Below are positions 1 to 64,000 of a DNA stretch of 64,000 nucleotides, one piece after another. This DNA comes from a virus. Under the pieces are notes generated by a model. The model searched no databases, was not told where the DNA came from, and was given only the letters and a program-made list of their open reading frames with translations. The position numbers were made by a program, and so were the translations under genes. How positions within the stretch are numbered: the stretch's first letter is position 1; the number at the start of each line of letters is the position of its first letter. The DNA lies in IMG/VR virus record IMGVR_UViG_3300029391_000001, positions 19,880 through 83,879 of that record; one strand, given 5' to 3'.

Positions 1-1069
1 CATCATTCTTTATAAATGTAAGTGTAGGAGTTAATAAAGCAGTTCCCACTTCTACTATTTGAGAAGTAAAACTATAATAAAGCTATGGGTATACTAAATC
101 TCTAACTACTGTTGGAAACAGTAAAGTATCAATAATTTCATTAAAGGGCTTGCCCTTAAGTTTCTCTACTGTAGTCCCTTCAATTACTGTTGAAGTAGTA
201 TCATCTGGGAGTTCCGTCTAATAAGTAGCTATAGTTTCTAAGTTAGTTTGTATATTAGTAATACTTTCAGTATTAGTTTCTACTTTAGTATTTGTCTCTT
301 GTTGTGCTTCCTAAGTTTTCTATACTTCTTTCTTTGTTTCTTCTAGAGCAGGTTCAAGATTCTTAACATAGATACCTGGAAGGATAATAGAAGAGGTTTC
401 CTCTCCAATCTCCTATTCTATTAAATGAATAGCATTATCTTCCTAAGTAGATAAAATCACCTCTAAAGAATTATCTTCCTTTAGTTCTATAGTTTTGGAA
501 TTTTGGAGACTATTCTTAATCCAATTAAGAATGTTTTTATCAACATCTATATTCTCAATAGCATTATTCAACTCAACTATAGCTTCATTGATTTTTACTA
601 TTTCTTCAGATAGATTATTAATCCCTTTTCTATTAGTATCAATTTCTCGTTGTAAATCCTCCTTCAATACAGATATAGAAGTTCTAATATTGCTTATATC
701 GACTTTCAGTTCTTCTATTGCTTCTGTATTAGATTCATATTCACTAATAAAGTATAGGGCATAGTCTAGGGCATCCTTCACAGTATTAATACCTTCTGCA
801 ACGTCACTAGTATAGGTCCATTTTTGTTCTATATACTATACTAGGTCTTTTTGCAGTTCTATGGTTCCACTAATGTTTCCCCACAATAGACTCTACTCAT
901 CAGCAATACCTAAGTTCTTTCTTACTTTAGCTTTTTCTAGTTCTGTCCTATATTCTCCTAAATAGTTATTTCTTAAGAGAGGTATAGGCTCACATTTTAT
1001 AGGCTTACCCTTTTTACCACAAGGCACTATATCTGCGTTACTTACCGAAGTGTAAATAGACTGTATCAT
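1..1069 (-). CDS. coiled-coil virion/tail-fibre-like protein (3' part runs off window start); TAG read as sense
   Basis: ATG at 1067-1069 (minus), same frame as ORF fragment 443..781; heptad-rich sequence; multiple in-frame TAG. Confidence 0.45.
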
Positions 1070-1224
1070 TCTAGTTTAATAATTGCTATTTAATAAATTC
1101 GTGATTATCTAGTCTTACAGGTAGGTTAATAAAACAAATTAGATTAAGAATATCTTGATAATCTGGTTTATATCCCTTTTTGAGTTTTCTTAGAAAATCC
1201 TCATACCTTTTAATAGCCTTTCTC

Positions 1225-1956
1225 TTAAGAGCATCCACAACCTATACGTTTATGTCCATGGTGGTGATTATCACAGAATCCTCCACAGGTACGGAACATC
1301 GCTAGTAATCTCTCAGCCTCCATGAATTGTTTAAAGCATATTAAATAATCTATAATGTTAAGAGTCATCCATATGAAATCTCGAGCAAATATATCTGCTT
1401 CCTAATCTCTAGTTAGACACTTATTTAGTAAAGCATCAAAGAGTTTCTTACAATAATTAATGTAACACTACTACAAGTTTCCTGTAAAGAAAACATCTAC
1501 CTTACATTTTTTTATAGTAGTTCCTTCTATGTTTCGTTCAAGAACTTCTTTAACTGTACACTCTTCTAGCTTACCTTCTACTTCTTTATATAATTTTTCT
1601 CCATCAGTAACATAGATAGTCTCATAGTATTCCTTGTATTCGTCCGATGAATTTTCATACCATTTCATATTAGGAATAATGATATGGTCTACTACGTAAT
1701 AACCATCATCCTTGACCTTAAACATACACGAGTCTAAGTCTTCTGTATGGTCATTAAGTAGGACATCTATCAGAGTAGCATCACTTATACTAACTTTGAT
1801 GATAGTATTCAAGGTAGCACTCTCACTATACTTATAGGAGTCGTAAGAAGTTACTACCTCTACATCTTCATCAATATACTAGCCATATTCTTTTGAGAAA
1901 TCTTCTATCAGTATTTCCCCATTAATTTGGGTATGTATATCAATACTAAATTCCAT
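1225..1956 (-). CDS. hypothetical virion protein with C-terminal Cys/His cluster (CGGFCDNHHHGH...); TAG read as sense
   Basis: ATG 1954-1956, TAA 1225-1227, 732 nt in frame; contains ORF fragment 1471..1812; ~4 in-frame TAG. Confidence 0.45.
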
Positions 1957-1966
1957 ATTGTAATAA

Positions 1967-2698
1967 TTAAGACTCAATAGGCCACTAGCCATATTGAGCA
2001 GGGGTAGAAAAAGGTTTCCATTTACCTGCTTGTCTTATTCGTCTAGACATGAAGACGGAAGTAAATGATAAACTAATATCTTGAGGATAATCTGTCCAGG
2101 TATAAGACTATCCATCTGGAGTAGGAGGTAATTTATCAATCCCAGAGGAGGGCTGTCCATTCCAGTAGTAGTTATAGTCATAGGCTTTAATAGAGGTTAC
2201 TTCTGTGGTTTCTCTCCCGTCAGAATCTATATAGAGAGGATCTCCTTTTTTATTCGTTTTTTGTTTATACTCTATAACTGGTGTTATTCCCTCGGTTCTA
2301 GTATATATAGTCTATATAATAGTAGAGACATCACTCGCTACTATTTCATAGATAGTAGTTCCCTATGATTCATCAGCTCCCTAAAAAGTAAATTTAGTTC
2401 TTTTCCATATATATGGATTCTCTTCTGTTGGAAGCTCAAAAGTATCAGACCACTACTTACTTGATAGTTTTATTTCAGATTCATCGGCAGTATTAGCAGG
2501 GAGATAATGTATTTTAATAATAATACTATTAACTGCTTCACTTGAACCGGATAAATCTGATACCTACTTAAATAATTTTTTTAAGTCGTCTTCTACATTT
2601 GATTTAGAACCGGAAGCATTACTTATAATTACTGTCCCATCAGAGATAGGATAAATCTACTACTAATCTTTGTTGTATACAATTGTTCCAGTTGCCAT
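1967..2698 (-). CDS. hypothetical virion protein; contains three consecutive TAG codons
   Basis: ATG 2696-2698 right after portal stop; TAA 1967-1969; 732 nt in frame; plus-strand ctactacta at 2657-2665 = TAG TAG TAG in frame. Confidence 0.4.
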
Positions 2699-2699
2699 A

Positions 2700-4871
2700 T
2701 TAATGTATTTGTCTTATTTTGTCATTATATGGATTTCCATCATGAAGCTAAGCCAACTCTATTTCAGTTCTTTTTTCTTCAATATCCATTTGTCTATCTT
2801 TATAAGTAGAATCAGACTGAGCTTTAAGCCAGTTAACTTTATATTCTAACTGCATCTTCTACTATTCTAATCCCAGTCTCTATTCATCTAAGCTTTCAAT
2901 CTTTTGCTGAGCTTTCTATAATTCTTGCTGTAACTACTAAGCCTATTGAGAGGTTTCTTCTAATTTTTCTTGTAGTTGCTGAAGCTGATTATTTTCCTCT
3001 TTGCGAACTTGAACAGCTTTCTTAACCTTATATTTAAGGTCTGTCAGACTCTTAGATGTAAGAGCCTCAAAAATAATATCTGGATCCATCTGTTGATTTT
3101 TTACGAACTCTGGAATGATTGCTTTTATAGTCTATAAATCTTCCATCACTTCTGAACTAGCAGTAATATGAATATCGTAGTCAGTAACAGTAAAATACTC
3201 AGGAAGTGCGGTGAATATCTGTTGATATTTATCCCCAAGTATAATAGTTCCAGTTAATCCTTTCTTATAAGTAACTTTAGCCTAATTAAGACTATCTAGT
3301 AGTATCTCGCAGGTTATTAAATCCATCTGCTAAAAATAGTGCTTAGTTACTATATACGAGTTAGCTACTCCCTACTTAATATTAGTAACTGCATCTCTAG
3401 TTTCTATACCGTTAAGTCGTTCCCTAAATACTCCAGTTATTGATGATGTAGTTTGTTCTACTGATTGAATAGCTAGTTCAATAGCCTATACAGCCTATGC
3501 TTTTAAGGTATCATCAAATCCGTTATATATCTAGTTTGGAGCTTGCTGTCCGTCATTCCTACCTTCTTGGCTTGAGTCTATCCACATGATACCACCTTTT
3601 TTATAAGCTAACCATTTTTGTACTCGTTCTGGCCATTTAACTCCTAAGTTGGTAGGCAACAGAGACATATCCATAATAACTCCAGCAGTACCACTATTAG
3701 CTATTAGATTATCTCTATAATAGTTTAATAAGTCGTATCTATCCTACAGATGTGCACATTTTAATATAAGAGAATAAGGCTACTAAGAGCGATTTAAGAA
3801 ATATACTCCATTTACCGATAAAGAACAGAAGTTGGGATTATCTTTAGACCTCATAACAGTCTTGTCTAATCCTCTAAGAATATATATCTCTTCTCCTATT
3901 CTGATAGTATTGTATCTCTACATCACAAAATCATCATCTGTTTCAATCCATTCAACATCATAGACTGGGATTAACTAGAACCTATGAGCACTATATTCAT
4001 TGTCTGGATAGCCGGGAATGGTTTCATGATTCTAATCTTCATTTACTACTGTACAAGTATCTCCATATACTCTTCTATAAACAGCAGCTGAATCATCAGC
4101 TCGCCATTCATCTTTTAGTCTTCTTAAATCTTCTCTAGATATTTCTTTGCCATATTTAGCTAAAATCTAACTCTTACTCATCCACTTTCTTACTACAACT
4201 CTATATGAGTTCCTTACATATGGAGATTCTGGATTTCTATCAACAAATGTATTAAGTGGGTTTAATACCTCTATTTCAATATTAGTTCCAGAAGCCGATG
4301 ATTTCACTCTAAAGAATGTATAACCAGTAATTAATAAGTCTGTTAGTAACTAACGTAACTTAGTAATTAAATCGGTTTCTCTGGATTGCATAATATAATG
4401 TACTATATTCTAAGCTGCAATTTCATATTGAGAAATAAAGGATTGGTCAATATCCTATATAATTTTATCTAACTAAGTCTTTACAGCTTTATCAGTAATA
4501 TCCTTGCCATCAATAAACTTAAGAATTGAATTACTTAAATGGTCTTTCAAAAACTTTACTATTCCCTTGGTTATTTCTAGCTATTTTTCTCTTGTTATAT
4601 TACTGATAGTATCTGAATCTTTGCAAGAAATTTTCGGAAGTATAGGAGTTCCTAAATATTCTCCAACTAGAGCATCTACGTGTTTCTTTAATAAAGGCGT
4701 AAACTCTACCGAAGTGGGGCTACCTATTCCGAAGTTTTCTTCCAGATAACGGAACTATTCAGGATCTCTTTTACCATTATAATAATTATAAGCTTTCTGT
4801 AACTCATACTTATCATATACAAGTTCCGCAATAGCCTCGTTTGTCTTGTCTATTAATTCCTTCTCTTTCAT
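2700..4871 (-). CDS. portal protein (SPP1 gp6-like); about 30 in-frame TAG codons
   Basis: N-terminus MKEKELIDKTNEAIAELVYDKYELQKAYNYYNGK resembles, from memory, a YY.G motif near the SPP1 gp6-like portal N-terminus; lies just downstream of terminase; 2172 nt in one frame ending TAA 2700-2702; spot-checked mid-gene. Confidence 0.6.
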
Positions 4872-5091
4872 AACATAAATTATGTTGTTCTGGAGGAAGT
4901 TTAGTAGCGTTATAATACTTAACTCTTTGCAACTTCCTACTTCTTAATTCTTCCTTAATAAATGGCAGAAATTCTTCGTCTGGTAAATCTGCTATTATTA
5001 CTAATGGCATTTCTGACCTATCAAAGTTAAAAGAGACTTTATACCCAACTGGGTCTAAACTCTCAATATCTAGTCCGCCTATATACTCCAT
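4813..5091 (-). CDS. small hypothetical protein overlapping the terminase 3' end and the portal 5' end
   Basis: ORF fragment 4813..5274 frame; TGA 4813-4815; internal Met at 5089-5091 is my guess for the real start. Confidence 0.3.
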   Translation of the reverse strand: MEYIGGLDIESLDPVGYKVSFNFDRSEMPLVIIADLPDEEFLPFIKEELRSRKLQRVKYYNATKLPPEQHNLCYEREGINRQDKRGYCGTCI

Positions 5092-7426
5092 TTTGTACAA
5101 GTCCCTCATATATTCTAGGATCACTTGTTTCAACTCTGTATGGGTCATCATATTCGTTTCTTTGCATATTAAGTTCAGGAGTTTTCTTAGTTGGAATAAC
5201 TCCAAATCTTTTAATTCCTCTCTCGTCGTAATAGTAACCAAAATCTTGGAACTATTCAACTTCTTTCTCCACAAGTACGGGCTGTCTTCCTGATAGCTCT
5301 TGGTCTGCTAACTCAGTCATACCTACAGCGGCTACAATATCATACTTACCCTTATTTTCATCATTATATGCAGTGAACTATTCTAGCATTTCTTCGAACC
5401 ATATAGTATGGCAATAGTCTTCTATAAAGGCGGCTGTTAAATCAGTATGCTATTCGATTATAGTTTTTGTAGCAGGAGTTCCATACTATTTAGTAGTTCC
5501 ATTTCTGACATTAGTTAGAGTAGCTCTTGGGCGCTTCATAAAATAGTTAAGGCATCCTTTTTCTCTAGCCCAAGTAACCATACCCATACGAGTAGCTTCT
5601 ATATTTATTTTACAATTATAATAGCGAGCTAAACACATAGCTATTTTATAGGCTTCTCTGATGTCTCCAGGTCTATCCTTGTACATAGCAACATACTGAG
5701 GGTCATTCATACCAAACGCACGTTTCTTAATCGTTATGCAGAAATCAGACGGGTCTCTGGTTTCCTTAGAAGTCTAATTCGCTCCAATATCAATACCGTC
5801 TATACCTGCTACGTATAAGTCTCGCATCTCTTTATAAACTGGAACTTCAAAATCCTAGCCATTATCTTCTGCCTCCTATCTAAGCTTTTCCATTTGTTCT
5901 TTATATAAGTCAGACCATATTGGATGCTCTAGAATTTTTACTTTGCCATTGCTGTTAGGAATCCATTTAAAACCATCAATATTATCCTAAGTATGTTTAT
6001 TATTTTTGTAAAAATAATCAATATAACCACATTCGGGTCTTGGGCCAATTTGTTTAAGTCTTATATTAGCTATCTATTCGGCAACTAAAATTTTATTAAA
6101 CTTATTAACACCTTCTAGATTAAATGCTTCTTCTGCATTCCAACAACGTTCAGCGCATTTCTTTAGGTAGTCTTCTGGTACAGCTAACAGATTATCTCGC
6201 TCCTCCTATAAGAATTTCTTATATTCCACAGTATTACATACTCCTCTGTGGTCCATAAATTCTGGATTCAAAGATTGTATAAAGTATGGAATAAAGAATC
6301 CACTCTCTATAGTAGTCCCATCCTAAGTCCAATTATGTCTAAATGGAAGAATCTTATATGCTCTTGGATTATAGTAAATCTTTTTTAAGCCCTCTAGAGG
6401 AGCACCCATATCACCGCCAGTACCTCCAAACAACATTGTTCCACGAGGCATACCTTGAACTTCACAAAGTTCTTGACCTTGTACCACAGCGGTATCAAGT
6501 CCAGGCCAGGAACCAGCTTCATCATATATTAATAAATCTACACGGTCTCCACGAATATTAGATGGTTTAGCTCCGTTAATTGCTACAACCTCAGATTTAA
6601 ATCCTACGTCTTCAAACTAACCATTTATTTTGATTTGTTTACCTGATTTCTTTCTCAAATCCTGGTCAATAAGTCGCAATTTAAAAAATCCTCCTCCAGT
6701 ACAGGTATTTAAGAATGTAAGAGCATTATCAAACTTACTAAAGGTACCCTTAAGGAAGGTATCATTAAAGCAAGTAATCATAACCCTACTTCTTCTAATA
6801 ACAGAGTACATACGAGCAGAAAGAGAGGCGTTTATTTCAGAGAATCCAATAGAACGAGCTTTCATTAAAGCTGCGTGCTTGTGTAGCACTCTAGCCATCT
6901 ATAGATAATGAAAGAACATATAATGTGATGCAAAGAATATTGGGAAGTCATTATCAGTACCCTCACCAGAGGCTTTCTGCTAGTCAATAGTAGGTAACTA
7001 ATAGAAATTTAAGAAGAAGTAATTATCTCCAGTAATGGTGTATCCATTAACTGTCATTCCATACTTACATCTTCTATATTGCTCTTTCCAAAATTCGTTG
7101 TACCGCTTACTATCTCTAAGGTAGGGACAGTATTGACCAGTTCGTTTATATACTTCCCTAGTCTCGGTAAACCAATCTGGATTAAAGTCCAATCCATGAG
7201 TTTCGTCAATAGGTCTGTATCCAGTTATTTCATAAGATAAGGTAGGGTCAAATACTTCTATTTTATCTCCTATTTTAACATCCCAATAGTCAGAATTTCT
7301 GACCCTTTCCTCTCTTATTTTCTATACTAATTCTCTAGCTTCTTTAGCATCCTCTTTCTATTCTTTTTCTCTTACCTAATCTACAATATTCTATATTTCT
7401 TCAGGTAATATCTTTTTTCTTGGCAT
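5063..7426 (-). CDS. terL: terminase large subunit; about 20 in-frame TAG codons
   Basis: Hand translation gives LLIYDEAG (Walker B-like), a GIDGIDIG nuclease-like motif, and continuous sequence across every TAG; ATG 7424-7426; TGA 5063-5065; 2364 nt in one frame. Confidence 0.75.
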
Positions 7427-7428
7427 AA

Positions 7429-7989
7429 TTAAAAGTCTCCTGGGTCAAAACCATCCACAGCTCCAGCTCTAACAGTAGATTGTTCAGTAAGTTCTTTCTT
7501 AACCTAGTCTTCTAGTGTTATGAGTTCTTCATGAACTTTGTGAAGGGTAGCCATTTCCTTCATTACTTTTTCAGCCTGGAATACTGGTTTGCCGTTATTA
7601 TCACGCTCATTTAAATCTACAATAGTTTCGAAATAATCAATAAACTAGTCTGCAGCTCTTTTAGCTGCTTCTAGTAATTTTATTGACTTGTTTGAATCTT
7701 GTAACGCTCTGTATTTCCTACAAGCTTCTCTAAATATAGGGTCATTAAATTCCGACTCTGTCAATCCAGAATCGCTAATAGCTTCGTCATGTCGTTCATG
7801 TTCCGAATACTAACTGTATGGACTTTTCCAGTCTATAGCTAAATAAATGTAAGATAGTTCTCTAGTAGCTCTATCCTTTTCTGCAGATTTATCCCTCTAG
7901 ATTAAAGCCTTAAATTCCTTAACTAGCAATATCTCTGGTTCATTTATTTCTAGCTATTTAGTTAAAGTGTTATAGTTAAATACATTCAT
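7429..7989 (-). CDS. putative terminase small subunit, by position only; 5 in-frame TAG
   Basis: Ends TAA 7429-7431, 2 nt before the terL ATG; 561 nt in frame; no recognisable motif. Confidence 0.4.
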
Positions 7990-8026
7990 AATCATTAATC
8001 ATTATCATACACATTAGATAATCTTA

Positions 8027-8605
8027 TTATTTCTTTTTCATTTTGGAACCGCACTTATTGACTTTCATTTTTGAGCCACAAGCGTCTTTCTTAGCATATT
8101 GTTTTCTGTCAGGAACCCATTTTCCTCCCTGGAAATTACCCTTATGTCCTTTATTGGCCATGATTTCCTAATCATTGTATTTATTGATTGATATAGAATC
8201 TCTTGAGGCTTCGTCTCTAGCAGATTTCATATCTTTCTTATACTAAGCTCTTCCAGCCTTAAATTTATCAACTTCATTAGCTTTCTTAGTAACTTTAGTT
8301 CCTTTTTGTGCTTTCTGGCAAGCTTTACAGATTCTACCGCCTTGCTTAAAATATACAAGCTCTTCTCCTTCTGGACATACTCCTTTTAGCTTCTTATAAT
8401 ACTCAAGCTTAGCTCCAAGCCTAGCCATTACTCCTCCTTGCATTTTCCGCATAAATTCCTGATACTTAGCTTTAATGCCGTCTTCACCTAATTGTTCAGC
8501 ATAAGCTTGTAAATCCTATTCAGATTGTACTTGTATTCCCTACGCAGCGGCATCTTGTATTAGATATGCCATAAATGCTTTTTGTAATTCTTTCTAGTTA
8601 GCCAT
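8027..8605 (-). CDS. lysine-rich hypothetical protein; 4 in-frame TAG
   Basis: ATG 8603-8605, TAA 8027-8029, 579 nt in frame; contains ORF fragment 8243..8452. Confidence 0.45.
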
Positions 8606-8760
8606 TACTCTTCTACTTTAATTAAATCCTTAGTATTAAACACTGCTTCCTACATAAGTCCGGAATCAGTAAACCATCTACATCTTAATCCTCGTAATCC
8701 TTGGTTATCTTTAAATAAAGCTGCTTCTCTTCTTAGAACAAGCATAACTGGAGAATGCAT
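8605..8760 (-). CDS. small hypothetical protein
   Basis: ATG 8758-8760; TAA overlaps the next ATG (TAATG); one in-frame TAG. Confidence 0.25.
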
Positions 8761-8815
8761 TACTTTACACTACCGTAAAGTAACACAATCCCCAGGCTTA
8801 AAATAAACTTTTTCA

Positions 8816-9418
8816 TCAATTGTTTCCATACTTCAATTCGTTTCTTCTTTCAGTTAGCTTTTCGTTAACTACAGCCATAATTCTGTTCTCATTAACTACA
8901 ACAAATCCAAACTTGTAGAACGGAACCATGCACTCGCTAGCTATTGTATAGAATACTATATCTCCAGGTTTTAGGAACTCACACTTGTACCCAACCTCAA
9001 TAACAGTACCCACTTTAATAAATTGTTGTTCTTCTTCTATTTCTCCTGTTTCATTAGATTTATATGTTGGAGCAAATCCACCTAAGTCTGTAATTAATCC
9101 ACTCTTAGTAGTTTTAATTTTTTGAAACGGATTTTGTTCGAAAGGTTTAATTAATGCATACCCATACATGGGCATAATTTCTACACCATTCATATCCTCA
9201 GATAATGATTTGGCGTAAGATTCTAAAGCTGCATTATGTTTAGAGAATTTATCTTCTAGTTCATCTACTGCTGTATTGAATCTTTCCTGTTTTTCTCTTA
9301 ATAAAGTTTTATCTGCAGCTTCTCCATTTACTATAAGGTGCTGTCCTGTACCTTCCATACCAGTTATAGCTAGTGCTAGTTTCTCATTACTGTTCAATTC
9401 TGTTCTTAAAGTTTCCAT
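8816..9418 (-). CDS. hypothetical protein; C-terminal half GroES/Gp31-like (KPGDIVFY)
   Basis: Intact ORF ATG..TGA; GroES-like motif pattern in C-terminal half. Confidence 0.4.
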   Translation of the reverse strand: METLRTELNSNEKLALAITGMEGTGQHLIVNGEAADKTLLREKQERFNTAVDELEDKFSKHNAALESYAKSLSEDMNGVEIMPMYGYALIKPFEQNPFQKIKTTKSGLITDLGGFAPTYKSNETGEIEEEQQFIKVGTVIEVGYKCEFLKPGDIVFYTIASECMVPFYKFGFVVVNENRIMAVVNEKLTERRNELKYGNN

Positions 9419-9426
9419 AATTCATT

Positions 9427-9765
9427 TTACCATTTACATAAATCACAATGTTCATCTTCTATTCTAGTTTTGTTCTCTAGTATACAACCACACTCCTCAC
9501 ATACTTCTCCAAATGAAGTCTGTAATTTATGAGGACAAGTATTACAAATATTTAATCTTGTGGTTGCTAAATCTTGATTAATTCCAAATATATGGAAATA
9601 TATACTCTTCAATATTACTAAAGGTTTAGTAAATATTGCTTTAATCCATTTCTTTGACATCTTTTCAGTAGGTTCTTGAGTCATAAGTATATAAGCCTTA
9701 GTAGGGTTAGCCATTACTGGAGTCCCATATAGTAATAAATTATTTACCATTTCTTCGCAGGACAA
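9427..9765 (-). CDS. Cys-rich zinc-ribbon protein
   Basis: CxxC...CxxC pairs. Confidence 0.45.
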   Translation of the reverse strand: MSCEEMVNNLLLYGTPVMANPTKAYILMTQEPTEKMSKKWIKAIFTKPLVILKSIYFHIFGINQDLATTRLNICNTCPHKLQTSFGEVCEECGCILENKTRIEDEHCDLCKW

Positions 9766-9959
9766 TGCTTCTTCTCATTAGGTATCTTTAATTCCAGTAG
9801 ACATCCGCATCCTTTTATATATCCTTCTTTTGGACCAATACTTATGTCATTGTTTTCTGGATTTAAATACAACTGTCCATTACATATTGCATCTTCTTGA
9901 TTACATATTGGACAGCGTCTACATATTTTCCATCTTTCTTCTATTTCCTCTAGTGTCAT
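9744..9959 (-). CDS. Cys-rich zinc-ribbon protein
   Basis: CRRCPIC...CxxC motifs. Confidence 0.4.
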   Translation of the reverse strand: MTLEEIEERWKICRRCPICNQEDAICNGQLYLNPENNDISIGPKEGYIKGCGCLLELKIPNEKKHCPAKKW

Positions 9960-9961
9960 AA

Positions 9962-10876
9962 TTAATATTCAATACGTTGACGTTTCTTTTTATTTTCTGC
10001 CAATATAGATTCTTTCTTGTAAAAAGAAAGCATTCTTATTACTTCATCTTTTAAATATGGTAAGTGATATACTGTCATGTTGTCACTGTGGTCGAAGTGT
10101 ACTAAAACTAAGTCTTCAATTTCAAATTCTGGGTTTTTCTTCTGAATCATCCAGGCGTAAGTACTTAGCTGAAGGGTATAATGCCAATAATTAACATCAT
10201 CTAAATTATTTAGAGGATACTTCATCTTAACTGATGTCTTAGTTTTAGAATTAAAGAAACTCTTTGTTTCTATTTTTTTATTAGTCTTCCAGTCGCCAAT
10301 AATTATCTTATTACCTCTTTTAACTAATAAGTCAATTTGTCCAGCTATTCTTAGTTTTCCGTCCTCAGATACTCTAGAGATTAGATACTCAGGATATACC
10401 CCATTCTCCAAATCTAGATTGTTATAGTCTTTTATACACTCAAACTTACCACCTATTTGATATTTACTTAGATCTATATCCTTCTTCTTTTTGTAAAAAG
10501 AGTTTTCCAAATCTGCATGGATTCTAGTTCCTCTCTCGCAAGAGTTTCTGTTCTCCATATCCCATGCATCTAAGATAGCTTGTTGTTCTTTATTAAACTC
10601 GTCTTCTGTAATGTTATGAAGTTCAAGTAGAACTTTGTCAAATTTCTTAGTATTCAGCAGAGATTTTTTCTCGATAGCCCAATCTTCTTTAGGTAGAAGT
10701 TTCTCTAGTGCTTTATAAGCTGACCAGAACTCTTTATCAAAGGGTTGGGTGAAAGAATGAATTAAAGTCGTTACAGATATAAATTTCTGTTCTGGCTTTG
10801 TAACATCATAATAAATATGAGCTTCCTCTTCGAAAGCTATGTTCCCATTTTGTTTTGTAATTTTACTTTTGTCCAT
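9962..10876 (-). CDS. PD-(D/E)XK family nuclease
   Basis: GQIDLLVKRGNKIIIGDWKT (D..E.K motif). Confidence 0.55.
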   Translation of the reverse strand: MDKSKITKQNGNIAFEEEAHIYYDVTKPEQKFISVTTLIHSFTQPFDKEFWSAYKALEKLLPKEDWAIEKKSLLNTKKFDKVLLELHNITEDEFNKEQQAILDAWDMENRNSCERGTRIHADLENSFYKKKKDIDLSKYQIGGKFECIKDYNNLDLENGVYPEYLISRVSEDGKLRIAGQIDLLVKRGNKIIIGDWKTNKKIETKSFFNSKTKTSVKMKYPLNNLDDVNYWHYTLQLSTYAWMIQKKNPEFEIEDLVLVHFDHSDNMTVYHLPYLKDEVIRMLSFYKKESILAENKKKRQRIEY

Positions 10877-10990
10877 TAGTCATAATTCATTTAATCATTT
10901 ATCACATTTATCTATATTTATTTGATACTTTTCAAGTATATTAATATTCTTTGTAAGATACAAATCAATAAATAATACATTATATTAAAA

Positions 10991-11333
10991 ATGTCTAATA
11001 TGACAAAAATGGTAACATTTGAATGTCCAATTTTTAAAAACGGGTCAGGCATTCATATTAAAGAGAAAAACAAAGGTAAATTTACTGCCTCTGCTAAGGC
11101 TGCAGGATAGTCTGTACAGGAACATGCTAAATCTGTACTAAACAATCCTAATGCTACTCCTCTTCAGAAGAAGCGTGCTAACTTTGCTAGAAACGTGGCT
11201 AAATGGAAACACGAAGATGGAGCTAAGATACATAAACCAAGTGGACATAGATCTATTCTAGATAATGGATGGATTCCTACTACTAGATTAAAGAAAGGAA
11301 ATTATGGATTAATTAAAACAAGAAAGCAATGAG
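10991..11333 (+). CDS. hypothetical protein; one in-frame TAG
   Basis: ATG..TGA in one frame verified codon by codon; TAG at 11108-11110. Confidence 0.45.
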
Positions 11334-11407
11334 CGCTGTAGTTAAATTAATTAAAGAATTTATACTTAAGATATATCTTTATTTACTATTTATATTTAAT
11401 AAGTAAT

Positions 11408-11599
11408 ATGGACTATAATAGAGCAACTCTTTATGCGGCTACTGGTCGTACTTTATTACTCCCTGGCTGGAAAGGGTATTTTTATTGGGACTATACTAAG
11501 AATGAATTAAATTTTAGAAATGGAGACTATCATTTAGATAACAAATAGCTCAAGGAGAAAGGAGTTATGGAACGTAATGATTGGTATTATATAATATGA
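11408..11599 (+). CDS. small hypothetical protein; one in-frame TAG
   Basis: Frame-consistent ATG..TGA. Confidence 0.3.
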
Positions 11600-11988
11600 T
11601 AATTAAAAATAATATTATACCGTTTGGAGGTTATAAAGTAATTAATCTGTTTGGATTAATATTTACTAAGTCGGATTTGACTGATGAGGATAAGAATCAC
11701 GAGAATATCCATTCAGTATAGATTTTAGAATGTGCAATAGCGTTTGCAATACTTATATCTATATTATTTGGATTAGAATGGGTATGGTTAGCTATTCCAT
11801 CTTTCTATATCTGGTATGGATTAGAGTATTTAATTATACGACTATTAAGACTTAAAGATTCTCAAAATGATTGCTACAGAGATGTAAGCTTTGAAGAAGA
11901 AGCTTATATGAATGAAGACAATTTACAGTATCTAGAAGGATAGAGAAAGATGTTTTCATGGATAAAATATCTAAAAGTTAATGCATAA
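11596..11988 (+). CDS. membrane protein with HEXXH motif, putative zincin-like metallopeptidase; two in-frame TAG
   Basis: HENIH motif plus hydrophobic helices; ATGA overlap with the upstream gene. Confidence 0.4.
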
Positions 11989-12032
11989 CAAAATAGGCGA
12001 ACTTAGACAATTAAGTCTAGGCTCGCCTATTT

Positions 12033-12245
12033 TTATTTACTATTATACGTACAAGTGATTCTGTTTGGCTCTTCCCACCAAGGTTTATCTGAAAGTGGAG
12101 TTCTGATGCTATTGGGCCAATTTATAATTGGAGTAGTTTCCTCTACTATAGCCTCCATTATTTTAAATAATGTATCCAAGTCTAGCTCTGGAAGCAGCTC
12201 ATGAATATTAGTTATTGTTTTCTTATAATTTATCATACCCTTCAA
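12033..12245 (-). CDS. hypothetical protein
   Basis: ORF track. Confidence 0.35.
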   Translation of the reverse strand: MKGMINYKKTITNIHELLPELDLDTLFKIMEAIVEETTPIINWPNSIRTPLSDKPWWEEPNRITCTYNSK

Positions 12246-12591
12246 AAGTGTCGTTAATAATTGCTTTCTCTATTGTAGTATCTTTATATAAACCATGTTG
12301 TAGTATATTTCTTACTTGATGGTCTACTTGATTCCATATATCTAATAATATAGAAGAATCATCTGAAAGACTATATTGTGGATAGCTAGCCCTTAAACTG
12401 CTAAGTACTTTGCCATTAATGTAAATGTCAAATACGAAATTTTTTATATCATCTGTAGTTTCTCCAGAAATTCCTGCAGCTCTTTGTAAAAGTTTAAGAG
12501 CCTTTTCATATACTTCCCTTTCTTCACGCTCAATTCTTGAAGAATTGAACATCATCATATTTGCGGCTACTGACATATTAGTACGATACAC
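12223..12591 (-). CDS. hypothetical protein
   Basis: ORF track. Confidence 0.4.
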   Translation of the reverse strand: MYRTNMSVAANMMMFNSSRIEREEREVYEKALKLLQRAAGISGETTDDIKNFVFDIYINGKVLSSLRASYPQYSLSDDSSILLDIWNQVDHQVRNILQHGLYKDTTIEKAIINDTFEGYDKL

Positions 12592-12740
12592 TTAGCTTAT
12601 TTAAGTTGTCTAGATAATCTAAGAACCATTGTTCGTTTTGTTTTCCTTCTTCTACAATAGTATTAATTAAAGATTCTGTAGCTAATAGTGTTATTTCTGC
12701 TAGCTCCTCTAATTCCGATTTAGTAAGTTCGTTATATTTT

Positions 12741-13055
12741 TCAATCAAGTTTAACATAATCCATCCAGTCTTTTATATATGATTTACATTCTTCCAAATC
12801 TGGATAGATACTTGTTATAGAGCATCCAGTTTTCGGATTTTTAAAGTGGTGCATCTTAGCCTCTTCTTTTTTCTCCTCTTCTGTATTTCTATTTAATGTT
12901 CTATTCCAATAGTTGTACTTTTCATCTAACATTTCCATATTACATTCCTCTAATATTTTCATATTAGGGTTATTCATTATCTTGTCGTATTTTCTCTTTA
13001 AATTAGAGACTTTGACAACATCATTTCCATTTAATACAACTGCACACTGTTTCAT
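12741..13055 (-). CDS. hypothetical protein
   Basis: ORF track. Confidence 0.4.
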   Translation of the reverse strand: MKQCAVVLNGNDVVKVSNLKRKYDKIMNNPNMKILEECNMEMLDEKYNYWNRTLNRNTEEEKKEEAKMHHFKNPKTGCSITSIYPDLEECKSYIKDWMDYVKLD

Positions 13056-13279
13056 TTCAATACCTTATAAGTACATATCTTGCCTATCTGTTTTCCTTGA
13101 ATTGTTATTTGCGGAAGAAAATAGCAGGCTTGATTCTCAAATTCTTGAGGTACAAAGATATAATCAAACTTACTTCCAACTACCTTCTCACAAACTTTAT
13201 TCCAATCGTCTCCCTCTTCTATAATAAGAGTTTTAGCTCCTGTTGGAGTTACTACATAATTCTCATTTAATTTTATCAT
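13052..13279 (-). CDS. hypothetical protein (ORF trimmed to internal Met)
   Basis: The 5' extension in the ORF track is translation of the suppressor tRNA T-arm. Confidence 0.35.
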   Translation of the reverse strand: MIKLNENYVVTPTGAKTLIIEEGDDWNKVCEKVVGSKFDYIFVPQEFENQACYFLPQITIQGKQIGKICTYKVLK

Positions 13280-13296
13280 AACTATTAATTTTGGCG

Positions 13297-13368
13297 TTGC
13301 CCTACTAGGATTCGAACCCAGACTAAATGATTTAGAGTCATCTGTGCTGACCATTACACCATAGGGCA
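13297..13368 (-). tRNA. suppressor tRNA, anticodon CUA (reads TAG); Gln-type body
   Basis: Full cloverleaf: acceptor tgcccta/tagggca (U1:A72), D-arm gtgt/gcac, anticodon stem gatga/tcatt, loop cuCUAaa, T-arm ctggg-ttcgaat-cctag. Nearly identical in architecture to tRNA-Gln(TTG) at 27771. Confidence 0.8.
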
Positions 13369-13506
13369 GTAACTTATTTCTCTTTTAGAGATTTATTTTC
13401 TGCTGCCAATTTCTCTAGTTCTTTTCTTAATTGTTCATTTTCGTGAAATAAAGCCTGCATAGTAGCGTTGATATTAGCTAATAGTATTCTCATTTGAGCA
13501 ACCTAT

Positions 13507-13908
13507 TCATACATAAGCTTTCAGTTGTTCAATTCTCTTTTTAGCTATATCTGACAATGCCATTTTAAATTTAGCAATACCAGCTCTTACTGTTTCTAAC
13601 TTGCCGCTTTCTAAGCATTCTTGTATTTTATGAACTTCAAGCTCTCCTAGATATTCGCATACATCTATAAATAAATCATCATCTAGAGATTCTAAATATT
13701 TCTGGAATTGGTCTACCTCTTTATTAGCTAGACAGCTTTCTTCCTTCTATCTTTCATAAGATATTAATAAGAACAAAGAATCGTCGGTAGATTCGGACTT
13801 AATAGTTAGCCCATTACCAGACATATAATATTCTTGATTCGTATTAATTGCCTCAACTAGCTATTTAAACTAGTCCTAATTTAACAATGTTTCTAAGTCT
13901 GTAATCAT
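13507..13908 (-). CDS. hypothetical protein; 4 in-frame TAG
   Basis: Hand-translated ATG 13906-13908 to TGA 13507-13509; 402 nt in frame. Confidence 0.4.
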
Positions 13909-14070
13909 AATTGTTTTCTTTTTAGTTATATACAACAATAACCTCCGAAAAGTTAAACGCAAAGTTAAAAAATTCTAATTCAAATATTATACATATTTTA
14001 TATATTAAGGGGAAAGTCGGTACAGGTACTTTATATAAATAGCCCCCTGGGGTTATTATAAATTCCGACT

Positions 14071-14649
14071 TTAAAAATTGGTGATGTTATTATATAGGTC
14101 AGAAATTAGCTTTTTAAATTCTTCTGTAGACATATCATTTTTCATGGCATTTACTCTATTGGTTGTAATTACAACATTTCCTTCTATATATCCTAAATTA
14201 CTATCTATTCTATCTAAGGAATAGTCTTCGTAATTTTCTGGCACCAATCCAGTGTAATAGTCTTTATACTCTTGTTTTAATAGTAGTTCTTTTATATATT
14301 CTAACGTTAGATTGTATTCTAATACTTTACTTCTTCTTCTCTTACACTGGGAAGACTTCTTTAATAGAAATTGAGCTATCATATTATCTTGAGTTTTTTC
14401 ATTAGATTCTAATTTCTTAATATTCTTATTTGTTTTGTATCCAAATTCTGTCTTGATTGCATTTTCTGGTTTTAGTCCTTTCACTATATTAAATTCGCCA
14501 ATTATATTAAATAAACTATCCTCTTCTAATGTCTCTAAGATTCCATTTACTGAACGTAAAAAATTCCATCCATTTTCGTTCCCATTTACTCTCCTAGCCA
14601 TTTCTTTCTTAGAAAGGTCTTCTGTTATATTTTGTTCTACACATCTCAA
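14071..14649 (-). CDS. HNH-like endonuclease (weak)
   Basis: SLDRID...GY.EGN...N..K pattern. Confidence 0.35.
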   Translation of the reverse strand: MRCVEQNITEDLSKKEMARRVNGNENGWNFLRSVNGILETLEEDSLFNIIGEFNIVKGLKPENAIKTEFGYKTNKNIKKLESNEKTQDNMIAQFLLKKSSQCKRRRSKVLEYNLTLEYIKELLLKQEYKDYYTGLVPENYEDYSLDRIDSNLGYIEGNVVITTNRVNAMKNDMSTEEFKKLISDLYNNITNF

Positions 14650-14912
14650 TAAGAAATCTTTCTGAGAATTAGAAAGTCTAATATAAATTCTGGACAGTCT
14701 ATATGTTTTAATATTTTATATCTATTATAAAATCCGTTTATTGTGTGGTTTTCTATATATTTCAGTTCTACTAAATCTTTTAACATCTGCGGAATGTTTT
14801 TAGTAGCAAATCCAAATTTATGATTTAATTCTGACCCACTAAAATGAGAAAATTCTCCGTTTTCTTCATAGGCGTTTATTACCGCCAGTAGTACATTTAA
14901 ATTTCTTTTCAT
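14646..14912 (-). CDS. hypothetical protein
   Basis: ORF track. Confidence 0.35.
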   Translation of the reverse strand: MKRNLNVLLAVINAYEENGEFSHFSGSELNHKFGFATKNIPQMLKDLVELKYIENHTINGFYNRYKILKHIDCPEFILDFLILRKISY

Positions 14913-15168
14913 ATTTATTCAGTTTAATGTTATTACTTATCTATACAAGAATATCGGAGGGTCAAAGTTAAAATTATCAAAAATACTAACTCCAGCATAA
15001 TGTCAGTATTTTACATTAAGACGAAAATGAGGATAGGTATTACTTATGAAAAACTTACATAGTGGCTGTAGCGCGTGCCCACAACCCCTTTAGTCCCCCC
15101 CTGTATATTGATATAAAACTAAAACAAAAACAACTCACAGTATTAACAAATTAAAAATTTTTAGTATT

Positions 15169-15615
15169 ATGACACTCGAAGAATTGAAAGACCAGAACGT
15201 AAGCGCAGTAGAAAGAGCTAAGGCAGTAGTATCAGCATTGGGACTGAAAGGTGATGAACGCTCAGTTGTTGTCGGCTTGTCAAAGGGCGATAAGTTTAAG
15301 TTGGTAGCAATGAACAAGGTAGATTTGCCTGCAAATGCCAACCAACCAAACCAAAGCAACTTTACACCAATCACATTTAGCACTGACACAGGTGCAACCA
15401 TTGGTGCAAAACACTTTGCGGGCGTAGAAATCGACGACGATGCTCCGGCAATCGGTTCAACTCCGTTGGAAAATGCCGCTTTCCTTGTTTATTGCATTGA
15501 CCACAATGTAACATTTAAGGTAGACAAAAAGGTAACGGAAGACATTGAAGCTACCACTGACCGCCAAGCCTACAAGAAAAATACTTACAAGCTGGTAGTG
15601 GAAGACTATGATTAA
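15169..15615 (+). CDS. hypothetical protein; first plus-strand gene after a divergent intergenic region
   Basis: ORF track; 256-nt AT-rich gap upstream. Confidence 0.5.
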   Translation: MTLEELKDQNVSAVERAKAVVSALGLKGDERSVVVGLSKGDKFKLVAMNKVDLPANANQPNQSNFTPITFSTDTGATIGAKHFAGVEIDDDAPAIGSTPLENAAFLVYCIDHNVTFKVDKKVTEDIEATTDRQAYKKNTYKLVVEDYD

Positions 15616-16628
15616 AAGATTGGGGAGAAATCCCCTTTCTTTTACATACAAATAATCTTTGTAGAAATGGACATAAGAAAAAAGTTTAAGACTATAAAGT
15701 GTTTGTATAATTGGGGCATAATCTATGACCCAAAGACTAATGAAAAGTTAAATTTCAAATCCAAACGTGTTTATTGCGTAACTTCTTGGGCTTGGATTAT
15801 GACCTATCAAAAGTCAGAAGAAGATATTCCTGAGATAATTAGGATAGTCTTTGTAGATTAACTCTAAGGTACTATGAGTTTTAAATAAAGTGCCCACATG
15901 AACCCCATCATCGGAACGTTGGTTAACGGGGAAAACAACATTACAACAAATCAAATCAAAGTTTTTGTTTAGTTTTAGGATTATATCTGGCAGCTTGGAA
16001 AGACAAGCAAAATCTTTATACCTATCTGCTAATAGGTTTAGTGTTCAACGCGAACATTCGGTAAAAGAAGGAAATTGTACACTCAAAAAGACCCTCAATT
16101 TCCGGACTTTTTCCGATTTTCAAAAAATCCGCCAGAGTAGGAGTTATATAGCTCACACTCTCTATGGACATTATTTAGTATTTAGCCTATAAAAAGGCAA
16201 CAAAAAGCGAGGCTACGCAGAAGAGCCTAACACCAAAAATAACTGCTACAAATTCTATGTGCATATTCGCAAACTTGAGCACTATAGGATTTAGGTTGAG
16301 CTGTAAGGATTGGTCACTTATAGCAATATTATGAGTACTGCTGATATGTCAGTGACCGTACATATCACATATAAAATATGTTATACAATTATGTTAGAAG
16401 TTGCCAGGTCTAAGAAGCCTGATTAAAATCTCTAGATAGTAAGAGAGAACCTCATAAGGGTTCATTTTCCATCTCGAACCTATTCGCAAGTTTATAGACT
16501 AGCTATCTATAAATTTAGTGATGGAATACCAACGAAGTTGGTGTTCCCGCTTTGCGAACGTTGATAACGTCCTCAGCATGGAAAACTGAGAAATAATCTC
16601 CTATCTTATTCTAGATATAGATAGGATT

Positions 16629-16685
16629 TCCCTACTGGTGCGTCTCCCGCTGGAGAAGATTCTGGTTCAAGTCCAGAGTAGGGAA
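16629..16685 (+). ncRNA. tRNA-like minihelix (acceptor stem, tetraloop hairpin, T-arm; no D or anticodon arm)
   Basis: tccctac/gtaggga 7-bp acceptor; T-arm tctgg-ttcaagt-ccaga; internal hairpin tctcc-cgct-ggaga. Confidence 0.4.
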
Positions 16686-16827
16686 CTACTAAGTTGCAAT
16701 ATTCATATTATTGTCGGACCATAATGGGTATGCCCTGAGACTATGCAGTTGTTGTGAAATAACTCAAAGTATTGTGGCACAGGAAGGTCTAGTCGTCACT
16801 TTGCTCATTTTATTAATTTTCATTTTG

Positions 16828-16852
16828 ACTAAAAGGCACAGCGGTGCCTTTA
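16828..16852. terminator. hairpin aaaggcac-agcg-gtgccttt, possible bidirectional terminator
   Basis: Perfect 8-bp stem with a T/A run. Confidence 0.35.
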
Positions 16853-17271
16853 CTCTCAAGATAAGAACAACCTTTACGTGGTTTGAGAGATAAGTAAGCT
16901 ACTTCAGCTGAAACTAATAGTTCTAGTAACAATTAAAAATATTTACCATGAAAGAGAAAATGAAACGTATTGAGGAGTACACTAAAGCAATGAGAGAGCT
17001 ACTAGATAAACTCTTGGAGCAAAACCCAGATCTATGATGAAATATGGGGAGCTTATGTTGCAGGCATGAAGGTGTTCTTATAACTCCTATTCTAGCTGAG
17101 AATTAAAACTAGCTGGCTTTTATTACTCTTTGTAAAAGCTCAAAAATTAAAAAGAGAAATCTAGAACGGTAAGCCCGGTTCTCTTCATCCTTTAACTGAT
17201 TTAGAAGTAAAACAGAAATTAGTTGGCAGCCTGGAATAGACAGGCATTTTTAACTAAAAATTATAGAAAAA

Positions 17272-17736
17272 ATGAACACAGTAGAAATTAACAGCTTAAA
17301 GAAGTATTCAGAGTTTACAACAACATTTCGTATTCCATTCAAAAAGGCAAATGATGTAGAAGCTAAATGCTATACGCCTATGGATGTAATTGACGCTTGG
17401 AAAGAAGTATGCATACAGGCGTTAGAAATGAGAATGGAGGCGTGTCTGTTAATGTTGCTCAAGAACAGAGATCGAGTGATAGAATCTGACGAAGAATGTG
17501 TTGTTTTCAGAAAACCCAACGGACATCTTCATTTCTTCAACCACTCCAGCTTTCAGGCTATGGAAGCTCTAGTAGTAGCTCTTGTAGTAGAGGGTCCTAT
17601 AGTACTCGACTCCCTCCTAGTAGACCTATTATTGAAGGCTTTGTACTGGATTCCAGAAAAGTTGAAAAAAGATCATCAAGAATTTGGATTTGGAGAATTA
17701 ATAAGCTGTTTGACCTGCCTAGCCTACAAAGCTTAG
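17272..17736 (+). CDS. hypothetical protein
   Basis: ORF track. Confidence 0.45.
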   Translation: MNTVEINSLKKYSEFTTTFRIPFKKANDVEAKCYTPMDVIDAWKEVCIQALEMRMEACLLMLLKNRDRVIESDEECVVFRKPNGHLHFFNHSSFQAMEALVVALVVEGPIVLDSLLVDLLLKALYWIPEKLKKDHQEFGFGELISCLTCLAYKA

Positions 17737-17899
17737 GCTGAATAAAAAACTCAATAACTTCCCAAGACATTGAGGGCACCAGTTTCTTATGAATAAATAC
17801 TCTGAAAAGCCTATATGGGCAGGACAGAGCCTCGAAAGTCTTAGACCAGAGAGATAGTAAGTTTTAGGTGTAAAATGCGATTAATAAAAGAAAAAGATT

Positions 17900-18151
17900 A
17901 TGGAACAGTATTTAGATGCAAAAATTAAGAGATTTACTCAAAAGCAATTATTCAAGAAAATAACTAAAGTTAAAACTATGCTAGGTTTAGGAGGATTACA
18001 TCCTGAGAAATACCTAGAAGTTGTACCCGAACATAAAAATTGTGTCCTAGTTGACTTCAATCCAGCAGATGCATTAGTAAGAAGAAATTCTCTTATTGGA
18101 GAGTTTGATTTACTTACTAATTCTCCAGCGGAGAGACGAGAGAACAATTGA
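17900..18151 (+). CDS. hypothetical protein
   Basis: ORF track. Confidence 0.4.
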   Translation: MEQYLDAKIKRFTQKQLFKKITKVKTMLGLGGLHPEKYLEVVPEHKNCVLVDFNPADALVRRNSLIGEFDLLTNSPAERRENN

Positions 18152-18341
18152 GTGGTTGGCAAAGAATTTCCCAGAACTTGATATTCCAAGAAATTACGTG
18201 TTTATAAATGATACAAGATGTAAGGAGATTGGATATCGTCAGTATGTTAAACGTATGTATGATCCAACTAGAGACAGATTCTTAGACATATACAGAGATT
18301 CTGGAGATAACATGATTACCGGACTAATTAAAATCCTCTGA
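18096..18341 (+). CDS. hypothetical protein
   Basis: ORF track. Confidence 0.35.
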   Translation: MESLIYLLILQRRDERTIEWLAKNFPELDIPRNYVFINDTRCKEIGYRQYVKRMYDPTRDRFLDIYRDSGDNMITGLIKIL

Positions 18342-18406
18342 TGAGTCTTTGAAAATTAAGACGAAACTACCCATCTTTGGGTAGTCAGGATTAAAAAGAA
18401 AAAGAA

Positions 18407-18607
18407 ATGAGAAAGTACAACAGATTAAATTGCGATTCAACTGTTCGCGCAAGATTTATAGATACTTGGGGACGAGTAATAACTTTAGTCGGAACCCATG
18501 CCTTCGAATATGCCATTCACATAGAAGGAGTAAGAACAGTTACTGAAACATTTGAGAATGGAACATTAGCAAGAAAAAGATTTAACGAATTAAAAAAGAA
18601 ACCATGA
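18407..18607 (+). CDS. hypothetical protein
   Basis: ORF track. Confidence 0.4.
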   Translation: MRKYNRLNCDSTVRARFIDTWGRVITLVGTHAFEYAIHIEGVRTVTETFENGTLARKRFNELKKKP

Positions 18608-18837
18608 GAAAGAGATTTAAGATGAGCAGAATTGCTTCATCAGACAACTATGAGTTGTCAAGAAAGATTCGCGCAATGTACCTCCAAAGATTTCACGAAG
18701 AGAACATAGAAGTGATTACAGAGATTTCATCTACATTAGTAATTAAAGAACAAAAGTATATTCGGGTATTTGGGAAGTTAATTCCTGTTTCCGAAGAAGA
18801 ATTGAGAATACATAACACTTTAATATCTGTGAGATGA
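18604..18837 (+). CDS. hypothetical protein
   Basis: ORF track; ATGA overlap. Confidence 0.4.
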   Translation: MRKRFKMSRIASSDNYELSRKIRAMYLQRFHEENIEVITEISSTLVIKEQKYIRVFGKLIPVSEEELRIHNTLISVR

Positions 18838-19076
18838 TGGAAGATTTGTTAACAATAGTAAGATGGGCAATAACATTGCCTGTTTGGTTGCTAGAACATA
18901 TACTTAAGGCTATGACCTTAATAGTTCTGGTATTGGTAATCATCGTCATGGCGGTATTATATCCGCTATTTCGGTCTATCTGGCGTAAGACAGGACAGTC
19001 TACGATTTTTAAGTATGCAACAAAATGGAGAGGAAACTATCCGCTAACCAAAAAAGTATTTGACTTATGGCAATGA
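18834..19076 (+). CDS. small membrane protein
   Basis: Two hydrophobic helices. Confidence 0.4.
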   Translation: MMEDLLTIVRWAITLPVWLLEHILKAMTLIVLVLVIIVMAVLYPLFRSIWRKTGQSTIFKYATKWRGNYPLTKKVFDLWQ

Positions 19077-19353
19077 TGAGAAGAATTACCGAAATAAACG
19101 GTGAGATAATTGTGGTAGAAACTATGATTATCGTAGGAGAGATAGTATTGATTACAGTACAAATAAATGGAGAACTAGTTCGCTATGAAATATTATCTGT
19201 TAGACAGTTATGGGAAGGTCGTTAGGGCCTTCTCAAGCTGGTCTGAGGCTAACAAATTTCGTATAACTAGAAATAGACCAGATTGGAGGATTGTATGACA
19301 TACATCGTTGTATTTATAATATTAATCATCATGTGGAAAATGATTGAAGACGA

Positions 19354-20313
19354 ATGAAAACAGTATTAACCCATACAGGAAAAATCTATGTTGATACAGA
19401 ACATAGACTAGAGTTCTTAACTGTAGGAGACTATGGTAAGGAGAACAACATCAAGGCTGATTTCTTAGGTCTAACTAAGGAAATCAATGGAGTAGAGAAT
19501 ACAGCAGTAGACCTAAGCAAGAAATGGGTAGCAACTATTTCAACTCAGAAAGGCTGTCCTATGCATTGTAAATTCTGTGATGTTCCCAAGTTTGGATTCT
19601 ATGGAAATGCTTCTATAGAAGATATGGATAGACAAATCCGAACTATTATAGAAGGCGAAAGTGTCAGAGAAACAGACAGGTTTAATGTACACTTTGCTAG
19701 AATGGGAGAACCAACATGGAATGATAATGTATTAGCATTTGGACTTGCTCTCAGAGGTATGGTTAAGTCTGCAGGGTTAATAGCTAAAACTGTTCATCCA
19801 GTAGTTTCCACGATGCTTCCGAAAGCAAATAATAAGCTTGGAAACTTCTTACAGGTTTGGTGTAGCATAAAAAATGAGTTCTACAATGGAGAAGCAGGCT
19901 TGCAGTTTTCAATCAATTCTACAGACGATGAACAGAGAAATGAGCTGTTTGACTCTAAGAGTTTGTCACTAGCACAAATTTCTCGGTTGGCTGACGAGTT
20001 ACCAATGCCGGTAGGCAGAAAGTATACTCTAAACTTTCCAGTAACCTCACAAACTATTCTCGATGCGAAGGAATTGTCAAAGCTATTTGATAGGGAGAAA
20101 TTTATTGTTAAAATCACTCCTATACATGAAACAGCTTCTGCTATAGAGAATGGTTTCCAGGTAACTGGATACTCTGATTATGACGTTTATCGTCGCTTTG
20201 AACAACCTTTATTGAAAGAAGGTTGGGATGTTATAGTGTTTGTTCCATCTAAGGAGGAAGATTCTGACCGAATTACTTGTGGGAACGCACTAATCTCTGA
20301 AGAGAAGATTTAA
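19354..20313 (+). CDS. radical SAM domain protein
   Basis: CPMHCKFC = CxxxCxxC cluster. Confidence 0.55.
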   Translation: MKTVLTHTGKIYVDTEHRLEFLTVGDYGKENNIKADFLGLTKEINGVENTAVDLSKKWVATISTQKGCPMHCKFCDVPKFGFYGNASIEDMDRQIRTIIEGESVRETDRFNVHFARMGEPTWNDNVLAFGLALRGMVKSAGLIAKTVHPVVSTMLPKANNKLGNFLQVWCSIKNEFYNGEAGLQFSINSTDDEQRNELFDSKSLSLAQISRLADELPMPVGRKYTLNFPVTSQTILDAKELSKLFDREKFIVKITPIHETASAIENGFQVTGYSDYDVYRRFEQPLLKEGWDVIVFVPSKEEDSDRITCGNALISEEKI

Positions 20314-20375
20314 CAATTCTTAACTAAGAGAAATCTAGATTATACTATATAATAGTAGGCAAACTCTTAGTTATC

Positions 20376-20447
20376 CTTTCCTTAGTTCAATGGATAGAAC
20401 CTCTGTCTTCTAAACAGATAATTCCAGTTCGAATCTGGAAGGAAAGA
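20376..20447 (+). tRNA. tRNA-Arg(TCT)
   Basis: Cloverleaf by hand; loop cuUCUaa. Confidence 0.75.
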
Positions 20448-20454
20448 CTATTAT

Positions 20455-20525
20455 TCTCCCTTAGCTCAACGGTAGAGCTTTCGACTTTTAATCGAAAGAC
20501 AAGAGTTCGACTCTCTTAGGGAGAA
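20455..20525 (+). tRNA. tRNA-Lys(TTT)
   Basis: Cloverleaf by hand; loop cuUUUaa; CCA encoded. Confidence 0.75.
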
Positions 20526-20705
20526 CCAACTTTAAATAATTAAGCTATGATAAATGTAGACGAATTAAGAAACAAAAAGTAGCTCGGAGAGCGTATAGCC
20601 ATTGGTGAATTATCAAAATATGGATTAGATATTTTATTACCAATGTCTGACAATCTACCATTTGATTTTGTTATATATTATAATAACAAGTTTTACAGAA
20701 CTTAG

Positions 20706-20918
20706 GTGAAAACTACTGCGAGTAAAACTGTAAATAACTCGTTGAACTTTAGTTTAACAAGTAATAATTATAACAAAGGGACCGTTCACAAATACAACGA
20801 GGATGAAATAGATATTATGATATGTTGCGACCTTCATAACATCTATATATTTCCAGAATGTGATGTTGCTAATAGAAATTCTATTACTATTAGGGAGGAA
20901 CCTCCAGCTAATAATTAG
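20706..20918 (+). CDS. hypothetical protein
   Basis: ORF track. Confidence 0.35.
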   Translation: MKTTASKTVNNSLNFSLTSNNYNKGTVHKYNEDEIDIMICCDLHNIYIFPECDVANRNSITIREEPPANN

Positions 20919-21071
20919 ACAAAAGGTATAAACTTTGCAAAAGATTGCATCATATCTATAGAAAGATTAAATTATACTTTCTCTAAGATAGAGAAATAAT
21001 TCCCTATTAATAGGGAAGTCTTTTTCTTTTATTCTGCTAGTAAACATTTGTTGTGAAACACGTGTTTGCAT

Positions 21072-21144
21072 CTGGGTATAGTCGAGTTGGTAAGATGCTA
21101 CATTTGGGATGTAGAGACCGCAGGTTCGAGTCCTGCTATCCAGA
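21072..21144 (+). tRNA. tRNA-Pro(TGG)
   Basis: Cloverleaf; loop uuUGGga. Confidence 0.7.
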
Positions 21145-21349
21145 CAAGAAGTAATCAACATTCACTATTAGTACAGCAATTAGGACTGTAGGGTGCCTTT
21201 TAGATGAATCCCTGATTACTCCAATTAACAGAGGTGAGTTCCCTTAAAATTGTTACCACGCACTAGTGCGGCTACTAGAGGACTTGGGGTGCCAAGAGGA
21301 AGAATTGTAGTAGCTATGTTAATTAGAACAAATCTGTTAATTGCTTTAT

Positions 21350-21433
21350 GGGATAGCGCCAACGATGGAGAGTTGGGACGGACTGTAAATCCGTTGCCTT
21401 TAGGCTTAGTAGGTTCGAATCCTACCTATCCCA
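21350..21433 (+). tRNA. tRNA-Tyr(GTA), type II
   Basis: Long variable arm; loop cuGUAaa. Confidence 0.7.
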
Positions 21434-21460
21434 CAATTATGTAAAATAACTTACCAAAAG

Positions 21461-21661
21461 ATGATAAGAATTTCTAGAATTGTAGCTAAGGATAGAATAG
21501 CAGATTTGCTAGACTTGAATTTCGTATCTAAGATAACTCTTAGACAAGGATTCAAAAATCCTGCAATTTGCAGAGTGGAAATCTATCTCCAAGTAGATAA
21601 TGATACAGAATACTTTAATAGTGTTATGAGTAACATTGTTGACTGGGGGAAAGGAGCGTAA
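21461..21661 (+). CDS. hypothetical protein
   Basis: ORF track. Confidence 0.35.
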   Translation: MIRISRIVAKDRIADLLDLNFVSKITLRQGFKNPAICRVEIYLQVDNDTEYFNSVMSNIVDWGKGA

Positions 21662-22037
21662 TTGTAATATTGCTGTTACCACAGCAAATATGGCTCTACA
21701 TGATGGATTTATTAAAGAGTCTGCATTTGATGACTTTGATTATCCTATGCCAAAAAAGTATAAGGACTTATGCAGCGTATATTCTGACGAATATTTTAGA
21801 CTATTTAATAGGAGAAAGATATAATGGAAGACAAATATGAAGGGCTATCTGATGAAGAACTCAAAGAAATCTTCGAAGATATGCAGGCAGACTATTGGAT
21901 AGATTATTATCAATCTATCTATGAATAAAACCCTATTAGCGAGACCTAGGATATGGATTTTAGAAATATGTATACCCACTGCATATAGGTTAGTCATATT
22001 TAAATGAGGAAACCAGGGTTCTCTACTAGGTCGATTC

Positions 22038-22121
22038 GGGATTGTAACCGGTAATTGGTAGCCGCGCAGACTGTAAATCTGCTCTCTTTTGAGACTGGAG
22101 GTTCGAGTCCTCCCAATCCCA
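22038..22121 (+). tRNA. second type II tRNA with GTA anticodon (Tyr-like); D-arm irregular
   Basis: Acceptor gggattg/caatccc, T-arm ggagg-ttcgagt-cctcc, loop cuGUAaa, long variable arm; I could not pair the D-stem cleanly. Confidence 0.5.
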
Positions 22122-22139
22122 CACTAATTTCAATATATT

Positions 22140-22355
22140 ATGATGATATTTGTATATTCAGCATTTATATACGTAATAAGCACGTACATAGTTGGCCTTT
22201 ATATGGCAGTAAATGAACGATTTGTTACAGTTAGAAGACTCGCAATAATGGCATTACCAGTAATAAATACTATATTTGTTATTGTAATACTATTATTTGA
22301 TATTAAACCATTTATAAAAACAGTTATAAACGAATTTAAAGAAATTACAAAATGA
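22140..22355 (+). CDS. small membrane protein
   Basis: Hydrophobic. Confidence 0.4.
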   Translation: MMIFVYSAFIYVISTYIVGLYMAVNERFVTVRRLAIMALPVINTIFVIVILLFDIKPFIKTVINEFKEITK

Positions 22356-22361
22356 CAAATT

Positions 22362-22613
22362 ATGAGTACGGAGAAGGATACTTACCAGAAATCTGGTACT
22401 AGTGTAGTATTTCAAAAAGAAATTAAGCAGTGTAGAGAATGTCCGCACTGCTTAATTGTTCCTGACCCAGATCCTAATGACTGGTTCAATGATGACGACG
22501 AGAAAGCGCTCTGTAAGGAGTCTGAGAATAAACTAATTGAAGGAATGTTAAGACCTTACGAAAGGGTATTAATTCCGGATTGGTGTCCATTAAAAACTAA
22601 TAAACAAAAATGA
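22362..22613 (+). CDS. Cys-containing hypothetical protein
   Basis: ORF track. Confidence 0.4.
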   Translation: MSTEKDTYQKSGTSVVFQKEIKQCRECPHCLIVPDPDPNDWFNDDDEKALCKESENKLIEGMLRPYERVLIPDWCPLKTNKQK

Positions 22614-23074
22614 ATAGAATTAAGACAAAAGCCTATCTTGAGGTAACTTTAGAGCAGGCACGCGAATGGTATGAAAGCGGTAATGAAGACTTGAAGAAAT
22701 TAGCTCTTACTGCATTTAGTGAGGAAATGCTAATTCCTTCCTTTAAAGAGATAGTAGAGTCTGAAGAAGATTATGGTTTTTGGAATACATTAGTATGTCC
22801 TCCAAGCATGACAGAACAACTCAGTTCTCTAGCTAGTTTACAAATAGTTGCTAACTATCTAAATAAAGGATGGATCAAAACAGAAGGTAATACTGGCTAT
22901 TTTCTTGGAAGGGGTTCTTCTCTATCTGGAAAGACGGAAACTGATATAAAAGGAGTGTACGTCGTTATGCATCAAAACGTAAAATATCCAGGTGTTGTTT
23001 ATTTTAGAACTGTAGCTGATGTACAGAAAGCGGTGAAGATACTAGGAAAGAAGTTGCTGCCGCTATTCGAATAA
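22610..23074 (+). CDS. hypothetical protein
   Basis: ORF track. Confidence 0.45.
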   Translation: MNRIKTKAYLEVTLEQAREWYESGNEDLKKLALTAFSEEMLIPSFKEIVESEEDYGFWNTLVCPPSMTEQLSSLASLQIVANYLNKGWIKTEGNTGYFLGRGSSLSGKTETDIKGVYVVMHQNVKYPGVVYFRTVADVQKAVKILGKKLLPLFE

Positions 23075-23080
23075 TTTGAT

Positions 23081-23154
23081 GGTGTTATTAGTTCAGTTGG
23101 CAGAACGCTACATTGTGGCTGTAGAGGTCAGCGGTTCGAGTCCGCTATAACACC
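23081..23154 (+). tRNA. tRNA-His(GTG)
   Basis: Extra 5' G(-1) pairing with discriminator C; loop uuGUGgc. Confidence 0.75.
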
Positions 23155-23184
23155 CTAATCATGTTTTATTAAATATTATAACGA

Positions 23185-23745
23185 ATGAAAAAGACAATTG
23201 AAATTGAATGTCCAGATGGTTATAAACCCATCTATAATGCCGAAACTGGCAATGTTGAAATCGTTCCAGAAAACATTATGGGACGGATAAGAACCTATGA
23301 GGATGCTGTAAACTATCTAGGGTGTGTTACTAGAGATACTATTTACTACAATAGATCTGTAAATTCTCTAGCTAAGTTGCAGACAGTCTTGGATGCGCTA
23401 AATGAAGGTCACAAGTTCAATCTGTTAACTGGTACTATATGGTATCCCTGGGTTCGCTTCTTTAGAATGAAATCAGTTCCGAAGGATGCAGAAGTCATTG
23501 GTCACTTCCGTTATCAGGGCGAGAAATTCGCGTTGGTGGGCGGCTGCGCGGTTGTTGGCGGCAATGCGGGTCTCGGCTCTTTCTATTCTTTCCATGGCGT
23601 CGGCAGTGCCTATTCCTTTGTCGGGATGCTTGTGTGCAAATCTGAAGAGATTGCCAAATACGTATCAACCCAGTTTGGAAAGCTAGTGTTCGATGCTTGT
23701 TTTGCAAGACATTTCAAGGGTGAAGAATTTGAATGGCTTGACTAA
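23185..23745 (+). CDS. hypothetical protein
   Basis: ORF track. Confidence 0.45.
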   Translation: MKKTIEIECPDGYKPIYNAETGNVEIVPENIMGRIRTYEDAVNYLGCVTRDTIYYNRSVNSLAKLQTVLDALNEGHKFNLLTGTIWYPWVRFFRMKSVPKDAEVIGHFRYQGEKFALVGGCAVVGGNAGLGSFYSFHGVGSAYSFVGMLVCKSEEIAKYVSTQFGKLVFDACFARHFKGEEFEWLD

Positions 23746-24217
23746 TGAAAAAGTTCCTTGTAATTATGCTTGCTATGCTCTGGATGAGCGTAGCAGCATT
23801 TCTCAGATAACTCAGGAAGATTATGATAAGTTACCCAATGAGACTAGAACTCAAATTGAGAAGATAACAACAGAGAAGGCTATAAAGGGTGAAATCAAGG
23901 AAGTTTCTGAGTATGCAAATCTCGGTAAGGAGATTGGAGTAGCCGTTAATGAAACTTTGAAGGCAGTTGAAGATTCAGCCATAAGAATAGCAGAATCCAA
24001 CCTGGGACAAACAGCAATAACTATCGTAGTATGGAAACTTCTCTATAAGGAGATAGCTGGAATTGTAGTAGGCACCATACTATTAGGAATATCAGTATTT
24101 ATGCTACTAACTGGTAGAGGAAAACTATCCAAAAACGATGAAGATGCTGGAGGTTGGATAAGTGTGGTAGGAGGAGCTGTATTCTTTATATCTTCAATGA
24201 TTTGTATATTTGGCTGA
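23693..24217 (+). CDS. membrane protein
   Basis: C-terminal TM helices. Confidence 0.4.
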   Translation: MLVLQDISRVKNLNGLTNEKVPCNYACYALDERSSISQITQEDYDKLPNETRTQIEKITTEKAIKGEIKEVSEYANLGKEIGVAVNETLKAVEDSAIRIAESNLGQTAITIVVWKLLYKEIAGIVVGTILLGISVFMLLTGRGKLSKNDEDAGGWISVVGGAVFFISSMICIFG

Positions 24218-24312
24218 GGAGCAATCCAGGCTATAGGCTGGTGTATTCTAGCTATATTCTGTGTATTATTGCTTCTTGGTATGATTCTTAGCTAGTCATA
24301 AGACTAGCTTTT

Positions 24313-24393
24313 GGAAGGGTGGCAGAGTCAGGTTTATTGCAACGGTCTTGAAAACCGTCGGGCGTCCCCAGGGTTCGAATCCCTGTCCTTCCG
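24313..24393 (+). tRNA. tRNA-Ser(TGA)
   Basis: Type II; loop cuUGAaa. Confidence 0.7.
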
Positions 24394-24399
24394 CAATAT

Positions 24400-24473
24400 A
24401 TAGGATTGGTGTTTAACGGTTAGCACGTCGGTCTCCAAAACCGAAAGTAAGGGTTCGAATCCTTTATCCTATG
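24400..24473 (+). tRNA. tRNA-Trp(CCA)
   Basis: Cloverleaf; loop cuCCAaa. Confidence 0.7.
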
Positions 24474-24496
24474 CAAATATCAATAACTAAAAACTT

Positions 24497-24715
24497 ATGA
24501 AGAGAATTAGATTAATTTGTATGATGGCTGTTGTAGCAATAGTTACGGCAGTCTGTTGTTCGTTTACTTCTAGGGAAGACCGAAATCATTTTTCGGTTAT
24601 AAAGGTATATACCGACCCTAATAGTCACATGAATGTCTATAGAGTCTCCGTTCCTGGGAGAGTGTATTACGTACTTCATAATACGACTCAAGGAGGGTTA
24701 TGTAAATTACAATGA
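24497..24715 (+). CDS. small membrane protein
   Basis: N-terminal TM helix. Confidence 0.4.
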   Translation: MKRIRLICMMAVVAIVTAVCCSFTSREDRNHFSVIKVYTDPNSHMNVYRVSVPGRVYYVLHNTTQGGLCKLQ

Positions 24716-25239
24716 GCGAAACTTATTATCTCTTAGCAGCCATTTCGTATGGCATTTTTATTGTTCAGTTCATACTCTCTTGGTTTGGTGGCGACACTGA
24801 CTTAGATGTAGATTTAGATGGAGAATTGGACATGGATGTGAGTGATATTGTCTCTTTTAAAGGACTAGTACATTTTGTAATGGGAGCAAGTGGATGGCTT
24901 TGTATTAAGCATTCCGTTTCTCATTCTATAGAATGGTACGATTATTTAATCGCATTAATATGCGGTATTCTTTTTGTGGTTATACTTTACTACTTATATA
25001 AACTTTGTTTAAAACTCCAACATCAAGTTATTCCTGAAAAGGGTGAAGCCTTAGTTGGGAGAATTGGAACAATCACTATCCCTAATGATATTTCTGGTGG
25101 TAGTTCTGTTATCTTAGTTGAGATAAATGGAATGCTTCAAGAATTGTCAGCTTATGCTGAAGAAGAGCATAAGACGTATAAAAACGGGGACAAAGTGAGA
25201 ATTTCAAAATTTGAGAATGGAAAGTATTATTTTAACTAA
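24712..25239 (+). CDS. NfeD-like membrane protein (partner of SPFH proteins)
   Basis: TM helices plus C-terminal OB-fold-like domain; sits immediately upstream of the SPFH gene. Confidence 0.5.
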   Translation: MSETYYLLAAISYGIFIVQFILSWFGGDTDLDVDLDGELDMDVSDIVSFKGLVHFVMGASGWLCIKHSVSHSIEWYDYLIALICGILFVVILYYLYKLCLKLQHQVIPEKGEALVGRIGTITIPNDISGGSSVILVEINGMLQELSAYAEEEHKTYKNGDKVRISKFENGKYYFN

Positions 25240-25254
25240 AAAGAATTTTTAAAG

Positions 25255-27228
25255 ATGACAACAGAAACTCTTATTGTAGCGGGTGTTATTGTACTCTTAG
25301 TAGTTGTAACTTTTATCGGACTTTTGTCTCGGTATCGTAAGTGTGCTAGTGATGAAATCCTGGTAGTATTTGGTAAGGCAGGAAAGAAGAAGGTAGTTAA
25401 CGAGAAGACTGGTAAAACGGAGGAAGTTATACTGCCGTCTAAAATCATCCACGGCGGAGGTACATTCGTAATGCCTGTCATTCAAGACTGGGCTAAAATG
25501 TCCTTGAAACCTATTCAGATTCAGGTAATGGTAGAGGGAGTATCCAGCCAAATGATTAAGGTTAGGATTCCTGTGACATTAACTACTGGTATAGGAACCG
25601 ATCAAGTACTAATGCAAAACGCTGCAAGCAGATTCTTAACAGCTAAAACTTCTGAAATCTCAGACCAAATCAAGGATATTCTCATTGGTGAAGTGAGAAG
25701 CTTGATGGCAACAATGACGATTGAGGAAATAAATGCTGATAGAATCAAATTTATCGGCAAGGCAAAAGAGAATATTGAAACTGAGTTGAACAAGGTAGGT
25801 TTCAGTATTATCAATATTAACAACGCTGATATCTCGGACGATGCAAACTATATCAAGAATCTTGGTCAGAAAGCTGCAACTAAAGCTCTTGCTCAGGCAC
25901 AGGCTGACATTGCAGAAGAGAAAAAGAAAGGAGATATTCAGATTGCAGAAACCAACAAGCAACGTGAAATTGCTGTAGCAGACGCTGAGAAAGAGCGTGA
26001 AACTACTGTTGCTCAGACTAGACAAGAGCAAGAGGTTCGTGTGGCAGAGATTAACCAGGAGAAGGAAATCAAACTTGCAGAAGCTGAGAAGAATAAGCAA
26101 TCAGGTATTGCTAATCAGAAAGCTGAACAAGCTGCCAATATTGCTAAAGCTAATACTGCAGCGGAATCAGAGAAAGCTAAAGCAGAAGCTGAGAAAATTT
26201 CAGCTATAGCTAAAGCTCAAGCAGAAGCCGATTCTAACAGAGCAGAGTCTGAATCACTGGCTGAGGCTAATGTAGCTAAGGCTAAAGCAGAAGCTGACTC
26301 TAAGAAAGCAGAAGCAGAAGCAGAGAAACAAACTCGTATTGCTCAGGCTAAACAAAAACAGGAAGCTGAGACGCAAAAGGCAATTAACGAACAGGAAGCT
26401 GCAGTTGCTAAGTATGAGTCAGACAAGCGTGTAAAGGCAGCTGAAGCTGATAAGATTGCAGGAGTGGCAGAACAAAATGCCACAATTGAAGTCTCTAAAG
26501 CTAAGGGAGAGGCCGAGAAAGCTAAGGCTGAAGCTGAAAAGGTAGCAGGAACTTCTAAGGTAGAAGCTCAAATGACTATCGAGAAAACTAAGCAAGAAAA
26601 GCAACTGGAAGTAAACGAAGCAGCTGCATTGGCTATGGAAGCTAAGCTTCATGCTGAGACGATTGTTCCTGCTCAAAAGGAGAAGGAACGTATCACGATT
26701 GAAGCAGAAGCTGTTAAGCAGAAAGCTGTACTTGAAGCAGAAGCTAAGGCTGCTGAAATTCTGAAAGAAGCAGAAGCTAAAGCGAATGCTACAAAGTTGC
26801 AGCTAGAAGCCGAAGCTGAAGGTACAAGAAAGAAACTGCTTGCTGAAGCTGAGGGTAAGAGAGCATCTTTGATGGCTGAGGCTGATAAAGTCCAGGCTAT
26901 TGAAATGGCTCCTGCTCTGGCAGTCCAGAAGATGATTGAATCTGGCTTGACTCCTGAAATGGTGGTTCAGTACAAGACAGTTGACCAGTTGACAGGTATT
27001 GCAGAAGCATCTGCTCAGATGTTTGAACACGTTCACCTTGGACAGGTTACTGTTTATGGTAACGAGAATACCGCTGGTAACTTCATGGCTAAAACTGCTG
27101 AGAACTTGAATCCTGCGTTCGACTTGCTTCGCTCTATACCTTTCGCTGATACACTGAAAAGTGTTCTCGGCAAGAAAGAGTTGGAGGAGAAGAAAGCTGA
27201 AACAACTGAGTTTGAAGAAGTGAAGTAA
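25255..27228 (+). CDS. SPFH/band-7 flotillin-like protein with long Ala/Glu/Lys-rich coiled-coil
   Basis: N-terminal TM plus SPFH domain; AEAEKAKAEAEK repeats. Confidence 0.65.
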   Translation: MTTETLIVAGVIVLLVVVTFIGLLSRYRKCASDEILVVFGKAGKKKVVNEKTGKTEEVILPSKIIHGGGTFVMPVIQDWAKMSLKPIQIQVMVEGVSSQMIKVRIPVTLTTGIGTDQVLMQNAASRFLTAKTSEISDQIKDILIGEVRSLMATMTIEEINADRIKFIGKAKENIETELNKVGFSIININNADISDDANYIKNLGQKAATKALAQAQADIAEEKKKGDIQIAETNKQREIAVADAEKERETTVAQTRQEQEVRVAEINQEKEIKLAEAEKNKQSGIANQKAEQAANIAKANTAAESEKAKAEAEKISAIAKAQAEADSNRAESESLAEANVAKAKAEADSKKAEAEAEKQTRIAQAKQKQEAETQKAINEQEAAVAKYESDKRVKAAEADKIAGVAEQNATIEVSKAKGEAEKAKAEAEKVAGTSKVEAQMTIEKTKQEKQLEVNEAAALAMEAKLHAETIVPAQKEKERITIEAEAVKQKAVLEAEAKAAEILKEAEAKANATKLQLEAEAEGTRKKLLAEAEGKRASLMAEADKVQAIEMAPALAVQKMIESGLTPEMVVQYKTVDQLTGIAEASAQMFEHVHLGQVTVYGNENTAGNFMAKTAENLNPAFDLLRSIPFADTLKSVLGKKELEEKKAETTEFEEVK

Positions 27229-27234
27229 TTCACA

Positions 27235-27285
27235 GCGAAGGGGCTTTACAATTTCAATAGTAAAGTATAACAAAAGCCCCTTCGC
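27235..27285 (+). terminator. hairpin gcgaaggggcttt...aaagccccttcgc after the SPFH gene
   Basis: 13-bp inverted repeat. Confidence 0.4.
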
Positions 27286-27290
27286 AATTT

Positions 27291-27368
27291 GGAGGTATGG
27301 GTGAGTGGCTTAAACCACCGTCCTGCTAAGACGGAGGGCCTTCGGGTCCCCGAATCCAGCTGCCTCCG
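27291..27368 (+). tRNA. tRNA-Ser(GCT)-like with non-canonical T-arm
   Basis: Acceptor ggaggta/tgcctcc, D-arm, anticodon stem ccgtc/gacgg, loop cuGCUaa; I could not fold the T-arm region (gggtccccgaatcc) canonically. Confidence 0.45.
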
Positions 27369-27384
27369 CTTAATAAAATTTGTT

Positions 27385-27666
27385 ATGGAAGAAAGAATTG
27401 AAATCTTTAAGTCTCTTCATAAGTCATTTCTTGATATGCTTATGGATGATACTTGGTTAATGGAAGAGCCTATTGACGTAGCTGAAACAGAAGCTTGCTG
27501 GAGATGGGCAATAGAATTAGGAGATGAAACTGTTCCGGTAGAAAAATTTGAGGAAGAATTTAAGTTTTCTTTACAAGATTTAACTAACTGGTGGAACAAA
27601 AAAGTATTAGAGATTGAGTATCTAATTACATGGGACGATAGCTCAGTAGGTAGAGCGCTGGACTGA
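27385..27666 (+). CDS. hypothetical protein (ORF trimmed to ATG after the tRNA)
   Basis: ORF track; 5' part overlaps the tRNA. Confidence 0.4.
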   Translation: MEERIEIFKSLHKSFLDMLMDDTWLMEEPIDVAETEACWRWAIELGDETVPVEKFEEEFKFSLQDLTNWWNKKVLEIEYLITWDDSSVGRALD

Positions 27667-27708
27667 AAATCCAGGACGATAGCGGCAGTTCGATCCTGCC
27701 TCGTCCCA
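27632..27708 (+). tRNA. tRNA-Phe(GAA)
   Basis: Loop cuGAAaa. Confidence 0.7.
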
Positions 27709-27770
27709 CGCATTGTGTGTTTTCATGGTAAATATGGGCTTAACGGTTCGAGAGAATAGTTAAGCTAAAC

Positions 27771-27842
27771 TGGGCTATGGTGTAATGGTAGTCACATCAG
27801 ATTTTGGTTCTGAGAGTCCAGGTTCGAGTCCTGGTAGCCCAA
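27771..27842 (+). tRNA. tRNA-Gln(TTG)
   Basis: U1:A72; loop uuUUGgu. Confidence 0.7.
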
Positions 27843-28003
27843 CTAAATACAGCTTCGCTAGGGAGACCTAGCCTTGCATACCAAGAGGCGGTAAAGTCAG
27901 CTGAATAAATCCGTTGCGGTATTACCTAGTAATAATCTAAAGCTAGCTAAAGAATAACTAGGAACATAAGGGTAGTAAGGCTGTATTTCTAAATTATATA
28001 ATT

Positions 28004-28165
28004 ATGGATAAGAAGAATTATAGAAAAGTAGTTAAAATCTGTGAGAAAGGCAGATGTAAAGTGAGAGAAAATTCATTTGGAGTTTGTTGGTGTGTAAGAT
28101 GTGGTAAATTACATTCTGATGCTCCAGCTAAGTTAAAACCTGAAGAGCAAATCATAGTAAAATGA
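28004..28165 (+). CDS. small zinc-ribbon protein (53 aa)
   Basis: CxxxxC...CxxC; below the ORF-track size cutoff. Confidence 0.35.
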   Translation: MDKKNYRKVVKICEKGRCKVRENSFGVCWCVRCGKLHSDAPAKLKPEEQIIVK

Positions 28166-28365
28166 AAGTAATAATTAATAGCTGTTTACTTACAGAGCTG
28201 CTGAAGAACTTCCAAACTTCTCTAGATAATATGAGAGTTATTGGAGAGACATATTCTGTAGAAGATATGAATGAGCTGGTTGAGGAGTTTTCTAAGTTTA
28301 ATATAAAGCCTGATGATATTATTGGTAAAACTATAATATTTAAATGTCAATCAATAAGTGCTTAA
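28162..28365 (+). CDS. hypothetical protein
   Basis: ORF track. Confidence 0.4.
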   Translation: MKVIINSCLLTELLKNFQTSLDNMRVIGETYSVEDMNELVEEFSKFNIKPDDIIGKTIIFKCQSISA

Positions 28366-28618
28366 CGTAACTTCTTTCAATATTGGGGAGATAACTAGTA
28401 AAGTATCTCTAAATACTCCCAGTAGCGGAATAATCCAGAGGTCTCATCCTAGAAGTAAATTCGTAAGATTTCATTCTAGGTCTCCTATGTCAGAATATGC
28501 ATTCTCTAGTAGACTAAGTAAGGATGGGCCGGAAATTGTGGTATTGCAGATTATGGTATTTGGTAATGATGAATTGCTAGTTGAATATGTCTGCGAACAG
28601 GAACTAACAGTAGAATAG
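28358..28618 (+). CDS. hypothetical protein
   Basis: ORF track. Confidence 0.35.
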   Translation: MLNVTSFNIGEITSKVSLNTPSSGIIQRSHPRSKFVRFHSRSPMSEYAFSSRLSKDGPEIVVLQIMVFGNDELLVEYVCEQELTVE

Positions 28619-28742
28619 GTTATTAGACCGGTAAATAACCTTCCGTAGCCAGTCGGACGTTGGGAGCTTATAGTCCTACGATAGTGAGACTAAATCGGAC
28701 CTATAGCTCAGCCAGGTCAGAGCAACTAATTATGAGTCAGAT

Positions 28743-28819
28743 AGGGACGTATCCCCTCAAGCTTATACCTTGTAGAAAGGGTAGTTGGTCGCACGTGGGT
28801 TCAAACCCCACCGTCCCTA
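28743..28819 (+). tRNA. non-canonical 77-nt tRNA-like gene (perfect acceptor and T-arm; anticodon hairpin with 8-10-nt loop uuGUAGaaag)
   Basis: agggacg/cgtccct acceptor, gtggg-ttcaaac-cccac T-arm; no standard D-arm or 7-nt anticodon loop; a tRNA 5'-half-like fragment (ggaccta ta gctcagccaggtcagagc) lies just upstream at 28699-28742. Confidence 0.35.
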
Positions 28820-28841
28820 CAACTTTTATTTATTAAGTAAT

Positions 28842-29006
28842 ATGAAAGAGTTAAGTGAAATTATTCAGGAAATGGTAGACAATGGCAATTCCATGGGTCA
28901 AATGGACCTAAAAACTGCCATAGTGTTTGTTACAGAGGCTTACGAATCCGGCATAGAAAAGGCTCGTTCTCTCATAACTAATGAACATAACGAGGAGGAT
29001 TACTAA
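28842..29006 (+). CDS. small hypothetical protein
   Basis: ORF trimmed to ATG after the tRNA-like element. Confidence 0.4.
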   Translation: MKELSEIIQEMVDNGNSMGQMDLKTAIVFVTEAYESGIEKARSLITNEHNEEDY

Positions 29007-30418
29007 TGACCGTAGAGGAATTAGAAGGTAAGCTGACTAGTATCTACCATGAATTTGCTGAAACAATCTCTGAAAATGAGACTGATGAGCAAATAGTTGC
29101 CCGTTCTAAAGAGTGGTTTGTAAAAAGACTCTCAGAGGAAACTGATAACAAAGAAGCTATAGAATCTATAGCTAATCAATTAGTAGGATGTCTCAAACAG
29201 GCATCTGTTTTAAGTAACTTAGAAAAAGAAAAAATGAACAAAGTTTGGATGTGTTCTGGGTCTACATATACCCAGGTAAGCTCAGGCTATAGCGTTGAGC
29301 AGTCTCTCCCAGTTGGAATCTACAGTATTTGTCTGACAATGACAGGTTATCACCTAGACAGATATGCGGATAAGTTTGTATTCCCGTACAAAATGTATGG
29401 TTTGCAGGAAGATTTCATAGACCATGTAATCAAAACTTATAATAACACAGAAGGAAACTTGGGAATCATGTTTACTGGTACAAAAGGTACTGGAAAGACT
29501 GTCACAGCTAAAGAATTAGCTAATAAGTTGAACCTTCCTGTTATTATCGTAAAGGATATAGGAGACCATAATCAATCTATGATTGAGTTTCTCTCTGGTA
29601 TTGAGGGAGACTGTGTTCTCTTCCTAGATGAGTTTGAAAAGAACTTCAGCGAGTCGGATTCTACAATCCTCCAAATTATGGATGGAGTTTATAACTCTAA
29701 GTATCGTAAGGTATTCTTGTTGACTACTAATGCAATGTCTATCAACGAGAATATGGTAGGACGTCCGTCTAGAATCCGCTACGTCAAGAAGTTTGAAAAT
29801 CTTGATTTGAAGGTTGTAAACGAATATCTAGACGATGCCCTGGAGGTTCCAGAAGCACGTCAAGATTTACTTGACTTCATTGATTCTTTGACTATATCAA
29901 CTATTGATATTCTCAAAACTATAGTTAATGAAGTTAACATTCATGGAATTGAAGGTTTGAAAAAGGCTAAGAGTTTCTTCAACGTAGTAACTAATGAGTA
30001 TGAGTATTCTTGTATCAGAGGTTACGCTTACACTGGAGAAATTGAACAAGACAAGAATAAGTTCTCTATTGAAAACTTCTCCAAGGCTGTTGAGAGATTT
30101 AATAATCCTATACCTAAGCCTATTGTTGATGACGAGGATAACTGTACTATAGAGGAAAGAAAAGCCCTCAACGAATACTATGAGTATCGTCGTCATAACT
30201 TCCACAGCCTGTCGTATAACTTTATCTATTCTTCTACCAAGTTCAGCAATCTTAAGGTAGGAGACGACTTCTACAATGACGAGATTATCGCTATTGACAA
30301 GAAGTTGAATGTTATTGTTACTAAGGACGGTGGCAAAATTAACTACTGGTGGATTAAAGATCCTAACAGTAAACCATCTCTGTATCGTACAGGAAGATAC
30401 GATTCTTTGGTACTTTAA
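29006..30418 (+). CDS. AAA+ ATPase
   Basis: Walker A GTKGTGKT, Walker B VLFLDEFE. Confidence 0.55.
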   Translation: MTVEELEGKLTSIYHEFAETISENETDEQIVARSKEWFVKRLSEETDNKEAIESIANQLVGCLKQASVLSNLEKEKMNKVWMCSGSTYTQVSSGYSVEQSLPVGIYSICLTMTGYHLDRYADKFVFPYKMYGLQEDFIDHVIKTYNNTEGNLGIMFTGTKGTGKTVTAKELANKLNLPVIIVKDIGDHNQSMIEFLSGIEGDCVLFLDEFEKNFSESDSTILQIMDGVYNSKYRKVFLLTTNAMSINENMVGRPSRIRYVKKFENLDLKVVNEYLDDALEVPEARQDLLDFIDSLTISTIDILKTIVNEVNIHGIEGLKKAKSFFNVVTNEYEYSCIRGYAYTGEIEQDKNKFSIENFSKAVERFNNPIPKPIVDDEDNCTIEERKALNEYYEYRRHNFHSLSYNFIYSSTKFSNLKVGDDFYNDEIIAIDKKLNVIVTKDGGKINYWWIKDPNSKPSLYRTGRYDSLVL

Positions 30419-30423
30419 AAACT

Positions 30424-30446
30424 GGGGGAGCTAGTCTCCCCTTTAT
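30424..30446 (+). terminator. hairpin ggggag-ctagt-ctcccc followed by T-run
   Basis: Intrinsic-terminator shape after the ATPase gene. Confidence 0.45.
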
Positions 30447-30520
30447 GTCTGGATGCCTGAGTGGTCTAAGGGAACGGTCTGCAAAACCGTGTTTCGTGGG
30501 TTCGAATCCCACTCCAGATT
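30447..30520 (+). tRNA. tRNA-Cys(GCA)
   Basis: Loop cuGCAaa; U73. Confidence 0.7.
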
Positions 30521-30540
30521 CTACACTAATTTATTTGCCT

Positions 30541-30969
30541 ATGGACAGAAAATTAAGAAGAGAGCTTTCTAAAAGAAAGTGGATTTCTAGAGCTAAAAAA
30601 GTTTATAACTCTTGCGGGAAGTTCTATATCCCGGTAAACGGAATTAAAGCCAGTGTTCAGTATAATGTTCCTATTTTCAGAAATAGAGCACTGAGAATTT
30701 GTGAATCAATTACGGATTTTCTTAATGATTCCAAGTATGCCAAAATGCTTAAGAATTGCACTTCTCCCTACAGAAGTAAGATGATGCAGTACGAATATAA
30801 GAAAGAGAATAGAAAAGATAGATATAAGGCTAAGAAAGATATCCAGGAAGGTATTCAGGAATATGAGTCCAGGGACAATCTTTCATGCTCATCATGTATA
30901 TTCTATGATGGAGGTCTATGCGAGAAAGGATTATTAACGACAGATGATTGTCCAGAATATTGGGATTAA
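30541..30969 (+). CDS. hypothetical Cys-containing protein (ORF trimmed after the tRNA)
   Basis: ORF track. Confidence 0.4.
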   Translation: MDRKLRRELSKRKWISRAKKVYNSCGKFYIPVNGIKASVQYNVPIFRNRALRICESITDFLNDSKYAKMLKNCTSPYRSKMMQYEYKKENRKDRYKAKKDIQEGIQEYESRDNLSCSSCIFYDGGLCEKGLLTTDDCPEYWD

Positions 30970-31331
30970 TTATGGATAAATATATTAATGGAAATTTAAT
31001 AAAGAGGATACTAGTTTTTAAAACTAGAAAACATCCAGAATGGAAGCATAGAATAGCGGATACCAAATTTTTATTCTGGAAAAGGCATATTGATTATTGG
31101 TATCTTCTAGACCCATGCTTTGGGACTTACTCTGAGAAAGGGATGCTCGAATCAATTAGTAAGAGAACGTCCTTCTACAAGGATGGAATAGTATACCAGA
31201 AGCCGCATATTATTCTAGAGTTCTCTGAGAGACATGATGAGTCTATCTATTTTGATAGTGATGAGGAAATGGAAGGCTGGTTTGAGTCTTTCAGGCAAGA
31301 ATTTGGAAAACCATTTATTTATATAGAATAA
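30948..31331 (+). CDS. hypothetical protein
   Basis: ORF track. Confidence 0.4.
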   Translation: MSRILGLIMDKYINGNLIKRILVFKTRKHPEWKHRIADTKFLFWKRHIDYWYLLDPCFGTYSEKGMLESISKRTSFYKDGIVYQKPHIILEFSERHDESIYFDSDEEMEGWFESFRQEFGKPFIYIE

Positions 31332-31452
31332 TACCTTTATCCCAGTTTAGAGCTTAGCTCAAGTAGTGAAGAACAGTAGCTATTGGTTAAAACGAGGTGG
31401 AGTGCCAGACGAAAGACTGGAATTAACATAGTTTAACTTTGAATCTCCGACT

Positions 31453-31794
31453 ATGCGGAGTATCATTATGGCAGAATTGATTTTCTTACCTAATGGAAAA
31501 TGCGATTTGAAATTTCATGCTAACATCAAAAACTTTAAAAGAGTTGAGATTGTGAAGCATAAGAAGAACTTCTTCAGGGTCTATGTAGACCGCAACGATA
31601 GCGTTTATGACGTGAAACGGTGCGAAGTCATCACTTGGAAGACCATAGAGAGAGGGAAAAGAAAGGTGAATGTTCCTGACAAGGTTGACGAGGTACGTGA
31701 TGTACATCTGTTTGACAAGACTAAGGGAAATCCGTTCAAGATTGCGGTTACTAAAATAATCGGCGAGATTGAGGCACAGGAATTACTATCTTAA
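31453..31794 (+). CDS. hypothetical protein
   Basis: ORF track. Confidence 0.4.
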   Translation: MRSIIMAELIFLPNGKCDLKFHANIKNFKRVEIVKHKKNFFRVYVDRNDSVYDVKRCEVITWKTIERGKRKVNVPDKVDEVRDVHLFDKTKGNPFKIAVTKIIGEIEAQELLS

Positions 31795-31802
31795 GATAGC
31801 GT

Positions 31803-31830
31803 TTAGGAGAGTATCGTATAACTCTCCTTA
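31803..31830 (+). terminator. hairpin aggagagt-atcgtata-actctcct
   Basis: 8-bp stem right after a CDS. Confidence 0.35.
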
Positions 31831-31831
31831 T

Positions 31832-31907
31832 GCAGATGTGGTGTTAATGGTTTGAGCACGTCAGACTTCCAATCTGAAGGGGAGAGTTCGAGTCTCTCTA
31901 TCTGCAC
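31832..31907 (+). tRNA. tRNA-Gly(TCC)
   Basis: Loop cuUCCaa; long D-loop. Confidence 0.6.
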
Positions 31908-31911
31908 ATTT

Positions 31912-31983
31912 GTAGGTATAGCACAACGGTTAGTGCATCGGCTTGCCATGCCGAGGATGTGAGTTCGATTCTCATTACCTACT
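31912..31983 (+). tRNA. tRNA-Gly(GCC)
   Basis: Loop uuGCCau. Confidence 0.7.
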
Positions 31984-32167
31984 CAAAATTTAAGTTTTAT
32001 GAAAATAAAGTGTACAGTATGTAATAAAGAATTTTATTATCCAGACCACCATGTGTTTATCTGTAGCGAATGTGCGGAGAAGGCTCTAGGTAGGGAAATA
32101 ACTGATAAGGATATTAATGATTCATTATTTAATATCCCATTTAGAGAGAAGTACTTTAAATCTTAAT

Positions 32168-32252
32168 ATCCGTGTGGGTGAATGGTTTAGCCATCAGTCT
32201 GCAAAACTGAAAAGAGAAATCTTTAATGAGGGTTCGAATCCCTCCACGGATT
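32168..32252 (+). tRNA. type II (long variable arm) tRNA with GCA anticodon and U73; Cys-like identity in a Ser/Leu-type body
   Basis: Perfect acceptor atccgtg/cacggat, T-arm gaggg-ttcgaat-ccctc, anticodon stem tcagt/actga, loop cuGCAaa, variable-arm hairpin aaaga-gaaa-tcttt. Confidence 0.55.
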
Positions 32253-32272
32253 CTAATTTTAAATTTAAAAAT

Positions 32273-32908
32273 ATGGCATATATTTATTGCATTACAAATT
32301 TAATTAATAGCAAGCGATACGTAGGAAAAACTACTACTTCTATAGAAGAGCGCTGGAAGGAACATTGTTATGACTTTTAGAAAGAAAGATGCAACAAAAG
32401 ACCTTTATATGATGCCATGAATAAGTATGGTGTTGAGAACTTTATGATAGAGGAATTGGAATATGTAGATAGTAACTCTGAATTATCTGAAAGAGAAATC
32501 TATTGGATAAAAGAGCTAGGAACTTATGGTTCTAATGGGTACAATGCCTCTAAAGGAGGAGATGGCACTATTCTATACAATCATAGTGAAATTGTAGAAT
32601 TAGCTAGATTGGGATATACTAGTTCTTAGATACAAGAAAAAATAGGGTGCTGTAAAGACACTATTTACAAAGTTTTGAAGGCAAATAATATAAAAATTAG
32701 AAAAAGTAACGCAAAGTTAATTGCTTAGTATGACTTAGCAGGTAATTTTATACAGGTATTCTTTGGTTCCAGAGAAGCTTAGGAATGGTTAATTAATAAC
32801 GGAATTACTGACAATAAATCTGCATAGAGTCATATTATAGGATGCTGTAAGAATAAAACCAAATCATAGTATGGCTACATTTGGAAATATCTTCCAGAGC
32901 CTATTTAA
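32273..32908 (+). CDS. GIY-YIG homing endonuclease with C-terminal NUMOD-like DNA-binding region; 5 in-frame TAG
   Basis: YIYCITN...KRYVGKT GIY-YIG motif; verified codon by codon to TAA 32906-32908; AQYDL matches, as I recall, a conserved Y-Q-YDL segment in GIY-YIG relatives when TAG = Q. Confidence 0.7.
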
Positions 32909-33054
32909 TCTTTAAATCACTGTTTCGACATTTTCAGTCTAAATGCCGTGTCTGGAGACGTTACCAACCAGTCGTGCTATACGGTTAGAATAGTCCGTGC
33001 CTCACTGGTGATAGAGGCATCCCTGGGTAGCGGATGTAAAGTAGCTGCCAATAT

Positions 33055-33132
33055 CGTGGAGTAGAGAAGTGGTCATCTCGCTAGGCTCATAACCTAGAAA
33101 TCGTCATAAACGGTTCGAATCCTACCTCCGCA
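33055..33132 (+). tRNA. tRNA-Met(CAT)-like, possibly initiator type (C1.A72 mismatch), with degenerate T-stem
   Basis: Acceptor cgtggag/ctccgca, D-arm gaga/tctc, anticodon ctagg-cuCAUaa-cctag; T-loop ttcgaat present but stem weak and 6 extra nt. Confidence 0.4.
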
Positions 33133-33377
33133 ACGAAACTCCTTTTGTGGCTCTGAATTAGATTAATTATTAACAATTTTAAACTTTGATGTTATGAAGA
33201 AAGTAATTAATGTTGTGAAGAAAGCTGCTAAGTGGTATTTTGAACAGAGTTCTAAGAGCTATACATGGTTAGTTTCTGGAACTATTCCGCCTCCTTATAG
33301 AGGTCTAGAGTAAAGATACTACTAAAAGGTAAGTACCAAAGGGGTACTTATCTACACCCGTGGAGAAAATTAACTAT

Positions 33378-33449
33378 TGGGGTATAGTTCAAAGGTCAGA
33401 ACTTTTGACTGTTAATCAAAGAATCATGGTTCGAGTCCATGTGCCCCAG
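33378..33449 (+). tRNA. tRNA-Asn(GTT)
   Basis: Loop cuGUUaa. Confidence 0.7.
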
Positions 33450-33978
33450 CTATTGACCTTATATTAGATTATGCATCAGTGTGATTATTGTTGTTGGTAC
33501 TACAGTGGAAATTGTGATTGTCCATATGTAATGAAGAAACAAGCGTGTGAAAATGCTTTGAAAACTAAAGAGAGAAATGAAAGACCTATTAGAAAAGTAC
33601 AAAATGTTTCAAACTCCAAAACTAGCTAATGAGATTTCATGGAAAGACATGAAGGAATTTAACTCTTATATGAAAGAAGTAGTTCGTGATTATAAGATTA
33701 AACAGGCTAAATCAATTCAGAGTGCTAGAAACGTAATAATATCCTGACCTGGCAAGGTAAAAATCCATTCGGGGTTTAAGTTGAAGCCAGTCCCTGCGAA
33801 ATCATAGAGACCTTTTCTGACACGATAGTCGATGAACTGAGAGAGTAGCATGGTTGTGAACTTATGCTACTAGAACATGATTCAAACAAAAAAAACTTAT
33901 CTGGTGTTGTTAAGTTATGGAATCTTAACAGTGGAAATTTATGGGTATGTCACCAATTAAAAAGAAAATCCCAAAAAT

Positions 33979-34051
33979 GGGCCGTTAGCTCAAATGGCTA
34001 GAGTGCTGGTTTTGCACACCGGAAGATAGGGTTCGAGTCCCTGCGTGTCCA
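33979..34051 (+). tRNA. tRNA-Ala(TGC), G3.U70 present; acceptor base imperfect
   Basis: Loop uuUGCac; T-arm taggg-ttcgagt-ccctg. Confidence 0.55.
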
Positions 34052-34255
34052 CAAACTTTATTTAAAAAATTATGAAAGTATATGTAGTAAATTATCACCC
34101 AGCTAATGCTCCTCAAAATTATGAAACTGATTGCCAAATCTTCTTAGACAAGAAACAGGCAGAGAAGTATAAAGAGGCTAAGGAAAAAGAGTTTCCTATT
34201 AGATGGGGAGGAGAGTATAATCATTGTAAACTAATTAAAAAGCATTTGTAATATC

Positions 34256-34319
34256 GCGGGATGATAGCAGAGGTAGCTAGTCAGGCTCATAACCTGAAGG
34301 TCGTCGGTTCGAATCCCGT
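34256..34319 (+). tRNA. truncated or aberrant tRNA-Met(CAT)-like element
   Basis: Good acceptor gcgggat/atcccgt, D-arm, anticodon tcagg-cuCAUaa-cctga, but only 15 nt where variable loop plus T-arm should be. Confidence 0.3.
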
Positions 34320-34352
34320 TACTAAGTTATTTTTAACAATTAAAATTAGATT

Positions 34353-34778
34353 ATGGATTTCAAGAATCTTACAAAGGAATCTCTTCCGAAAGAATTTCAG
34401 GAGAGAATCGAACGTTTCAATCGTTTGTTCGTTGAAGCTGGTGATGGTACATTTGAAGAAAATGACCTATTTGGTTATGAAATGGCTTGTATAAAGCAAG
34501 CCCTATCATTCTCTGAGTTTTTCAAAGAAATGAGTCTAGAGGAATGTAAAGCCTTCTATGAGAAATATCCTAGCTTATTTGAGCTGATTGAGGCTATCAA
34601 AGACAAACTTCCGTACTTTGATAATGGTCATAGTGGAAACTCTATGAGCATGAGTTGGATGCTATACAGGTGTTATAAGGAGAAACCTGAACTTGTTCCT
34701 TATATGCACGGTTGTTTAGCCCAACTTGTTGGGGACGAGGGCTATCATGATAACCGTTCTGATGTTCCAAAACTATGA
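34353..34778 (+). CDS. hypothetical protein
   Basis: ORF track. Confidence 0.45.
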   Translation: MDFKNLTKESLPKEFQERIERFNRLFVEAGDGTFEENDLFGYEMACIKQALSFSEFFKEMSLEECKAFYEKYPSLFELIEAIKDKLPYFDNGHSGNSMSMSWMLYRCYKEKPELVPYMHGCLAQLVGDEGYHDNRSDVPKL

Positions 34779-35284
34779 GTGTAATACAACAAGTTTATTT
34801 AGCTGAAGCTGGTTATTCTATTTACATAAAGGGAATTAAACCAGATAAGGATAATGAATGTTCTGGTGAGATTACTATAAATGGTAATCCCACTAGATTA
34901 GAGAGAAAAGAACGCTATCATATTGATGGCAGTATGCTTGAGCATAAAGATTCAGAAATGTGTCGTAGTTGCTGGGAAGAACTTAATGGAATTGGTAACA
35001 AAACATTAGGTTATTATACATCTGGGCAGAAGTACTTATCATCTAAATGTCAAGAAATAAGGACTAATGCTCGTAGAGTATTAGAAAGTTCCGAACGTGA
35101 GAAAGTATGTCAATATTGTCATAATCATGAATTTGATGCAATACTTGAAGTACATCATCTTAAAGGAATATTAGAATTTGACGAAGACACTCTTATTAAG
35201 GAGATTAACAACGAGAATAATTTAGTATGGTTATGTCCGAATCACCATATTATGTTAGAGAAGGGTTTAATTAGTCTGGAGTAA
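34775..35284 (+). CDS. HNH endonuclease
   Basis: CxxC...EVHHLKG...N.LVWLCPNHH. Confidence 0.65.
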   Translation: MSVIQQVYLAEAGYSIYIKGIKPDKDNECSGEITINGNPTRLERKERYHIDGSMLEHKDSEMCRSCWEELNGIGNKTLGYYTSGQKYLSSKCQEIRTNARRVLESSEREKVCQYCHNHEFDAILEVHHLKGILEFDEDTLIKEINNENNLVWLCPNHHIMLEKGLISLE

Positions 35285-35295
35285 TCCAGTTACAC

Positions 35296-35367
35296 CGAGG
35301 GTTAGTTCAGTGGTAGAATAGTGCACTGTCTATGCGAAGGTCACCAGTTCGAGTCTGGTACTCTCGG
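35296..35367 (+). tRNA. tRNA-Asp(GTC)
   Basis: Loop cuGUCua. Confidence 0.6.
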
Positions 35368-35405
35368 CACTGTGAAGGTTGGGGTTCGAATCCCCCAGCC
35401 TCGGC
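35368..35405 (+). other. tRNA 3'-end fragment (T-arm tgggg-ttcgaat-ccccc plus agcctcgg)
   Basis: Partial duplicate of a tRNA 3' portion between Asp and Thr tRNAs. Confidence 0.3.
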
Positions 35406-35411
35406 ATTTAT

Positions 35412-35484
35412 TCCCCTGTAGTTTAGTTGGTTAGAACACGTGATTTGTAATCTCGAGACCTCGGTTCGAATCCGAGTGGGGGAT
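35412..35484 (+). tRNA. tRNA-Thr(TGT)
   Basis: Loop uuUGUaa; one U.U mismatch in the anticodon stem. Confidence 0.6.
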
Positions 35485-35511
35485 CTTAACCATTAAATTA
35501 GATTAATTTTT

Positions 35512-36186
35512 ATGACTAGATTAGAAAAGTATTTAGTAGCAACTGCTACTGAGATTATCGAAGCGGAAACAACTGTTTCTCGCTACTTTGTCATTGGAAA
35601 CGTCAAAGTTAGAGTATCAGACCATTTAAGTAAAATGAGTGATGCAGACTTACAAGTGATTATTCCATTGAACGGAGGGACTAAGTATATAGTTACTGTT
35701 AAGGATAGTCCTGGAAAATTTCTTGTATGGAATGCAACTCAAATAAAAGACTTTATTCCTTCATTGCAGATTATTAAGGGCTTGAAGGAAGGAGTGCAAC
35801 TTAAGCCAAAACCTAAAGACTCTGCAGTTCAGAAGATTCAGCTAGCATTAAATAATAGTAATACCGATGGAGGTTCGTTAACGTTTGATGGTACTATTAT
35901 TGAGTCTAGATTGAAAGAAAAGCAACTTACTTCCAAACAGCGGGAAGTTTTCAGGAGAACTAAATCTACTTGGGATATTTCTCAGATTGGGACATTACCC
36001 AGTATGATTAAAGTAGATTTAGGATTGTCAAATGGTTCTGTAAACGAAGATGTGCAGATATTTCTAACTTGTACATCTTTAACCTACAAAGAAATTCTGA
36101 ACATTTATAAAATAATAGTTGTTGATAACCGTATGGTTCCAACTATTAAACTGTTGCAAGAAGCTTATAGCTTGATTGTGCAGTAG
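35512..36186 (+). CDS. hypothetical protein
   Basis: ORF track. Confidence 0.45.
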   Translation: MTRLEKYLVATATEIIEAETTVSRYFVIGNVKVRVSDHLSKMSDADLQVIIPLNGGTKYIVTVKDSPGKFLVWNATQIKDFIPSLQIIKGLKEGVQLKPKPKDSAVQKIQLALNNSNTDGGSLTFDGTIIESRLKEKQLTSKQREVFRRTKSTWDISQIGTLPSMIKVDLGLSNGSVNEDVQIFLTCTSLTYKEILNIYKIIVVDNRMVPTIKLLQEAYSLIVQ

Positions 36187-36189
36187 GAT

Positions 36190-36261
36190 AGCGCCATCAT
36201 CTAATGGTTAGGATTCAGGCTTTTCACGCCTGCCATACGGGTTCGAATCCCGTTGGCGTTA
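36190..36261 (+). tRNA. tRNA-Glu(TTC)
   Basis: Loop uuUUCac. Confidence 0.7.
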
Positions 36262-36266
36262 CTATG

Positions 36267-36301
36267 TACCCCAGCAGCGAAAGTTGTTGGGGTATTTTTT
36301 G
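36267..36301 (+). terminator. intrinsic terminator hairpin (ccccagca...ttgttgggg) plus T-run
   Basis: GC stem followed by T-run after the tRNA array. Confidence 0.5.
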
Positions 36302-36312
36302 TTTAATTTAAT

Positions 36313-36639
36313 TTGTGTTTAATGCGAAAAACATTTGAGTTTGTAAAGGTTGGAGGAGTCTGGTTCTATTGGTGGCCAGATTACGACGGAACACCAGAGG
36401 AACTAGCAATGGTTGGTGGTGCAGATGAACTTCTTGATTCTCTAGATAATAAGTTTGTTAGATTGCAGATGGTTGACCCAGCTGCAGCTAAGATAACGTT
36501 GTCTAAAATTGAGGAGGATGAATGTGGAGCAACTTACTTATGCAAAAGTAAGAATTACAATGACAGGGTATGGATTTGTGCTGTAACTCTATCAGTATTC
36601 GGGGAATATCCTCAAAATATTTACCTAAAAGATATGTAA
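36313..36639 (+). CDS. hypothetical protein
   Basis: ORF track. Confidence 0.4.
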   Translation: MCLMRKTFEFVKVGGVWFYWWPDYDGTPEELAMVGGADELLDSLDNKFVRLQMVDPAAAKITLSKIEEDECGATYLCKSKNYNDRVWICAVTLSVFGEYPQNIYLKDM

Positions 36640-36642
36640 AAA

Positions 36643-37068
36643 ATGAAAACGTTAAATGAGATTTTAGACAATTACAAAGACTATGCCGTAGTTCTCGATG
36701 ACCGTTTCGGTTCTAGATTAGCAAAGTTTTTAACAGAAGAGCAGTTAGAAAAAATAGGCTTCAAGTACGATGGTGATGAGCCTTATCCAGAGCCTAAGGA
36801 ATGGACTAGAGGGAATATCCTAGAGCAACTTAAGTCTGACGTAGAGTTTGGTTTTGAGAAGGCTCTAGACCAGAGAGGCATTTCAGCTAGCCTAATGTTC
36901 TACGTGGTACTAAGATGGAATCAAGTTCTAGAAGAGGGCTTAGAGAATTATCCTGAAGAGAATTATGCTATGTATGGGTTGCCTTTGTTTAAGGCTACTG
37001 CTGTAAAGTACGGATGGGAGAATACTATAGGCGACGATAATGGGGACGAAGAGTTCTACAATGAGTAG
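36643..37068 (+). CDS. hypothetical protein
   Basis: ORF track. Confidence 0.45.
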   Translation: MKTLNEILDNYKDYAVVLDDRFGSRLAKFLTEEQLEKIGFKYDGDEPYPEPKEWTRGNILEQLKSDVEFGFEKALDQRGISASLMFYVVLRWNQVLEEGLENYPEENYAMYGLPLFKATAVKYGWENTIGDDNGDEEFYNE

Positions 37069-37264
37069 CGCTATGAAGGAATCTTCTATACTTAAAGCAA
37101 TTTCTGACGCTATTGAAGAATACGAGGAAAATCAACAAAGACGAATAGACCTGTTAGAGAGTAAAATTCTGCTATTTGAGAGAGAAAGGGAGGCTTTTAT
37201 TCGGCATTTGAGAGAAGGAAACATTCAATTATTAAAGGATTATCTAGGAATTAAAGATGAGTAA
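37040..37264 (+). CDS. hypothetical protein
   Basis: ORF track. Confidence 0.35.
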   Translation: MGTKSSTMSSAMKESSILKAISDAIEEYEENQQRRIDLLESKILLFEREREAFIRHLREGNIQLLKDYLGIKDE

Positions 37265-37580
37265 GTACTATTTAATTAAGGAATGTAATAATATTCCTTT
37301 TATCTTAGGACAGTTCGATAGTATTGAAGAGGCTGAGGCCGCTCTTCCTTCTACAAATAAGAAGGGAGCTAAGCACTTTGTCGTTTGTTCTACAGAGCAA
37401 TTAAAGTCAGCAAGGGCGGCTATATCCTACTTACAAGAAGAACTTAGAAAGAGTCGAGAGGAGGTACGGCAATGGAGGGATTTAGAACTTAAAACAAGGC
37501 TAGATTTCTCAAACCAAATCTGTGAATTATCGAAGATAGCTAATCTAACTGTAGAGGACCTAACTAAAGTATTGTTATGA
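37257..37580 (+). CDS. hypothetical protein
   Basis: ORF track. Confidence 0.4.
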   Translation: MSKYYLIKECNNIPFILGQFDSIEEAEAALPSTNKKGAKHFVVCSTEQLKSARAAISYLQEELRKSREEVRQWRDLELKTRLDFSNQICELSKIANLTVEDLTKVLL

Positions 37581-37879
37581 TAGTAAGTTCTCCTTTTGAT
37601 AAAGATTTGCTTGGACATGAGATAAGGGGTGTAAATACATCTTACTACGGACTTTCTGCATTGCAGGCTGTAATAAATCATGACGGAATCCGTCAAGATA
37701 TTGCAAAATATATGTATAGAGACTGCATTGTAGATGGAGGACGAAAAGGAGTAATCATAGGATTTGAGGATAATAATCAATTCTTTGATTACTACTATAT
37801 AGTCTATGTGCCAGAGCTAAATACTACTGTATATCAATTAGCTAATGATGCGAGATTTATTAATTCAATTGAGATATGA
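37577..37879 (+). CDS. hypothetical protein
   Basis: ORF track. Confidence 0.4.
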   Translation: MIVSSPFDKDLLGHEIRGVNTSYYGLSALQAVINHDGIRQDIAKYMYRDCIVDGGRKGVIIGFEDNNQFFDYYYIVYVPELNTTVYQLANDARFINSIEI

Positions 37880-37934
37880 AAGTATATTATATTTCAATTC
37901 CCACGGCAATATGGCGGGCAAGTCCCTATAAACT

Positions 37935-38531
37935 ATGAGAAGATCTCTCCTCTTTTTTCTAGAGAAGAAAGACGCTATAGAATGGGCGGTAACTCAAAAT
38001 TACTGGGATATTAGATTAATAGAAGAAGAAGTTTTTATGAAAAAGAAAGTTTTAATTATCCTCATGATTAGTATTGTATTCGGATTTGCAACTGGTTATT
38101 CTTTGCATCATCTGATACATTTCAATCAGAAACAGGAGGAAATGGTATTGCTGCCAGAGCATCCATTCTACTTATTGGATGAAGTAAACGAAGAAGTATT
38201 GTACAATACTTTGAAGCATTACGATTTTCCAAATCCAGCAATTATAACAGCTCAGGCTGTTCTGGAATCTGGCAATTTTAAATCGAAACTTTGTAAGGAC
38301 AATAACAATCTGTTCGGGTTGTATAACTCCAGAACAATGTCTTACTTCAAGTTCGATAGTTGGATAAGCTGTGTGTTCGCTTATAAGCAATTTATCCTTA
38401 GTAAGTATAACCCAGAAGAGGATTATTACAAATTCCTAGACAGAATTGGCTACGCTGAGGATTCCTTGTATGAAAGTAAAGTTAAGGAATTGGAATTAGA
38501 TATACTTAATAAATATGGAAGCTCAAATTGA
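37935..38531 (+). CDS. glucosaminidase-domain (FlgJ/mannosyl-glycoprotein endo-beta-N-acetylglucosaminidase-like) peptidoglycan hydrolase with N-terminal TM
   Basis: ITAQAVLESGNFKS...NNLFGLY motif. Confidence 0.55.
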   Translation: MRRSLLFFLEKKDAIEWAVTQNYWDIRLIEEEVFMKKKVLIILMISIVFGFATGYSLHHLIHFNQKQEEMVLLPEHPFYLLDEVNEEVLYNTLKHYDFPNPAIITAQAVLESGNFKSKLCKDNNNLFGLYNSRTMSYFKFDSWISCVFAYKQFILSKYNPEEDYYKFLDRIGYAEDSLYESKVKELELDILNKYGSSN

Positions 38532-38781
38532 AGAAGCTATCAAATTTAGAAAGAAAGCTAATTTCAAGATATTAACTAGATTGAGTCAAATCATTGACCA
38601 ATATCCTTATCTAAGATTTCACCAAATTCTTATGATATATAAGATTAGTGAGCTGGGAGTGGATAAGTTCAATGAGGAGAGTGTAGAAACTTTGAAGAAG
38701 CTAGAGCATGAAATGGTGGAAAAAGGAATTAGTAAGATTACTAGTAATAGTTCTGATGGGAACAATACTATTAGTAACTAG
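38515..38781 (+). CDS. hypothetical protein
   Basis: ORF track. Confidence 0.35.
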   Translation: MEAQIEEAIKFRKKANFKILTRLSQIIDQYPYLRFHQILMIYKISELGVDKFNEESVETLKKLEHEMVEKGISKITSNSSDGNNTISN

Positions 38782-38862
38782 GGAAGTAATGGGTTTTGAG
38801 ACCGCAGTTATGACTGGTCTAACTATTATATTATGCAATCAAATATTTAACGAATAAAGATT

Positions 38863-39102
38863 ATGAATTTTAAAGATTTCAAGAAAGATGTAGAGTCTGC
38901 TTTCAATGCTATGATTGCAGATAATTTATTTGTAGTTAATGTAGACAAAGACCTTTTGTGGATGAGTTATCTCCTCTCCTTTGAGGACGAAACAATTCGA
39001 CAAGATCACAATTGTAATGCTTGTAAGTCTTTCATACGTCACTATGGTAAGGTAGTCGCTATAGACCCCTCAAACCTACAAGGTGAAAACCTTCTGGGAT
39101 GA
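38863..39102 (+). CDS. hypothetical protein (possibly the 5' part of the next gene via a frameshift)
   Basis: 20-nt overlap with 39083..40867 in a different frame. Confidence 0.3.
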   Translation: MNFKDFKKDVESAFNAMIADNLFVVNVDKDLLWMSYLLSFEDETIRQDHNCNACKSFIRHYGKVVAIDPSNLQGENLLG

Positions 39103-40867
39103 TGTTCACACTCCTGGCTATGAAAAGACCGCATCGGATTTGGCTAAACTCGTTAAGGAAGCCGGAATAGGAGATATATTCATTCAGGATGTTAATGAGT
39201 TTCACGGTTGTGACCATAATGTGCAACTTCTTCCTGATGGAACTACTAGAACTTGGACTCACTTGTACGTGACTATTCCTAACAAGTTTAAATTCAACAA
39301 GAGAGTACATCATTTCGATTCTGCCGCAGGTTATCGCGGAGATGCTAGAGCTGGTGTCTTTGAACGCTCTCTTTCCGAGCTTAAACTAAGTGCGGTAGAA
39401 ACCGTAATTGAGTTGATAGAGGATAATAATCTCTATCGCGGAGAGGAGTTCCTAAAGACTCTGCAAGAGTTCAGAAGAACTATGCTTGAGGCCGATAATC
39501 TCTCACCAGAGGTTCGCACTAACTATTGTTGGTTTAACTTCAAATCTCCAATAGCTAAGATTAGAAATACAGCTATGGGAACTCTACTGATTGACTTAAG
39601 TAATGGTGTGGACCTGGAAAGAGCTGTTAAGTCTTATGAGAACATTATGGCTCCATCTAACTATAAGAGACCTACTGCTCTTATTACTAAGAAACAAATT
39701 GAGGCTGCTCAGAAGAAGGTTGAAGAACTTGGGTTAACTGATGCCCTTCCTCGCCGTCATGCTCGTGTAGAAGATATTTCTGTGAATGATGTTCTATTCG
39801 TAAATAGAGATACTAGAGCAAAGATGAAGGGAGGAATGTTTGATATGCTCTCCGAAACTTCTACAGTAAACCCAAAAGAGTTTACCAAAGCCCAAGAGGT
39901 TTCTGCTGATGCCTTTGTCAAGAATATACTTCCGGGAGCTAAGGAGGTTTCTATCTTGGTAGAGAACAGACACATTCCCAACTTTGTTACTCTGACTGCT
40001 CCTGAAAATCCGGATGCTGGACAGTTGTTTAAGTGGAATAACAACTTTGCTTGGGTTTATAATGGTTCTGTAGCCGATTCCTTCAAGGAGAAGGTAAAGG
40101 CTGCTGGTGGAAATGTAGACGGTTTCATGAGATGCTCTCTTCACTGGTTTAACTATGATGACCTTCATGTAACCGAACCTGGTGGAAGAGAAATCTATTA
40201 TGGAAGCAAAACTGGTTATACTGGAGGAACTCTTGATGTTGACATGAATGCAGGTTCCGGAAAAACTAGAGATGCTGTTGAGAACATCATATGGACAGAC
40301 CCTAGCAGACTAAGACCGGGAGATTATGTGGTAAGAGTGCATAACTTCTATAAGAGGGAAAGTATTGATTTTGGTTTCGAAATGGAAATCGAGATTAATG
40401 GAGAACTTCACAAATTCCAGTATGGAAAAGTAGTTCTGAGCAAGGAATACATTGAAGTTGCTCGTATCCATGTTGATGGACAAAGAAACATTTCCATGAC
40501 TCCTACTATTAAAGAGGGTTCTACATCGTTCAAATCTACTAACGAGTGGGGAATTGATACAATGAAATTCCAGAAGGTTTCTTGTATTATGTTCTCTCCT
40601 AATCATTGGGAAGGCAACGCTATAGGAAACAAGCATCTGTTCTTTATGATAGATGGATGCAAGAATCCAGACCCTGTTAGAGGTTTCTTTAATGAATATC
40701 TGAGAGCTGACCTTGAAAAGGAGCATAGAAGAGTGTTTGAAGCTCTTGGTTCTAGAGCAAAAGCTGAGTACAGTGATGACCAGTTGAGTGGATTGGGATT
40801 TTCTAGCACATCACACAATGATGTTGTTGTAAAAGTTGATAATAAATCATTTAAAATCATTTTCTAA
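39083..40867 (+). CDS. large hypothetical protein (594 aa)
   Basis: ORF track. Confidence 0.5.
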   Translation: MKTFWDDVHTPGYEKTASDLAKLVKEAGIGDIFIQDVNEFHGCDHNVQLLPDGTTRTWTHLYVTIPNKFKFNKRVHHFDSAAGYRGDARAGVFERSLSELKLSAVETVIELIEDNNLYRGEEFLKTLQEFRRTMLEADNLSPEVRTNYCWFNFKSPIAKIRNTAMGTLLIDLSNGVDLERAVKSYENIMAPSNYKRPTALITKKQIEAAQKKVEELGLTDALPRRHARVEDISVNDVLFVNRDTRAKMKGGMFDMLSETSTVNPKEFTKAQEVSADAFVKNILPGAKEVSILVENRHIPNFVTLTAPENPDAGQLFKWNNNFAWVYNGSVADSFKEKVKAAGGNVDGFMRCSLHWFNYDDLHVTEPGGREIYYGSKTGYTGGTLDVDMNAGSGKTRDAVENIIWTDPSRLRPGDYVVRVHNFYKRESIDFGFEMEIEINGELHKFQYGKVVLSKEYIEVARIHVDGQRNISMTPTIKEGSTSFKSTNEWGIDTMKFQKVSCIMFSPNHWEGNAIGNKHLFFMIDGCKNPDPVRGFFNEYLRADLEKEHRRVFEALGSRAKAEYSDDQLSGLGFSSTSHNDVVVKVDNKSFKIIF

Positions 40868-40869
40868 TT

Positions 40870-41208
40870 ATGTACAAACAAGCGTCTAAAATGAAGTTGC
40901 GCTTTGCAACTAGTAAAGGTAATTTGAGTGTGGAAGATTTGTGGGACTTAAGTCTGCCTGCATTGGACAGACTGGCAGTGTCCTATGACGAAGAATTAGC
41001 CAAGAGTCCTAGAAAATCTTTCATAACTAATGATACTCCTAGCAATAGCGAACTGGAGTTAAAGTTCAACATTGTGAAAGATGTTATCACTGATAAGCTG
41101 AAAGACAAGGCCGCTAGAGAAGCAGCTAAAGATAAGGCAGCTGAGAAGGCACGCCTGACTGAACTGCTGGCTAAGAAACAGTCTGAGAAAATGGAAAGTA
41201 TGTCCTAA
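40870..41208 (+). CDS. hypothetical protein
   Basis: ORF track. Confidence 0.4.
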   Translation: MYKQASKMKLRFATSKGNLSVEDLWDLSLPALDRLAVSYDEELAKSPRKSFITNDTPSNSELELKFNIVKDVITDKLKDKAAREAAKDKAAEKARLTELLAKKQSEKMESMS

Positions 41209-41209
41209 G

Positions 41210-41524
41210 ATGAAATCAGACAACGACTTGCAGAACTCGGATAATTGTGTCGTATTGAAAACAGTTAGTCCACAAATCTTAGATAAACTAAGGGAAAGTG
41301 GATTGACTGTTTGTACGTGTTGTGAATTTCCTGGTACAGCCTGGTTAGTATTCAGACCAAATATGCCTACATCGGATATTCACGGTGAGGGGTATGATTT
41401 CGAAGAGATAGGACTTTTTGGAACAGAGGCTGTTCTCAAATACTTCGAAGCTAACACTCCGAATTATGTAGATTGCGGAACTGATGTCGATAAATTTATT
41501 AACATTTGTTTGCAGTTTAAATAA
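41210..41524 (+). CDS. hypothetical protein
   Basis: ORF track. Confidence 0.4.
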   Translation: MKSDNDLQNSDNCVVLKTVSPQILDKLRESGLTVCTCCEFPGTAWLVFRPNMPTSDIHGEGYDFEEIGLFGTEAVLKYFEANTPNYVDCGTDVDKFINICLQFK

Positions 41525-41610
41525 GTTAACGGTTTTTAACTTTGAATTTAACACTTGTACTGTTATTATAGTAAGTTGATTAGCGGTACGTGAGTATAGC
41601 TAATTACTAT

Positions 41611-41696
41611 GCCCGAATGGTGGAATTGGTAGACACGTCAGATTTAAGCTCTGATGCCCAGTAATGGGCGTGTGGGTTCGAGTCCCACTTCGGGTA
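41611..41696 (+). tRNA. tRNA-Leu(TAA)
   Basis: Type II; loop uuUAAgc. Confidence 0.7.
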
Positions 41697-41887
41697 CTAA
41701 TTTAATATCAATAATATGGAAAGATATATAGAAGAACTTATTGAAATATATAGAAAAAATACTCTAAAGTCAGATGAAGAATTAGAATCTCTGAAGAGTT
41801 TACTTAGAAATGTTCATCGTGATGGATTTATAGCAGGAGAAGAATCAATAATTAATGTTGTGGATAAACTAACAAAACGTAACTAAT

Positions 41888-42799
41888 ATGAACAGTGTAT
41901 TTTTTGGAAATGAAGGGTTGACTTCTACGTCAGCAAACTTCTATGCGAACATCGCACAAGAAATGATTCAAGCAGCACAGGAACGCTTGAATAATGTGAA
42001 ATTCTTTCAAGTATCTGTAGCCTCTATCGGTGGAGGAGAAAAGCAGTTAATGACAGTAGGACAAAAGTCCCTTGACTTTATAAAAGATGATTTGGAAAAG
42101 GTCGCTGCCATGAATAGTTTTTGTGCTTGGGTACGAGAAGCTATTAAAGAGAAAGAAGGAATGATTGGCAAAGTATCTGCTACTATGCTTGATGATTGGG
42201 CAGAAAGTCAGGGAATAGGACTGCCAGAGCAGCCTAAGTATCCAGAAGCTCTACCTTCTCCGACTGAAGAGACTATCATAAAGTCGTGGGATATTAACAA
42301 GAGAAATAAATTCCTAAGATTAGAGGCGTTTGCTTCTACCTATGGAAAGTATATTCATCCAAAAGGAGCCTTTAGTAAAGCACGAAAAGAAGTTCATGCA
42401 GCTGAGAATTGTCCTATCTATAAGGAAGGCTCTGGAAGAGATTTAATTCTCTACTACCAAGACCCTACCATCGAAGTAGAAAAAGTGGACAATATGTTCA
42501 TGTCTCTTCAAGACACCTATCGTTCTTACGAGAAGGAGTTAAATGCTCTTAAAGCTGAGCTTAAGGAGGAGGTTAATAAACTTTCTAACACTCAAGAACA
42601 AGAGTATCGTGAGAAAATGGCTGAATTTAAAGCAAAATACGACAAATATACCTCCGAATTAGGAGAGTTGAGAAGTCGTTTCAATAGTTGGAAAACTTCT
42701 GAAATGGAACGTATTTCCAAACTAAAAATCGCTTTGCCTAAGAATCTTTTAGATATTTTCGAAGAGATTAGGAGACAAGGCGACTCTTCCTCTAAGTAA
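41888..42799 (+). CDS. hypothetical protein
   Basis: ORF track. Confidence 0.5.
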   Translation: MNSVFFGNEGLTSTSANFYANIAQEMIQAAQERLNNVKFFQVSVASIGGGEKQLMTVGQKSLDFIKDDLEKVAAMNSFCAWVREAIKEKEGMIGKVSATMLDDWAESQGIGLPEQPKYPEALPSPTEETIIKSWDINKRNKFLRLEAFASTYGKYIHPKGAFSKARKEVHAAENCPIYKEGSGRDLILYYQDPTIEVEKVDNMFMSLQDTYRSYEKELNALKAELKEEVNKLSNTQEQEYREKMAEFKAKYDKYTSELGELRSRFNSWKTSEMERISKLKIALPKNLLDIFEEIRRQGDSSSK

Positions 42800-42849
42800 T
42801 TAGAGGACTTCCGTAGGAAGCTAACATAACATACTTAACAGGAATAATT

Positions 42850-43089
42850 ATGAACAGTATATTCTTAAATCCGCATGGATTTAATCTTTATTCGCTGGCT
42901 ACACAAAAATTTACAACCTACTCTCTAATTGAGAGTCTTTGTCTTTGTTAGTGTAGCTAGGTCTTTGACTACGGCTTCATCTTTGCCTGCGCGTTAGCTT
43001 CCTACATAGCTCGTCAACCACGTGTTGAAGGAGTTACGGAATCCCCTTCGGGATTCTAGCCTTTTGCTTCAGTTACAAGTAATCTTTAA
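42850..43089 (+). CDS. small hypothetical protein; 3 in-frame TAG
   Basis: Frame verified, ATG to TAA 240 nt; shares an MNS N-terminus with the upstream gene. Confidence 0.35.
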
Positions 43090-43186
43090 ACTTGGTGACT
43101 ATTATCCCAAATTCTCAACAAGATGAAGAGGGAGGTTGACCAACCTAATAATGGTACAAGCTCTTCGGAGTGATAGGAGTGGGGAA

Positions 43187-43228
43187 AGTATCTGGTGAAG
43201 CACAGATACTGGAACCACTCTTTTTTTT
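43187..43228 (+). terminator. hairpin agtatctg...cagatact followed by T8
   Basis: 8-bp inverted repeat plus T-run. Confidence 0.3.
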
Positions 43229-43268
43229 GATAGATAAAATGATTATTAACTAATTTAAATTAAGAAAA

Positions 43269-43442
43269 ATGAAGAAAGTACTATTGCTTTTCGGAATGGT
43301 TGCACTGATGTCTGCTTGTGCAGGTAATACAAAAACTCAGGCTCCAGAAAACGATTCTATCGCAATCGTTAAAGAAGTTGCTGACACAATGAGTGTAGAC
43401 ACTCTAGGTGTGGATAGTCTTGTAATTGATAGTATTCAGTAA
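43269..43442 (+). CDS. small lipoprotein (signal peptide with lipobox MSAC)
   Basis: MKKVLLLFGMVALMSAC; below the ORF-track cutoff. Confidence 0.4.
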   Translation: MKKVLLLFGMVALMSACAGNTKTQAPENDSIAIVKEVADTMSVDTLGVDSLVIDSIQ

Positions 43443-43443
43443 T

Positions 43444-43761
43444 ATGGATTTTATCGCAACCAGAGTCAATGAACTCTTAAGTAGGGTATCTCCTATTAAG
43501 CGATGGCTTATTTCCGATGTTGCGAATGAATACTACCGTGAAGGTTATCAAGATGGTCAGAAGCTAGTCTATAGAAATGTATTGAAAGGTAACGCATTGA
43601 AAGAATTTATTGAAATTCTTAATCATTGTGGAATCAAATTGAGTTACAATCTGCGGAAAGGAGGTTTAATTGTCAGTGTGAGACCTGACAAACTTCCCAA
43701 TCTGCAACGTCTCGTTGAATGTTATAAAAATGAAAGTAAAGAAGACAAGAAATTTCAGTGA
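43444..43761 (+). CDS. hypothetical protein
   Basis: ORF trimmed to ATG. Confidence 0.4.
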   Translation: MDFIATRVNELLSRVSPIKRWLISDVANEYYREGYQDGQKLVYRNVLKGNALKEFIEILNHCGIKLSYNLRKGGLIVSVRPDKLPNLQRLVECYKNESKEDKKFQ

Positions 43762-44104
43762 TGCCCCACCTCTTGATGTTCAGTATAACTACATCATGGA
43801 GAACTTTGACTTTGACAAGGTTCTAGAATATATGAGTTGGGACAAGAGTCATAGAACATATGACGATGATGGGAAATGTGTAGGAAAGTCTCCTTGGAGG
43901 ATGTATATAAGTCCTGGAGAGTATAGAGTTCCATCTATTTCTGACCTAAGAGCACTAGCTAGAGACTTACTTACGCAAGTAATAAGAAATTATAGAAACA
44001 GTAAATCAACATTTGTTTCTATATCTACTGGGCCATTTAAGGCTATGTGTAGATATGGTATGCTAGAGTTGATTGGTGTTATAGAATCTTGGAGCGATGA
44101 TTGA
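43715..44104 (+). CDS. hypothetical protein
   Basis: ORF track. Confidence 0.4.
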   Translation: MNVIKMKVKKTRNFSDAPPLDVQYNYIMENFDFDKVLEYMSWDKSHRTYDDDGKCVGKSPWRMYISPGEYRVPSISDLRALARDLLTQVIRNYRNSKSTFVSISTGPFKAMCRYGMLELIGVIESWSDD

Positions 44105-44492
44105 GTTCAATGAAGTGTTCTGTTTAGATTTAAAAGATGATTTTGAGGAATTAGGAAGGCATGAGAGAAATTTCGAGCTAGATGAATTCATTCAGAAGGA
44201 TTTGAGTAGAGCTTTTGCTTTTGGTTATTGTCACTTAGATTGGATAAAAGAAAAAATGTGGTTTCCAGTCTCTATTAGAAAAGCCTTGAGGCATCTTGGA
44301 GATAATTTGGAAGACTTTATTCCACAAATTAAGTGGCTTAATGGGAAGTATGGAGCTGTAGGAAAGAGAGTTAGAATAAGTGATTACGCAAACTATATTT
44401 TAGATAATATATTTTGTGATAACCAAGACGACCTGCTAAAGATAGCAATACTACTAGGAACTAATCTCAGGACTAATACTCAGAATGAGTAA
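44097..44492 (+). CDS. hypothetical protein
   Basis: ORF track. Confidence 0.4.
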   Translation: MIEFNEVFCLDLKDDFEELGRHERNFELDEFIQKDLSRAFAFGYCHLDWIKEKMWFPVSIRKALRHLGDNLEDFIPQIKWLNGKYGAVGKRVRISDYANYILDNIFCDNQDDLLKIAILLGTNLRTNTQNE

Positions 44493-44946
44493 TTTAGAGG
44501 TCTTTACTGACGGAGCTTTTAGTTCATCTAGAAATACAGGAGGAGTAGGAGTTGTATTCGTAATTGATGGGAAAAAATCCTATGAATTTAGCAAGATGAT
44601 TCCAAATACTACTAACAACAAATGTGAGTTGTTAGCTGTAATATATGCTCTCAATGCAGTAAGCCGTAAGATAGAATCTCTTACTATCTATTCAGATTCT
44701 CAGTATGTCATAGGATGTGCTACAAAAGGATGGAAAAGAAAAAAGAATGTAGAGTTGTGGAACTTATATGACAAGGTTTTTGCTAAGGCAAGCCAGTTTT
44801 GCCCTGACATAAAATTTTGTTGGGTTAAGGGACATACTTCAAATTCTGATTTCTTTTCTGAGATGAATAATTTAGCAGATAAATTAGCAGTTGAAGCAAG
44901 TCAAGAATATGAAACTAAGAAAGAACAAAAACAAGAGACTCATTAA
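44485..44946 (+). CDS. ribonuclease H
   Basis: TDGA...NN.AEL.A...AL...YSDS...W..GH motif pattern. Confidence 0.65.
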   Translation: MSNLEVFTDGAFSSSRNTGGVGVVFVIDGKKSYEFSKMIPNTTNNKCELLAVIYALNAVSRKIESLTIYSDSQYVIGCATKGWKRKKNVELWNLYDKVFAKASQFCPDIKFCWVKGHTSNSDFFSEMNNLADKLAVEASQEYETKKEQKQETH

Positions 44947-45325
44947 AGAGGCTATGAAGTTCTATCCGTTTGATTATGGTTTTGTTCTCTCCCTAGAGAA
45001 ACAAGCTTTAATTAGAATGTATGAATACTTCAAAGTATCTAGAATTGCTGAAGGTAACGAAGTTGTTGAAAAGAATCTAAAACTCGCACTAGGACTTTTA
45101 GATATTGTTCTAGAGATAGATTCTGCCTATCATTGTGATTTCAGACCTGGGTCTGAAGGATTCGTAGATAGGCACATAAACATTAAGAACTGGAAACGAT
45201 TCTGGCCTAAAGCTGCTGATCTTGATTTGAGTAAACCTATTCTTCAAGACCATTTAAGAAGAGAAAAAGCCTGGTACTTGTACAATAAACTTAGGTTTGA
45301 ACGTATGAGAACTTGGTGGGATTAA
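44891..45325 (+). CDS. hypothetical protein
   Basis: ORF track. Confidence 0.4.
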   Translation: MKQVKNMKLRKNKNKRLIKEAMKFYPFDYGFVLSLEKQALIRMYEYFKVSRIAEGNEVVEKNLKLALGLLDIVLEIDSAYHCDFRPGSEGFVDRHINIKNWKRFWPKAADLDLSKPILQDHLRREKAWYLYNKLRFERMRTWWD

Positions 45326-45341
45326 TTTAACTAATTTAATT

Positions 45342-46358
45342 ATGAAGAGAATTTTTAGTATTATTTGTTTGTGTTTGATGTGTGCATTTGCTAGCGCACA
45401 AGTTGTTGAGACTGGAAGTATGAAGGATAACTGGTATATTTCTGGTAATGTTGGAACTACTATTTGGGATAACCATAGAAGTTGGGCAGAACCAAATGAT
45501 GTACTAGTAAACATTGCTATTGGTAAGGAGATTACTCCTATCTTTGGCTTGGAGTTAGACATGATGGCTGGAATGAACCAAGGAAATAAAACATTCTTTG
45601 ATTCACATAATTTGACAGCTAACGTTACTACCAATCTTACTAACCTGATATGTGGATATAACGGAGATAGGCGTCTGTTTGAGCCTATACTAATCGTTGG
45701 TGCTGGTTGGTATCATACTTATGGAGATGTCTATAATAATGTATCCGCCCGTGGAGCCGTTAGATGTAACTTTAATATCTCTAATAGATGGGCATTAAAT
45801 GTTACTCCTGAGTATATGTTACTTCCCAAGACTTCTCCTCTGAATCATGAGTTTAACGTCTATATTGGTGCTACCTATCGCTTTAAGTCTAGCAAAGGGG
45901 ACTTTCCAATTATGAAGTTGTATAGTGATGCCGAGGTTGAAAGCCTAAACGCTTCTATTAATGAGTTGAGAGCCAAGAATGAGGAACTTATGGCTCGTAA
46001 ACCAATAGAAATTGTTAAGACGGACACAATCGAAATTACTAAAGTAGAGCTTTTGACTCCAAAAATTCAATTCCTTCAAAATTCTTCAGAGATTTCTAAA
46101 ACTTCCAATGTGGCTGTCTCAGAACTAGCTTCCTATATTTCTAATAGTGGAAAAACTTATGTGATTGAGGGATATGCTTCGGAAGAAGGTCCAGAAGAGT
46201 TTAATAATAACCTTGCTGTAGCTAGGGCAGAATCTATGAAGAAGGCTCTGATTAGCTATGGTGCTCCAGAGGATAAATTGGTTGTTAAGGGATGCGGAAT
46301 TACCACTGAATTTGGAGATAATGAATTTAATCGTATCGTAATAATTTCCGAACAATGA
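45342..46358 (+). CDS. OmpA-family outer-membrane protein (signal peptide, beta-barrel-like N-terminus, C-terminal OmpA domain)
   Basis: MKRIFSIICLCLMCAFASAQ signal peptide; ...ATYRF; C-terminal NNNLAVARAES...G peptidoglycan-binding-like region. Confidence 0.55.
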   Translation: MKRIFSIICLCLMCAFASAQVVETGSMKDNWYISGNVGTTIWDNHRSWAEPNDVLVNIAIGKEITPIFGLELDMMAGMNQGNKTFFDSHNLTANVTTNLTNLICGYNGDRRLFEPILIVGAGWYHTYGDVYNNVSARGAVRCNFNISNRWALNVTPEYMLLPKTSPLNHEFNVYIGATYRFKSSKGDFPIMKLYSDAEVESLNASINELRAKNEELMARKPIEIVKTDTIEITKVELLTPKIQFLQNSSEISKTSNVAVSELASYISNSGKTYVIEGYASEEGPEEFNNNLAVARAESMKKALISYGAPEDKLVVKGCGITTEFGDNEFNRIVIISEQ

Positions 46359-46599
46359 AGTATAAGAAAAAAGTAGCTTGGTTAAAAGCAAAGCAAGCAT
46401 GGTGGGATAAACAAGGAAAAGACTTTCAGGCTGCAACTACCAGACCTGGGTCTATTAAAACTCGATAAATCATGATTGCGTTTATAATTGTGTGCATAAT
46501 GTTTGCCGCGTATATTTATTATGACCCGTATGTAGATATTACAGAGGATAATGTACTACTATGGTATAATAAAAGCGGCAATAGAGAATATATTATTCT

Positions 46600-46812
46600 A
46601 TGGTCGAGAAAAACTTAATTAAGGCATTTGTTGCCGTTCTATTAATCGTTGTAATTTACAACGTCAGCTTATGGTTATTATCCGAATCATTGTATGCTGC
46701 AAATATCTTGGGGTTGTTACTATTACTAGTGGCAATCCCAAGTTTAGTTTATAGGATATTCAAATATATTAAGAAACATTATTTAAATAAGGAAAATGAA
46801 GACAATTATTAA
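46600..46812 (+). CDS. small membrane protein
   Basis: Two TM helices. Confidence 0.4.
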   Translation: MVEKNLIKAFVAVLLIVVIYNVSLWLLSESLYAANILGLLLLLVAIPSLVYRIFKYIKKHYLNKENEDNY

Positions 46813-47623
46813 GCTTTTGTGTGTATTAACTTTGGTGTTTGGCTTGTCTAGTTGTGGCTACGAGAGAATTGATGCTGGTTACGAAGGCATTAAGGTGAAT
46901 CTATACGGAGACGGTAAGGGAGTAGACGATGTGTCTCTTGTTACTGGCGCGGTGTGGTATAATCCTGTTACTACGGCTGTATATGAATATCCTACATTCG
47001 TACAGACTGTGGACTATCCTCCTTTCAGTATTAATGCTAAAGATGGATCATCATTTACTGTAGACCCTACAATTTCTTTGAAGATTGTTGACGGGAAATC
47101 ACCAGAAGTATTTAAGAAGTATAGAAAGGAAGATATTGTAGAGGTAATTAACACTACTTTGTATAATTACGTAAAGAATGCTTTTCGCATTCAGCTGAAT
47201 AACTATACTACTGATGAACTAGTAAGTAAACGTGAGGAGTTTGAGAAGTCTATAGAAGATAGACTGTCAAAGGAACTCTTGGCTGAGAATTTTCAGCTTG
47301 AACAAATGACTTCTGGTCTTCAATATCCACAGACGCTAGTCAATTCTATTGATGCTAAGAATGCTGCAATTCAACAGGCTTTGAAGGCAGAGAATGAAGT
47401 TAAGACTATTGAGGCAGAAGCTAAAAAGAAAGTAGCAGCTGCACAAGGAGAGGCAGAAGCTCTTAAGATTAAGGGTGATGCAGAAGCTGAATATAATAGA
47501 AAGATTTCAGCATCTTTGTCAGTTCTCATAGTTCAGCAGGGTATGATTAAGAAGTGGGATGGAAAACTTCCTACTTATGGTCAGGTTCCCACCTTATTTA
47601 AAGATGTAGCTAATAACAAATGA
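46796..47623 (+). CDS. SPFH/band-7 (prohibitin/HflK-like) lipoprotein
   Basis: Lipobox LSSC plus SPFH-like domain plus coiled-coil. Confidence 0.55.
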   Translation: MKTIIKLLCVLTLVFGLSSCGYERIDAGYEGIKVNLYGDGKGVDDVSLVTGAVWYNPVTTAVYEYPTFVQTVDYPPFSINAKDGSSFTVDPTISLKIVDGKSPEVFKKYRKEDIVEVINTTLYNYVKNAFRIQLNNYTTDELVSKREEFEKSIEDRLSKELLAENFQLEQMTSGLQYPQTLVNSIDAKNAAIQQALKAENEVKTIEAEAKKKVAAAQGEAEALKIKGDAEAEYNRKISASLSVLIVQQGMIKKWDGKLPTYGQVPTLFKDVANNK

Positions 47624-47967
47624 TGTATCTAGTAATATGCACTGTGATGGTAATCATCACGGTGCTTATCTTGAAAGATACCCATGTAACCGTTTATTAC
47701 AATGGGTATAGCAGAAGTGTGGCACTTATAGAAGAAGACTATGACCTTAAAGTTCCAGTGTGGCTAGTTTTAGTAATACTAATCCTAGGATTTATCCCAG
47801 TACTGAACATTATGCTATACACAGTAGGATATTTATTCTATATAGTTCATGCTGTGTGGAATCCAGATAAGTTGTCTGGATATACACATAAGTTCAATCT
47901 AAGAGGAAATAATTTTCTAACTAGAATAGTGAAGAAGATATGGAAATTCTTAAATGTATGTGTATAA
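47620..47967 (+). CDS. membrane protein
   Basis: TM helices. Confidence 0.4.
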   Translation: MMYLVICTVMVIITVLILKDTHVTVYYNGYSRSVALIEEDYDLKVPVWLVLVILILGFIPVLNIMLYTVGYLFYIVHAVWNPDKLSGYTHKFNLRGNNFLTRIVKKIWKFLNVCV

Positions 47968-48464
47968 CACTGAGACATCTTAGGCGAATACTTAGACATA
48001 AGTTTTGGGTAGCTTATTACTGTTTTCAGTTAGGTTTATACAAACAGGGCATCTTGCACGACTTATCTAAATTCGGATGGTATGAGTTCTCTCGTTCTGT
48101 AAAATTTTACGATGATGACACATCTCCCTTAAACAAGGAAAAAGAAATTCTAGGATATTCTAGGTCTTATTTACATCACAGAGGAAGAAATCCACACCAT
48201 TATGAATACTGGGTAACTAAGCTAGACATTGGCGGTGTTCCAGTGAAGATGCCTAAAGAGTATGCTCTAGAATTGGTATGCGATTATCTGGCTGCTGGTA
48301 AAGTATACAACGGTAATAGTTTTCAAGGAGAATATAACTGGTGGATTAAGTATATAAATTCTCCTAGGGCTATCCATCCAGAAACGAAGGAATTTATCAC
48401 TCAGTGTTTTAAGAATTTAGCTAGTGGTAAAGGCATGAAAAGTTTATTAACAATTAGTTATTAA
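47940..48464 (+). CDS. hypothetical protein
   Basis: ORF track. Confidence 0.45.
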   Translation: MEILKCMCITLRHLRRILRHKFWVAYYCFQLGLYKQGILHDLSKFGWYEFSRSVKFYDDDTSPLNKEKEILGYSRSYLHHRGRNPHHYEYWVTKLDIGGVPVKMPKEYALELVCDYLAAGKVYNGNSFQGEYNWWIKYINSPRAIHPETKEFITQCFKNLASGKGMKSLLTISY

Positions 48465-48477
48465 AATAATTTTTAGA

Positions 48478-50028
48478 ATGGAAATAATTAATGCTACAGA
48501 TGGTTACAAGTTGGGCCATCACAGAATGTACCCCGAAGGTACTGAACAAGTTTATAGTAACTGGACTCCTAGAAGTAATAAATACTTCCCAGAAGCAACC
48601 GAAGGTTCAGTAGTATTTGGTATTCAATACCTAATCAAAGAATATCTCATTAAACAGTTTGAGAAAAACTTCTTTAATCTACCAAAGAAGGAAGCTGTGG
48701 AGATGTTCTATCGTAGAGTAAACAACTTTGTTGGTATTGAATCCGTTGGGTACAGACATATTGAAGCTTTATATGACCTTGGGTATCTACCAATTCGCAT
48801 AAAGGCTCTTCCTGAAGGTTCTGTGTGCCCTATTCGGGTTCCCATGATGACCATTACAAATACTCTACCCGAGTTCTTTTGGTTAACTAACTACTTAGAG
48901 ACTATTATCAGCTGTACCTTGTGGATGCCATGCACATCTGCTACTAGAGCTAGGCTTTATAAGAAAGAGCTACATCGTCATGCTTGCAAGACTGGTTTTC
49001 CAACAGATGTAAATCTTGGTTTTTGTTGTCATGATTTCTCAATGCGAGGTATGGCGGGAATGGAAGCCGCAATTATATCTGGTATGGCGCATATGACTTC
49101 TTTTGTGGGAAGTGAAACTATTCCAGCTATTGCTGCTTTGGAAGAATATTATGGAGCTAATTCAGACGAGGAATTGATTGCTGCTACAGTTCCAGCAACA
49201 GAACACTCTGTAATGTGTGCTGGAGGGGAGGAAGATGAGCTGGGCACTTTCAAACGTCTAATTAATGATTTGTATCCTTCTGGGTTTGTTTCTATTGTAT
49301 CTGATACTTGGGATTTCTGGAATGTAATTGAAAATTTCTTGCCCAAGCTGAAGAAAGACATTATGGCTCGTGATGGTAGAGTAGTAATCCGTCCTGATAG
49401 TGGAGACCCAGTAGATATAATCTGCGGGTTGAGAACTAATCCTCACTTCAATACCAGAATGAAAGAAGGTAAGTATTATTGCTGCTATGCTCCGTTTAAC
49501 GACGATGCAGAGTATGTTGAAGTGTCCGAAGGTCAATATTATGGGGCATATTATATGCTTGGTAAAATCTTCGGATGGAATACTACTTCAAAGGATTACC
49601 GTTATCCTAGCACTAAGGTTGGTCTGCTTTATGGAGATTCTATTACTCTAGAACGTCAAAAGCAAATCTACTTGAGATTAGAAAACGCTCATATGGCGGC
49701 TTGTAATCTCGTTCTTGGAGTAGGTTCATATTCCTATCAGTATGCAAGTAGAGATAGTCTTGGGTTTGCTATTAAGGCTACTGCTTGCGTAGTAAATGGC
49801 GAGTTGAAAGAAATCTTCAAACATCCTAAAACTGATGATGGTACTAAGAACTCTTTGAAAGGTTTGATTGCTGTCTATAAAGGTCTGGATGGGAAGTATA
49901 CTGCTACCGACCAGGTCTCAATCGAGGAAGAAAAAGATGGATACTTAGAGACTGTCTTTGAAGATGGTATCTTGAAGAAAGAATATTCTCTTGAAGAAAT
50001 CAGACAAAGAATTGACCATGGACTTTAA
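48478..50028 (+). CDS. nadV: nicotinamide phosphoribosyltransferase family protein (NadV/NAMPT or NARP1 Namat homolog)
   Basis: TDGYKLGHH..YPEGT...VYS.WTPR N-terminal signature. Confidence 0.75.
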   Translation: MEIINATDGYKLGHHRMYPEGTEQVYSNWTPRSNKYFPEATEGSVVFGIQYLIKEYLIKQFEKNFFNLPKKEAVEMFYRRVNNFVGIESVGYRHIEALYDLGYLPIRIKALPEGSVCPIRVPMMTITNTLPEFFWLTNYLETIISCTLWMPCTSATRARLYKKELHRHACKTGFPTDVNLGFCCHDFSMRGMAGMEAAIISGMAHMTSFVGSETIPAIAALEEYYGANSDEELIAATVPATEHSVMCAGGEEDELGTFKRLINDLYPSGFVSIVSDTWDFWNVIENFLPKLKKDIMARDGRVVIRPDSGDPVDIICGLRTNPHFNTRMKEGKYYCCYAPFNDDAEYVEVSEGQYYGAYYMLGKIFGWNTTSKDYRYPSTKVGLLYGDSITLERQKQIYLRLENAHMAACNLVLGVGSYSYQYASRDSLGFAIKATACVVNGELKEIFKHPKTDDGTKNSLKGLIAVYKGLDGKYTATDQVSIEEEKDGYLETVFEDGILKKEYSLEEIRQRIDHGL

Positions 50029-50455
50029 TCATCCTTTTGGGAAAGAAGCTTGCAAGAAACGACTATTAGAAGAGTATCATAAATACAGAAAGCTAATAGT
50101 CGCTTTCGATTTTGATAATACTATTTTCGATTACCATAATACTGGCGGAGATTATAGTTGCGTTATAGAACTACTTAAAGAATGCTCACTTCTAGGTTTT
50201 GAAATGATTTTATTCACCACTGATGAAGATGATTATAAAATTATGGCAAAGCAGACAATTTGTATGCGATTAGGAATAGCAAATATTACTTCTAATACTT
50301 TATCTGCTCCAAACATTAGTAGTTCTATATTCTCTAAATCTAAGAAACCTTATTACAATATCCTCCTAGATGATAGGGCAGGTCTAGAAGAAAGTTATGA
50401 AATCTTAAAATATGTAGTAGATGAAATTAAACTTAATCAACAAGGAAATCAGTGA
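49991..50455 (+). CDS. HAD-superfamily hydrolase
   Basis: FDFDNTIFD (DxDxT). Confidence 0.45.
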   Translation: MKKSDKELTMDFNHPFGKEACKKRLLEEYHKYRKLIVAFDFDNTIFDYHNTGGDYSCVIELLKECSLLGFEMILFTTDEDDYKIMAKQTICMRLGIANITSNTLSAPNISSSIFSKSKKPYYNILLDDRAGLEESYEILKYVVDEIKLNQQGNQ

Positions 50456-51230
50456 AATTAAGTACGATGTTACTAGATTTCCTGATGGAGAGCCTCAGTT
50501 TTTCCTTACTGAGGAATTAAACAGAAAGGAATCTATTGATGTCATTTGTAGAATATCTAATACTGAGGATTTATTCCTCTTAATACAAGTAGGAGATATT
50601 TTAGATAGACAAGAAGTAGAATGGGATTTACATATTACTTATTTAATGTCTATGCGTATGGATAGAGTAATGAGTTTTAATCGTCCATTCTCCTTGAAAG
50701 TAGTATGTAATATGTTAAATAGCTTAGGCTATAGAAACATATATGTTCTTGAGGCACATTCTAGTAGAACTTTTCATCTTCTTGGTGACAGATGTTTACC
50801 TTGGGAATTTGGACACCACTCTTGGATTCCAGCCCAAAGTAATATCGTGTTCCCAGACCATGGGGCGAAGGACAGATATGGAAGTAACTATTCTCACTAT
50901 GGTTATTTAGTCTTCAAAAAGGAAAGAAATCTAGAGACTGGAAGAATTGAGTCCTTTGAAATAGAGGAGTCTAAGAATTGCTACTATTCTACATTTGTGT
51001 TCATTGATGACTTGTGTGATGCTGGAGGAACTTTCCTAGGAGAGCTTAAGGTTCTCAAAGAGAGATATCCAAATAGCAAGTTTATCATAATCGTATGTCA
51101 TGCAGTTAATGATAAAGGCCTGGTTAATATGTGTAATAATTTTGACCAGGTTATTGTATCTAATTCTCATAGGGATATTAATTATCGTCCCAGCAACGAG
51201 AACTTAACTGTAATAGACGTTTGTAAATAA
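50421..51230 (+). CDS. ribose-phosphate pyrophosphokinase family protein (Prs or ADPR-PP synthetase homolog)
   Basis: FPDGE; DDLCDAGGT PRPP-binding-like motif. Confidence 0.55.
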   Translation: MKLNLINKEISEIKYDVTRFPDGEPQFFLTEELNRKESIDVICRISNTEDLFLLIQVGDILDRQEVEWDLHITYLMSMRMDRVMSFNRPFSLKVVCNMLNSLGYRNIYVLEAHSSRTFHLLGDRCLPWEFGHHSWIPAQSNIVFPDHGAKDRYGSNYSHYGYLVFKKERNLETGRIESFEIEESKNCYYSTFVFIDDLCDAGGTFLGELKVLKERYPNSKFIIIVCHAVNDKGLVNMCNNFDQVIVSNSHRDINYRPSNENLTVIDVCK

Positions 51231-51239
51231 CAAAATAAA

Positions 51240-51542
51240 ATGGTAATTGAAGGTCCTTTTTACAGACTTACCCCCATTAGTGAATCTTCTCCGAGGTTTG
51301 ACTTGGAATTGTTGTATGATATTGGTGGGAAAAATCCGAGAAAAGAATTTAAAGTGGAGGGCTACGGCTATCCCCTAGAAGCTGCTATAGAGCGATGTCG
51401 CCATTATGCAGTAAGAAAAAAGTTCGGAAAAGATGAAGTTATAACTTTAGGTAGGTACTTAGATGAGTTTAAAAAGGCAAAGGAGGAAATTAAACTCGAA
51501 GTCTCAGGAGATTCAGGAGATTCTAGCGGAGAGGCTGAATAA
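51240..51542 (+). CDS. hypothetical protein
   Basis: ORF track. Confidence 0.4.
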   Translation: MVIEGPFYRLTPISESSPRFDLELLYDIGGKNPRKEFKVEGYGYPLEAAIERCRHYAVRKKFGKDEVITLGRYLDEFKKAKEEIKLEVSGDSGDSSGEAE

Positions 51543-51936
51543 GCTTTGTAGATTCTTAGATGAGGAATATGACGTTAATTGTGGAGGGTGTTGCTATATA
51601 GCATACTGTCTAGCCAGGCTACTAAGTAGAGATAAATTCAAGTTCAAAGTCATTATTTACGAGGATTATGAACTAGAAGAAAAGTTTAGCGAAGTAGCGA
51701 GAAGTCATTATCATTATGCGATTTCTATTGGAAAGTACACCATAAACGCAGCAGATTGTGATGATGACGATAGCTTTTGCAGAAATGTGTATACTGGTGT
51801 AAAAGCTTCCGAACTACTATCTCACTATCAGAAATGTAGCTGGAATGACTGTTATAATACTCAAAAGAATCAATTCATTTTTAAGACTATAAAGGTATTT
51901 TATGACGACCTCACGGAGGACTTACGAGAAGGATAA
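51463..51936 (+). CDS. Cys-rich hypothetical protein
   Basis: ORF track. Confidence 0.4.
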   Translation: MSLKRQRRKLNSKSQEIQEILAERLNKLCRFLDEEYDVNCGGCCYIAYCLARLLSRDKFKFKVIIYEDYELEEKFSEVARSHYHYAISIGKYTINAADCDDDDSFCRNVYTGVKASELLSHYQKCSWNDCYNTQKNQFIFKTIKVFYDDLTEDLREG

Positions 51937-52186
51937 ACAGATTGTGCATACGCATGATAAGTTTATCTACTGTAGTTCAGTATATCAAATATGGAGCTGG
52001 GGAGCTGCTCTAATGGAAGAAAAATACTACTCTTCTAATAAACCCATTGTATTGAAAAAGAATCAACTATGCTGTAAGAGGAAGAAATACTCTCTGCATA
52101 GGTTCTTTGAATTACAATTTGCTCCCGAAGAATATTTAATTAATAACGGTTTTAAAATTGTAGAAAATGAAACAGGATGTGATTGA
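51902..52186 (+). CDS. hypothetical protein
   Basis: ORF track. Confidence 0.35.
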   Translation: MTTSRRTYEKDKQIVHTHDKFIYCSSVYQIWSWGAALMEEKYYSSNKPIVLKKNQLCCKRKKYSLHRFFELQFAPEEYLINNGFKIVENETGCD

Positions 52187-52751
52187 GTACATGGTAGACT
52201 CATTTGTAGACTTTAAGGGTGAAGAACGTAAAATTGTAGCTTGTGCTTTAAGTCAGGCTGCTGAAGTAAGTGAGGATGATTGTGTCTTAGCAGTAGGTTG
52301 GGTGGCTCCCGATGAATACATATGCACAAATGATCCGGACTATGCTAGAATCTGTAGAGTAGTAACCGTTGGTATTGCAGTATGTAATCCTAGTGATACC
52401 TTCGATTTGGCTAAGGGACAGAAGAAGGCTTACGATAAGGCTCTTCATGATCCAAAGTGTCCAGCTATTTATACTACATCTAGAGGTGTAGCAGGTAAAG
52501 TGCTGGTAAAAGCATTCTTGGAACAGGAGCTTACTTTCTTGAAAGAAAATCCAGAGCGTATCATTAAGGGATATAACCAAATGAAAGCTCGGTTTGAAAG
52601 AAAAGAAGCCCTCAAAAATGAAATCAAAAATCTCTCTGATAAAGAGAAGCAAGCTTTGAATCTAGCTAAAGAAGGTATAGATGTAGTTAAATGCGCTGAA
52701 CTGGTAACTAAAGCCAAGGCAATAGGCGTTGATCTGAATGAACAGGACTAA
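52167..52751 (+). CDS. hypothetical protein
   Basis: ORF track. Confidence 0.45.
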   Translation: MKQDVIEYMVDSFVDFKGEERKIVACALSQAAEVSEDDCVLAVGWVAPDEYICTNDPDYARICRVVTVGIAVCNPSDTFDLAKGQKKAYDKALHDPKCPAIYTTSRGVAGKVLVKAFLEQELTFLKENPERIIKGYNQMKARFERKEALKNEIKNLSDKEKQALNLAKEGIDVVKCAELVTKAKAIGVDLNEQD

Positions 52752-53043
52752 GTTTTGCTATATCTTAATAGCCTTGATGGGATTGTTAATTATTTATTTG
52801 CTAATACCTAAGAAGGAAACCACAGTTTCTCCACCTAATGTGCAGGAAATAGTAAGGGATTCTATAATTAGAGATAGCATCTATATAGTTAACGATTCCA
52901 TCGTGGAGAAAATTAAGTATATAGACAAAGAGTATGATGAGAAAGTATCTACTATTATGTCTAGTTCTGATAGCATCAATTTGTGCTTTTTCTCAGAATA
53001 CATCGACCGTTACAATAACCAGCGAGCAACTAAAAACAACTAA
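52738..53043 (+). CDS. membrane-anchored hypothetical protein
   Basis: N-terminal TM. Confidence 0.35.
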   Translation: MNRTKFCYILIALMGLLIIYLLIPKKETTVSPPNVQEIVRDSIIRDSIYIVNDSIVEKIKYIDKEYDEKVSTIMSSSDSINLCFFSEYIDRYNNQRATKNN

Positions 53044-53308
53044 TCTGATATTTGCTGAGCATCAGAAGTTGTCTGAAACTGTTCCGTTATTGAATAAGCG
53101 AATAACTAATCTAGAACTAATAAATAAGAGTTGGGAAAAAACGGATTCTCTTCGTAGAGTTCAGTTACTGTATTATGGAAACATAATTGAAGATAAAAAT
53201 AGATCTATTGAAGGTCTTAATAAGTCTTTAAAAAAGAAGCAGAATGTCATTAAATATGGCACTGCTGGTTCATGTGTATTAATATTATTATGCCTATTAC
53301 TGAAGTAA
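52934..53308 (+). CDS. secreted or membrane coiled-coil protein
   Basis: Signal peptide plus C-terminal TM. Confidence 0.35.
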   Translation: MMRKYLLLCLVLIASICAFSQNTSTVTITSEQLKTTNLIFAEHQKLSETVPLLNKRITNLELINKSWEKTDSLRRVQLLYYGNIIEDKNRSIEGLNKSLKKKQNVIKYGTAGSCVLILLCLLLK

Positions 53309-53481
53309 TGTTTAAGGACAAAGATGGTTTTCACTACAAACATCCTGAACGTAGCTGCACTAGGTGTAAGAATTACCCTTGCTTGCCTAACATGGATAAG
53401 CTGCAAGGAGACTTCGCTTCTTATGGTTGTAGGAAGTTCGAGGATATTAATACATTTGAAGTGTGGAAACCAAAGAAGTAA
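53272..53481 (+). CDS. Cys-rich small protein
   Basis: ORF track. Confidence 0.3.
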   Translation: MCINIIMPITEVMFKDKDGFHYKHPERSCTRCKNYPCLPNMDKLQGDFASYGCRKFEDINTFEVWKPKK

Positions 53482-53786
53482 CTTACCATGTCAAATTTGT
53501 TGCTGAATGTGAGGACGGGATGGGATACGCTAATTATGTCTTTGAAAGGCTAGAATATGATAATCTAGATTACAAGGATATAATGTGTGTTCGATTCCCG
53601 AATTGGAACCAGTGTTCTATGAAATTAGGAGATGTCGGCTATGTTTCACTAAGATACGTAGAAGAAGGCATCGATAAATGGTACGATGGTAAAGATTTTG
53701 TTCCATACAAGGATAGTAATATAATTTTCTTGAAATTTATTCATGAAAAGCCTATCATTGAAGATGGACAAATATTATTAGATTAA
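53463..53786 (+). CDS. hypothetical protein
   Basis: ORF track. Confidence 0.4.
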   Translation: METKEVTYHVKFVAECEDGMGYANYVFERLEYDNLDYKDIMCVRFPNWNQCSMKLGDVGYVSLRYVEEGIDKWYDGKDFVPYKDSNIIFLKFIHEKPIIEDGQILLD

Positions 53787-53831
53787 CATTAAAAAGGAGA
53801 TAAACTATGAAGTATTTTTAAAGAATAATTT

Positions 53832-54695
53832 ATGACTGTATTAGGAGATAAGCTGAGAGAGGCTTTGAGCGATAAAGCAAACGACGTTAATAGCTATGTA
53901 TGGAAAGGACCTAAGGTAAATGGGGTCCAGGAGGAAATTAAATTGGTAGACGCAGGTTATGACCAGCTGAGACGATTCTACAATCATTGTGAACAAATGT
54001 TGTACAACTCTGATACCAAGAATCCGGGTCGTGTAACATTACTCGGAATTGTGTCCGACCAAATACAAAGATGTCGTGCAGAGCTTCTTATTAGATGGCT
54101 TAGAGCTGAAAAGCAATACACAAACACACGTTGTTTGGAAGACTTGAAAGCTGTTATCAAAAACAATAAGGAAGTGTTAACTAATGAGGCTATTAAGGTC
54201 TATCCAATTGGAGAAATTCTTAATGGAATCCCTGTAGAGTTTAGAGAAGTACCAGTAAGTTTAGTTATGGATGCTTGTTTAGATTCCTTGGGATTGTTTG
54301 ACAACTCTCATTTGACGCTTAACTTCATTGTAAAAATGGGACTGTGGTTTACACAGCAAGAAATGCAGAAAGACTTGTATCGTAAAGACCCAGTGACAGG
54401 TAAAGCTGTTAACAGACTGTTAGTAGTAAGTAAGGAACTTCGTTTGAATCCTTCTATAGCTCTGAAAATCTGTGATACTGGATTAAGTTATGCTGAGTTT
54501 AGATCTATGTGTAGATTGAAACGAGATAAATATGCTAACTTAACTAGTGATCAGCTCAGACTGCTATCAAACAAAGTTCTTTATCGCTTCCAAAATCAAT
54601 GCGAGAACCAGGCTAAACAATGGAAGGATAAGATGGAAGAAATCAAGAAAGTTGCAGAACTTAAAGGATGGGACATCACTAGGAATATAGATTGA
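53832..54695 (+). CDS. hypothetical protein
   Basis: ORF track. Confidence 0.45.
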   Translation: MTVLGDKLREALSDKANDVNSYVWKGPKVNGVQEEIKLVDAGYDQLRRFYNHCEQMLYNSDTKNPGRVTLLGIVSDQIQRCRAELLIRWLRAEKQYTNTRCLEDLKAVIKNNKEVLTNEAIKVYPIGEILNGIPVEFREVPVSLVMDACLDSLGLFDNSHLTLNFIVKMGLWFTQQEMQKDLYRKDPVTGKAVNRLLVVSKELRLNPSIALKICDTGLSYAEFRSMCRLKRDKYANLTSDQLRLLSNKVLYRFQNQCENQAKQWKDKMEEIKKVAELKGWDITRNID

Positions 54696-55969
54696 TGAAA
54701 GACCTCTTTACTCCTGTTACTCGTGATGAGCGACAGGAGCAATGTAAGAGAGCCTGGTTATTACATAAAGGAAGAGGCACCATAGAAGCCTGTACAGGCT
54801 TTGGTAAAACACGATGTGCTATTAATTGTTTAAAGGCTGTTCTATCTAAATATCCTACTATTAGAGCATTGGTAGTAGTCCCCACGGAACTTTTAAAGAA
54901 TCAGTGGATAGATATATTAGATAAGGAAGGTCTAGGGTTAAATACAGAGGTGCAAGTTGTAAATACTACAGCAAAGAATGGATACGAATGTGACTTTTTA
55001 ATCATTGATGAAATCCATAGAACTGCTGCTGAGACTTTACAATTTGTATTTAGTAAGGTTAAATACAAGTTAATTCTTGGACTAACTGCTACTCTGGAAA
55101 GACTTGACGGTAGACATACTATAGTCGAGAAATATTGCCCTGTAGTTGATAGCGTAACTATTGAAGTAGCCAAAGCCAATGGTTGGGTATCTGATTTTAC
55201 TGAATATCAAGTAATTATCACAGCAGAAGACATCGAAAGCTATCGAGAGCAAAATAGGGAATTTATAAGACATTTTGAATTCTTTAACTTTGATTTTGGA
55301 CTCGCAATGAGTATGGTTGGTAAAGACGGCCTCAGAAATAGGCTTAATTACAGAAATCAGATTTGTAGTAGTTCGGATAAAGCTGAGCTGTCTAATGCTT
55401 TGAAGCAGATTACCTTTCATTCTATGGCTTTTATGAGAGCTTTACAAGCTAGAAAAAAGTTTATCCATAATCATCCGGCTAAATTAGAAGTGGCTAGGGA
55501 GATTATTGCTCACAGAGCAGACAAGAAAATTATTACATTCTCTGCTAACACTGCAATGGCAGAGAAGATAGGAGTAGGATATGTTTACACTGGCAAAGAA
55601 AGTAAAAAACAAAACAGAATTACACTTGAGGAGTTCGCCCTACTAGACAAGGGCGTGATTAATAGCTGTAAATTGGCTATTGAAGGTTTTGATTGTCCCG
55701 GTCTATCGGTCGGGATAATGCTTGGAGTTGACTCTAGTAGCACAAAAAGCACTCAAGCCGCTGGTAGGGTCATTAGAAAAGAAGGTTCTAAATACTCTGA
55801 AATATTCACATTAGTGCTAGAAGATACCGTTGAACAAGAATGGTTTAAGAAGTCTCATCAAAAGAGCGAGTATGTTACTATTGATGTAGATAACTTACGA
55901 AAGTTACTTAATGGAGAGCCTTGGGAACCTTACAAGAAAAAATTGCAGAATTTTACCTATCGTTTTTAA
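54692..55969 (+). CDS. SF2 DEAD/DEAH-box DNA helicase
   Basis: GFGKT Walker A; LIIDEIH motif II. Confidence 0.6.
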   Translation: MMKDLFTPVTRDERQEQCKRAWLLHKGRGTIEACTGFGKTRCAINCLKAVLSKYPTIRALVVVPTELLKNQWIDILDKEGLGLNTEVQVVNTTAKNGYECDFLIIDEIHRTAAETLQFVFSKVKYKLILGLTATLERLDGRHTIVEKYCPVVDSVTIEVAKANGWVSDFTEYQVIITAEDIESYREQNREFIRHFEFFNFDFGLAMSMVGKDGLRNRLNYRNQICSSSDKAELSNALKQITFHSMAFMRALQARKKFIHNHPAKLEVAREIIAHRADKKIITFSANTAMAEKIGVGYVYTGKESKKQNRITLEEFALLDKGVINSCKLAIEGFDCPGLSVGIMLGVDSSSTKSTQAAGRVIRKEGSKYSEIFTLVLEDTVEQEWFKKSHQKSEYVTIDVDNLRKLLNGEPWEPYKKKLQNFTYRF

Positions 55970-55971
55970 TT

Positions 55972-56139
55972 ATGGAAACTTATTACACTAAAAAAGAGTT
56001 TAATGAGATGAAGTCTGCTTTGACTAAGAAGTGCAAAGCATTGGAAACTAAAGTTAGTAAGCTTACCGCTGAATTGAAGGAATTAAAGAAGGACTATGCA
56101 GTACTTCTTGAAACTGCCAGCGAAAAAGTTGAGGACTAA
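55972..56139 (+). CDS. small coiled-coil protein
   Basis: ORF trimmed to ATG. Confidence 0.3.
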   Translation: METYYTKKEFNEMKSALTKKCKALETKVSKLTAELKELKKDYAVLLETASEKVED

Positions 56140-56226
56140 AGTTTATCACGTAACCAAGTTTTAACGCTTTAACAAGTAAACTAGACTTGGTGTATAGATT
56201 AGTAGAAAATCTATTAATTTGTACAC

Positions 56227-56832
56227 GTGAAAAATCTTGAACTGAAACAGCAACTTTTGTTTTGTGAAAAATATAGCATAAACCCAAGTGAGCTGTTGTT
56301 GTTAGAAATTCTTCTTATCGCCCAAGAGGGTGATGAACCCGAAATTGTCCACGAGTATTTCTCTTCTAGAGTATGCGCTCGTGGTTTTACAATAGAACTA
56401 TTAACTGGACTTCGCGATGCTGGAGTTATTCATAAATCCTATAAGATTCCTGAGAAAGGGTCTGTATTTAACCCACTAGATGTTCCTCTAAATAAGTTAG
56501 TTGTGAAAGACTTTTATAAGTGTTCATTCGACTTAGGTAAGGAATTGTGGGATACTTATCCATTATTTGGAATAGTTAATAATACACAAGTGGGTCTGAA
56601 AAGCGTATCTAAGAAATTTGATACAATTGAAGACTTCTATAGGTTTTATGGTAAAACTATCAGATGGAAGCCAGAAACTCATAACCATATTATAGAGTTA
56701 GTTAAGTGGGCTAATGAACACAATATATTGTGTACCACAATAGCTAATTTTGTAATAGACCATAAGTGGGAAGAACTAGAGGCATTAAAGAATGAAGGCG
56801 GAGTTAATTATGATTCTATGAGATTACTATGA
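56227..56832 (+). CDS. hypothetical protein (possible helicase loader; position only)
   Basis: Upstream of the DnaB-like gene. Confidence 0.35.
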   Translation: MKNLELKQQLLFCEKYSINPSELLLLEILLIAQEGDEPEIVHEYFSSRVCARGFTIELLTGLRDAGVIHKSYKIPEKGSVFNPLDVPLNKLVVKDFYKCSFDLGKELWDTYPLFGIVNNTQVGLKSVSKKFDTIEDFYRFYGKTIRWKPETHNHIIELVKWANEHNILCTTIANFVIDHKWEELEALKNEGGVNYDSMRLL

Positions 56833-57923
56833 TTTCTGATAAACTTCTCAATGAAATTGATAGAGGTAGACAGGGACTAAATCATGGTATTTCTATGAAA
56901 CTTCCTAAGCTAGAGAGTATTATTGATGGAGTTACTAGGGAAACCTATACTTTAATTCTATCAAACTCTGGTGCAGGTAAGACTTCGTTTGCCTTATATG
57001 CTTATGTATATCGACCACTAATGGAACATCTTGATGATGATGATTTTAAGGTATTATATTTCAGTCTTGAAATGGGAGAAGTAGCTTTGTATATTAAGCT
57101 GTTATCCATATATATATTTGAGACCTATGGAATCCAACTATCTTTTAAGAAGATATTGTCAAGAGAAAAAGAATATATTTTATCTGATGAGCATTATGAC
57201 TTAGTTAAGCAATGTATGCCTTGGATAGATAAGATTAGTAAGAAGTTAGAAATCTATGACAAGAAGGTAACTCCGAAGAAGGTATATGCCATCTTGAAAA
57301 CTAGGTTGGAGGAAATGGGAACCTTTTCTGAAAGTGAAACCCGCCTCGTCTATACTCCAAATAATCCTAATCTTATTTATAATGTAGTTGTAGACCATAT
57401 TGGTCTTGTTGGTACAAAGCCTGATATTGATTTGTTGTCTAGCTATCTTCTTTTTCTTAGAGATAAGTGTTTTATTAGTCCTGTAGTAATACAGCAAGCT
57501 AATAGAGAGCAGGGAAATATTGAGAGGTTTAAACAAGGCAAAAGTGCGTTTACTATTCACGATGCTAAGGATTCAGGTAATACTGTGCAAGATTGTAATA
57601 TCATGATTGCATTGTATAATCCTCACAGAGATGGATTGAAGACTTATAAACATTACAATATTGAGTATCTAGGCTCTTATTATAGGAGTATTATGGTACT
57701 TAAGAACCGATATGGGGATTGCGATGTTGAGGTTGGAGTAAACTTCTTTGGATGGATTAATATGTTCTACGAGCTGCCGAAGCCCGATGAAATTTATGAT
57801 TATGAGAGATATACAAGTCCAAACTATATATTAGAAGATAATAGTTCTATTGTAGAACAGGAGCTAGATGATATTACAGAATTAGATAATTCAAATTCGA
57901 ATTTTAATTTTGCATTAGAATAA
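56829..57923 (+). CDS. DnaB-like replicative helicase
   Basis: NSGAGKTSFAL Walker A; RecA-like C-terminal domain pattern. Confidence 0.55.
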   Translation: MISDKLLNEIDRGRQGLNHGISMKLPKLESIIDGVTRETYTLILSNSGAGKTSFALYAYVYRPLMEHLDDDDFKVLYFSLEMGEVALYIKLLSIYIFETYGIQLSFKKILSREKEYILSDEHYDLVKQCMPWIDKISKKLEIYDKKVTPKKVYAILKTRLEEMGTFSESETRLVYTPNNPNLIYNVVVDHIGLVGTKPDIDLLSSYLLFLRDKCFISPVVIQQANREQGNIERFKQGKSAFTIHDAKDSGNTVQDCNIMIALYNPHRDGLKTYKHYNIEYLGSYYRSIMVLKNRYGDCDVEVGVNFFGWINMFYELPKPDEIYDYERYTSPNYILEDNSSIVEQELDDITELDNSNSNFNFALE

Positions 57924-58618
57924 TGGCTGCTGAAACAATTGCTATCGTAGGTGAATCAGGTACTGGAAAAAGTACAAGTTTAAGAAATCTTAATCCCGAA
58001 ACTACTTTTATTATAAGTACTACGGGTAAACCCCTTCCCTTCCGTGCATGGAAGAAGAAGTATATTCCCATCAAAATCGAAGGAAAGAACGTGAGTGGTA
58101 ACTACTATGTAAGTTCAAAGTGGGACCAAATACTGAAAATTCTTCAAATTATTGATAAGATGATGCCGCACATTAAGCAGGTAATCATTGATGACTTCCA
58201 ATATGTTCTCTCTTATGAGTTCGTTGATAGAGCAACTGAAGTTGGTTATACTAAGTTTAGTGAATTAGCTCAACACGCTATGGAAATTCTGAGATATTCA
58301 GAAAAGATGAGAGAGGATTGCAAAATGATCTTCTTGACTCACTCAGAAAATGTTGGAGACAACGTTAATCCTAAGTATGTTATCAAGACTGTTGGTAAGT
58401 TGCTGTCTGAAAAAGTAACCTTGGAAGGTTTGTTTACATATATCTTCTTTACTAAAGTAAACGAAGGAGACTCCGGTAGAATGGAGTATAAGCTTATCAC
58501 TAACAATGATGGTAGCTGTGTAGCAAAGACTTCTTTGGGAATGTTTGAAGACTTAGAAATTGATAATGATTTGGATGAGATTATTAAAGTTATTGACGCT
58601 TATAACGAAGGGGAATAA
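57923..58618 (+). CDS. P-loop ATPase (RecA-like/Sak4-like)
   Basis: IVGESGTGKST Walker A. Confidence 0.4.
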   Translation: MAAETIAIVGESGTGKSTSLRNLNPETTFIISTTGKPLPFRAWKKKYIPIKIEGKNVSGNYYVSSKWDQILKILQIIDKMMPHIKQVIIDDFQYVLSYEFVDRATEVGYTKFSELAQHAMEILRYSEKMREDCKMIFLTHSENVGDNVNPKYVIKTVGKLLSEKVTLEGLFTYIFFTKVNEGDSGRMEYKLITNNDGSCVAKTSLGMFEDLEIDNDLDEIIKVIDAYNEGE

Positions 58619-59193
58619 TGAAATTAGACATACTGTTTCACTATGATGTGAATGAGCAAACGGGTGAAATCACCTATATTGGTAAAGAAGAAATCCATGT
58701 TGACACCGTAGCTACTAAGAAAGCTGCAAGTAGTAAATCTTCATCTGCTAAGGTAGATGAAAATCCTGAACCTATTATTACGCTTGATTCTAACAAGTTG
58801 ATTTTGACCCAAGGGGCAGTAGACTTGTTACAAGTCTGTGCAGATTGTCGTGTAGACATCAAGTATAAGAAAAAGGATAAGAAGGCAGTTCCTATTATTG
58901 GAACCGATGCTGCTTTCGGTACTAAGGCTGGAAACAAGCTGACTAAAAGTAATACTGTAAGTTATAGAGGAGCTGCTAACGAAAAGCTTTCTGCTTACGG
59001 TACTGTCTTTAAGTTGGAACCTACAGAGGATAAAGGAATTTATTATCTGATAGGAGACAAGGTACAGGAGTCAAATCCTGTGCCGGAAGAGATAATTGAT
59101 ATCGAAAAAGAACTCGATATAGAAGCATTAGATAATTTAAACATAGACGAAGATGACAAAAACTTAGAAAAATTTGATTTTAATTTGAATTAA
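58618..59193 (+). CDS. hypothetical protein
   Basis: ORF track. Confidence 0.4.
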   Translation: MKLDILFHYDVNEQTGEITYIGKEEIHVDTVATKKAASSKSSSAKVDENPEPIITLDSNKLILTQGAVDLLQVCADCRVDIKYKKKDKKAVPIIGTDAAFGTKAGNKLTKSNTVSYRGAANEKLSAYGTVFKLEPTEDKGIYYLIGDKVQESNPVPEEIIDIEKELDIEALDNLNIDEDDKNLEKFDFNLN

Positions 59194-59195
59194 TT

Positions 59196-59891
59196 ATGGC
59201 ATTTAATTTTGGTATATCAGCAGACTCAGCAGTAAGAAACACACGTCGTCCTTTAACCCCTTGGAATATCCATGATGTAAAATTCATGGGTTGCGAAATC
59301 AAGGAATTTGATGGGAAGAAGGACCCAACAGCCCACTATAAAGTTTTGTCTATCAATTTTGAGAACGAAGATGGTTACTTCTCAGTAACTCAATTCTTCC
59401 CGAAAGCTGGTGATGATGAGAGACGAGAATTTGATAGTAAGAATGGTGGAAAGGTAGTGATGCCCTCCAACTTCGAAACTTTGATGGCTGTAGTTAAACA
59501 GACTGCGCAGGTTCTTAACCCTGCAGGATTCGAAAAGATGCAAGCAGCTAGCTCTAAGTTTAAGAGCTTCGACGATGTAGCTAAGGCTTTGATTACAATC
59601 ACTGAGAAGGTGAAGGGAACAGAGACTAAGTTGAAGTTGATTGGTAGAAACCGTGACGGTAAGGTAGTTGCTGATATACCGCGTATTGTTGGTATTAACA
59701 AACAGGGTGAGTCGTTCATTTCTGATAACTATATTGGCGATAAGCTGTTCTTCTCTGACTATGAGGAAGGAGAACGTCAGAAATATCTGAAGGCTAAGCC
59801 TACTGAAATGAAGTCAGAAGATCCAATTGCAGATGTAGCAGGAGTAGACCAAGCTCCAGCAGATGATTTGGACATCACTGACTTACTCTAA
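59196..59891 (+). CDS. hypothetical protein (possible ssDNA-binding or annealing protein by position)
   Basis: Acidic C-terminus; position in replication module. Confidence 0.3.
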   Translation: MAFNFGISADSAVRNTRRPLTPWNIHDVKFMGCEIKEFDGKKDPTAHYKVLSINFENEDGYFSVTQFFPKAGDDERREFDSKNGGKVVMPSNFETLMAVVKQTAQVLNPAGFEKMQAASSKFKSFDDVAKALITITEKVKGTETKLKLIGRNRDGKVVADIPRIVGINKQGESFISDNYIGDKLFFSDYEEGERQKYLKAKPTEMKSEDPIADVAGVDQAPADDLDITDLL

Positions 59892-59925
59892 TGATTTGTT
59901 AGTAGAGTAATTCATAAATTCCTTA

Positions 59926-60945
59926 GTGACCATGTTTGATTATACTTTTGAACCAAAAATTACTAAGGAATTTCTTCTATCTAAAAACAATGAGGAGACT
60001 TACATGACTTATTATCTGGGCATCCCAGTTAAGAAAGGATTGTTTAAGTCTCCTTTGCGTAGTGACAGTCATGTCACTTGCAGTTTCTTTAGAGGAAAAT
60101 CTGGAAACTTGTATTTTAAAGACTTTGCTTCTGGAAAATGTCTCACATTCGAAGGAGTAGTTATGGAAAAGTATAATTGTAACTACCACACTGCTTTAAG
60201 GATTATAGCTAAAGACTTTGGATATACGAAAGATTCTTCCGTAAAGAAAGTTGCAGTGAAAATCCAGCCTAAGTTTGAAGAAGAGAAACAGACTTTTATT
60301 CAGATAGAGGCTAAGGAGTTCTCAGAACCTGAGTTGAAGTGGTGGGGAAGCTTTGGTATTACTAAAGATATTCTACATAGGTTTAAGGTATACAGTTGTA
60401 GTACTGTATTCTTAAATGGAAATATATATGCACAGTCTGCCCAACATAGTCCTATCTATGGATATTATTTTGGGAAGAAAGAGAACATCGAGCAATGGCG
60501 TATTTATATGCCAAAACGAAAGGAGTTTAGATTCATAGGTAATGTTTCTACTAAGACTATTCAAGGCTATAAACAATTAGCTAAGACTGGAAAACTGGTA
60601 GTAATAACTAAGTCTATGAAAGATGTAATGTGTTTATATTCTTTAGGAATACCAGCTATAGCTCCCAACTCTGAGACTCAGTTTGTTTCTGACAAAGTTT
60701 TAGAAGAATTAAAGCAGAGATTCAAATACATTGTGTTGCTATATGATAATGACCTAACTGGAGTTCGTTTTACTAATAAGATTAGGAAACAACATCCAGA
60801 ATTAATCGTATCAATGATTCCCAGAAACACAGGAGCTAAGGATATAAGTGATTACTATAGGGACTATGGAAGAAAAGCTACTCAGGAGTTGATTAAGTTA
60901 ACTATTGACAAATTTAAAAGAAATGGTATTTTACGTAGTAATTAA
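59926..60945 (+). CDS. DnaG-like primase (TOPRIM domain)
   Basis: ...LVVITKSMKD.MCLYSLGIPAIAP...LLYDNDLTG. Confidence 0.5.
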   Translation: MTMFDYTFEPKITKEFLLSKNNEETYMTYYLGIPVKKGLFKSPLRSDSHVTCSFFRGKSGNLYFKDFASGKCLTFEGVVMEKYNCNYHTALRIIAKDFGYTKDSSVKKVAVKIQPKFEEEKQTFIQIEAKEFSEPELKWWGSFGITKDILHRFKVYSCSTVFLNGNIYAQSAQHSPIYGYYFGKKENIEQWRIYMPKRKEFRFIGNVSTKTIQGYKQLAKTGKLVVITKSMKDVMCLYSLGIPAIAPNSETQFVSDKVLEELKQRFKYIVLLYDNDLTGVRFTNKIRKQHPELIVSMIPRNTGAKDISDYYRDYGRKATQELIKLTIDKFKRNGILRSN

Positions 60946-61099
60946 TGATACTGGAGAAAACTTTATTTCTGGAGACGAAGAAGCACTAATATCCAAATTT
61001 CCTAGACAGACAGTATATAGGTGTGAGCTTCCAGCCGGAGCGTGTGTAAATACACAAGACTTATTGGACTTTATAAATGAGCAACTCGTTATTGACTAG
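60905..61099 (+). CDS. hypothetical protein
   Basis: ORF track. Confidence 0.35.
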   Translation: MTNLKEMVFYVVINDTGENFISGDEEALISKFPRQTVYRCELPAGACVNTQDLLDFINEQLVID

Positions 61100-61149
61100 A
61101 GAAACCCTAGAGATGTAAAGTTAATGAAAAAATAAATAGAATAAACGGA

Positions 61150-61695
61150 ATGAAAAAGTAGACTAATACAAGTGTTACAGCTACATTTAAAAATGGAGAA
61201 AAGAAAACCTTCGAAACTATAGAAGAAGCCTCAGAAGTAACTGGCTTAGAGATAAACTCTATTAAAGCTAGGGCTAATAAACCTGGCTCTGGAGCTAAAT
61301 CGAAAGATGGAATTACCTTTGAATGGGCAGATCCTGCAGTTAGAAGAAGTAAGCAAGCGAAGAAAAGTAAACAAAAAGGTTCTCAATATGAGTTAGAAAT
61401 AATTCATAAATTGAGAGATGTTGGATATGAAGGATGTGTATCTAGTAGAAGCCAGAACAAACTGGCTGATGCTGACAAAATAGATATTGTTGATATGAAC
61501 AATGAACTTCCAGTTAATATCCAAGCCAAGTTTACCCAAAATATGCCAAACTATTTTGACATTAGGGACGCTTGTAGTGATAAATCTAAACCGTTCTGTA
61601 TATGTTGGAAGAAGGCAGGAAAGAACGGGGCACCTAGCGTGGGTCAAGTAGCTGTAATACCTATAGAATATTTTTATGAATTGCTTAAGAAATGA
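61150..61695 (+). CDS. hypothetical protein with NUMOD-like HTH N-terminal region; one in-frame TAG (extends ORF 61411..61695 upstream)
   Basis: Frame verified 61150-61410 with no TAA/TGA; TAG at 61159-61161; the alternative start is Met 61411. Confidence 0.35.
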
Positions 61696-61940
61696 AAAAG
61701 TTAATAGTTAAAGGTCCAATTCCTACGATTAAGAACTGTGTAGTTAATGACTTTGATGACGAGTATGCCCTCTATTTGAGGACAGCTAAGAAGAATTGGA
61801 GAACTGAGGAAGCATTTTCTCTAGAATTTGACTCTACATTATCTGATTTGAAAAAGAGTCACTTTGTCTACGTGGATAGAGAAGACCTTGAACTTTTAAT
61901 TAAGAAGCGATTAAATGTTATTGAAGTAATCGAGTTATGA
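61692..61940 (+). CDS. hypothetical protein
   Basis: ORF track. Confidence 0.4.
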   Translation: MKKLIVKGPIPTIKNCVVNDFDDEYALYLRTAKKNWRTEEAFSLEFDSTLSDLKKSHFVYVDREDLELLIKKRLNVIEVIEL

Positions 61941-62158
61941 ACACATATTTATTTCCATGGCATACAGATGAAGTCTGTAGAATTGGTAAAGTGGTAGCTA
62001 GAAGCTACGAGGATTGTGAAGAAAAAATAAAGAGTATGTATATAAATAAGTACGACGATTTAGATGATCTTCTGGATTATGATGATTTCTGCGAAGAACT
62101 TGCCGATAAACATGGGATATATTTAGGAGAAGTATCTGAGATAAATGAATTTATGTAA
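61937..62158 (+). CDS. hypothetical protein
   Basis: ORF track. Confidence 0.4.
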   Translation: MNTYLFPWHTDEVCRIGKVVARSYEDCEEKIKSMYINKYDDLDDLLDYDDFCEELADKHGIYLGEVSEINEFM

Positions 62159-62663
62159 TCCATTAAGGATAGCGTTAGACTTGGATGACACAATCTTCGA
62201 TTTCTGGGGAGCATATAAAACACTATTCCCTAGAGAATCAGATTTAGTCGAGCACGTAATTACACGAAACGTAGTAAGTCTTTGCTACAACAAGGAGTTT
62301 TGGGAAAATTTACCCTTGCTAGAAAAGCCGAATTTCGAGCCGCATATTTATGCGACTAAAAGAATTAACAGTAAAACTTATACTCGAAATTGTCTAGCTA
62401 AATACAATTTACCCATAAGACCTATTTATCAAATGTATTATCAGCATGGAAATAAGGCTGACTTGATAAAAGGCAAATGCGATGTATTAATCGACGACAG
62501 TATTAGTAATGTGACTATGGCAATAAACTCTGGACTTCCAGCATTGCTAATAGATAGGCCACATAACCAGAATGGAGATCCTTTATTCCGCATTTATAGT
62601 TTAGATATTGACGAAATTAGATTTGCATATGAATTAGAATTAGCAACTTTAGGATGGAATTAA
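62145..62663 (+). CDS. HAD-family 5'(3')-deoxyribonucleotidase-like protein
   Basis: LDLDDTIFDF (DxDxT). Confidence 0.45.
   Translation: MNLCNPLRIALDLDDTIFDFWGAYKTLFPRESDLVEHVITRNVVSLCYNKEFWENLPLLEKPNFEPHIYATKRINSKTYTRNCLAKYNLPIRPIYQMYYQHGNKADLIKGKCDVLIDDSISNVTMAINSGLPALLIDRPHNQNGDPLFRIYSLDIDEIRFAYELELATLGWN

Positions 62664-64000: not shown

Follow-up and report, generated by a model that had tools for sequence, protein, structure and literature searches.

Evidence for TAG-to-glutamine recoding of the late genes and a phage-encoded suppressor tRNA in a large crAss-like phage

The stretch of DNA analyzed here, in the following called the window, comprises 64,000 nt of the virus record IMGVR_UViG_3300029391_000001 (positions 19,880 to 83,879). 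Its left end is occupied by nine consecutive genes on the minus strand (1..8829), which contain 81 in-frame TAG triplets and not a single in-frame TAA or TGA. The evidence supports assigning this region to the late genes, for DNA packaging and the virion, of a crAss-like phage with a large genome of ~180–190 kb. A previous sequence-only reading had located a module with TAG as a sense codon at 1..8605. We recovered the block but not these limits: as a new detail, it starts at 8829 and not at 8605, and TAG-containing genes exist outside of it as well.

Read in the direction of transcription, the contiguous block begins with a gene for a 74-amino-acid protein (8605..8829; 2 TAG), which has a 74-amino-acid ortholog in the related genome L004 and weakly matches phrog_3261 (3.9e-4). 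The following gene (8027..8605; 5 TAG), an ORF with TAG as sense, encodes a Lys/Cys-rich product of 192 amino acids, the length of which ranges from 192 to 575 amino acids among the relatives. The next gene (7429..7995; 188 amino acids, 5 TAG) matches phrog_16390 of unknown function (1.1e-10) and, lying immediately upstream of terL, is a purely positional candidate for the small terminase. Both genes follow the pattern that had been noted for further virion genes. The gene for the terminase large subunit, TerL (5063..7426), has 787 codons with 19 TAG, close to the ~20 claimed earlier, and ends with TGA. Its product carries the Walker B-like motif DLLIYDEAG, including the previously noted LLIYDEAG, and matches phrog_6681 over residues 91–712 (6.2e-63); its homologs show 72–100% identity.

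Between terL and the portal gene, and overlapping both, lies a small conserved gene (4813..5109) of ~98 codons, the start of which may be located further upstream. It lacks TAG here and has 1–3 TAG in the relatives, is conserved in the same relative frame in the related genomes L001 and L003 and appears among the gene calls of L001 and L004; a family match for its product was not found. The portal protein gene (2700..4871) has 723 codons with 28 TAG (about 30 had been claimed), a TAA stop codon and the N-terminus MKEKELIDKTNEAIAELVYDKYELQKAYNYYNGK given in the sequence-only reading. The protein matches the portal families phrog_6547 (1.6e-48) and phrog_156 (4.6e-13) as well as Pfam P22_portal (2.9e-6, 26.5 bits at a cut-off of 26.1), the latter over residues 154–658. 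The YY.G motif near the N-terminus, a putative portal signature outside the stretch matched by Pfam, is kept in the relatives, and the orthologs contain 33–39 TAG each. The profile searches with the recoded TerL and portal proteins, proposed as a check beforehand, thus yielded the expected families. The block continues with two genes for proteins of 243 amino acids each. In one of them (1967..2698), the 10 TAG make up 67% of the Gln-type codons; the other (1225..1956; 4 TAG) has a 243-amino-acid ortholog in L004, and its product had no match in Pfam or PHROG. Of the last gene (1..1069), only the 3′ part of 356 codons with 8 TAG is visible before it runs off the window edge. It weakly matches the tail protein family phrog_788 (3.8e-5) and has an ortholog of 524 amino acids in L004.

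In a minus-strand unit that precedes the recoded block by ~4.5 kb, we detected with ARAGORN an amber suppressor tRNA with the anticodon CUA (13296..13368; Rfam tRNA model, 66.3 bits). The sequence-only reading had not mentioned this tRNA. Its body resembles tRNA-Gln, including the U1-A72 pair, and among 22 tRNAs the closest is the phage tRNA-Gln(UUG) on the plus strand (27771..27843; ARAGORN and sequence comparison) with 71% identity. The suppressor is syntenic in L001, L003 and L004, where compensatory changes occur in the acceptor stem. Directly upstream lies a conserved gene on the minus strand for a protein of 133 amino acids (13507..13908; 4 TAG). This protein is lineage-specific and its gene always precedes the suppressor tRNA; a confident structure model was obtained, which gave no fold match. 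We considered this gene as a TAG-based autoregulatory feedback element and rejected the idea, because the number of TAG (4, 4, 2 and 0 across the genomes) shows that the feature is not conserved. Among ~50 ORFs scanned, no release factor or aminoacyl-tRNA synthetase genes of the “code-change” type were found.

On the plus strand, a module of replication and auxiliary genes that includes a tRNA array extends over 19354..63703; codon counts and stop-codon usage show it to be readable almost entirely in either code. The Pfam domains comprise a SNF2-type helicase, DnaB, AAA_24, a Toprim primase, NAMPT, two SPFH proteins, OmpA and an AAA ATPase, with ResIII/Helicase_C, DnaB_C, AAA_24 and Toprim_2 located at 54.7–60.9 kb. 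In 19 large plus-strand genes we counted no TAG in 6531 codons, versus 79 in 2743 codons of the late genes. The early and replication genes end with TAA or TGA, plus one TAG terminator. This gene (35512..36186) ends 3 nt before a tRNA-Glu gene starting at 36190, and the equivalent position is occupied by TAA in 10 orthologs; its TAG therefore appears to be a true stop codon.

The early genes were readable in the standard code with three exceptions. One gene (36643..37095, plus strand) has a single sense TAG nine codons before its TAA stop codon. This TAG aligns with a Glu codon, the tail behind it is conserved in the orthologs, and the alignment to phrog_5706 passes through it (3e-45, compared to 1.3e-44 when truncated). 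The other two, both on the plus strand inside the tRNA array, encode a PD-(D/E)XK endonuclease (20547..20999; 3 in-frame TAG) and a GIY-YIG homing endonuclease (32273..32908; 6 in-frame TAG). The former matches Pfam PDDEXK_5 (8.1e-21; residues 11–133, crossing the TAG positions) and phrog_5018 (6.7e-17), the latter Pfam GIY-YIG (6.2e-13) and phrog_314 (4e-31). The GIY-YIG gene is variably present, with a match in 10 of 44 orthologous loci and at varying positions. It is a new detail that both mobile endonuclease genes in the tRNA array are TAG-recoded. Further sense TAG were found on the plus strand in a protease-like gene with an HExxH motif (11581..11988; 2 in-frame TAG; phrog_15610 protease, 9.7e-32) and its neighbor (10991..11332; 1 TAG), an ORF with TAG as sense.

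The features examined in the window agree with an origin from Crassvirales. TerL and portal are homologous to those of crAss-like families (phrog_6681, phrog_6547) and adjacent, in the order terL then portal, and the replication block combines a DnaG-family primase, DnaB and SNF2 helicases and an AAA+ ATPase. In tblastn searches with TerL, the matches were mostly to crAss-like, Bacteroides, Flavobacterium and Azobacteroides phages, with MT835470 as the best GenBank phage match (43% identity); a megablast search of GenBank found no near-identical phage record. Within crAss-like phages, membership in the Zeta group is most likely. This group was described with genomes of 145–192 kb, late-gene TAG-to-Gln recoding and suppressor tRNAs (Yutin et al. 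2021, PMC7886860). As in that group, TerL and portal can be read only if TAG is taken as a sense codon, the recoding falls mainly on late genes, many tRNAs are encoded, a suppressor among them (21 tRNAs by ARAGORN and 24 by Rfam in the window), and the replication block encodes a DnaG-type primase, DnaB and SNF2 helicases and an AAA ATPase. The contigs bearing the TerL homologs of 72–100% identity are 176–195 kb long, which fits this placement; the genome size given above is accordingly an indirect one, taken from relatives. The late block is cut by the left edge, so that the signature structural genes (among them those for the major capsid protein and IHF, and gene 75) and the giant RNA polymerase block with its DxDxD motif fall outside the window. 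Unlike in many intron-rich Zeta genomes, the Rfam scan of the window detected no group I introns, and even at E-values up to 0.05 the low-coding stretches gave no intron or ribozyme matches. Mobile elements are represented by the free-standing GIY-YIG and PD-(D/E)XK endonucleases and, among the relatives, by an intein in one TerL homolog (P0003).

The assignment of TAG as a sense codon is supported by several lines of evidence. Within 1..8605, the frame that encodes the late proteins holds 79 TAG, no TAA and no TGA, while the other two frames are rich in all three triplets. With TAG as sense, 100% of this region is covered by ORFs of 100 codons or more, versus 19% in the standard code, and coverage never exceeded 42% in 200 dinucleotide shuffles. 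For the first 8 kb, the comparison of coding density suggested beforehand gave 12–17% in the standard code and 96–100% with TAG as sense (counting ORFs from 100 amino acids upwards); as controls, reading TGA as sense brought no gain and reading TAA as sense 33–39% coverage. The longest stop-free run increased from 164 to 793 codons, compared to a mean of 147 and a maximum of 269 codons in the 200 shuffles read with TAG as sense. This gain bears out the earlier view of a gene-dense region, but the accompanying statement that there is almost no ORF over 60 amino acids was exaggerated, as 12 standard-code ORFs of 60–153 amino acids lie within 1..8605. In the standard code the region looks fragmented, and this look is the only argument for regarding the block as a phage remnant that is decaying and no longer functions, or as an artifact of assembly, with the TAGs as nonsense mutations. 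Against it, the frames are interrupted by TAG alone, and the portal and TerL frames (723 and 787 codons) are unbroken, their profile matches being single end-to-end stretches that each cross many TAG positions. The same late genes occur at 70–100% identity, with different TAG positions, on dozens of independent 176–195 kb contigs. In orthologs of 70–79% identity the frame is kept and the TAG positions turn over with CAA/CAG, as the sequence-only reading had anticipated in claiming conservation across these positions. The frame-specific stop statistics together with the conservation across independent contigs refute a remnant, and we regard its probability as negligible. The data hence support translation of the late block by genetic code 15, with TAG as sense and UAA and UGA remaining stop codons.

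Which amino acid is inserted was addressed at the codon level and with outgroups, since a Q in database relatives at TAG positions is a circular argument, these relatives being recoded themselves. In the orthologs of 70–79% identity, 94 of 227 codons facing TAG (41%) are CAA or CAG. The BLOSUM62 sum over 196 aligned residues was highest for Q (485), followed by E (277) and K (182), which are also the next commonest residues opposite TAG. These two residues, the slightly higher share of E (16%) than of Q (13%) in the TAG columns of distant standard-code outgroups and the label tRNA-Pyl printed by ARAGORN are what speaks for another amino acid, be it pyrrolysine, Glu, Lys or a classic amber-suppressor residue. 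The outgroups, at 25–43% identity, are by themselves too distant to separate Q from E or K, and genuine CAA/CAG columns give the same profile with an equal share of Q. The ARAGORN label follows from the anticodon only; the tRNA folds into a canonical cloverleaf and is nearest to tRNA-Gln, with U1-A72. Pyrrolysine decoding was rejected, given the score of 66 bits with the general tRNA model, the similarity to tRNA-Gln and the preference for Q over K (485 versus 182); a dedicated synthetase was not found among the ~50 scanned ORFs. Gln has moreover been detected in peptides of related phages (PMC9523058). A residue other than Gln is thus very improbable, and the evidence supports glutamine as the meaning of TAG in this genome. 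Codon usage is uninformative for the assignment: the share of CAA plus CAG is similar in late (2.8%) and early genes (3.0%), so that TAG adds to the Gln codons instead of replacing them. With TAG counted, Gln reaches 5.7% in late versus 3.0% in early proteins, which may reflect structural-protein composition.

Taken together, we consider it highly probable that the window carries a crAss-like late block in code 15, in which UAG is read as Gln by the phage's own suppressor, and early genes that avoid TAG. The suppressor (13296..13368, minus strand), a putative tRNA-Gln derivative with the anticodon CUA, would presumably receive its glutamine from the host glutaminyl-tRNA synthetase and compete with host release factor 1. 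The plus-strand genes for replication and auxiliary functions, which avoid TAG, would be translatable by the unmodified host machinery upon entry. Full-length portal, TerL, their neighbors and the two mobile endonucleases would then be made only after the suppressor has accumulated. The comparative data show that the late genes are recoded, that TAG is assigned to Gln, that a conserved suppressor tRNA exists and that TAG is divided unevenly between the gene sets; the temporal order is a suggestion. In its extended form, the two meanings of TAG would be separated in time, as terminator early (35512..36186) and as Gln later (virion genes, endonucleases). Suppressor accumulation would then act as a genome-wide late gate that also holds back the selfish nucleases until the end of replication, and the 133-amino-acid protein might be an unrecognized code-switch factor. 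We put this forward tentatively and with low confidence.

Alternatively, TAG might mean Gln constitutively without any regulatory role, the recoding being neutral or directed against the host (for instance by letting ribosomes read through host TAG stops, or by making the phage incompatible with its competitors or with host defenses), and the early genes might lack TAG only because they are translated before the phage tRNA exists. An anti-defense role was proposed by Yutin et al. (PMC7886860), and TAG and CAA/CAG swap freely between close relatives, like synonymous codons. The partition is not strict either, with sense TAGs in the plus-strand genes 36643..37095, 20547..20999 and 32273..32908. 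A further point against gating is that the gene directly ahead of the suppressor, having 4 TAG, needs suppression itself. An N-terminal bias of the first TAG, as in an efficient gate, was not reproducible (P = 0.10–0.20 in the window, 0.03 in L001, 0.99 in L003), and the +4 nucleotide showed no clear bias (T in 32% after TAG versus 21% after CAA/CAG; n = 85 each). Against constitutive decoding stands the contrast of 0/6531 versus 79/2743, which is the prediction of gating, although sequence alone fits both readings; we regard constitutive decoding as possible but rather doubtful. Scans around the block for sigma-70-like promoters (54 sites versus 75.6 in shuffles), terminator-like sites (12 versus 7.3, s.d. 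2.7) and the Bacteroidetes-type TTTG..TAnnTTTG motif (3 versus 2.75 expected) gave no enrichment of promoters and near-chance numbers of the other two.

Late-gene TAG-to-Gln recoding is already known; it was described in 2021–2022 and confirmed by proteomics in related phages, with peptides carrying Gln at TAG from one Suoliviridae and one Zeta phage (PMC9523058, PMC10136315). As in the code-15 crAss-like phages of Peters et al. 2022 (PMC9523058; see also PMC10136315), code 11 breaks up the structural proteins and code 15 makes them whole, a tRNA(CUA) suppressor is encoded, and the early regions keep to the standard code; in contrast to the direct peptides obtained there, the evidence for the window is comparative. 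The gating model, with stop-codon recoding as a device for timing late genes and lysis, is that of Borges et al. (bioRxiv 10.1101/2021.08.26.457843). The window shares with their phages standard-code-compatible replication genes, structural genes recoded as a unit and a suppressor tRNA, and its recoded endonucleases embedded among early genes may be compared to the intron endonuclease in their TGA-recoded Agate phages. It differs from their set, in which the crAss-like phages have ~105 kb: within the window a lysis cassette is not visible, a code-change module of release factor and aminoacyl-tRNA synthetase was not found, and neither was a reproducible bias in TAG placement. Among RefSeq Suoliviridae (Delta group), cr52_1, cr114_1 and cr115_1 likewise have an annotated terL with 7–12 in-frame TAG; however, their TerL identity is 27–29% and their genomes have ~100 kb. 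In cr52_1, a tRNA(CUA) annotated as tRNA-Gln adjoins the TAG-containing terL at 15 nt upstream, whereas here the suppressor lies kilobases away from the recoded block.

For annotation, the window needs translation table 15 or a mixed-code gene caller, as standard-code calling misses or breaks up two endonucleases, several small genes and the packaging and virion region of ~9 kb. Biologically, it adds one more well-resolved case of late-gene TAG-to-Gln recoding in an abundant large-genome crAss-like lineage. The early-gene TAG terminator, the TAG-recoded mobile endonucleases in the tRNA array and the conserved unit of the 133-amino-acid gene followed by the suppressor tRNA are useful details of this case; the means and timing by which the code switch is imposed call for experiments rather than sequence analysis.

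Under the bacterial code, positions 1..8605 contain only short ORFs; those that reach 100 aa occupy 12–17% of the first 8 kb. Re-calling genes with TAG as sense, as suggested by the sequence-only reading, raised this coverage to 96–100%; with TAA as sense it was 33–39%, and TGA as sense gave no gain. With TAG read, the minus strand resolves into contiguous genes: the portal gene (2700..4871; 723 codons, 28 TAG, TAA stop), terL (5063..7426; 787 codons, 19 TAG, TGA stop) and late genes at 7429..7995 (5 TAG), 8027..8605 (5 TAG), 1967..2698 (10 TAG), 1225..1956 (4 TAG) and 1..1069 (8 TAG, continuing past the window edge). In their coding frames these seven genes hold 79 TAG and no TAA or TGA; in the two non-coding frames all three triplets are abundant. 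The longest run with TAG read as sense spans 793 codons; none of 200 dinucleotide-preserving shuffles read in the same way exceeded 269. A small conserved gene is present between terL and the portal gene.

For portal and terL the sequence-only reading had proposed the same coordinates, which the ORF calls with TAG as sense reproduced, and about 30 and 20 TAGs, close to those counted; the peptide motifs it quoted were found in the recoded translations. Its claim that 1..8605 has almost no ORF above 60 aa is overstated: only short ORFs occur, but twelve of them measure 60–153 aa. The region is recoded, as it stated, but the upstream limit is not 8605: the block starts one gene earlier, with 8605..8829 (minus strand; 74 aa, 2 TAG). 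The relative L004 has a called gene of 74 aa at the equivalent place. The Lys/Cys-rich gene at 8027..8605, second upstream of terL, ranges in length between 192 and 575 aa across close relatives (counterparts at 7171..8484 in L004, 7680..9407 in L001 and 8811..9407 in L003); L004, which has the same TerL as the window, encodes 437 aa.

Profile searches (PHROG, Pfam) with the TAG-translated proteins, a check likewise proposed from the sequence, identified 2700..4871 as portal (phrog_6547, 1.6e-48; phrog_156, 4.6e-13; Pfam P22_portal barely above its gathering score) and 5063..7426 as terminase large subunit (phrog_6681, 6.2e-63, residues 91–712). Each match forms one stretch spanning many TAGs. 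In tblastn searches of GenBank phages with TerL, nearly all matches were crAss-like: the best were two unannotated human-gut contigs (43–44% identity), followed by Suoliviridae and the Azobacteroides phage (25–29%). Megablast found no record close enough to match. Metagenome collections yielded many full-length TerL homologs (72–100% identity) on contigs of 176–195 kb, and IMG/VR holds dozens of contigs from the same lineage. An intein that includes homing-endonuclease domains (PF05204, PF05203, PF14528) is present in one TerL homolog of 1131 aa (P0003), unlike in the terL of the window.

When TAG positions were masked, database proteins showed Q there. This evidence was set aside as circular because the relatives are recoded too: in the standard code their genes do not give the database sequences, and they contain 18–39 TAG themselves. 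We therefore used four other tests, based on codons in relatives, the turnover of TAG, outgroups and the cognate tRNA. Across three genomes of 70–79% identity, 227 comparisons opposite a TAG gave CAA or CAG 94 times, with codons for K and E next in frequency. BLOSUM62 sums at TAG positions were highest for Q (485), ahead of E (277) and K (182). The 47 TAGs of the window's TerL and portal genes correspond in L003 to 15 TAG, 18 CAA/CAG and 14 other codons, and in L001 to 26, 9 and 12, respectively; TAG thus turns over with CAA/CAG in the manner of a synonymous Gln codon. In three standard-code TerL outgroups whose genes lack in-frame TAG (MT835470, cr10_1 and ProJPt-Bp1), 13% Q was found at TAG columns, the same as at genuine CAA/CAG columns, a sequence profile consistent with Gln but by itself insufficient to decide. 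The proposal that TAG is translated is borne out by the profile matches crossing TAGs and by these exchanges.

A tRNA with anticodon CUA is encoded at 13296..13368 on the minus strand; the Rfam tRNA model gives it 66 bits. Its acceptor stem has a U1-A72 pair, and the nearest tRNA is the tRNA-Gln(UUG) encoded by the phage itself, with 71% identity and an identical D-arm. L001, L003 and L004 retain this suppressor upstream of their late blocks; in L001 its acceptor stem shows compensatory changes. In the RefSeq phage cr52_1, likewise, 15 nt separate a tRNA(CUA), which is annotated as tRNA-Gln, from the downstream terL, a gene with 11 TAGs. The "Pyl" label given by ARAGORN reflects the anticodon alone and was rejected. 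L003 has two tRNA(CUA) genes (671..742, minus; 3096..3168, plus), the second divergent and on the opposite strand.

In the late block, TAG accounts for 2.9% of codons and, depending on the gene, for 28–67% of Gln-type codons. Nineteen large plus-strand genes, among them an SNF2-type helicase, DnaB, AAA_24, primase, NAMPT, two SPFH proteins, OmpA and an AAA ATPase, use TAA or TGA as their stop and are free of TAG over 6531 codons. The split is not absolute. TAGs also occur in 13507..13908 (minus; 4), directly upstream of the suppressor, in 10991..11332 (plus; 1), in a protease-like gene (11581..11988, plus; 2) and, within the plus-strand tRNA array, in a PD-(D/E)XK endonuclease (20547..20999, plus; 3) and a GIY-YIG homing endonuclease (32273..32908, plus; 6). 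Of 44 orthologous loci, only 10 gave a match to the GIY-YIG gene, and its position varied among them. The TAG ending 35512..36186 (plus) stands where ten orthologs have TAA, with a tRNA-Glu beginning 3 nt on, and appears to be a true terminator. In 36643..37095 (plus), which also seems to end at TAG, this codon is a sense codon nine codons before the end: it stands opposite a Glu codon, and conservation continues over the next eight residues. An endonuclease VII/HNH-like gene upstream of the suppressor unit (14071..14601, minus) has no TAG; it also matches, more weakly, PHROGs that bear the annotations Srd anti-sigma factor and sigma-70 decoy.

The published mechanism of suppressor-gated late genes (bioRxiv 10.1101/2021.08.26.457843; PMC7886860) is the best-supported reading for the window. 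UAG would be decoded by a tRNA-Gln-type amber suppressor from the phage, which the host GlnRS presumably charges and which competes with RF1; genes needed on entry would avoid TAG, and TAG-containing late genes would give full-length protein only once the suppressor accumulates. The first TAG lies at most 39 codons from the start in every late gene of the window, and without suppression these genes would yield only short peptides. For the temporal part we found no sequence evidence in TAG placement (an N-terminal bias of the first TAG was not reproducible), +4 nucleotide context (no clear bias), promoter and terminator scans (no signal above chance) or a scan of about 50 ORFs for release-factor and synthetase genes (none).

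The 11-mer TTTTAACTTTG is over-represented: with at most one mismatch it occurs 13 times, against 4.7 expected, and none of 100 shuffles reached 13. Occurrences include those at 13960..13970, 14963..14973 and 5022..5032 (minus) and 41534..41544 (plus). Three exact copies lie on the coding strand 50–80 nt upstream of gene or tRNA starts, and the one before 13507..13908 lies in a non-coding block conserved in relatives, with a CCCCAGGGGG hairpin ahead of the block. The 11-mer may belong to a phage promoter.

Cumulative GC skew over 1..64000 has its minimum near 14–16 kb, coinciding with the switch from minus- to plus-strand genes, and rises steadily thereafter. Within the divergent zone that separates the minus- and plus-strand modules, 16396..16602 (plus) matches the Rfam RAGATH-14 RNA over its full length, with 156.6 bits against a gathering score of 149.1 (E 8.5e-29). 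Coding density is low over the next 700 nt or so. No mention of this RNA was found in the literature searched. Coding density is low with all stop-codon sets tried at 16600..19300, 21150..22300, 27300..29000, 31100..32100 and 33000..34300, where Rfam matched only tRNAs; an ORF-like reading at 31090..31450 (6 TAG) does not look protein-like. Rfam gave three further tRNA-like elements not reported by ARAGORN (28743..28822, 33979..34051 and 34264..34319, plus), the first also matching the tmRNA model below threshold (23.8 bits versus 47). A second tRNA-Cys(GCA), directly upstream of the recoded GIY-YIG gene (32168..32253, plus), has 86 nt and a long extra arm unusual for tRNA-Cys; a normal one of 75 nt is encoded at 30447..30521; tRNA-Met (80 nt) and tRNA-Phe (78 nt) also seem long. 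An auxiliary cluster at 45342..51230 (plus) encodes an OmpA-like outer-membrane protein (beta-barrel and OmpA domains), an SPFH/Band 7 protein, NAMPT (NAD salvage; 3.4e-32) and a PRTase-CE-like protein. A second SPFH protein (657 aa) is encoded at 25255..27228, within the stretch where the GC content of the window is highest (0.43).

The window shows all the testable features that define code 15 and the genome organisation of crAss-like phages. Zeta crAss-like genomes measure 145–192 kb, carry many tRNAs including suppressors and have TAG or TGA reassigned, mostly in late genes (Yutin et al., PMC7886860); the replication block of the window is that described for this group. The window most likely belongs to it, judging from genome size, tRNA content and TerL divergence rather than from a tree that includes named references. 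For two crAss-like phages, Peters et al. (PMC9523058) showed peptides that carry Gln at TAG positions; one is a Suoliviridae phage and one a Zeta phage according to a later review (PMC10136315). The TAG recoding of these late genes is real, was rightly interpreted from the sequence and is already known. The details added here are the upstream boundary of the block at 8829, the recoding of mobile endonucleases, the early-gene TAG terminator and the small conserved gene between terL and portal; in practice, the window needs translation table 15 or a mixed-code gene caller.

Follow-up and report, generated by a model that had tools for sequence, protein, structure and literature searches.

The window analysed here, a 64-kb stretch of viral DNA, carries a tRNA gene with the anticodon CUA. 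The questions that this locus raises are whether the gene is a functional amber suppressor, which genes would depend on it, and which amino acid it would place at TAG codons. The window was compared with related loci encoding relatives of its terminase (80 from IMG/VR and 4 from assemblies), with terminase identities from 97% down to 42%. The coordinates of the features discussed are collected in Table 1.

Prediction and structure of the tRNA(CUA) gene

ARAGORN predicted a tRNA with the anticodon CTA on the minus strand (13296-13368). The Rfam model RF00005 matched 13297-13368 on the same strand over the full model (positions 1-71), with a score of 66.3 bits (E = 3.2e-12; gathering threshold, 29 bits), which is among the better tRNA scores obtained with Rfam in the 64-kb window. 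The two programs agree on the minus-strand cloverleaf with the anticodon loop CU-CUA-AA that the initial annotation had described from the letters alone, and the ARAGORN call gives the anticodon and the strand that had been claimed.

Read directly, the 72-nt sequence is TGCCCTA TG GTGT AATGGTCA GCAC A GATGA CTCTAAA TCATT TAGT CTGGG TTCGAAT CCTAG TAGGGCA A. It exhibits the U1:A72 pair noted earlier, G10 and the discriminator A73, and has no encoded CCA. The D-loop (AATGGTCA) is normal, with 8 nt including GG; the anticodon stem has 5 bp, the T-loop is TTCGAAT, and the anticodon loop consists of the 7 nt C32 U33 C34 U35 A36 A37 A38 (CUCUAAA). The variable region was found to contain 4 nt (TAGT), and not the 3 nt first reported.

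ARAGORN labels the gene tRNA-Pyl, a label that we rejected, as it is merely the program's default name for CTA. The body of a pyrrolysine tRNA has a small D-loop without G18G19, a 6-bp anticodon stem and no T54-Psi55-C56, and the body of the suppressor is not pyrrolysine-like. Minimum free energy (MFE) folding of the isolated transcript returned no cloverleaf, as is usual for unmodified tRNA sequences; since this fold was uninformative, we relied on the covariance model and on covariation.

Genomic setting

The spacers of 5 and 17 nt that separate the gene from its flanking small ORFs indicate that the suppressor is embedded in a polycistronic leftward unit. In the relative L001, the equivalent 46-aa gene (2276-2416) is located 5 nt before the tRNA, which lies at 2422. 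In the window, the leftward unit begins ~1.6 kb from the suppressor, at a divergent region near 14.9-15.2 kb, and the suppressor is its third to fourth gene. A scan for sigma-70 promoters and terminators around the suppressor gave nothing above shuffles, with a model that is probably wrong for Bacteroidota or for a phage RNA polymerase, so the timing of its expression draws no support from the sequence.

ARAGORN identified a total of 21 tRNAs in the window, the plus strand carrying 20 of them, spread over 20376-41697, and leaving the suppressor alone on the minus strand; its isolated position, far from the array, had been correctly recognized in the initial annotation. According to ARAGORN and Rfam, the 64 kb contain no further intact CUA tRNA.

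Table 1. Features of the window related to the tRNA(CUA) gene and to the use of TAG.
Feature	Coordinates	Strand	In-frame TAGs	Evidence and remarks
Amber-suppressor tRNA, anticodon CUA	13297..13368	-		ARAGORN, Rfam, direct sequence reading
75-aa ORF	13052..13279	-	none	begins 17 nt past the tRNA 3' end; no Pfam match
Small ORF, 46-codon form	13374..13511	-	1	sequence reading; 5-nt gap to the tRNA 5' end
133-aa ORF	13507..13908	-	4	upstream of the tRNA, same strand; no Pfam match
Late ORF, partial	1-1069	-	8	
Late ORF	1225-1992	-	4	
Late ORF	1967-2698	-	10	
Portal protein, 723 aa	2700..4871	-	28	homolog in L001: weak PF16510 P22_portal match
Large terminase subunit (crAss-like), 787 aa	5063..7426	-	19	tblastn to Crassvirales TerL, codon-level alignments
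Late ORF	7429-7995	-	5	
Late ORF	8027-8605	-	5	
Late ORF	8605-8829	-	2	
Three-gene cassette	10991-11988	+	1-2 per gene	
Decayed second suppressor tRNA remnant	16627..16687	+		blastn and comparison with L011; D-arm deleted, anticodon loop destroyed
PD-(D/E)XK endonuclease gene	20547..20999	+	3	between tRNA-Lys and tRNA-Pro; PF11645, 65.9 bits
tRNA-Gln(UUG), in-window comparator	27771..27842	+		ARAGORN
GIY-YIG homing-endonuclease gene	32273..32908	+	6	inside the tRNA array; PF01541, 48.7 bits

Sense use of TAG in the late genes

In the standard code, almost no ORFs were found in the region 1-8600. Long minus-strand ORFs, among them those of the terminase and the portal protein, opened only when TAG was read through, and not with read-through of TGA or TAA. 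Together, the minus-strand genes contained 86 TAG versus 88 CAA and 33 CAG codons, and none of them ended in TAG. On the plus strand, TAA or TGA terminated 46 of the 49 confident ORFs, and the remaining three, which end in TAG, each had a back-up TAA 3-9 codons later. Proteins encoded there in the standard code included a DnaB-like helicase, a Toprim primase, a SNF2/ResIII helicase, an AAA ATPase and NAMPT; neither a release factor nor an aminoacyl-tRNA synthetase was found among the ten largest ORFs.

In-frame TAGs are mainly confined to the late genes, the exceptions being the endonuclease genes in the tRNA array and the plus-strand three-gene cassette. Among the genes served by the suppressor is that of the terminase. 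For annotation, this means that the late module of the window has to be translated with TAG = Gln (code 15), as the terminase, the portal protein and their neighbours are otherwise shredded into fragments.

Amino acid encoded by TAG

The presence of Q at the TAG columns of the terminase in database homologs was rejected as evidence because it is circular: those proteins were themselves predicted with TAG = Q, their genes fail under table 11, and TAG is a frequent codon at the aligned positions. The comparison shows, in a clean and non-circular way, that TAG = Q is already built into the public protein databases for this clade. The loci were retranslated from DNA with TAG kept as X, seven late genes were aligned, and only sense codons were counted in the recoded relatives.

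Opposite the TAGs of the window, Q accounted for 799 of the 1576 residues in recoded relatives (E, 208) and for 359 of the 965 residues in 21 standard-code relatives (E, 168). An empirical likelihood, with substitution frequencies estimated from the same seven-gene alignments, gave per-residue log-likelihoods of -2.11 for Q versus -3.57 for the next-best residue in recoded relatives, and of -2.32 for Q versus -2.62 for E in standard-code relatives. His, Glu and Lys were placed far behind Gln, and Trp and Tyr were outside the six best-scoring residues listed. Q was also the top residue at TAG in every recoded subclade. Within the terminase, TAG occupies several Q columns, namely column 451 (Q in 19 of the 19 standard-code terminases), column 143 (17 out of 19) and column 647. 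The alignment with the terminases of distant standard-code Crassvirales and of Fipvunavirus (23-28% identity) contained too much noise for an amino acid to be called.

The GIY-YIG gene was in agreement with this assignment. The TAG of its 'AXYDL' segment (position 152) corresponds to Q in 120 out of 120 homologs; the codon at this site is CAA in L213 and L215, one of which is wholly TAG-free, and TAG in L216. The argument that the initial annotation had built on 'AQYDL' is upheld by these homologs, including the two checked at the DNA level, and its reading of TAG as Gln is supported by the codon-verified seven-gene alignments, in which Gln came first in both classes of relatives. Judging from these alignments, no other amino acid fits TAG nearly as well as Gln.

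A functional suppressor that carries Glu, Trp, His, Lys or Tyr, with TAG not standing for Gln, appears improbable to us. When the terminase alone was compared with its standard-code relatives, BLOSUM scores gave a near-tie (Glu, 29.7; Gln, 27.3), and two of its TAG columns are invariant Glu in those relatives; it was this near-tie that made the larger seven-gene set necessary, and the larger set resolved it. Some other TAGs of the GIY-YIG gene are aligned with Ala or Lys, whereas TAG is found at invariant or nearly invariant Q columns at positions 143, 451 and 647 of the terminase and at position 152 of the GIY-YIG protein. In E. coli, moreover, CUA suppressors are charged by GlnRS, including su+7, which is derived from tRNA-Trp, and this counts against an amino acid other than Gln. 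In a crAss-like phage of 191 kb, L2_026_000M1_scaffold_35, published metaproteomics also detected Gln at the TAGs of late structural proteins (Peters 2022, PMC9523058), evidence that belongs to that phage and not to the phage of the window.

tRNA scaffold and identity elements

Within the window, the tRNA closest to the suppressor is tRNA-Gln(UUG), with 51 identical positions out of 72-73 (~70%), compared with 69% for tRNA-Thr. Both tRNAs contain U1:A72, G2:C71, A73, the same T-loop and the D-arm string TGGTGTAATGGT; their anticodon stems are unrelated. The close match between the two that had been proposed in the initial annotation was thus retained for the D-arm and the U1:A72 pair, but not for overall likeness. 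That annotation also counted on two Gln tRNAs for comparison. Only one was detectable in the window, where the weak extra Rfam matches look Ala-, Ile- or Ser-like or degenerate.

Its proposal of a Gln-like scaffold gained support from GenBank phages, in which the best annotated matches are tRNA-Gln. Among the best 25 matches of the suppressor, 15 are annotated as tRNA-Gln and 6 as tRNA-Trp, and the true CUG or UUG tRNA-Gln sequences among these 25 are 76-83% identical to it. Streptomyces phage LuckySocke has a tRNA-Gln(CUG) with 81% identity. The tRNA-Gln(CUG) of Mycobacterium phage Wildcat (gene 117), whose host belongs to an unrelated phylum, is 83% identical and shares the 5' acceptor strand TGCCCTA with the suppressor. 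The Wildcat anticodon loop, CUCUGAA, differs from CUCUAAA solely by G36A; the Wildcat tRNA reads CAG and carries G73, whereas the suppressor reads UAG and carries A73.

In many comparisons, whole-length identity between the suppressor and tRNA-Gln sequences was just 67-70%, and it was equally ~70% for one tRNA-His of CPR. In many prokaryotes, tRNA-His has this D-arm, which would favour a His suppressor: among the 120 matches listed for the motif in GTDB genomes, 75 were tRNA-His (CPR, Pelagibacter and archaea) and 33 were tRNA-Gln. A tRNA-His identity was nevertheless rejected, as the suppressor has C at position -1 and A at position 73 in place of the HisRS determinants G-1 and C73. On account of the 75 tRNA-His matches in other phyla, the D-arm was also rejected as a universal diagnostic of tRNA-Gln and was kept as an argument of context for Bacteroidales and phages; the Bacteroidales matches are tRNA-Gln with U1:A72 and A73 (Prevotella, Prevotellamassilia, Alloprevotella and Bacteroidaceae). 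By sequence likeness, the nearest rival scaffold is that of Trp: a Bacillus-phage tRNA-Trp(CCA) is 82% similar to the suppressor, and its loop is one change away from CUCUAAA. The codon alignments give Trp no support.

The identity set of E. coli GlnRS, from the work of Jahn, Rogers and Soll, reportedly comprises U1:A72, G2:C71, G3:C70, G73, G10, U35, A37 and U38. The comparison with GlnRS identity elements that had been suggested for this tRNA gave a divided result. U1:A72, G10, U35 and A37 are present in the suppressor, and G3:C70, G73 and U38 are absent, being replaced by C3:G70, A73 and A38, respectively; G36 is necessarily A36. As A73 is also found in the phage tRNA-Gln(UUG) and in the tRNA-Gln of Bacteroidales, the E. 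coli rule for G73 may not apply in the host. The presence of U35, G10 and a weak first pair (U1:A72), along with a body like that usual for the tRNA-Gln of phages and Bacteroidales, suggests that the suppressor would be charged with Gln by GlnRS.

Conservation and covariation among relatives

The identical suppressor sequence was found in 14 related loci. A CUA tRNA was observed on the strand of the terminase gene, 5-10 kb upstream of it, in 31 of the 40 TAG-recoded relatives and at that place in none of the 18 relatives with a TAG-free terminase (Fisher p = 1e-8 for presence versus recoding, not corrected for phylogeny). In nine of the 40 recoded relatives, no CUA tRNA was present within 10 kb of the terminase gene.

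In the alignment of orthologs, 99.4% of the cells were paired, and 10 of the 21 pairs were changed on both sides; none of 500 shuffles reached the observed values, and slid controls paired at most 61%. The acceptor stem takes the form TGCCCTA/TAGGGCA or TCTCTTA/TGAGAGA, and the anticodon stem the form GATGA/TCATT, GAAGA/TCTTT or GGTGG/CCACT. Pair 1:72 is U:A in seven of the eight sequences and U:G in one. Pair 2:71 is not conserved, being G2:C71 in the window and C2:G71 in orthologs of the L044 type. No change was seen in the D-arm or in the CUA anticodon, and loop positions 37-38 vary in a few orthologs (e.g. CUCUAAC in L052 and L083). The identity across 14 loci, the compensatory changes in the stems and the conserved loop argue for purifying selection. 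Judged by these patterns, the tRNA gene is far beyond what chance would yield.

In three relatives, the main suppressor had an insertion of ~17 nt that forms a long variable arm; TAG is still aligned with Gln there.

We regard it as very improbable that the suppressor is not the main decoder of TAG, with a host tRNA, another phage tRNA or another mechanism taking this role and the gene being dispensable or decaying. The nine recoded relatives mentioned above would fit such a situation, and so would the decayed second suppressor paralog in the window, which indicates that such genes can be lost. Yutin et al. (PMC7886860) likewise remark that recoding and the suppressors that can be detected do not fully coincide. 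On the other side, the sequence is identical in 14 loci, shows compensatory stem changes and keeps a strict CUCUAAA loop across clades (positions 37-38 varying in few); it is absent from 18 out of 18 standard-code relatives; and the window holds no other intact CUA tRNA.

A reading of the in-frame TAGs as real stop codons, due to pseudogenes, misassembly or gene fragmentation, with the CUA tRNA as an incidental feature, deserves hardly any credence and may be taken as effectively refuted already on these sequences: the near-lack of standard-code ORFs in region 1-8600 could look like decay, but ORFs of 787 and 723 aa with 19 and 28 TAGs and zero TGA or TAA are impossible by chance, dozens of independent assemblies contain these genes at full length and rich in TAG, at positions that partly differ, and the TAG columns are aligned with conserved Gln.

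Proposed role of the suppressor

It is very likely, in our assessment, that the gene at 13297-13368 on the minus strand is a functional amber-suppressor tRNA(CUA) of a ~185-kb crAss-like phage of the Zeta group, charged by GlnRS, that enables the production of the late proteins. According to the mechanism proposed here, the early and replication genes (plus strand, from ~15.2 kb onward) would be translated in the standard code by unmodified host machinery. The suppressor would be co-transcribed near the head of the leftward unit; its packing between small ORFs, with spacers of 5 and 17 nt, points to excision from a polycistronic transcript, probably through host RNase P and 3' processing. Its CCA end would be completed post-transcriptionally by the host CCA-adding enzyme, and the host glutaminyl-tRNA synthetase would charge it with glutamine.

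The bases A36-A37-A38 form the MiaA substrate motif for i6A37, a modification that strengthens the reading of codons starting with U, and A37 of the suppressor is predicted to be modified in this way. The charged suppressor would outcompete RF1 at UAG, yielding full-length terminase, portal protein and TAG-rich late proteins, as well as the TAG-bearing homing endonucleases, and late-protein output may be tied to the accumulation of the suppressor. The study of Borges et al. (bioRxiv 10.1101/2021.08.26.457843) presents a late-gene timing model, argues that host GlnRS charges CUA suppressors, and cites established work on the glutaminylation of CUA suppressors in E. coli.

Relation to known systems

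The terminase of the window is 23-30% identical to those of Crassvirales. Close relatives of the window phage have genomes of 177-193 kb, the window itself covering 64 kb. A megablast search of positions 1-20000 against GenBank phages returned just ~50-nt conserved snippets common to crAss-like genomes, at 17.7-18.4 kb. Yutin 2021 (PMC7886860) describes the Zeta group as having the largest crAss-like genomes (145-192 kb for one family) with many introns, inteins and tRNAs. In that study, a reassignment of TAG to Gln or of TGA to Trp was reported, predominantly in late genes. Code switching between close relatives was described as well, as were suppressor tRNAs encoded by the phages and the origin of suppressors from tRNA-Gln via anticodon mutation.

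Judging from the sequence comparisons, the phage of the window fits the Zeta group (about 180-190 kb) in every respect tested. Like the Zeta crAss-like phages of PMC7886860 and of Borges et al., it has a crAss-like terminase, TAG recoding of late genes, a phage CUA tRNA, many tRNAs, introns and homing endonucleases, together with code switching between close relatives, and no essential difference from them was found. Two details are absent from the passages of Yutin and Borges consulted: where exactly the suppressor is placed in the leftward unit, and that a decayed second suppressor lies beside a RAGATH-14 RNA. With L2_026_000M1_scaffold_35 (PMC9523058), the phage shares its size class, its crAss-like nature, late structural genes with TAG-to-Q recoding and annotated suppressor tRNAs.

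The finding is correct but already known, as both suppressor tRNAs and the recoding of TAG to Gln in late genes have been published for the Zeta group (Yutin 2021; Borges 2021/22). It belongs to the published biology of crAss-like phages, in which the phage's own suppressor tRNA re-programs the host code and gates the late genes. Its value lies in a correct annotation and in side leads, namely the anticodon-switching paralogs, the RAGATH-14 association and the TAG-bearing homing endonucleases.

In the Crassvirales genomes cr7_1, cr124_1, cr60_1 and cr53_1 (NC_055895, NC_055899, NC_055891 and NC_055889, respectively), genes annotated as 'tRNA-Gln' are 83-86% identical to the suppressor. Direct reading of the cr7_1 and cr60_1 genes revealed the same acceptor start (TGCCCTA), D-arm and CUA anticodon. 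All four are ~100-kb Suoliviridae genomes whose terminases are just ~25-30% identical to that of the window phage, and the anticodon stems of their tRNAs differ by compensatory changes. These matches point to one suppressor lineage common to crAss-like families.

The classical counterpart is supE (glnV/glnX) of E. coli, which has a tRNA-Gln body with the anticodon CUA and inserts Gln at UAG. A36 is tolerated in this tRNA by GlnRS since U35 and the features of the acceptor are retained. Suppression by supE, a host tRNA in which one base is mutated, is weak. In contrast, the phage suppressor has a re-tuned loop (C32, A37 and A38), is without G3:C70, G73 and U38, and serves hundreds of sense TAG codons in a programmed code switch.

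A second tRNA gene and RAGATH RNAs

In relatives, a second tRNA, of 71 nt, was observed 2.4-3.4 kb further upstream of the main suppressor and on the other strand. Its anticodon is CUA in most relatives, CUG (Gln) in L059 and UUA, which would make an ochre suppressor, in L011; the gene is damaged in L021 and L032. This toggling of the anticodon between CUA, CUG and UUA occurs among genomes with terminase identities of 87% or more. From such comparisons it might be supposed that a modular, fast-evolving cassette, and not a single tRNA, runs the code switch, a reading to which we give a small chance. As part of it, the operon-embedded tRNA(CUA) may be the sole decoder in the window, the second copy having decayed.

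The second tRNA lies ~27-30 nt downstream of a RAGATH-14 RNA, the place of which is taken in the L044 clade by a RAGATH-1 hammerhead ribozyme. A literature search on RAGATH-14 found nothing. If RAGATH-14 were a processing or regulatory element for the release of the suppressor, it would, if true, constitute a new RNA-based timer for genetic-code switching. In the window, the RAGATH-14 RNA is intact (16396-16602; 156.6 bits, Rfam), and the tRNA behind it is decayed.

The second suppressor-type tRNA and its surroundings

Among relatives' loci encoding homologs of the window terminase (L-numbers), a second, divergently oriented suppressor-type tRNA was observed about 27-30 nt downstream of a RAGATH-14 RNA (157-185 bits). 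The window retained this RNA, followed by a remnant of the tRNA. In L044, a RAGATH-1 hammerhead ribozyme (59.6 bits) occupied the place of this unit. That RAGATH-14, an orphan structured RNA, stands next to a tRNA may point to a function in processing or regulation.

The anticodon of the second tRNA varied among phages whose terminases were at least 87% identical. CUA was found in most relatives' copies, and copies with other anticodons or damaged loops were also present. To judge from the sequences, a Gln-type tRNA appears to be undergoing active switching of its anticodon.

Coordinates of the features described (window or relatives' loci)
Feature	Locus	Coordinates	Strand	Remarks
RAGATH-14 RNA	window	16396-16602	+	RF03145; intact
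Second-tRNA remnant	window	16627-16687	+	behind RAGATH-14; D-arm and anticodon loop lost
RAGATH-14 + tRNA unit	L011	70-372	-	Rfam RF03145
RAGATH-14 + tRNA unit	L012	1701-1971	-	RF03145
RAGATH-14 + tRNA unit	L016	1598-1890	-	RF03145
RAGATH-14 + tRNA unit	L023	965-1236	-	RF03145
RAGATH-1 ribozyme	L044	772-850	-
Second tRNA	L059	116-186	-	CUG (ordinary Gln)
Second tRNA	L011	69-139	-	UUA (ochre-suppressor type)
Second tRNA	L012	1700-1771	-
Second tRNA	L021	2174-2243	-	damaged loop
Second tRNA	L032	2092-2164	-	damaged loop
Long-arm main-suppressor ortholog	L027	103-192		89-90 nt total (all three)
Long-arm main-suppressor ortholog	L030	2218-2307
Long-arm main-suppressor ortholog	L035	303-391
tRNA-Tyr(GTA), first	window	21350-21434	+
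tRNA-Tyr(GTA), second	window	22038-22122	+
tRNA-Cys, normal	window	30447-30521
tRNA-Cys(GCA), long extra arm	window	32168-32253	+	86 nt
Weak tRNA match	window	28743-28819	+
Weak tRNA match	window	33979-34051	+
Weak tRNA match	window	34264-34319	+
Three-gene cassette	window	10991-11988	+	in-frame TAG
PD-(D/E)XK endonuclease	window	20547-20999	+	3 in-frame TAG
GIY-YIG homing endonuclease	window	32273-32908	+	6 in-frame TAG
Interrupted terminase	L005 (MT835539.1)	19911-24332
Interrupted terminase region	L043
Interrupted terminase region	L059
Interrupted terminase region	L075
Short common stretch	window	17741-17795	+
Short common stretch	window	18330-18367	+

Orthologs of the main suppressor and the meaning of TAG

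Orthologs of the main suppressor tRNA(CUA) in L027, L030 and L035 carried an insertion of about 17 nt, resulting in a long variable arm, and two of the three had an encoded CCA. Type-II-like variable arms are the usual mark of Ser, Leu or Tyr tRNAs; despite this arm, Gln was still the residue most often aligned with TAG in the corresponding phages (31%). Public protein entries from the clade of the window phage (P0001-P0240) had been predicted with TAG already translated as Q, so that inferring the meaning of TAG from these sequences alone is circular.

TAG-bearing genes and the tRNA array

Outside the late module, in-frame TAG codons were found in two endonuclease genes inside the tRNA array and in a small cassette inside the leftward block. 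Because of these codons, expression of the mobile endonuclease genes may have to await the code switch. In the GIY-YIG gene, several TAGs were aligned with Ala or Lys, not Gln, for which reason the window's copy may be decaying.

The array also contained a long-arm tRNA-Cys(GCA), besides a normal tRNA-Cys, and two tRNA-Tyr(GTA) genes that differ from each other. Rfam gave three weak tRNA matches (30-37 bits), one of them Ala(UGC)-like, for which ARAGORN made no call at default settings; their sequences look degenerate.

Terminase interruptions and short stretches common to Crassvirales

Terminase genes were interrupted in several relatives, with pieces in different frames or a span 0.3-1.2 kb above the usual one. 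The database homolog P0003 (1131 aa) exhibited intein/Hint and LAGLIDADG Pfam domains. Both observations agree with the abundance of introns and inteins reported for Zeta-group crAss-like phages.

Finally, two window stretches of about 40-55 nt each were 96-100% identical to Crassvirales sequence, located in unannotated intergenic regions of many otherwise unrelated genomes of about 100 kb (cr113_1, cr115_1, cr53_1, cr131_1, and others). They could represent a conserved regulatory or RNA element common to crAss-like families.

Follow-up and report, generated by a model that had tools for sequence, protein, structure and literature searches.

A noncoding island of a large crAss-like gut phage is a row of conserved RNA modules including a RAGATH-14 RNA, a tRNA remnant and a candidate HDV-like ribozyme

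We analyzed a noncoding island (positions 15862-17271) in a 64,000-nucleotide stretch of DNA, here called the window, from a large human-gut crAss-like phage (IMG/VR record IMGVR_UViG_3300029391_000001, positions 19,880 to 83,879). Two + strand ORFs (15169-15615 and 15667-15861) precede the island and the genes downstream of it are also on the + strand; the opposite-strand genes upstream include an endonuclease-like ORF and a second suppressor tRNA. The ORFs flanking the island had no match in Pfam or PHROG. In a blastn comparison of the island with GenBank phages, the sole match was the 70-nt element Y, found in two pig crAss-like phages. A preliminary description had proposed a cluster of structured RNAs here on account of a tRNA-like minihelix, nested hairpins and a stable hairpin. 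Each of these three features was recovered at its position and the proposed cluster was borne out: the island is a row of conserved RNA modules, with one Rfam family (RAGATH-14) and four other parts that show compensatory changes across relatives, namely the 5' domain, the terminal hairpin, element Y and the hairpin that precedes it. Two checks suggested at that stage were carried out. The Rfam search yielded a full-length RAGATH-14 match above the gathering score, and folding combined with covariation across relatives showed conserved base pairing in several parts of the island. The identity of each part, its homology and covariation and the series of alleles described below are direct observations, and the island is presumably transcribed as one precursor. 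The features are:

15987..16008, + strand: hairpin motif CTGGCAG-GCTTG-GAAAGA-CAAGC (fold of -7.1 kcal/mol, z = -2.1)
16040..16395, + strand: structured 5' domain of the RAGATH-14-containing RNA (consensus fold with 60 pairs)
16396..16602, + strand: RAGATH-14 RNA (Rfam RF03145; 156.6 bits, E = 8.5e-29, model positions 1-190 of 190)
16522..16557, + strand: clade-specific 36-nt insertion in RAGATH-14, relative to the Rfam model
16598..16626, + strand: terminal hairpin of the RAGATH-14 RNA (stem TCCTATCT/AGATAGGA, loop TATTCTAGATAT)
16629..16685, + strand: remnant of a Gln-derived suppressor tRNA (from its fold, homology to full tRNAs and cloverleaf covariation)
16716..16790, + strand: module X, a conserved core with closing helix GGACC/GGTCT and inserted hairpins of variable length
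16832..16851, + strand: stable hairpin with core GGCAC-AGCG-GTGCC at 16835-16848 (-11.2 kcal/mol, z = -3.8, 0/200 shuffles)
16853..16924, + strand: element Y, an unannotated candidate HDV-like self-cleaving ribozyme (double pseudoknot, all four helices covary)
16948..17037, + strand: truncated small ORF of 29 codons (49-50 aa in relatives; a 14-nt deletion after 17029 shifts the frame)
17223..17245, + strand: second copy of the hairpin motif, TTGGCAG-GCCTG-GAATAGA-CAGGC (fold z = -2.4)

RAGATH-14 is a motif known in Rfam and functionally uncharacterized, and our literature search found no paper naming it. The gathering score for this family is 149.1 bits, copies in relatives reach 153-206 bits, and none of 200 shuffles of the window's RAGATH-14 region folded as well as the region itself (z = -4.1). 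Compared with the Rfam model, the window copy contains an additional hairpin of 36 nt and its last stem is shorter, and the conserved RNA reaches beyond the model by about 355 nt on the 5' side and by one hairpin on the 3' side. The 5' domain matched no family in the Rfam search; 14 of the 60 pairs of its consensus fold show compensatory changes, and it is kept in L024 and L008 despite unrelated upstream flanks. It is noncoding because relatives carry non-triplet indels. At the other end, the conserved 8-bp terminal hairpin recurs in each of the 37 distinct 3' contexts, and its stems covary (CTCCACCT/AGGTGGAG, CTCTATCT/AGATAGAG and TCCTCTTCT/AGAAGAGGG among others). RAGATH-14 is the 3' domain of a structured RNA of about 590 nt (16040-16625). 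The nested stems of the preliminary description proved partly right: its hairpins at 16494-16512 and 16526-16548 are present and lie inside RAGATH-14, but the long-range helix said to close them does not appear in the predicted fold. This helix (TTCGCAA/TTGCGAA) is possible on paper, though its 3' strand lies in the 36-nt insertion, which many relatives lack (L011, L016, L002, L007, L012, L018, L014 and L022). The insertion consists of an 11-bp hairpin (GGAATACCAAC-GAA-GTTGGTGTTCC) plus a duplicate TTGCGA strand, and folds as an independent hairpin.

Among bacterial genomes, RAGATH-14 was found on two contigs only, both from metagenome-assembled genomes, and we suspect these to be mis-binned phage contigs. 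In relatives, type-III hammerhead, RAGATH-6, -7, -7-assoc and -9, hatchet and twister-P1 RNAs occur near RAGATH-14, while in the window the candidate Y is the only element of this sort. Such surroundings of ribozymes and other RAGATH RNAs fit the meaning of the family name.

The minihelix begins 2 nt beyond the terminal hairpin. Its acceptor stem is formed by 16629-35 and 16678-84 (7-8 bp in the minimum-free-energy fold), and its anticodon stem of 5 bp (16643-47 with 16652-56) is topped by a CGCT tetraloop, followed by a variable region, an intact T arm (16661-77, TCTGG-TTCAAGT-CCAGA) and the discriminator A16685. The fold reaches -21.4 kcal/mol (z = -2.15); among 200 shuffles, 6 were equally good. 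ARAGORN did not call the minihelix a tRNA, nor was it matched by the Rfam tRNA model (RF00005) in a 2-kb search at E<=10. When aligned, it falls on full tRNAs of 70-74 nt in relatives, with compensatory changes, and two lesions set it apart: a deletion of 10 nt in the D arm, and the 4-nt CGCT in place of the 7-nt anticodon loop. The homologous tRNA adjoins the RAGATH-14 terminal hairpin, with a spacer of 1-5 nt, in 24 distinct relatives. ARAGORN assigned these tRNAs the anticodons CTG/TTG (Gln), CTA (amber) or TTA (ochre); they score 44-57 bits against the Rfam tRNA model and their cloverleaf is 96.5% paired, with double changes in 5 pairs. The near-identical tRNAs of L037 (CTG) and L035/L018 (CTA) are one anticodon base apart. 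An intermediate allele with the CGCT loop and an intact D arm is carried by L077, which is ~98% identical to the window, and by L060; a 6-nt loop is found in L006, L023 and L076, and L012 lacks the tRNA altogether. We conclude that the minihelix is derived from a tRNA and is no longer one. The "tRNA mimic" of the preliminary description therefore gives way to a true tRNA gene minus its D arm and anticodon loop, for which relatives have intact versions and an intermediate allele exists. A tmRNA-like domain or a phage attachment site was likewise rejected, since the minihelix retains both acceptor halves and its homologue is a full tRNA.

Loss of the D arm on top of the CGCT loop is seen in the window only; the truncated allele was found neither in IMG/VR nor in any fetched locus, and the CGCT-loop allele is absent from IMG/VR and was seen in two metagenome loci. 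The D-arm deletion could be neutral decay of recent date, or even an error of assembly. We consider it unlikely that the loss is a sequencing or assembly artefact of one genome whose true allele is of the L077 type. It would fit such an error that this 10-nt deletion and the 14-nt deletion in the small ORF are the only large differences from L077 over 2.5 kb and that neither occurs on any other contig. However, both deletions are clean and lie in non-repetitive sequence, the resulting helix folds well, similar indels are frequent among independent assemblies of the island, and the key lesion, the CGCT tetraloop, is present in three assemblies. The window phage has other tRNAs, a Gln tRNA at 27771-27843 and an amber-suppressor tRNA at 13296-13368, which makes a tRNA copy at the minihelix redundant.

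Further downstream, module X varies among relatives in that 20-90 nt are inserted at either of two fixed sites around a conserved core. Comparing the window with L018 by eye gave one compensatory pair in an inner hairpin, and an Rfam search at E<=10 returned nothing beyond noise for this module. An HDV-like fold was rejected for module X as its P1-like helix only closes a multi-branch structure. The stable hairpin that follows is 4 nt upstream of the predicted Y cut and would make up the 3' terminus of module X; its stem is replaced in a compensatory manner in relatives (CCCAC/GTGGG, GAGAC/GTCTC). This hairpin had been described as terminator-like (16828-16852). A stable stem is indeed present, but we rejected an intrinsic terminator: the tail, TTTACTCTC, has no T-run, and our terminator scan does not list the hairpin.

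Element Y resembles HDV in helix order, with P1, P2, P3 and P4 forming a nested double pseudoknot. P1 pairs 16853-59 with 16883-89, P2 (the pseudoknot) 16864-68 with 16920-24, P3 16870-72 with 16880-82 and P4 16897-99 with 16907-09; L3 reads UUUACGU and J4/2 CUAA, which offers C16914 as the candidate catalytic cytosine. Scans yielded 22 distinct homologues of Y. The cytosine lies within an invariant C-Y-A-A, 0-2 nt ahead of the P2 3' strand. Across 18 pairs, including P1 and the P2 pseudoknot, 99% of cells are paired compared with 24-47% when partners are slid, and 5 pairs are double-changed. In subtype 2 (L022, L028, L042 and L045), the sequences of P1-P4 are wholly different yet paired while L3 and J4/2 are unchanged; this subtype has the usual G1.U, in place of which the window's subtype has C1-G. 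P1.1 possibly consists of just one U-A pair. Scores against the Rfam HDV-F-prausnitzii model (RF02682) are 19.1, 19.6 and 15.9 bits, far below the gathering score of 44. On this structural model, Y is predicted to cut between 16852 and 16853, and self-cleavage is what we infer for it. A stable hairpin plus 2-4 nt always lies directly upstream of Y, a hammerhead replaces Y in L018, L037 and L046, and a search of the window with a covariance model built from Y did not find a second copy.

Y is located upstream of the small ORFs at a fixed distance, with 42-58 nt between its AAGC block and the ORF. Translations of the relatives' 49-50-aa gene show two conserved allelic forms. The earlier statement that the island holds no credible ORF is valid for the window, with the caveat that 16948-17037 is a 29-codon remnant of this gene. 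A missed or recoded protein gene, or an element acting at the DNA level such as a replication origin, has scarcely any credence with us as an account of the island. There are stop-free stretches of 96 codons in the standard code and of up to 220 codons with TAA and TAG as sense, and relatives do encode an ochre suppressor. Yet these stretches differ by 1-, 2- and 4-nt indels among close relatives, which break the longest one (15902-16189), and coding by TAG or TAA read-through was rejected on the grounds of such frameshifting indels. Moreover, conservation tracks base pairing and not codons, a curated RNA family matches over its full length, and L024 and L008 retain the RNA module alone between unrelated flanks.

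The hairpin motif has two copies, the only ones in the 64-kb window. In relatives we counted 29 distinct instances with more than 9 different covarying stems, while loop and 5' flank are conserved. The first copy, ~30 nt upstream of the conserved RNA, is a candidate phage promoter or 3'-end hairpin. The second lies 26 nt upstream of the ATG at 17272 and is followed by ATTTTT; the terminator scan scores it as terminator-like.

The position behind the RAGATH-14 terminal hairpin is occupied in a similar way across relatives. Among the 37 distinct 3' contexts, a tRNA follows in 24, a type-III hammerhead (42.2 bits, E = 9e-7) in 9 and Y in 1, always after a spacer of 1-5 nt, so that 34 of 37 hold an element that by type is cut at its 5' side, drawn from three unrelated devices. 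L080 carries a second, sequence-divergent tRNA-like element after RAGATH-14, which folds as a cloverleaf with an AGAU tetraloop in place of an anticodon loop and whose acceptor pairs are preserved by compensatory changes; no more copies of this element were found in IMG/VR. Elements of this kind without an anticodon loop have two origins after RAGATH-14. There are exceptions as well: L014 has only unannotated sequence without a recognizable element (on visual inspection perhaps what heavy decay has left of a tRNA, lacking acceptor pairing), and the hammerhead of L028 is mutated in its core (CCGATGAG). These two cases indicate that cleavage at the site is not indispensable. That tRNAs lie beside RAGATH-14 could in part be due to how common tRNA genes are overall in these phages. 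A processing signal, as the preliminary description had suggested, is plausible from sequence comparison, given that a tRNA, a hammerhead and the HDV-like Y share the same spot, and this suggests that the site matures the 3' end of the RAGATH-14 RNA.

With this in mind, the minihelix can be viewed in several ways. It is quite possibly a functionless pseudogene, although we would stop short of calling this probable: a redundant ochre-suppressor tRNA in decay whose structure is left because the lesions are recent. The decay series from a 6-nt loop over the tetraloop and the tetraloop with D-arm loss to the full deletion in L012 speaks for this, as do the restriction of the D-arm deletion to the window, the frameshift in the neighboring small ORF, the many X and Y deletions in other assemblies and the tolerance of a mutated or missing element in L028 and L014. 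What argues against a pseudogene is the occupancy of 34 of 37 contexts by three unrelated devices, the compensated acceptor pairs at the same place in L080, and the location of the three partial lesions, each of which leaves the acceptor and T arms untouched. The latter would happen by chance in ~18% of cases and thus provides no statistical evidence for selection on the minihelix. A newly functional tRNA mimic, serving as a CCA-tagged decoy, a primer or a counter to tRNA-targeting host defences, appears very unlikely to us. It could draw on the intact acceptor stem, T arm and discriminator A and on the two origins of tRNA-like elements lacking the anticodon loop, but nothing specific favors it, the allele is rare, an element without an anticodon loop is no decoy for anticodon nucleases, and homology fully explains its origin.

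We think it probable that the island is a noncoding RNA operon in which RNA modules are separated by RNA-cutting elements and the minihelix is a worn suppressor tRNA. The main product of this operon would be the ~590-nt structured RNA with its RAGATH-14 3' domain, closing in the terminal hairpin. In relatives, a Gln tRNA (CUG or UUG) behind this hairpin has repeatedly become a suppressor, amber (CUA) in some and ochre (UUA) in others. The tRNA, the type-III hammerhead and Y would each be cut at their own 5' edge, and their common role may be to free a RAGATH-14 RNA with its 3' end shielded by the hairpin, the tRNA version of the site supplying a tRNA as well. In the lineage of the window, the 7-nt anticodon loop of an ochre-suppressor copy would first have been reduced to the CGCT tetraloop common to two other assemblies; the later loss of 10 nt of the D arm, particular to the window, would have left a coaxial acceptor/T-arm minihelix. 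Without anticodon loop and D arm, this remnant cannot decode. The smallest substrate that bacterial RNase P and the tRNA 3'-end enzymes accept is an acceptor/T-arm minihelix. The remnant most likely still marks the cut that separates the RAGATH-14 RNA from the module behind it, and would presumably continue to be cut by RNase P. Cleavage by Y, 4 nt past its upstream hairpin, would free module X, and the small-ORF mRNA would then begin with Y. A function for the RAGATH-14 RNA itself would likewise be a presumed one. More tentatively, tRNAs, tRNA-like elements without an anticodon loop, hammerheads and Y may be interchangeable 3'-end modules for an RNA of ~0.6 kb, with suppressors arising and dying at the site and the minihelix kept as an RNase P handle; we hold this to be possible rather than probable.

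These results turn RAGATH-14 from an orphan motif into one with testable hypotheses on RNA production. Three results lead to this: the ~590-nt parent RNA, the association with large gut crAss-like phages and the 3'-end element that is a cutting element by type (34/37). Y represents a candidate self-cleaving ribozyme subfamily missed by present Rfam models. At this one locus, a phage suppressor tRNA can be followed through its full life cycle, from Gln over amber and ochre to dead, which bears on the origin of stop-codon recoding in gut phages. With respect to annotation, kilobase-scale "gaps" of this kind in crAss-like genomes would be RNA operons.

Several known systems can be compared with the island. 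Y shares its nested double pseudoknot with HDV-F-prausnitzii (RF02682), and L3 (UUYACGU) and J4/2 (CUAA) resemble that model. Theta ribozymes of gut phages are defined by a cut no more than 5 nt from the 3' end of a tRNA and by a minimal form without P4, and 526 hits were not tied to a tRNA, most of them in noncoding regions (PMC10879173). Like them, Y comes from gut Caudoviricetes that use suppressor tRNAs; unlike them, it begins 167 nt past the tRNA remnant and has a P4. For crAss-like phages, a point change from TTG(Gln) to TTA(Sup) without TAA reassignment has been described (Yutin et al. 2021, PMC7886860). The same anticodon series is seen here (CTG/TTG, CTA, TTA), whereas in our case RAGATH-14 and the tRNA are physically linked, and inactivation of the ochre allele has followed repeatedly. 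Early and highly abundant long noncoding RNAs of unknown function are reported for the crAss-like phage phi14:2 (bioRxiv 10.1101/2020.03.07.982082). The likeness, drawn by description with an island known from sequence alone, lies in long intergenic regions of a crAss-like phage. GOLLD, ROOL and the T4 tRNA-cluster RNAs C and D are large or stable phage RNAs that lie beside tRNA genes and whose function is unknown. The island resembles them as a structured phage RNA next to a tRNA gene but has no sequence or structural match to them, and the Rfam search reported neither GOLLD nor ROOL in it. For MALAT1-mascRNA and MEN-beta, Wilusz et al. reportedly described in 2008 that a tRNA-like structure lets RNase P form the 3' end of a long noncoding RNA. 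Similarly, directly behind the long structured noncoding RNA of the island lies a tRNA or a tRNA-like element, and a cut at the 5' edge of this element would set the 3' end of the RNA; non-decoding versions of the element occur in the window, L077 and L080. In contrast to that eukaryotic, nuclear system, the partner here is in most cases a functional Gln or suppressor tRNA, ribozymes can take its place, and its cleavage is predicted. If true, the reading of these elements as 3'-end modules would make the island a phage counterpart of MALAT1-mascRNA.

The island, the non-coding stretch 15862-17271, is a cluster of structured RNAs. Inspection of the sequence confirmed the position of every feature listed in the preliminary description, and its proposal of a structured RNA cluster was borne out by a full-length RAGATH-14 RNA (Rfam RF03145), covarying hairpins and conserved modules. 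The reported lack of a credible ORF also held, as stop-free stretches are short and disrupted by non-triplet indels in relatives, with the caveat of one small-ORF remnant.

Features of the island and tRNA genes of the window
13296-13368, minus strand: amber-suppressor tRNA (ARAGORN)
15987-16008 and 17223-17245: two copies of a hairpin motif
16040-16395 (ca. 355 nt): 5' domain upstream of RAGATH-14, conserved even beside unrelated flanks
16396-16602: full-length RAGATH-14 RNA
16522-16557: 36-nt insertion in RAGATH-14 (11-bp hairpin plus duplicate strand)
16598-16626: terminal hairpin closing the RAGATH-14 RNA at its 3' end (8-9 bp)
16629-16685: minihelix
16716-16790: module X, conserved RNA with variable inserted hairpins
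16835-16848: stable hairpin
16853-16924: element Y, candidate HDV-like, starting four nt past the stable hairpin
16948-17037: small-ORF remnant, 29 codons
20376-41697, plus strand: array of at least 20 tRNAs interspersed with ORFs

The best matches to the replication genes and to a flotillin-like ORF come from crAss-like phages. Contigs carrying close relatives of the island are from the human gut and measure ca. 100-280 kb, with several at 182-192 kb. Pfam and PHROG searches of the island-flanking genes gave no match. With 21 tRNAs found by ARAGORN in the window, one of them an amber suppressor, the phage is tRNA-rich. Three weak Rfam tRNA matches missed by ARAGORN lie at 28743-28819, 33979-34051 and 34264-34319.

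RAGATH-14 scores 156.6 bits against a gathering score of 149.1 (E = 8.5e-29). The score is barely over threshold because the window copy carries the 36-nt insertion, absent from many relatives, and a short last stem. The stems and hairpins described around 16470-16560 are real and belong to this match, whereas the helix proposed to close them is supplied by the insertion and gives way to the RAGATH-14 family pairing in the predicted fold (z = -4.1 for the region as a whole). Judged by conservation, the RNA is longer than the Rfam model. The consensus fold of the 5' domain has 60 pairs, 14 with compensatory changes, and past the end of the model all relatives carry the terminal hairpin, its stems covarying. 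Among 185,579 species genomes, RAGATH-14 was found on only two contigs, both from metagenome-assembled genomes. In a hammerhead group of relatives (homologous loci L022, L028, L031, L041 and L042) it is strung together with a type-III hammerhead, RAGATH-6, RAGATH-7, RAGATH-7-assoc, RAGATH-9 and multiple hatchet ribozymes, and this type of island is therefore the natural home of RAGATH RNAs. Behind the hammerhead of this group lies a hydrophobic ORF of 27 aa; a permuted tmRNA is present in L022 and a near-threshold twister-P1 match in L068. No paper on RAGATH-14 turned up in the literature searched, and the highest-ranked hits of a wider query included none that tied these RNAs to crAss-like phages. 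In the cultured crAss-like phage phi14:2, long intergenic regions give rise early to abundant non-coding RNAs, which have no known function (bioRxiv 10.1101/2020.03.07.982082).

The minihelix folds as first described (-21.4 kcal/mol, z = -2.15). Rather than a tRNA mimic, it is better termed a decayed suppressor tRNA, since relatives have a full tRNA at the homologous position. Pattern scans of IMG/VR (two), metagenomes (one) and genomes (one) yielded 37 distinct 3' contexts of RAGATH-14. In 24 of these, a tRNA of 70-74 nt begins 1-5 nt past the terminal hairpin. It reaches 44-57 bits with the Rfam tRNA model and has the anticodon CTG/TTG (Gln), CTA (amber) or TTA (ochre) and a cloverleaf with compensatory changes in five pairs. 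The minihelix aligns with it base for base except for the missing D arm and anticodon loop. Near-identical tRNAs in L037 (CTG) and L035/L018 (CTA) are one anticodon base apart; hence tRNA-Gln gave rise to the suppressors. Yutin et al. describe the same kind of anticodon change in another crAss group (PMC7886860). Intact ochre-type suppressor tRNAs (TTA) occupy the minihelix site in L003, L004, L008-L011, L016, L020, L024, L025, L056, L059, L063, L064 and L066. On the opposite strand, at a distance of 2-3 kb, these relatives also encode an amber suppressor (CTA). The TTA allele was inactivated at least twice independently. Sequence comparison of the alleles shows the order of decay, from intact TTA (e.g. 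L004) through a 6-nt loop (L006, L023, L076) and a CGCT tetraloop with intact D arm (L060 and L077, the latter ca. 98% identical to the window) to, in the window alone, the tetraloop combined with loss of 10 nt from the D arm, and lastly to complete absence of the tRNA (L012). Further Gln and amber-suppressor tRNAs, belonging to another lineage, are present in the window, making the minihelix copy redundant.

The site behind RAGATH-14 is also used by other elements. A type-III hammerhead lies there in 9 of the 37 contexts (L041: Rfam 42.2 bits, E = 9e-7), its predicted cleavage point 5 nt past the terminal hairpin, and in L012 the site is held by Y, 4 nt past the hairpin. The 5' edge of a tRNA is the RNase P cut site, type-III hammerheads cleave beside their own 5' strand and HDV-like ribozymes at their own first nucleotide. 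A cut by any of the three would release a RAGATH-14 RNA ending in its terminal hairpin, and a processing signal is thus a reasonable, if tentative, reading. McClain, Guerrier-Takada and Altman reportedly found in 1987 that an acceptor/T-arm minihelix suffices for bacterial RNase P. In L080, a second, divergent cloverleaf with an AGAU tetraloop and no anticodon loop follows RAGATH-14. Several points count against a selected role: L014 has no recognisable element at the site, the L028 hammerhead core is mutated, only the window carries the D-arm deletion, and the sparing of the minihelix by all three lesions is statistically not significant. The odds that processing is retained at the window minihelix are about even.

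Module X matched no Rfam family. Its core, ATAATGGGTAYGCCCWGAGAC ... CAAAGTATTGTG ... GCACAGGAAGG, takes up hairpins of very unequal length at two fixed points. The small gene, conserved in relatives (MKEKMKRIEEYTKAMRELL...IWGAYVAGMKVFL), encodes 49-50 aa there; a 14-nt deletion after 17029 frameshifts the window copy. Small deletions are the main mode of island evolution. At 17094-17120, CTAGCT...AGCTGG followed by CTTTTATT was noted by eye and is covered by a weak Rfam match (ncr982). This looks like the intrinsic terminator of the small-ORF transcript, probably missed by a simple terminator scan because of its 13-nt loop. The hairpin motif consists of yTG(G/A)C(A/T/G), a variable 5-bp stem, the loop G(G/A)AA(T)AGA and the complementary stem. 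Relatives hold 29 distinct instances with at least nine different covarying stems and a conserved 5' flank and loop; L001 has four copies at 3860-4235. The motif precedes the 5' domain by ca. 30 nt, ATGs by 25-45 nt or Y by 3-4 nt. It may be a hairpin promoter specific to the phage, as no early promoters are known for crAss-like phages, or a 3'-end/terminator hairpin.

The hairpin at 16835-16848 is very stable (z = -3.8) and covaries among relatives (CCCAC/GTGGG, GAGAC/GTCTC), but the T-run expected from its earlier reading as a terminator is absent. Such a hairpin always lies 2-4 nt before Y, and the AAGC block of Y is always 42-58 nt upstream of a small-ORF ATG. Y is the only island part matched in GenBank phages by blastn. 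It gives weak, recurrent matches to Rfam HDV-F-prausnitzii (19.1, 19.6 and 15.9 bits; gathering score 44). Across 11 distinct homologues, its HDV-type structure (P1, pseudoknot P2, P3, P4) is 99% paired compared with 24-47% for slid partners, with double changes at three pairs in P1 and two in P2. A covariance model built from Y identified a second subtype in hammerhead-group phages, where P1 to P4 all differ in sequence while pairing is kept, P2 exists in three versions, and both L3 (UUYACGU) and J4/2 (C-U-A-A) are retained. Both subtypes (window 16853-16924; L045 5024-5115; L022 8307-8406) form a double pseudoknot below the Rfam gathering score. A hammerhead replaces Y at its position in L018, L037 and L046. 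Candidate processing modules are damaged in several assemblies: the hammerhead after RAGATH-14 in L028 has a damaged core (CCGATGAG), and among L075, L058, L056 and L011/L063 there are copies of Y that lack P4 and copies of X with deletions. The contig start of L067 (OCQL01013747.1) joins an Illumina adapter to mid-Y, an assembly artefact in the public record.

Covariation, the second subtype, the recurrent HDV-F-prausnitzii matches and the fixed placement mark Y as a strong candidate HDV-like ribozyme, so far unannotated. It departs from the usual HDV pattern in the C1-G at the P1 base of the window subtype and in a weak P1.1, and is related to theta ribozymes (PMC10879173) in theme, not in position or form.

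Follow-up and report, generated by a model that had tools for sequence, protein, structure and literature searches.

A flux-prone tRNA array in a TAG-recoded gut phage carries a rewired RNA proposed to act as an AUA-decoding tRNA-Ile

The DNA analysed here, referred to as the window, is a 64,000-nt stretch (positions 19,880 to 83,879) of IMG/VR record IMGVR_UViG_3300029391_000001, and its source is a human-gut phage of ~190 kb in which TAG is read as sense in late genes. ORF coverage of window positions 1-8000 rises from 0.11 to 0.89 once TAG is treated as sense, and the terminase and portal genes contain 19 and 28 in-frame TAG codons, respectively. These recoded late genes are served by a Gln-like suppressor tRNA(CUA), which is encoded on the minus strand at 13296..13368, outside the array at 20376..41697, is called by ARAGORN, scores 66.3 bits with Rfam, and matches tRNA-Gln(UUG) at 52 of 74 aligned positions. 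The 51 related loci of this phage group lie on IMG/VR contigs of 90-193 kb.

ARAGORN identifies 20 tRNAs between 20376 and 41697, all on the plus strand, as are the other array features described below. At the gathering score, Rfam model RF00005 detects three more, 33979..34051 (Ala), 28743..28819 and 34264..34319, and with lax filters also 27291..27368 (33.4 bits). The region 20376..41697 therefore holds 26 tRNA-type elements in total, consisting of 24 genes and two fragments (28697..28742 and 35369..35407), which bears out the original prediction of a large array with rule-breaking members. Genes called by both ARAGORN and Rfam encode tRNA-Arg(UCU) (20376..20448, 64.4 bits), tRNA-Lys(UUU) (20455..20528, 71.8 bits), tRNA-Pro(UGG) (21072..21145), a class II tRNA-Tyr(GUA) with the low Rfam score of 39.4 bits (21350..21434) and its second copy (22038..22122), tRNA-His(GUG) (23082..23155), tRNA-Ser(UGA) (24313..24394), tRNA-Trp(CCA) (24400..24474), tRNA-Phe(GAA) with a 10-nt variable loop (27632..27709), tRNA-Gln(UUG) (27771..27843), tRNA-Cys(GCA) (30447..30521), tRNA-Gly(UCC) (31832..31907), tRNA-Gly(GCC) (31912..31984), tRNA-Asn(GUU) (33378..33450), tRNA-Asp(GUC) (35296..35368), tRNA-Thr(UGU) (35412..35485), tRNA-Glu(UUC) (36190..36262) and tRNA-Leu(UAA) (41611..41697). 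The list of canonical members drawn up earlier has to be extended by a second Tyr(GUA) and a second Cys(GCA) gene, the latter with a long variable arm. Neither program folds the flagged elements as ordinary tRNAs; three receive no ARAGORN call, and their Rfam scores are 30-39 bits compared to 42-72 bits for canonical genes.

Several of these elements appear damaged when aligned with their relatives. The tRNA-Ser(GCU) gene at 27291..27368, in which the Rfam alignment skips the T arm, has lost 7 nt (GCTGGTT) and with them the T stem's 5' strand, so that the unfoldable T arm noted previously stands but is now read as the result of a deletion seen only in this genome. In 35 of 35 relatives the gene is an intact 85-nt sequence whose anticodon and variable stems show compensatory changes, and the copy in the window is either defective or an assembly error. 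Similarly, the second initiator-type tRNA(CAU), at 34256..34319 (a partial Rfam match of 30 bits), is degenerate as first described: its 3' end is gone, and a 6-nt deletion (GACTCC) spans the T-stem/acceptor junction in a gene that is intact in relatives, the same deletion being found otherwise only in relative L019. The two fragments are tRNA remnants, and these two deletions are recent lesions. Alignment with relatives identifies the tRNA 5' fragment anticipated just upstream of 28743..28819 as a remnant of a canonical tRNA(CAU) (28697..28742, beginning GGACCTA), which is broken after the D arm and has its anticodon loop reverse-complemented (CTCATAA to TTATGAG). The isolated 3' fragment, earlier placed at 35368..35405, was found at 35369..35407; it comprises an anticodon-stem piece, the T arm and the acceptor 3' strand of an Asp-like tRNA, and is also present in relatives L001, L009, L013 and L016.

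Two further members are unusual in structure. The second tRNA-Cys(GCA), at 32168..32253, is an 86-nt RNA with U73 for which the ARAGORN drawing gives a class-II-like long variable arm of 5 bp; identical copies occur in 12 relatives, the gene is broken in relative L003, and among GenBank phages this form is seen only within this phage group. The tRNA-Ala(UGC) at 33979..34051 (Rfam 37.1 bits; ARAGORN only at a lowered threshold) retains G3:U70 and is present as originally listed, but it is not canonical, since the basal part of the acceptor stem contains three mismatches (5-68, 6-67 and 7-66). These mismatches are common to 31 of 33 relatives, and the D stem of the copy in the window has a private C to T change; the gene is chimeric in relative L008 and has a 10-nt deletion in L021.

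The first initiator-type tRNA(CAU), at 33055..33134 (ARAGORN; Rfam 39.2 bits), has the C1xA72 mismatch and irregular T stem that were recognised at the outset, together with A11:U24, but the description of its T arm as degenerate does not hold. A 7-nt bulge (CAUAAAC) lies within the 5' strand of the T stem, and the same bulged arm recurs in divergent initiator-type tRNA bodies of other phage lineages, for instance in a 484-kb uncultured phage and in Streptomyces phage GiJojo. Compensatory changes distinguish the acceptor, D and anticodon stems of these bodies. Because of this recurrence we regard the RNA as a variant tRNA rather than a decay product. In common with bacterial initiator tRNA-fMet it has the 1x72 mismatch, A11:U24, the CAU anticodon and an anticodon stem ending in G:C pairs at its lower end (two in the window, three in relatives); it differs in that the 5' strand of the phage T stem has a 7-9-nt bulge between positions 50 and 52, the 3' part of which is conserved as AAAC.

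The content of the array is in flux through three processes, which account for most of its odd members: small deletions, as in Ser(GCU) and the second Met; recombination between tRNA genes at near-identical T loops, to which we attribute the Asp-like 3' remnant as well as the chimeric genes of relatives; and homing-endonuclease genes. The window contains a GIY-YIG gene with six in-frame TAG codons (32273..32908; Pfam PF01541, E=6e-13 when TAG is translated as Gln) and an HNH endonuclease gene (34775..35284; Pfam PF13391, PHROG 8446). It might be argued that every non-canonical member, the long-arm Cys(GCA) and the first Met(CAU) among them, reflects decay under relaxed selection, given that the same genes bear differing lesions in many relatives (deletions, chimeras, insertions), that the Ala mismatches are so widespread, and that two deletions in the window are private or nearly so. 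We consider so general an explanation very improbable, however, since the bulged T arm of the first Met is found in tRNA bodies separated by compensatory stem changes and since the family to which 28743..28819 belongs is strongly conserved.

The element at 28743..28819 had been credited with a perfect acceptor stem and T arm, both of which are confirmed, but its anticodon hairpin was misparsed, the real one lying at 28758..28772. The acceptor stem (28743-49/28812-18) is a perfect 7-bp helix; a 3-bp helix, P2 (28753-55/28779-81), encloses the anticodon hairpin (28758-61/28769-72), the loop of which (28762-68, CUUAUAC) presents the anticodon UAU at 28764-66. A D-loop-like segment (28782-94) is located 3' of the anticodon arm rather than before it, and is followed by the T arm (28795-28811), the discriminator A28819 and C28820. 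A covariance model of the family, R1, gives this tRNA-Ile(UAU)-type RNA 99.4 bits compared to no more than 35 bits for ordinary tRNAs; the Rfam tRNA model gives it 31.7 bits, and ARAGORN does not call it. Across the family, the layout of ~78 nt runs, 5' to 3', through the 7-bp acceptor stem, U8 and A9, the 3-bp P2 enclosing an anticodon hairpin of 4 bp and a 7-nt loop, a conserved UNGAAA internal loop, the D-loop-like segment (A-R-N-N-G-G-U...), a normal T arm and the discriminator A. Anticodon loops have U33 and a purine at 37, the anticodon stem has only four Watson-Crick pairs and a U-U, and the acceptor stem, discriminator A and C74 are retained.

Comparative analysis places this element in a widespread phage RNA family with a covariation-backed structure. 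Two pattern scans of viral contigs gave at least 120 matches each, and at least 167 distinct sequences were gathered by sequence patterns from Streptomyces phages and from marine, gut and crAss-like phages. In GenBank, 80 phage records contain the element, 77 from Streptomyces phages and the others including the crAss-like Kehishuvirus tikkala, and nearly all of them leave it without annotation; ARAGORN misses the family, and the Rfam tRNA model scores it at ~30 bits or not at all. In an alignment of 67 diverse members, 97.8% of cells are paired and both partners vary in 18 of 20 pairs. Covariation scores 0.846, compared to 0.212 in shuffles (0 of 500 reach 0.846) and at most 0.18 for slid partners, and RNAalifold independently predicts the same four helices. 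Moreover, pair 42-52 covaries (AU in 45 members, GC in 14) in a manner resembling the Levitt 15-48 pair. U8, A41, G45, G46 and the UNGAAA loop are invariant, and covariation therefore cannot probe their proposed contacts.

These data bear directly on the initial view of 28743..28819 as a degenerate pseudogene, or as a quadruplet or frameshift decoder with an 8-10-nt loop (uuGUAGaaag). The single-sequence MFE fold does give that hairpin, a fragment of another tRNA lies directly upstream, and the element occurs in only seven of the 52 sequences compared for the phage group, namely the window itself and six of its 51 related loci. Nevertheless, the uuGUAGaaag hairpin is paired in just 71% of cells across the family, pairs 27-38 and 29-36 failing in 46 and 30 of the 67 members, whereas the competing helices, including the equivalent of the hairpin at 28758..28772, are paired in 100% of cells with compensatory changes. 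Such conservation in marine, gut, crAss-like and actinophage genomes is not expected of a pseudogene. Barring an artefact of the family alignment, this reading is refuted by the comparative data, and we give it almost no credence.

Judged from their sequences, the pattern-collected members have only the anticodons UAU, GAU and CAU, all of isoleucine type. With the anticodon loop left free in the search, we obtained 138 CTTATAC and seven CTTATAT loops; a pattern requiring that position 35 not be A or position 36 not be T gave no matches in viral contigs, and in metagenomes the position-35 test gave only eight, judged to be chance. A structure-only descriptor applied to 9.35 Mb returned 158 distinct elements (TAT 122, GAT 30, CAT 6) and no other anticodon. 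Beyond the loci analysed, the sequence patterns could have overlooked forms that serve other amino acids and have another core signature. The rewired element sits in gaps of dense tRNA arrays, where ARAGORN never calls it. In 48 arrays of at least eight tRNAs, surveyed over stretches of at most ~15 kb each, 28 are without a canonical Ile(GAU/UAU) in the stretch sampled, which may be incomplete; 17 have a canonical Ile tRNA with the complementary anticodon only, and in three it shares the anticodon of the rewired copy. A close relative of the window has an Ile(GAU) further downstream, and in some phages there are two rewired copies that differ in anticodon. An intact 76-nt canonical tRNA(CAU), which may be Ile2 (lysidine type) or elongator Met, occupies exactly the site of 28697..28742 in at least 19 relatives; in the window the UAU rewired copy has replaced it.

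Taking sequence and genomic context together, the most likely role of the rewired RNA is that of a tRNA-Ile decoding AUA. The D loop and the 5' strand of the D stem would have swapped places with the anticodon arm, and, by analogy with ordinary tRNAs, a stack of ~10 layers with contacts equivalent to U8-A14, R15-Y48 and G18/G19-T loop could still form, perhaps giving an L shape that mimics tRNA in three dimensions. After processing, the RNA would be charged by IleRS and would serve on the ribosome, the UAU version decoding AUA, a codon that makes up 27-46% of the Ile codons of the phage (20-34 per 1000 codons). Against this reading, the anticodon stem has only four Watson-Crick pairs and a U-U, three arrays also carry a canonical Ile tRNA of the same anticodon, and the IleRS identity elements described for E. 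coli in the D stem and anticodon stem have no obvious counterpart in the rewired family. Overall, we consider it probable, if well short of certain, that the locus is a flux-prone tRNA array of a TAG-recoded phage containing a rewired RNA that is charged by IleRS and decodes AUA.

A less likely alternative is that the RNA is a non-decoding mimic of tRNA-Ile. It might titrate, as a decoy or sponge, a host factor that acts on tRNA-Ile (for example TilS, IleRS, an anticodon nuclease or an acetylating toxin), or it might be a reporter-regulator of Ile-tRNA status. The very strong sequence conservation of the core, including the UNGAAA loop, would suit recognition by a specific protein; in addition, the family is limited to one amino-acid type, occurs only on phage-like tRNA arrays, and in three arrays accompanies a canonical Ile tRNA of the same anticodon. 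On the other hand, complementary anticodons in 17 of the 20 arrays with a canonical Ile tRNA, and the 28 arrays without another, form the pattern of an isoacceptor set, the loops are canonical with all three Ile-box anticodons represented, and the retained acceptor stem, discriminator A and C74 are what charging requires. It is more doubtful still that the element is merely a tRNA-like RNase P/RNase Z cleavage signal in the array transcript with no later role. Its position between array genes and its acceptor/T-arm minihelix, the feature that RNase P recognises, fit such a function, but a covarying anticodon hairpin with an NAU-only loop would be needless, as would a GG segment that resembles a D loop and takes part in a Levitt-like covarying pair, and the ordinary tRNAs next door already supply cleavage sites.

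Large phages whose tRNA arrays include homing endonucleases have been described, as have gut phages that recode TAG and encode suppressor tRNAs (PMC10879173, PMC11210395). The window, with ~24 tRNA genes among small ORFs and GIY-YIG/HNH genes, late genes containing in-frame TAG and a Gln-like tRNA(CUA), shows no essential difference at the level of the array, although two of its members differ. That a tRNA can work without a conventional D hairpin is known from D-arm-lacking mitochondrial tRNAs (mammalian mt-tRNA-Ser(AGY) and those of nematodes; PMC7609411), which have a short flexible connector in place of the D arm, have lost the GG/T-loop elbow and employ specialised mitochondrial machinery; the phage family, in contrast, keeps the GG segment, the Levitt-like covarying pair and the full T arm, and is found in viruses of ordinary bacteria. 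Allo-tRNAs, which have 8/4 or 9/3 acceptor/T stems (PMC5389517), and tRNA-Sec resemble the rewired RNAs in having been mined from metagenomes or phages, missed or misnamed by standard tools, and in departing from the cloverleaf while keeping an L shape, as proposed here for the rewired family. Allo-tRNAs, however, have altered acceptor/T stem lengths and many anticodons, whereas the rewired family has 7/5 geometry, a reordered core and only Ile-type anticodons. In the tRNA-like domain of tmRNA, too, the D region is reduced while the acceptor stem and T arm are present, and the Rfam tmRNA model weakly matches both ends of 28743..28819 (23.8 bits, gathering score 47), but the 77-nt element is without an mRNA-like part, pseudoknots or G3:U70 and has an anticodon hairpin. 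A further comparison is with the canonical tRNA-Ile of bacteria and phages (GAU; CAU with lysidine modification; rare UAU), with which the rewired RNA shares the 7-bp acceptor stem, 5-bp T stem, TTCRANY loop, 7-nt anticodon loop with U33 and a purine at 37, discriminator A73 and the restriction to GAU, UAU and CAU, and whose isoacceptor anticodons the rewired copies complement in phage arrays. It differs in having no D hairpin between the acceptor stem and anticodon arm, a 3-bp helix around the anticodon hairpin, and a GG segment in the usual place of the variable loop, so that the rewired class would represent widespread, unannotated phage isoleucine tRNAs with a core order unlike that of every textbook tRNA.

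ARAGORN identifies 20 tRNA genes on the plus strand between 20376 and 41697, and the Rfam tRNA model at its gathering score adds elements at 33979..34051 (Ala), 28743..28819, and 34264..34319. A further element at 27291..27368 scores 33.4 bits in Rfam when lax filters are used, with its T arm skipped. The region contains 26 tRNA-type elements when two fragments are included, in line with the original prediction of about 24 genes. Among the amino acid identities that had been assigned by hand, Tyr and Cys are each represented twice, and the second Cys gene and the Ala gene are irregular. The existence of the array and of its irregular members is confirmed. Recent lesions, arising in an array that recombines, account for most of the irregularities; one represents a recurrent initiator variant, and one a widespread, rewired, isoleucine-specific class.

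Comparative analysis was based on 51 related loci, located on IMG/VR contigs (mostly 90-193 kb) by using the SPFH-domain protein encoded at 25255..27228 as query; in GenBank, relatives are limited to fragments from human faeces that lack annotation and carry the label 'Bacteriophage sp.'. ORF coverage of positions 1-8000 rises from 0.11 to 0.89 once TAG is taken as a sense codon, and the terminase large subunit (5063..7426, minus strand, 19 in-frame TAG codons) and the portal protein (2700..4871, minus strand, 28 in-frame TAG codons) are recovered only with TAG read-through. TAG occurs at 23 per 1000 codons in the late block (1..11000, minus strand) versus 2.5 in the plus-strand block that holds the tRNA array, and a tRNA(CUA) found by ARAGORN lies between the two (13296..13368, minus strand). 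Similarity to the phage's own tRNA-Gln(UUG) suggests that this suppressor has Gln identity. The phage combines in-frame TAG in conserved late genes with a phage-encoded tRNA(CUA), as in code 15-like recoding, and in this conforms to what is known of TAG-recoded gut phages (PMC10879173, PMC11210395). Within the array, a GIY-YIG gene (32273..32908) contains six in-frame TAG codons and an HNH gene is present at 34775..35284. A theta/HDV-like ribozyme adjoining a suppressor tRNA, an idea taken from PMC10879173, has no Rfam match beside tRNA(CUA) (12700..13600, E<=5) or in 20000..42000, the region containing the initiator-type gene Met1. Elsewhere, a RAGATH-14 RNA (16396..16602, Rfam 156.6 bits) is directly followed by a degenerate tRNA-like gene (16620..16686) in which the D arm is truncated and the 'anticodon' loop has 4 nt; at this site relatives carry a second suppressor-type tRNA in intact form, with anticodon CUA (L036 2154..2224) or UUA (L040 1539..1609), and the L049 copy has a 1-nt deletion.

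For every flagged element, an alignment was made with the corresponding sequences of the 51 related loci. The Ser(GCU) gene at 27291..27368, rightly described as having no proper T arm, differs from all 35 relatives by a single deletion of 7 nt (GCTGGTT), through which the T stem has lost its 5' strand. Because the gene is intact in the relatives, at 85 nt, and its anticodon and variable stems show compensatory changes there, this tRNA is functional in the family and broken or mis-assembled in the window. A long-range inverted repeat (GCGAAGGGGCUUU ... AAAGCCCCUUCGC), probably a terminator or processing hairpin, occupies 27234..27287 between the SPFH stop codon and the Ser gene. Damage to the T arm had also been predicted for Met2, the second initiator-type tRNA(CAU) (34256..34319, beginning CGCGGGA, with C1xU72 in relatives), and proves to be a 6-nt deletion found in common with L019 only; further relatives have assorted other internal deletions in this gene, and L021 has a 10-nt deletion in its Ala tRNA gene. 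In four loci (L041, L032, L017, L014), a deletion between two GGTTCGAATCC T loops has fused the 5' part of Met2 to the 3' end of the Thr gene, and similar chimeras join the Ala 5' part to a tRNA(CAU) 3' end (L008, ~18652..18740) and the Met1 5' part to the Thr 3' end (L018, 17419..17486). All of these chimeras are joined in the shared GGTTCGAATCC T loop, which shows that T-loop recombination removes entire stretches of the array. The isolated 3' fragment, placed at 35369..35407, represents the 3' part of an Asp-like tRNA and occurs in four relatives too. Lesions and chimeras in relatives thus indicate that the array is reshuffled by small deletions and T-loop recombination, and, on this comparative evidence, several of the oddities originally noted are debris of that process.

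Two other genes depart from the canonical form. The tRNA-Ala(UGC) at 33979..34051 retains G3:U70 and has mismatches at 5-68, 6-67, and 7-66, although a register shift with one bulged U would restore seven pairs while sacrificing one in the T stem; the mismatches are fixed in 31 of 33 relatives, so that variation gives no verdict on function. The tRNA-Cys(GCA) at 32168..32253, directly 5' of the GIY-YIG gene, combines U73 with a long variable arm in the style of class II (AAAGA-GAAA-UCUUU). Twelve relatives carry an identical copy and L003 a broken one, and other GenBank phages lack the gene. A group I intron spanning the long-arm Cys gene, the GIY-YIG gene, and Met1 was considered and rejected, since both tRNAs are complete in themselves and no Rfam intron is matched even at E<=10. 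In L020 (14677..15231) and L013 (14659..15222), ~486 nt interrupt the anticodon loop of the canonical tRNA-Cys(GCA), and this insert, which has neither an ORF nor an Rfam intron match, could be an intron or a disruptive insertion.

The element at 28743..28819 is of a different kind. At least 19 related loci carry at the same site a canonical 76-nt tRNA(CAU) (GGACCTA...TAGGTCCA). The window and six relatives retain only about the first 46 nt of this gene (28697..28742), with the 77-nt element directly 3', so that the rewired UAU gene sits exactly at the tRNA(CAU) site of the relatives; the tRNA 5'-half previously noticed upstream is this remnant of a separate tRNA. In the remnant, 28725..28741 keeps the anticodon stem arms in their original orientation around a reverse-complemented loop (CTCATAA to TTATGAG), which looks like a hairpin-mediated loop inversion, and the same inverted-loop junction occurs in gut-phage contigs L107, L123, L135, and L140. 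Two ways of folding the site into a single conventional tRNA fail. If 28697..28819 were one intron-bearing or split tRNA, GGACCTA would be unpartnered at the 3' end, and relatives show a separate tRNA(CAU). The 85-nt tRNA-Ile(tat) that ARAGORN reports at low threshold (28734..28818) has the correct anticodon and incorrect acceptor and D stems, and this fold, which requires a mismatched acceptor stem, is contradicted by covariation.

The structure of the element was established from an alignment of 67 diverse members (78 columns, almost gap-free; position plus 28742 gives the window coordinate). All seven pairs of the acceptor stem (1-7/70-76) covary, with 97% of cells paired across the 67 sequences; helix P2 (11-13/37-39) is paired in 100% of cells; and the 4-bp anticodon stem (16-19/27-30), also 100% paired, covaries at every pair. 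The T stem (53-57/65-69), which closes the loop TTCRANN, has compensatory changes in four of five pairs, and a single tertiary-type pair joins 42 and 52 (AU 45, GC 14). Overall, 97.8% of cells are paired, and 18 of the 20 pairs have changed on both sides, as in P2, where pair 11-39 is CG in 54 members, UA in 8, and AU in 5, and pair 12-38 is CG in 41, UA in 21, GC in 4, and AU in 1. The covariation score is 0.846 versus 0.212 for shuffled alignments (none of 500 reach 0.846), and sliding the partners by 1-3 columns yields 0.18 or less. RNAalifold, unguided, returns the identical four helices, and a covariance model built from the alignment gives 99.4 bits for the window element, compared with no more than 35 bits for ordinary tRNAs. 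These data uphold the acceptor stem and T arm of the original prediction and overturn its anticodon hairpin, the one closing the 8-10-nt loop uuGUAGaaag, which is the minimum free energy fold of the single sequence; that hairpin pairs in only 71% of family cells, and two of its pairs fail in 30-46 of the 67 members.

The rewired element retains the acceptor stem and discriminator, the T arm, and the anticodon loop of a canonical tRNA. The loop, CU-NAU-R/A-N, has 7 nt with U33 and a purine at 37, and its stem is one Watson-Crick pair short, with a flanking U-U. No D hairpin is present: A9 and the anticodon stem are just 6 nt apart, and the strand at 11-13 pairs beyond the anticodon hairpin with 37-39 rather than forming a D stem. 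From the 5' end, the order is acceptor 5' strand, invariant U8 and A9, U10, P2 5' strand, CU, and anticodon hairpin, followed by an invariant internal loop UNGAAA, the P2 3' strand, U-A-R-N-N-G-G-U-N-N-C-A-Y, the T arm, and the acceptor 3' strand. Downstream of P2 lies a segment that resembles a D loop, with an invariant A at the equivalent of A14, an invariant GG at G18/G19, and length variation just after the GG; moreover, its purine covaries with the pyrimidine just before the T stem, as does Levitt pair 15-48. We infer that the D-loop-like block and the anticodon-arm block are swapped relative to the cloverleaf, such that 'D-stem 5' strand + D loop' would have exchanged places with 'D-stem 3' strand + anticodon arm'. 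Strand polarity would permit P2 to stack on the anticodon stem in D-stem fashion, and P2, possible U10-U40, C14-A36, and U15-U31 appositions, and the 4-bp stem would together provide about 10 layers, matching the D stem, 26:44, and anticodon stem of a normal tRNA. Tertiary features of this kind lie outside the reach of covariation because the bases concerned are invariant. The rewired structure itself, and membership of the window element in the family, are nearly certain.

When viral contigs were scanned with a pattern that combines the element's central hairpin and T loop, at least 120 matches were obtained, and, among the matches listed, almost all are colinear, gap-free relatives with differing acceptor stems; when the 7-nt loop was left free, 138 of the matches listed have CTTATAC and 7 have CTTATAT. 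In GenBank phages the element is present in 80 records, 77 of them Streptomyces phages (e.g. Jay2Jay, NC_029098 75237..75314) and one the crAss-like Kehishuvirus tikkala (OQ198717 95577..95654), where it lies in an unannotated gap between tRNA-Trp and tRNA-Met; both of these named phages have the loop CUGAUAA (GAU). The Jay2Jay copy lies 13 nt 3' of an annotated nucleotidyltransferase gene (NC_029098 74702..75223; L204 960..1481), outside the main tRNA clusters, and a functional link to this enzyme, such as CCA addition, is possible. A looser pattern applied to one genome per species added ~40 members with UAU, GAU, or CAU loops (the last in four cases), nearly all of them in densely packed tRNA arrays on MAG contigs that span many phyla. 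Across 167 distinct sequences, the discriminator is A in all, and 164 end in A-C after the acceptor stem. The original prediction had allowed that standard tools might fold such elements as ordinary tRNAs, and the outcome is divided: ARAGORN at default settings makes no call on the element in the window or in 38 other loci, and the Rfam tRNA model gives the window element 31.7 bits against a gathering score of 29, which three of ~9 other members reach. One GenBank record labels the element tRNA-Leu, evidently by taking UAGAAAG as the anticodon loop. The family has no entry in Rfam 15, and searches of open-access papers, literal sequence strings included, found no description of it; the class appears to be undescribed. 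Another unusual Ile-type design was seen in eleven loci (L065, L167, L092, L097, L145, L096, L070, L086, L111, L117, L132), namely cloverleaf UAU tRNAs with a 20-25-nt variable arm and a CAAG-CUUAUAC-CUUG anticodon arm in common.

All of the anticodons point to isoleucine. Patterns that excluded A at 35, or T at 36, gave no matches in 2.9 million viral contigs, and eight metagenome matches to the position-35 test have no acceptor stem or T arm and are thus chance matches. A topology-only descriptor, fixing no sequence in the stems, P2, internal loop, or anticodon, found 158 distinct elements in 9.35 Mb of array-rich sequence, of which 122 have TAT, 30 have GAT, 6 have CAT, and none any other anticodon. 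The family therefore combines GAU, UAU, or CAU (lysidine type) with A73, as expected for isoleucine identity. Within 48 sampled arrays containing at least eight canonical tRNAs, canonical Ile(GAU/UAU) is absent from 28, present only with the other anticodon in 17, and present with the same anticodon in three; Kehishuvirus, for example, pairs a canonical Ile(UAU) with a rewired GAU gene, and some phages have two rewired genes with differing anticodons. The array context of the rewired genes looks like that of an isoacceptor set. Apart from the rewired gene, no Ile tRNA is present in the 64-kb window, where AUA makes up 27% of Ile codons in the plus-strand block and 46% in the late block.

The rewired RNA is likely, judging from its sequence and genomic context, to be charged by IleRS and to decode Ile codons. 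An RNA with these anticodons and A73 might instead act as a decoy or sponge that mimics tRNA-Ile and is not used in decoding, an explanation that we regard as unlikely given array contexts of the isoacceptor type; that the conserved acceptor stem and T arm mark a tRNA-like processing signal to be cut by RNase P or RNase Z seems to us very improbable beside the uniform isoleucine anticodons. On balance, we lean towards the view that phages of many lineages (marine, crAss-like, Streptomyces siphoviruses, and large gut phages) encode a functional Ile tRNA class with a transposed core. According to a review (PMC8007984), bacteria and phage tRNA sets generally lack UAU anticodons, and part of this absence may reflect the escape of this family from detection.

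The recurrent initiator variant is Met1 (33055..33134), an initiator-type tRNA(CAU) in which the T stem is not a regular 5-bp helix and takes the form GU[CAUAAAC]GG / CC(U)AC. The C1xA72 mismatch originally predicted is present in the ARAGORN drawing (relatives have C1xU72 or A1xA72), as is the irregular T arm, but this irregularity is a bulge that recurs in other lineages rather than degeneration. The anticodon stem (A29:U41, G30:C40, G31:C39) contains two of the three initiator G:C pairs, and A11:U24 is also present. Viral contigs were searched first with the Met1 T arm and next with a pattern allowing any insert at that position. Similar bulged T arms were found on a different body, AGCGGGG..., with a UUGGG/CCCAA anticodon stem (L330), and on CGCGGAG... 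bodies (L331, L337), and bulge variants include AAUAAAC (L387, L412) and CUCAAAC (L442); the homologues in L330, L442, and phage GiJojo have GGG/CCC in the anticodon stem. Gene 13 of Streptomyces phage GiJojo, annotated in GenBank as tRNA-Met, is 81 nt long with the bulge CUCAAAC and C1xU72, and an initiator-like tRNA in a 484-kb uncultured phage (LR756508) has the bulge CUUUUAAAC. Every case is initiator-like, with a 1x72 mismatch and a CAU anticodon. Since the search patterns fixed the T arm, these matches demonstrate recurrence in diverged bodies and not covariation of the T stem. The Met1 type is probably a functional initiator variant, and bulged-T-stem initiator tRNAs may constitute a smaller second functional class, of which we found no description in open-access papers. 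EF-Tu contacts the portion of the T stem in which the bulge is located, and the bulge, speculatively, might serve as an anti-determinant for elongation by excluding EF-Tu.

Apparent pseudo-tRNAs of phage arrays are a mix of true decay products and conserved non-canonical species, which can be separated only by comparing relatives. Standard pipelines skip or misname the rewired element, and so phage tRNA repertoires, codon-usage matching, and inferences about AUA decoding are biased. If our reading of the rewired class is correct, a non-cloverleaf tRNA works on ordinary bacterial ribosomes, and phage Ile decoding, especially of AUA via UAU, is systematically under-counted because the class largely escapes tRNA finders. 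As a working tRNA, it would be the first widespread non-organellar tRNA with core segments ordered unlike the cloverleaf, would broaden the range of structures regarded as sufficient for RNase P, CCA addition, IleRS, EF-Tu, and the bacterial ribosome, and would offer engineers a naturally orthogonal-looking scaffold. Its presence in the cultured phages Jay2Jay and Kehishuvirus tikkala makes function directly testable.

The element also differs from known unusual tRNA-like RNAs. Whereas tmRNA has an mRNA-like frame, pseudoknots, and G3:U70, the element is only 77 nt long; the Rfam tmRNA model gives 23.8 bits (gathering 47) and matches at its two ends only, and pair 3-74 is mostly G-C, A-U, or U-A, so that we rejected this assignment. 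In allo-tRNAs the 12 bp of the acceptor/T branch are divided 8/4 or 9/3 and the variable arm is long, in contrast to the rewired element, for which covariation supports the 7/5 stem geometry. Finally, the rewired element is unlike D-armless mitochondrial tRNAs, in which the elbow contacts are lost (PMC7609411).
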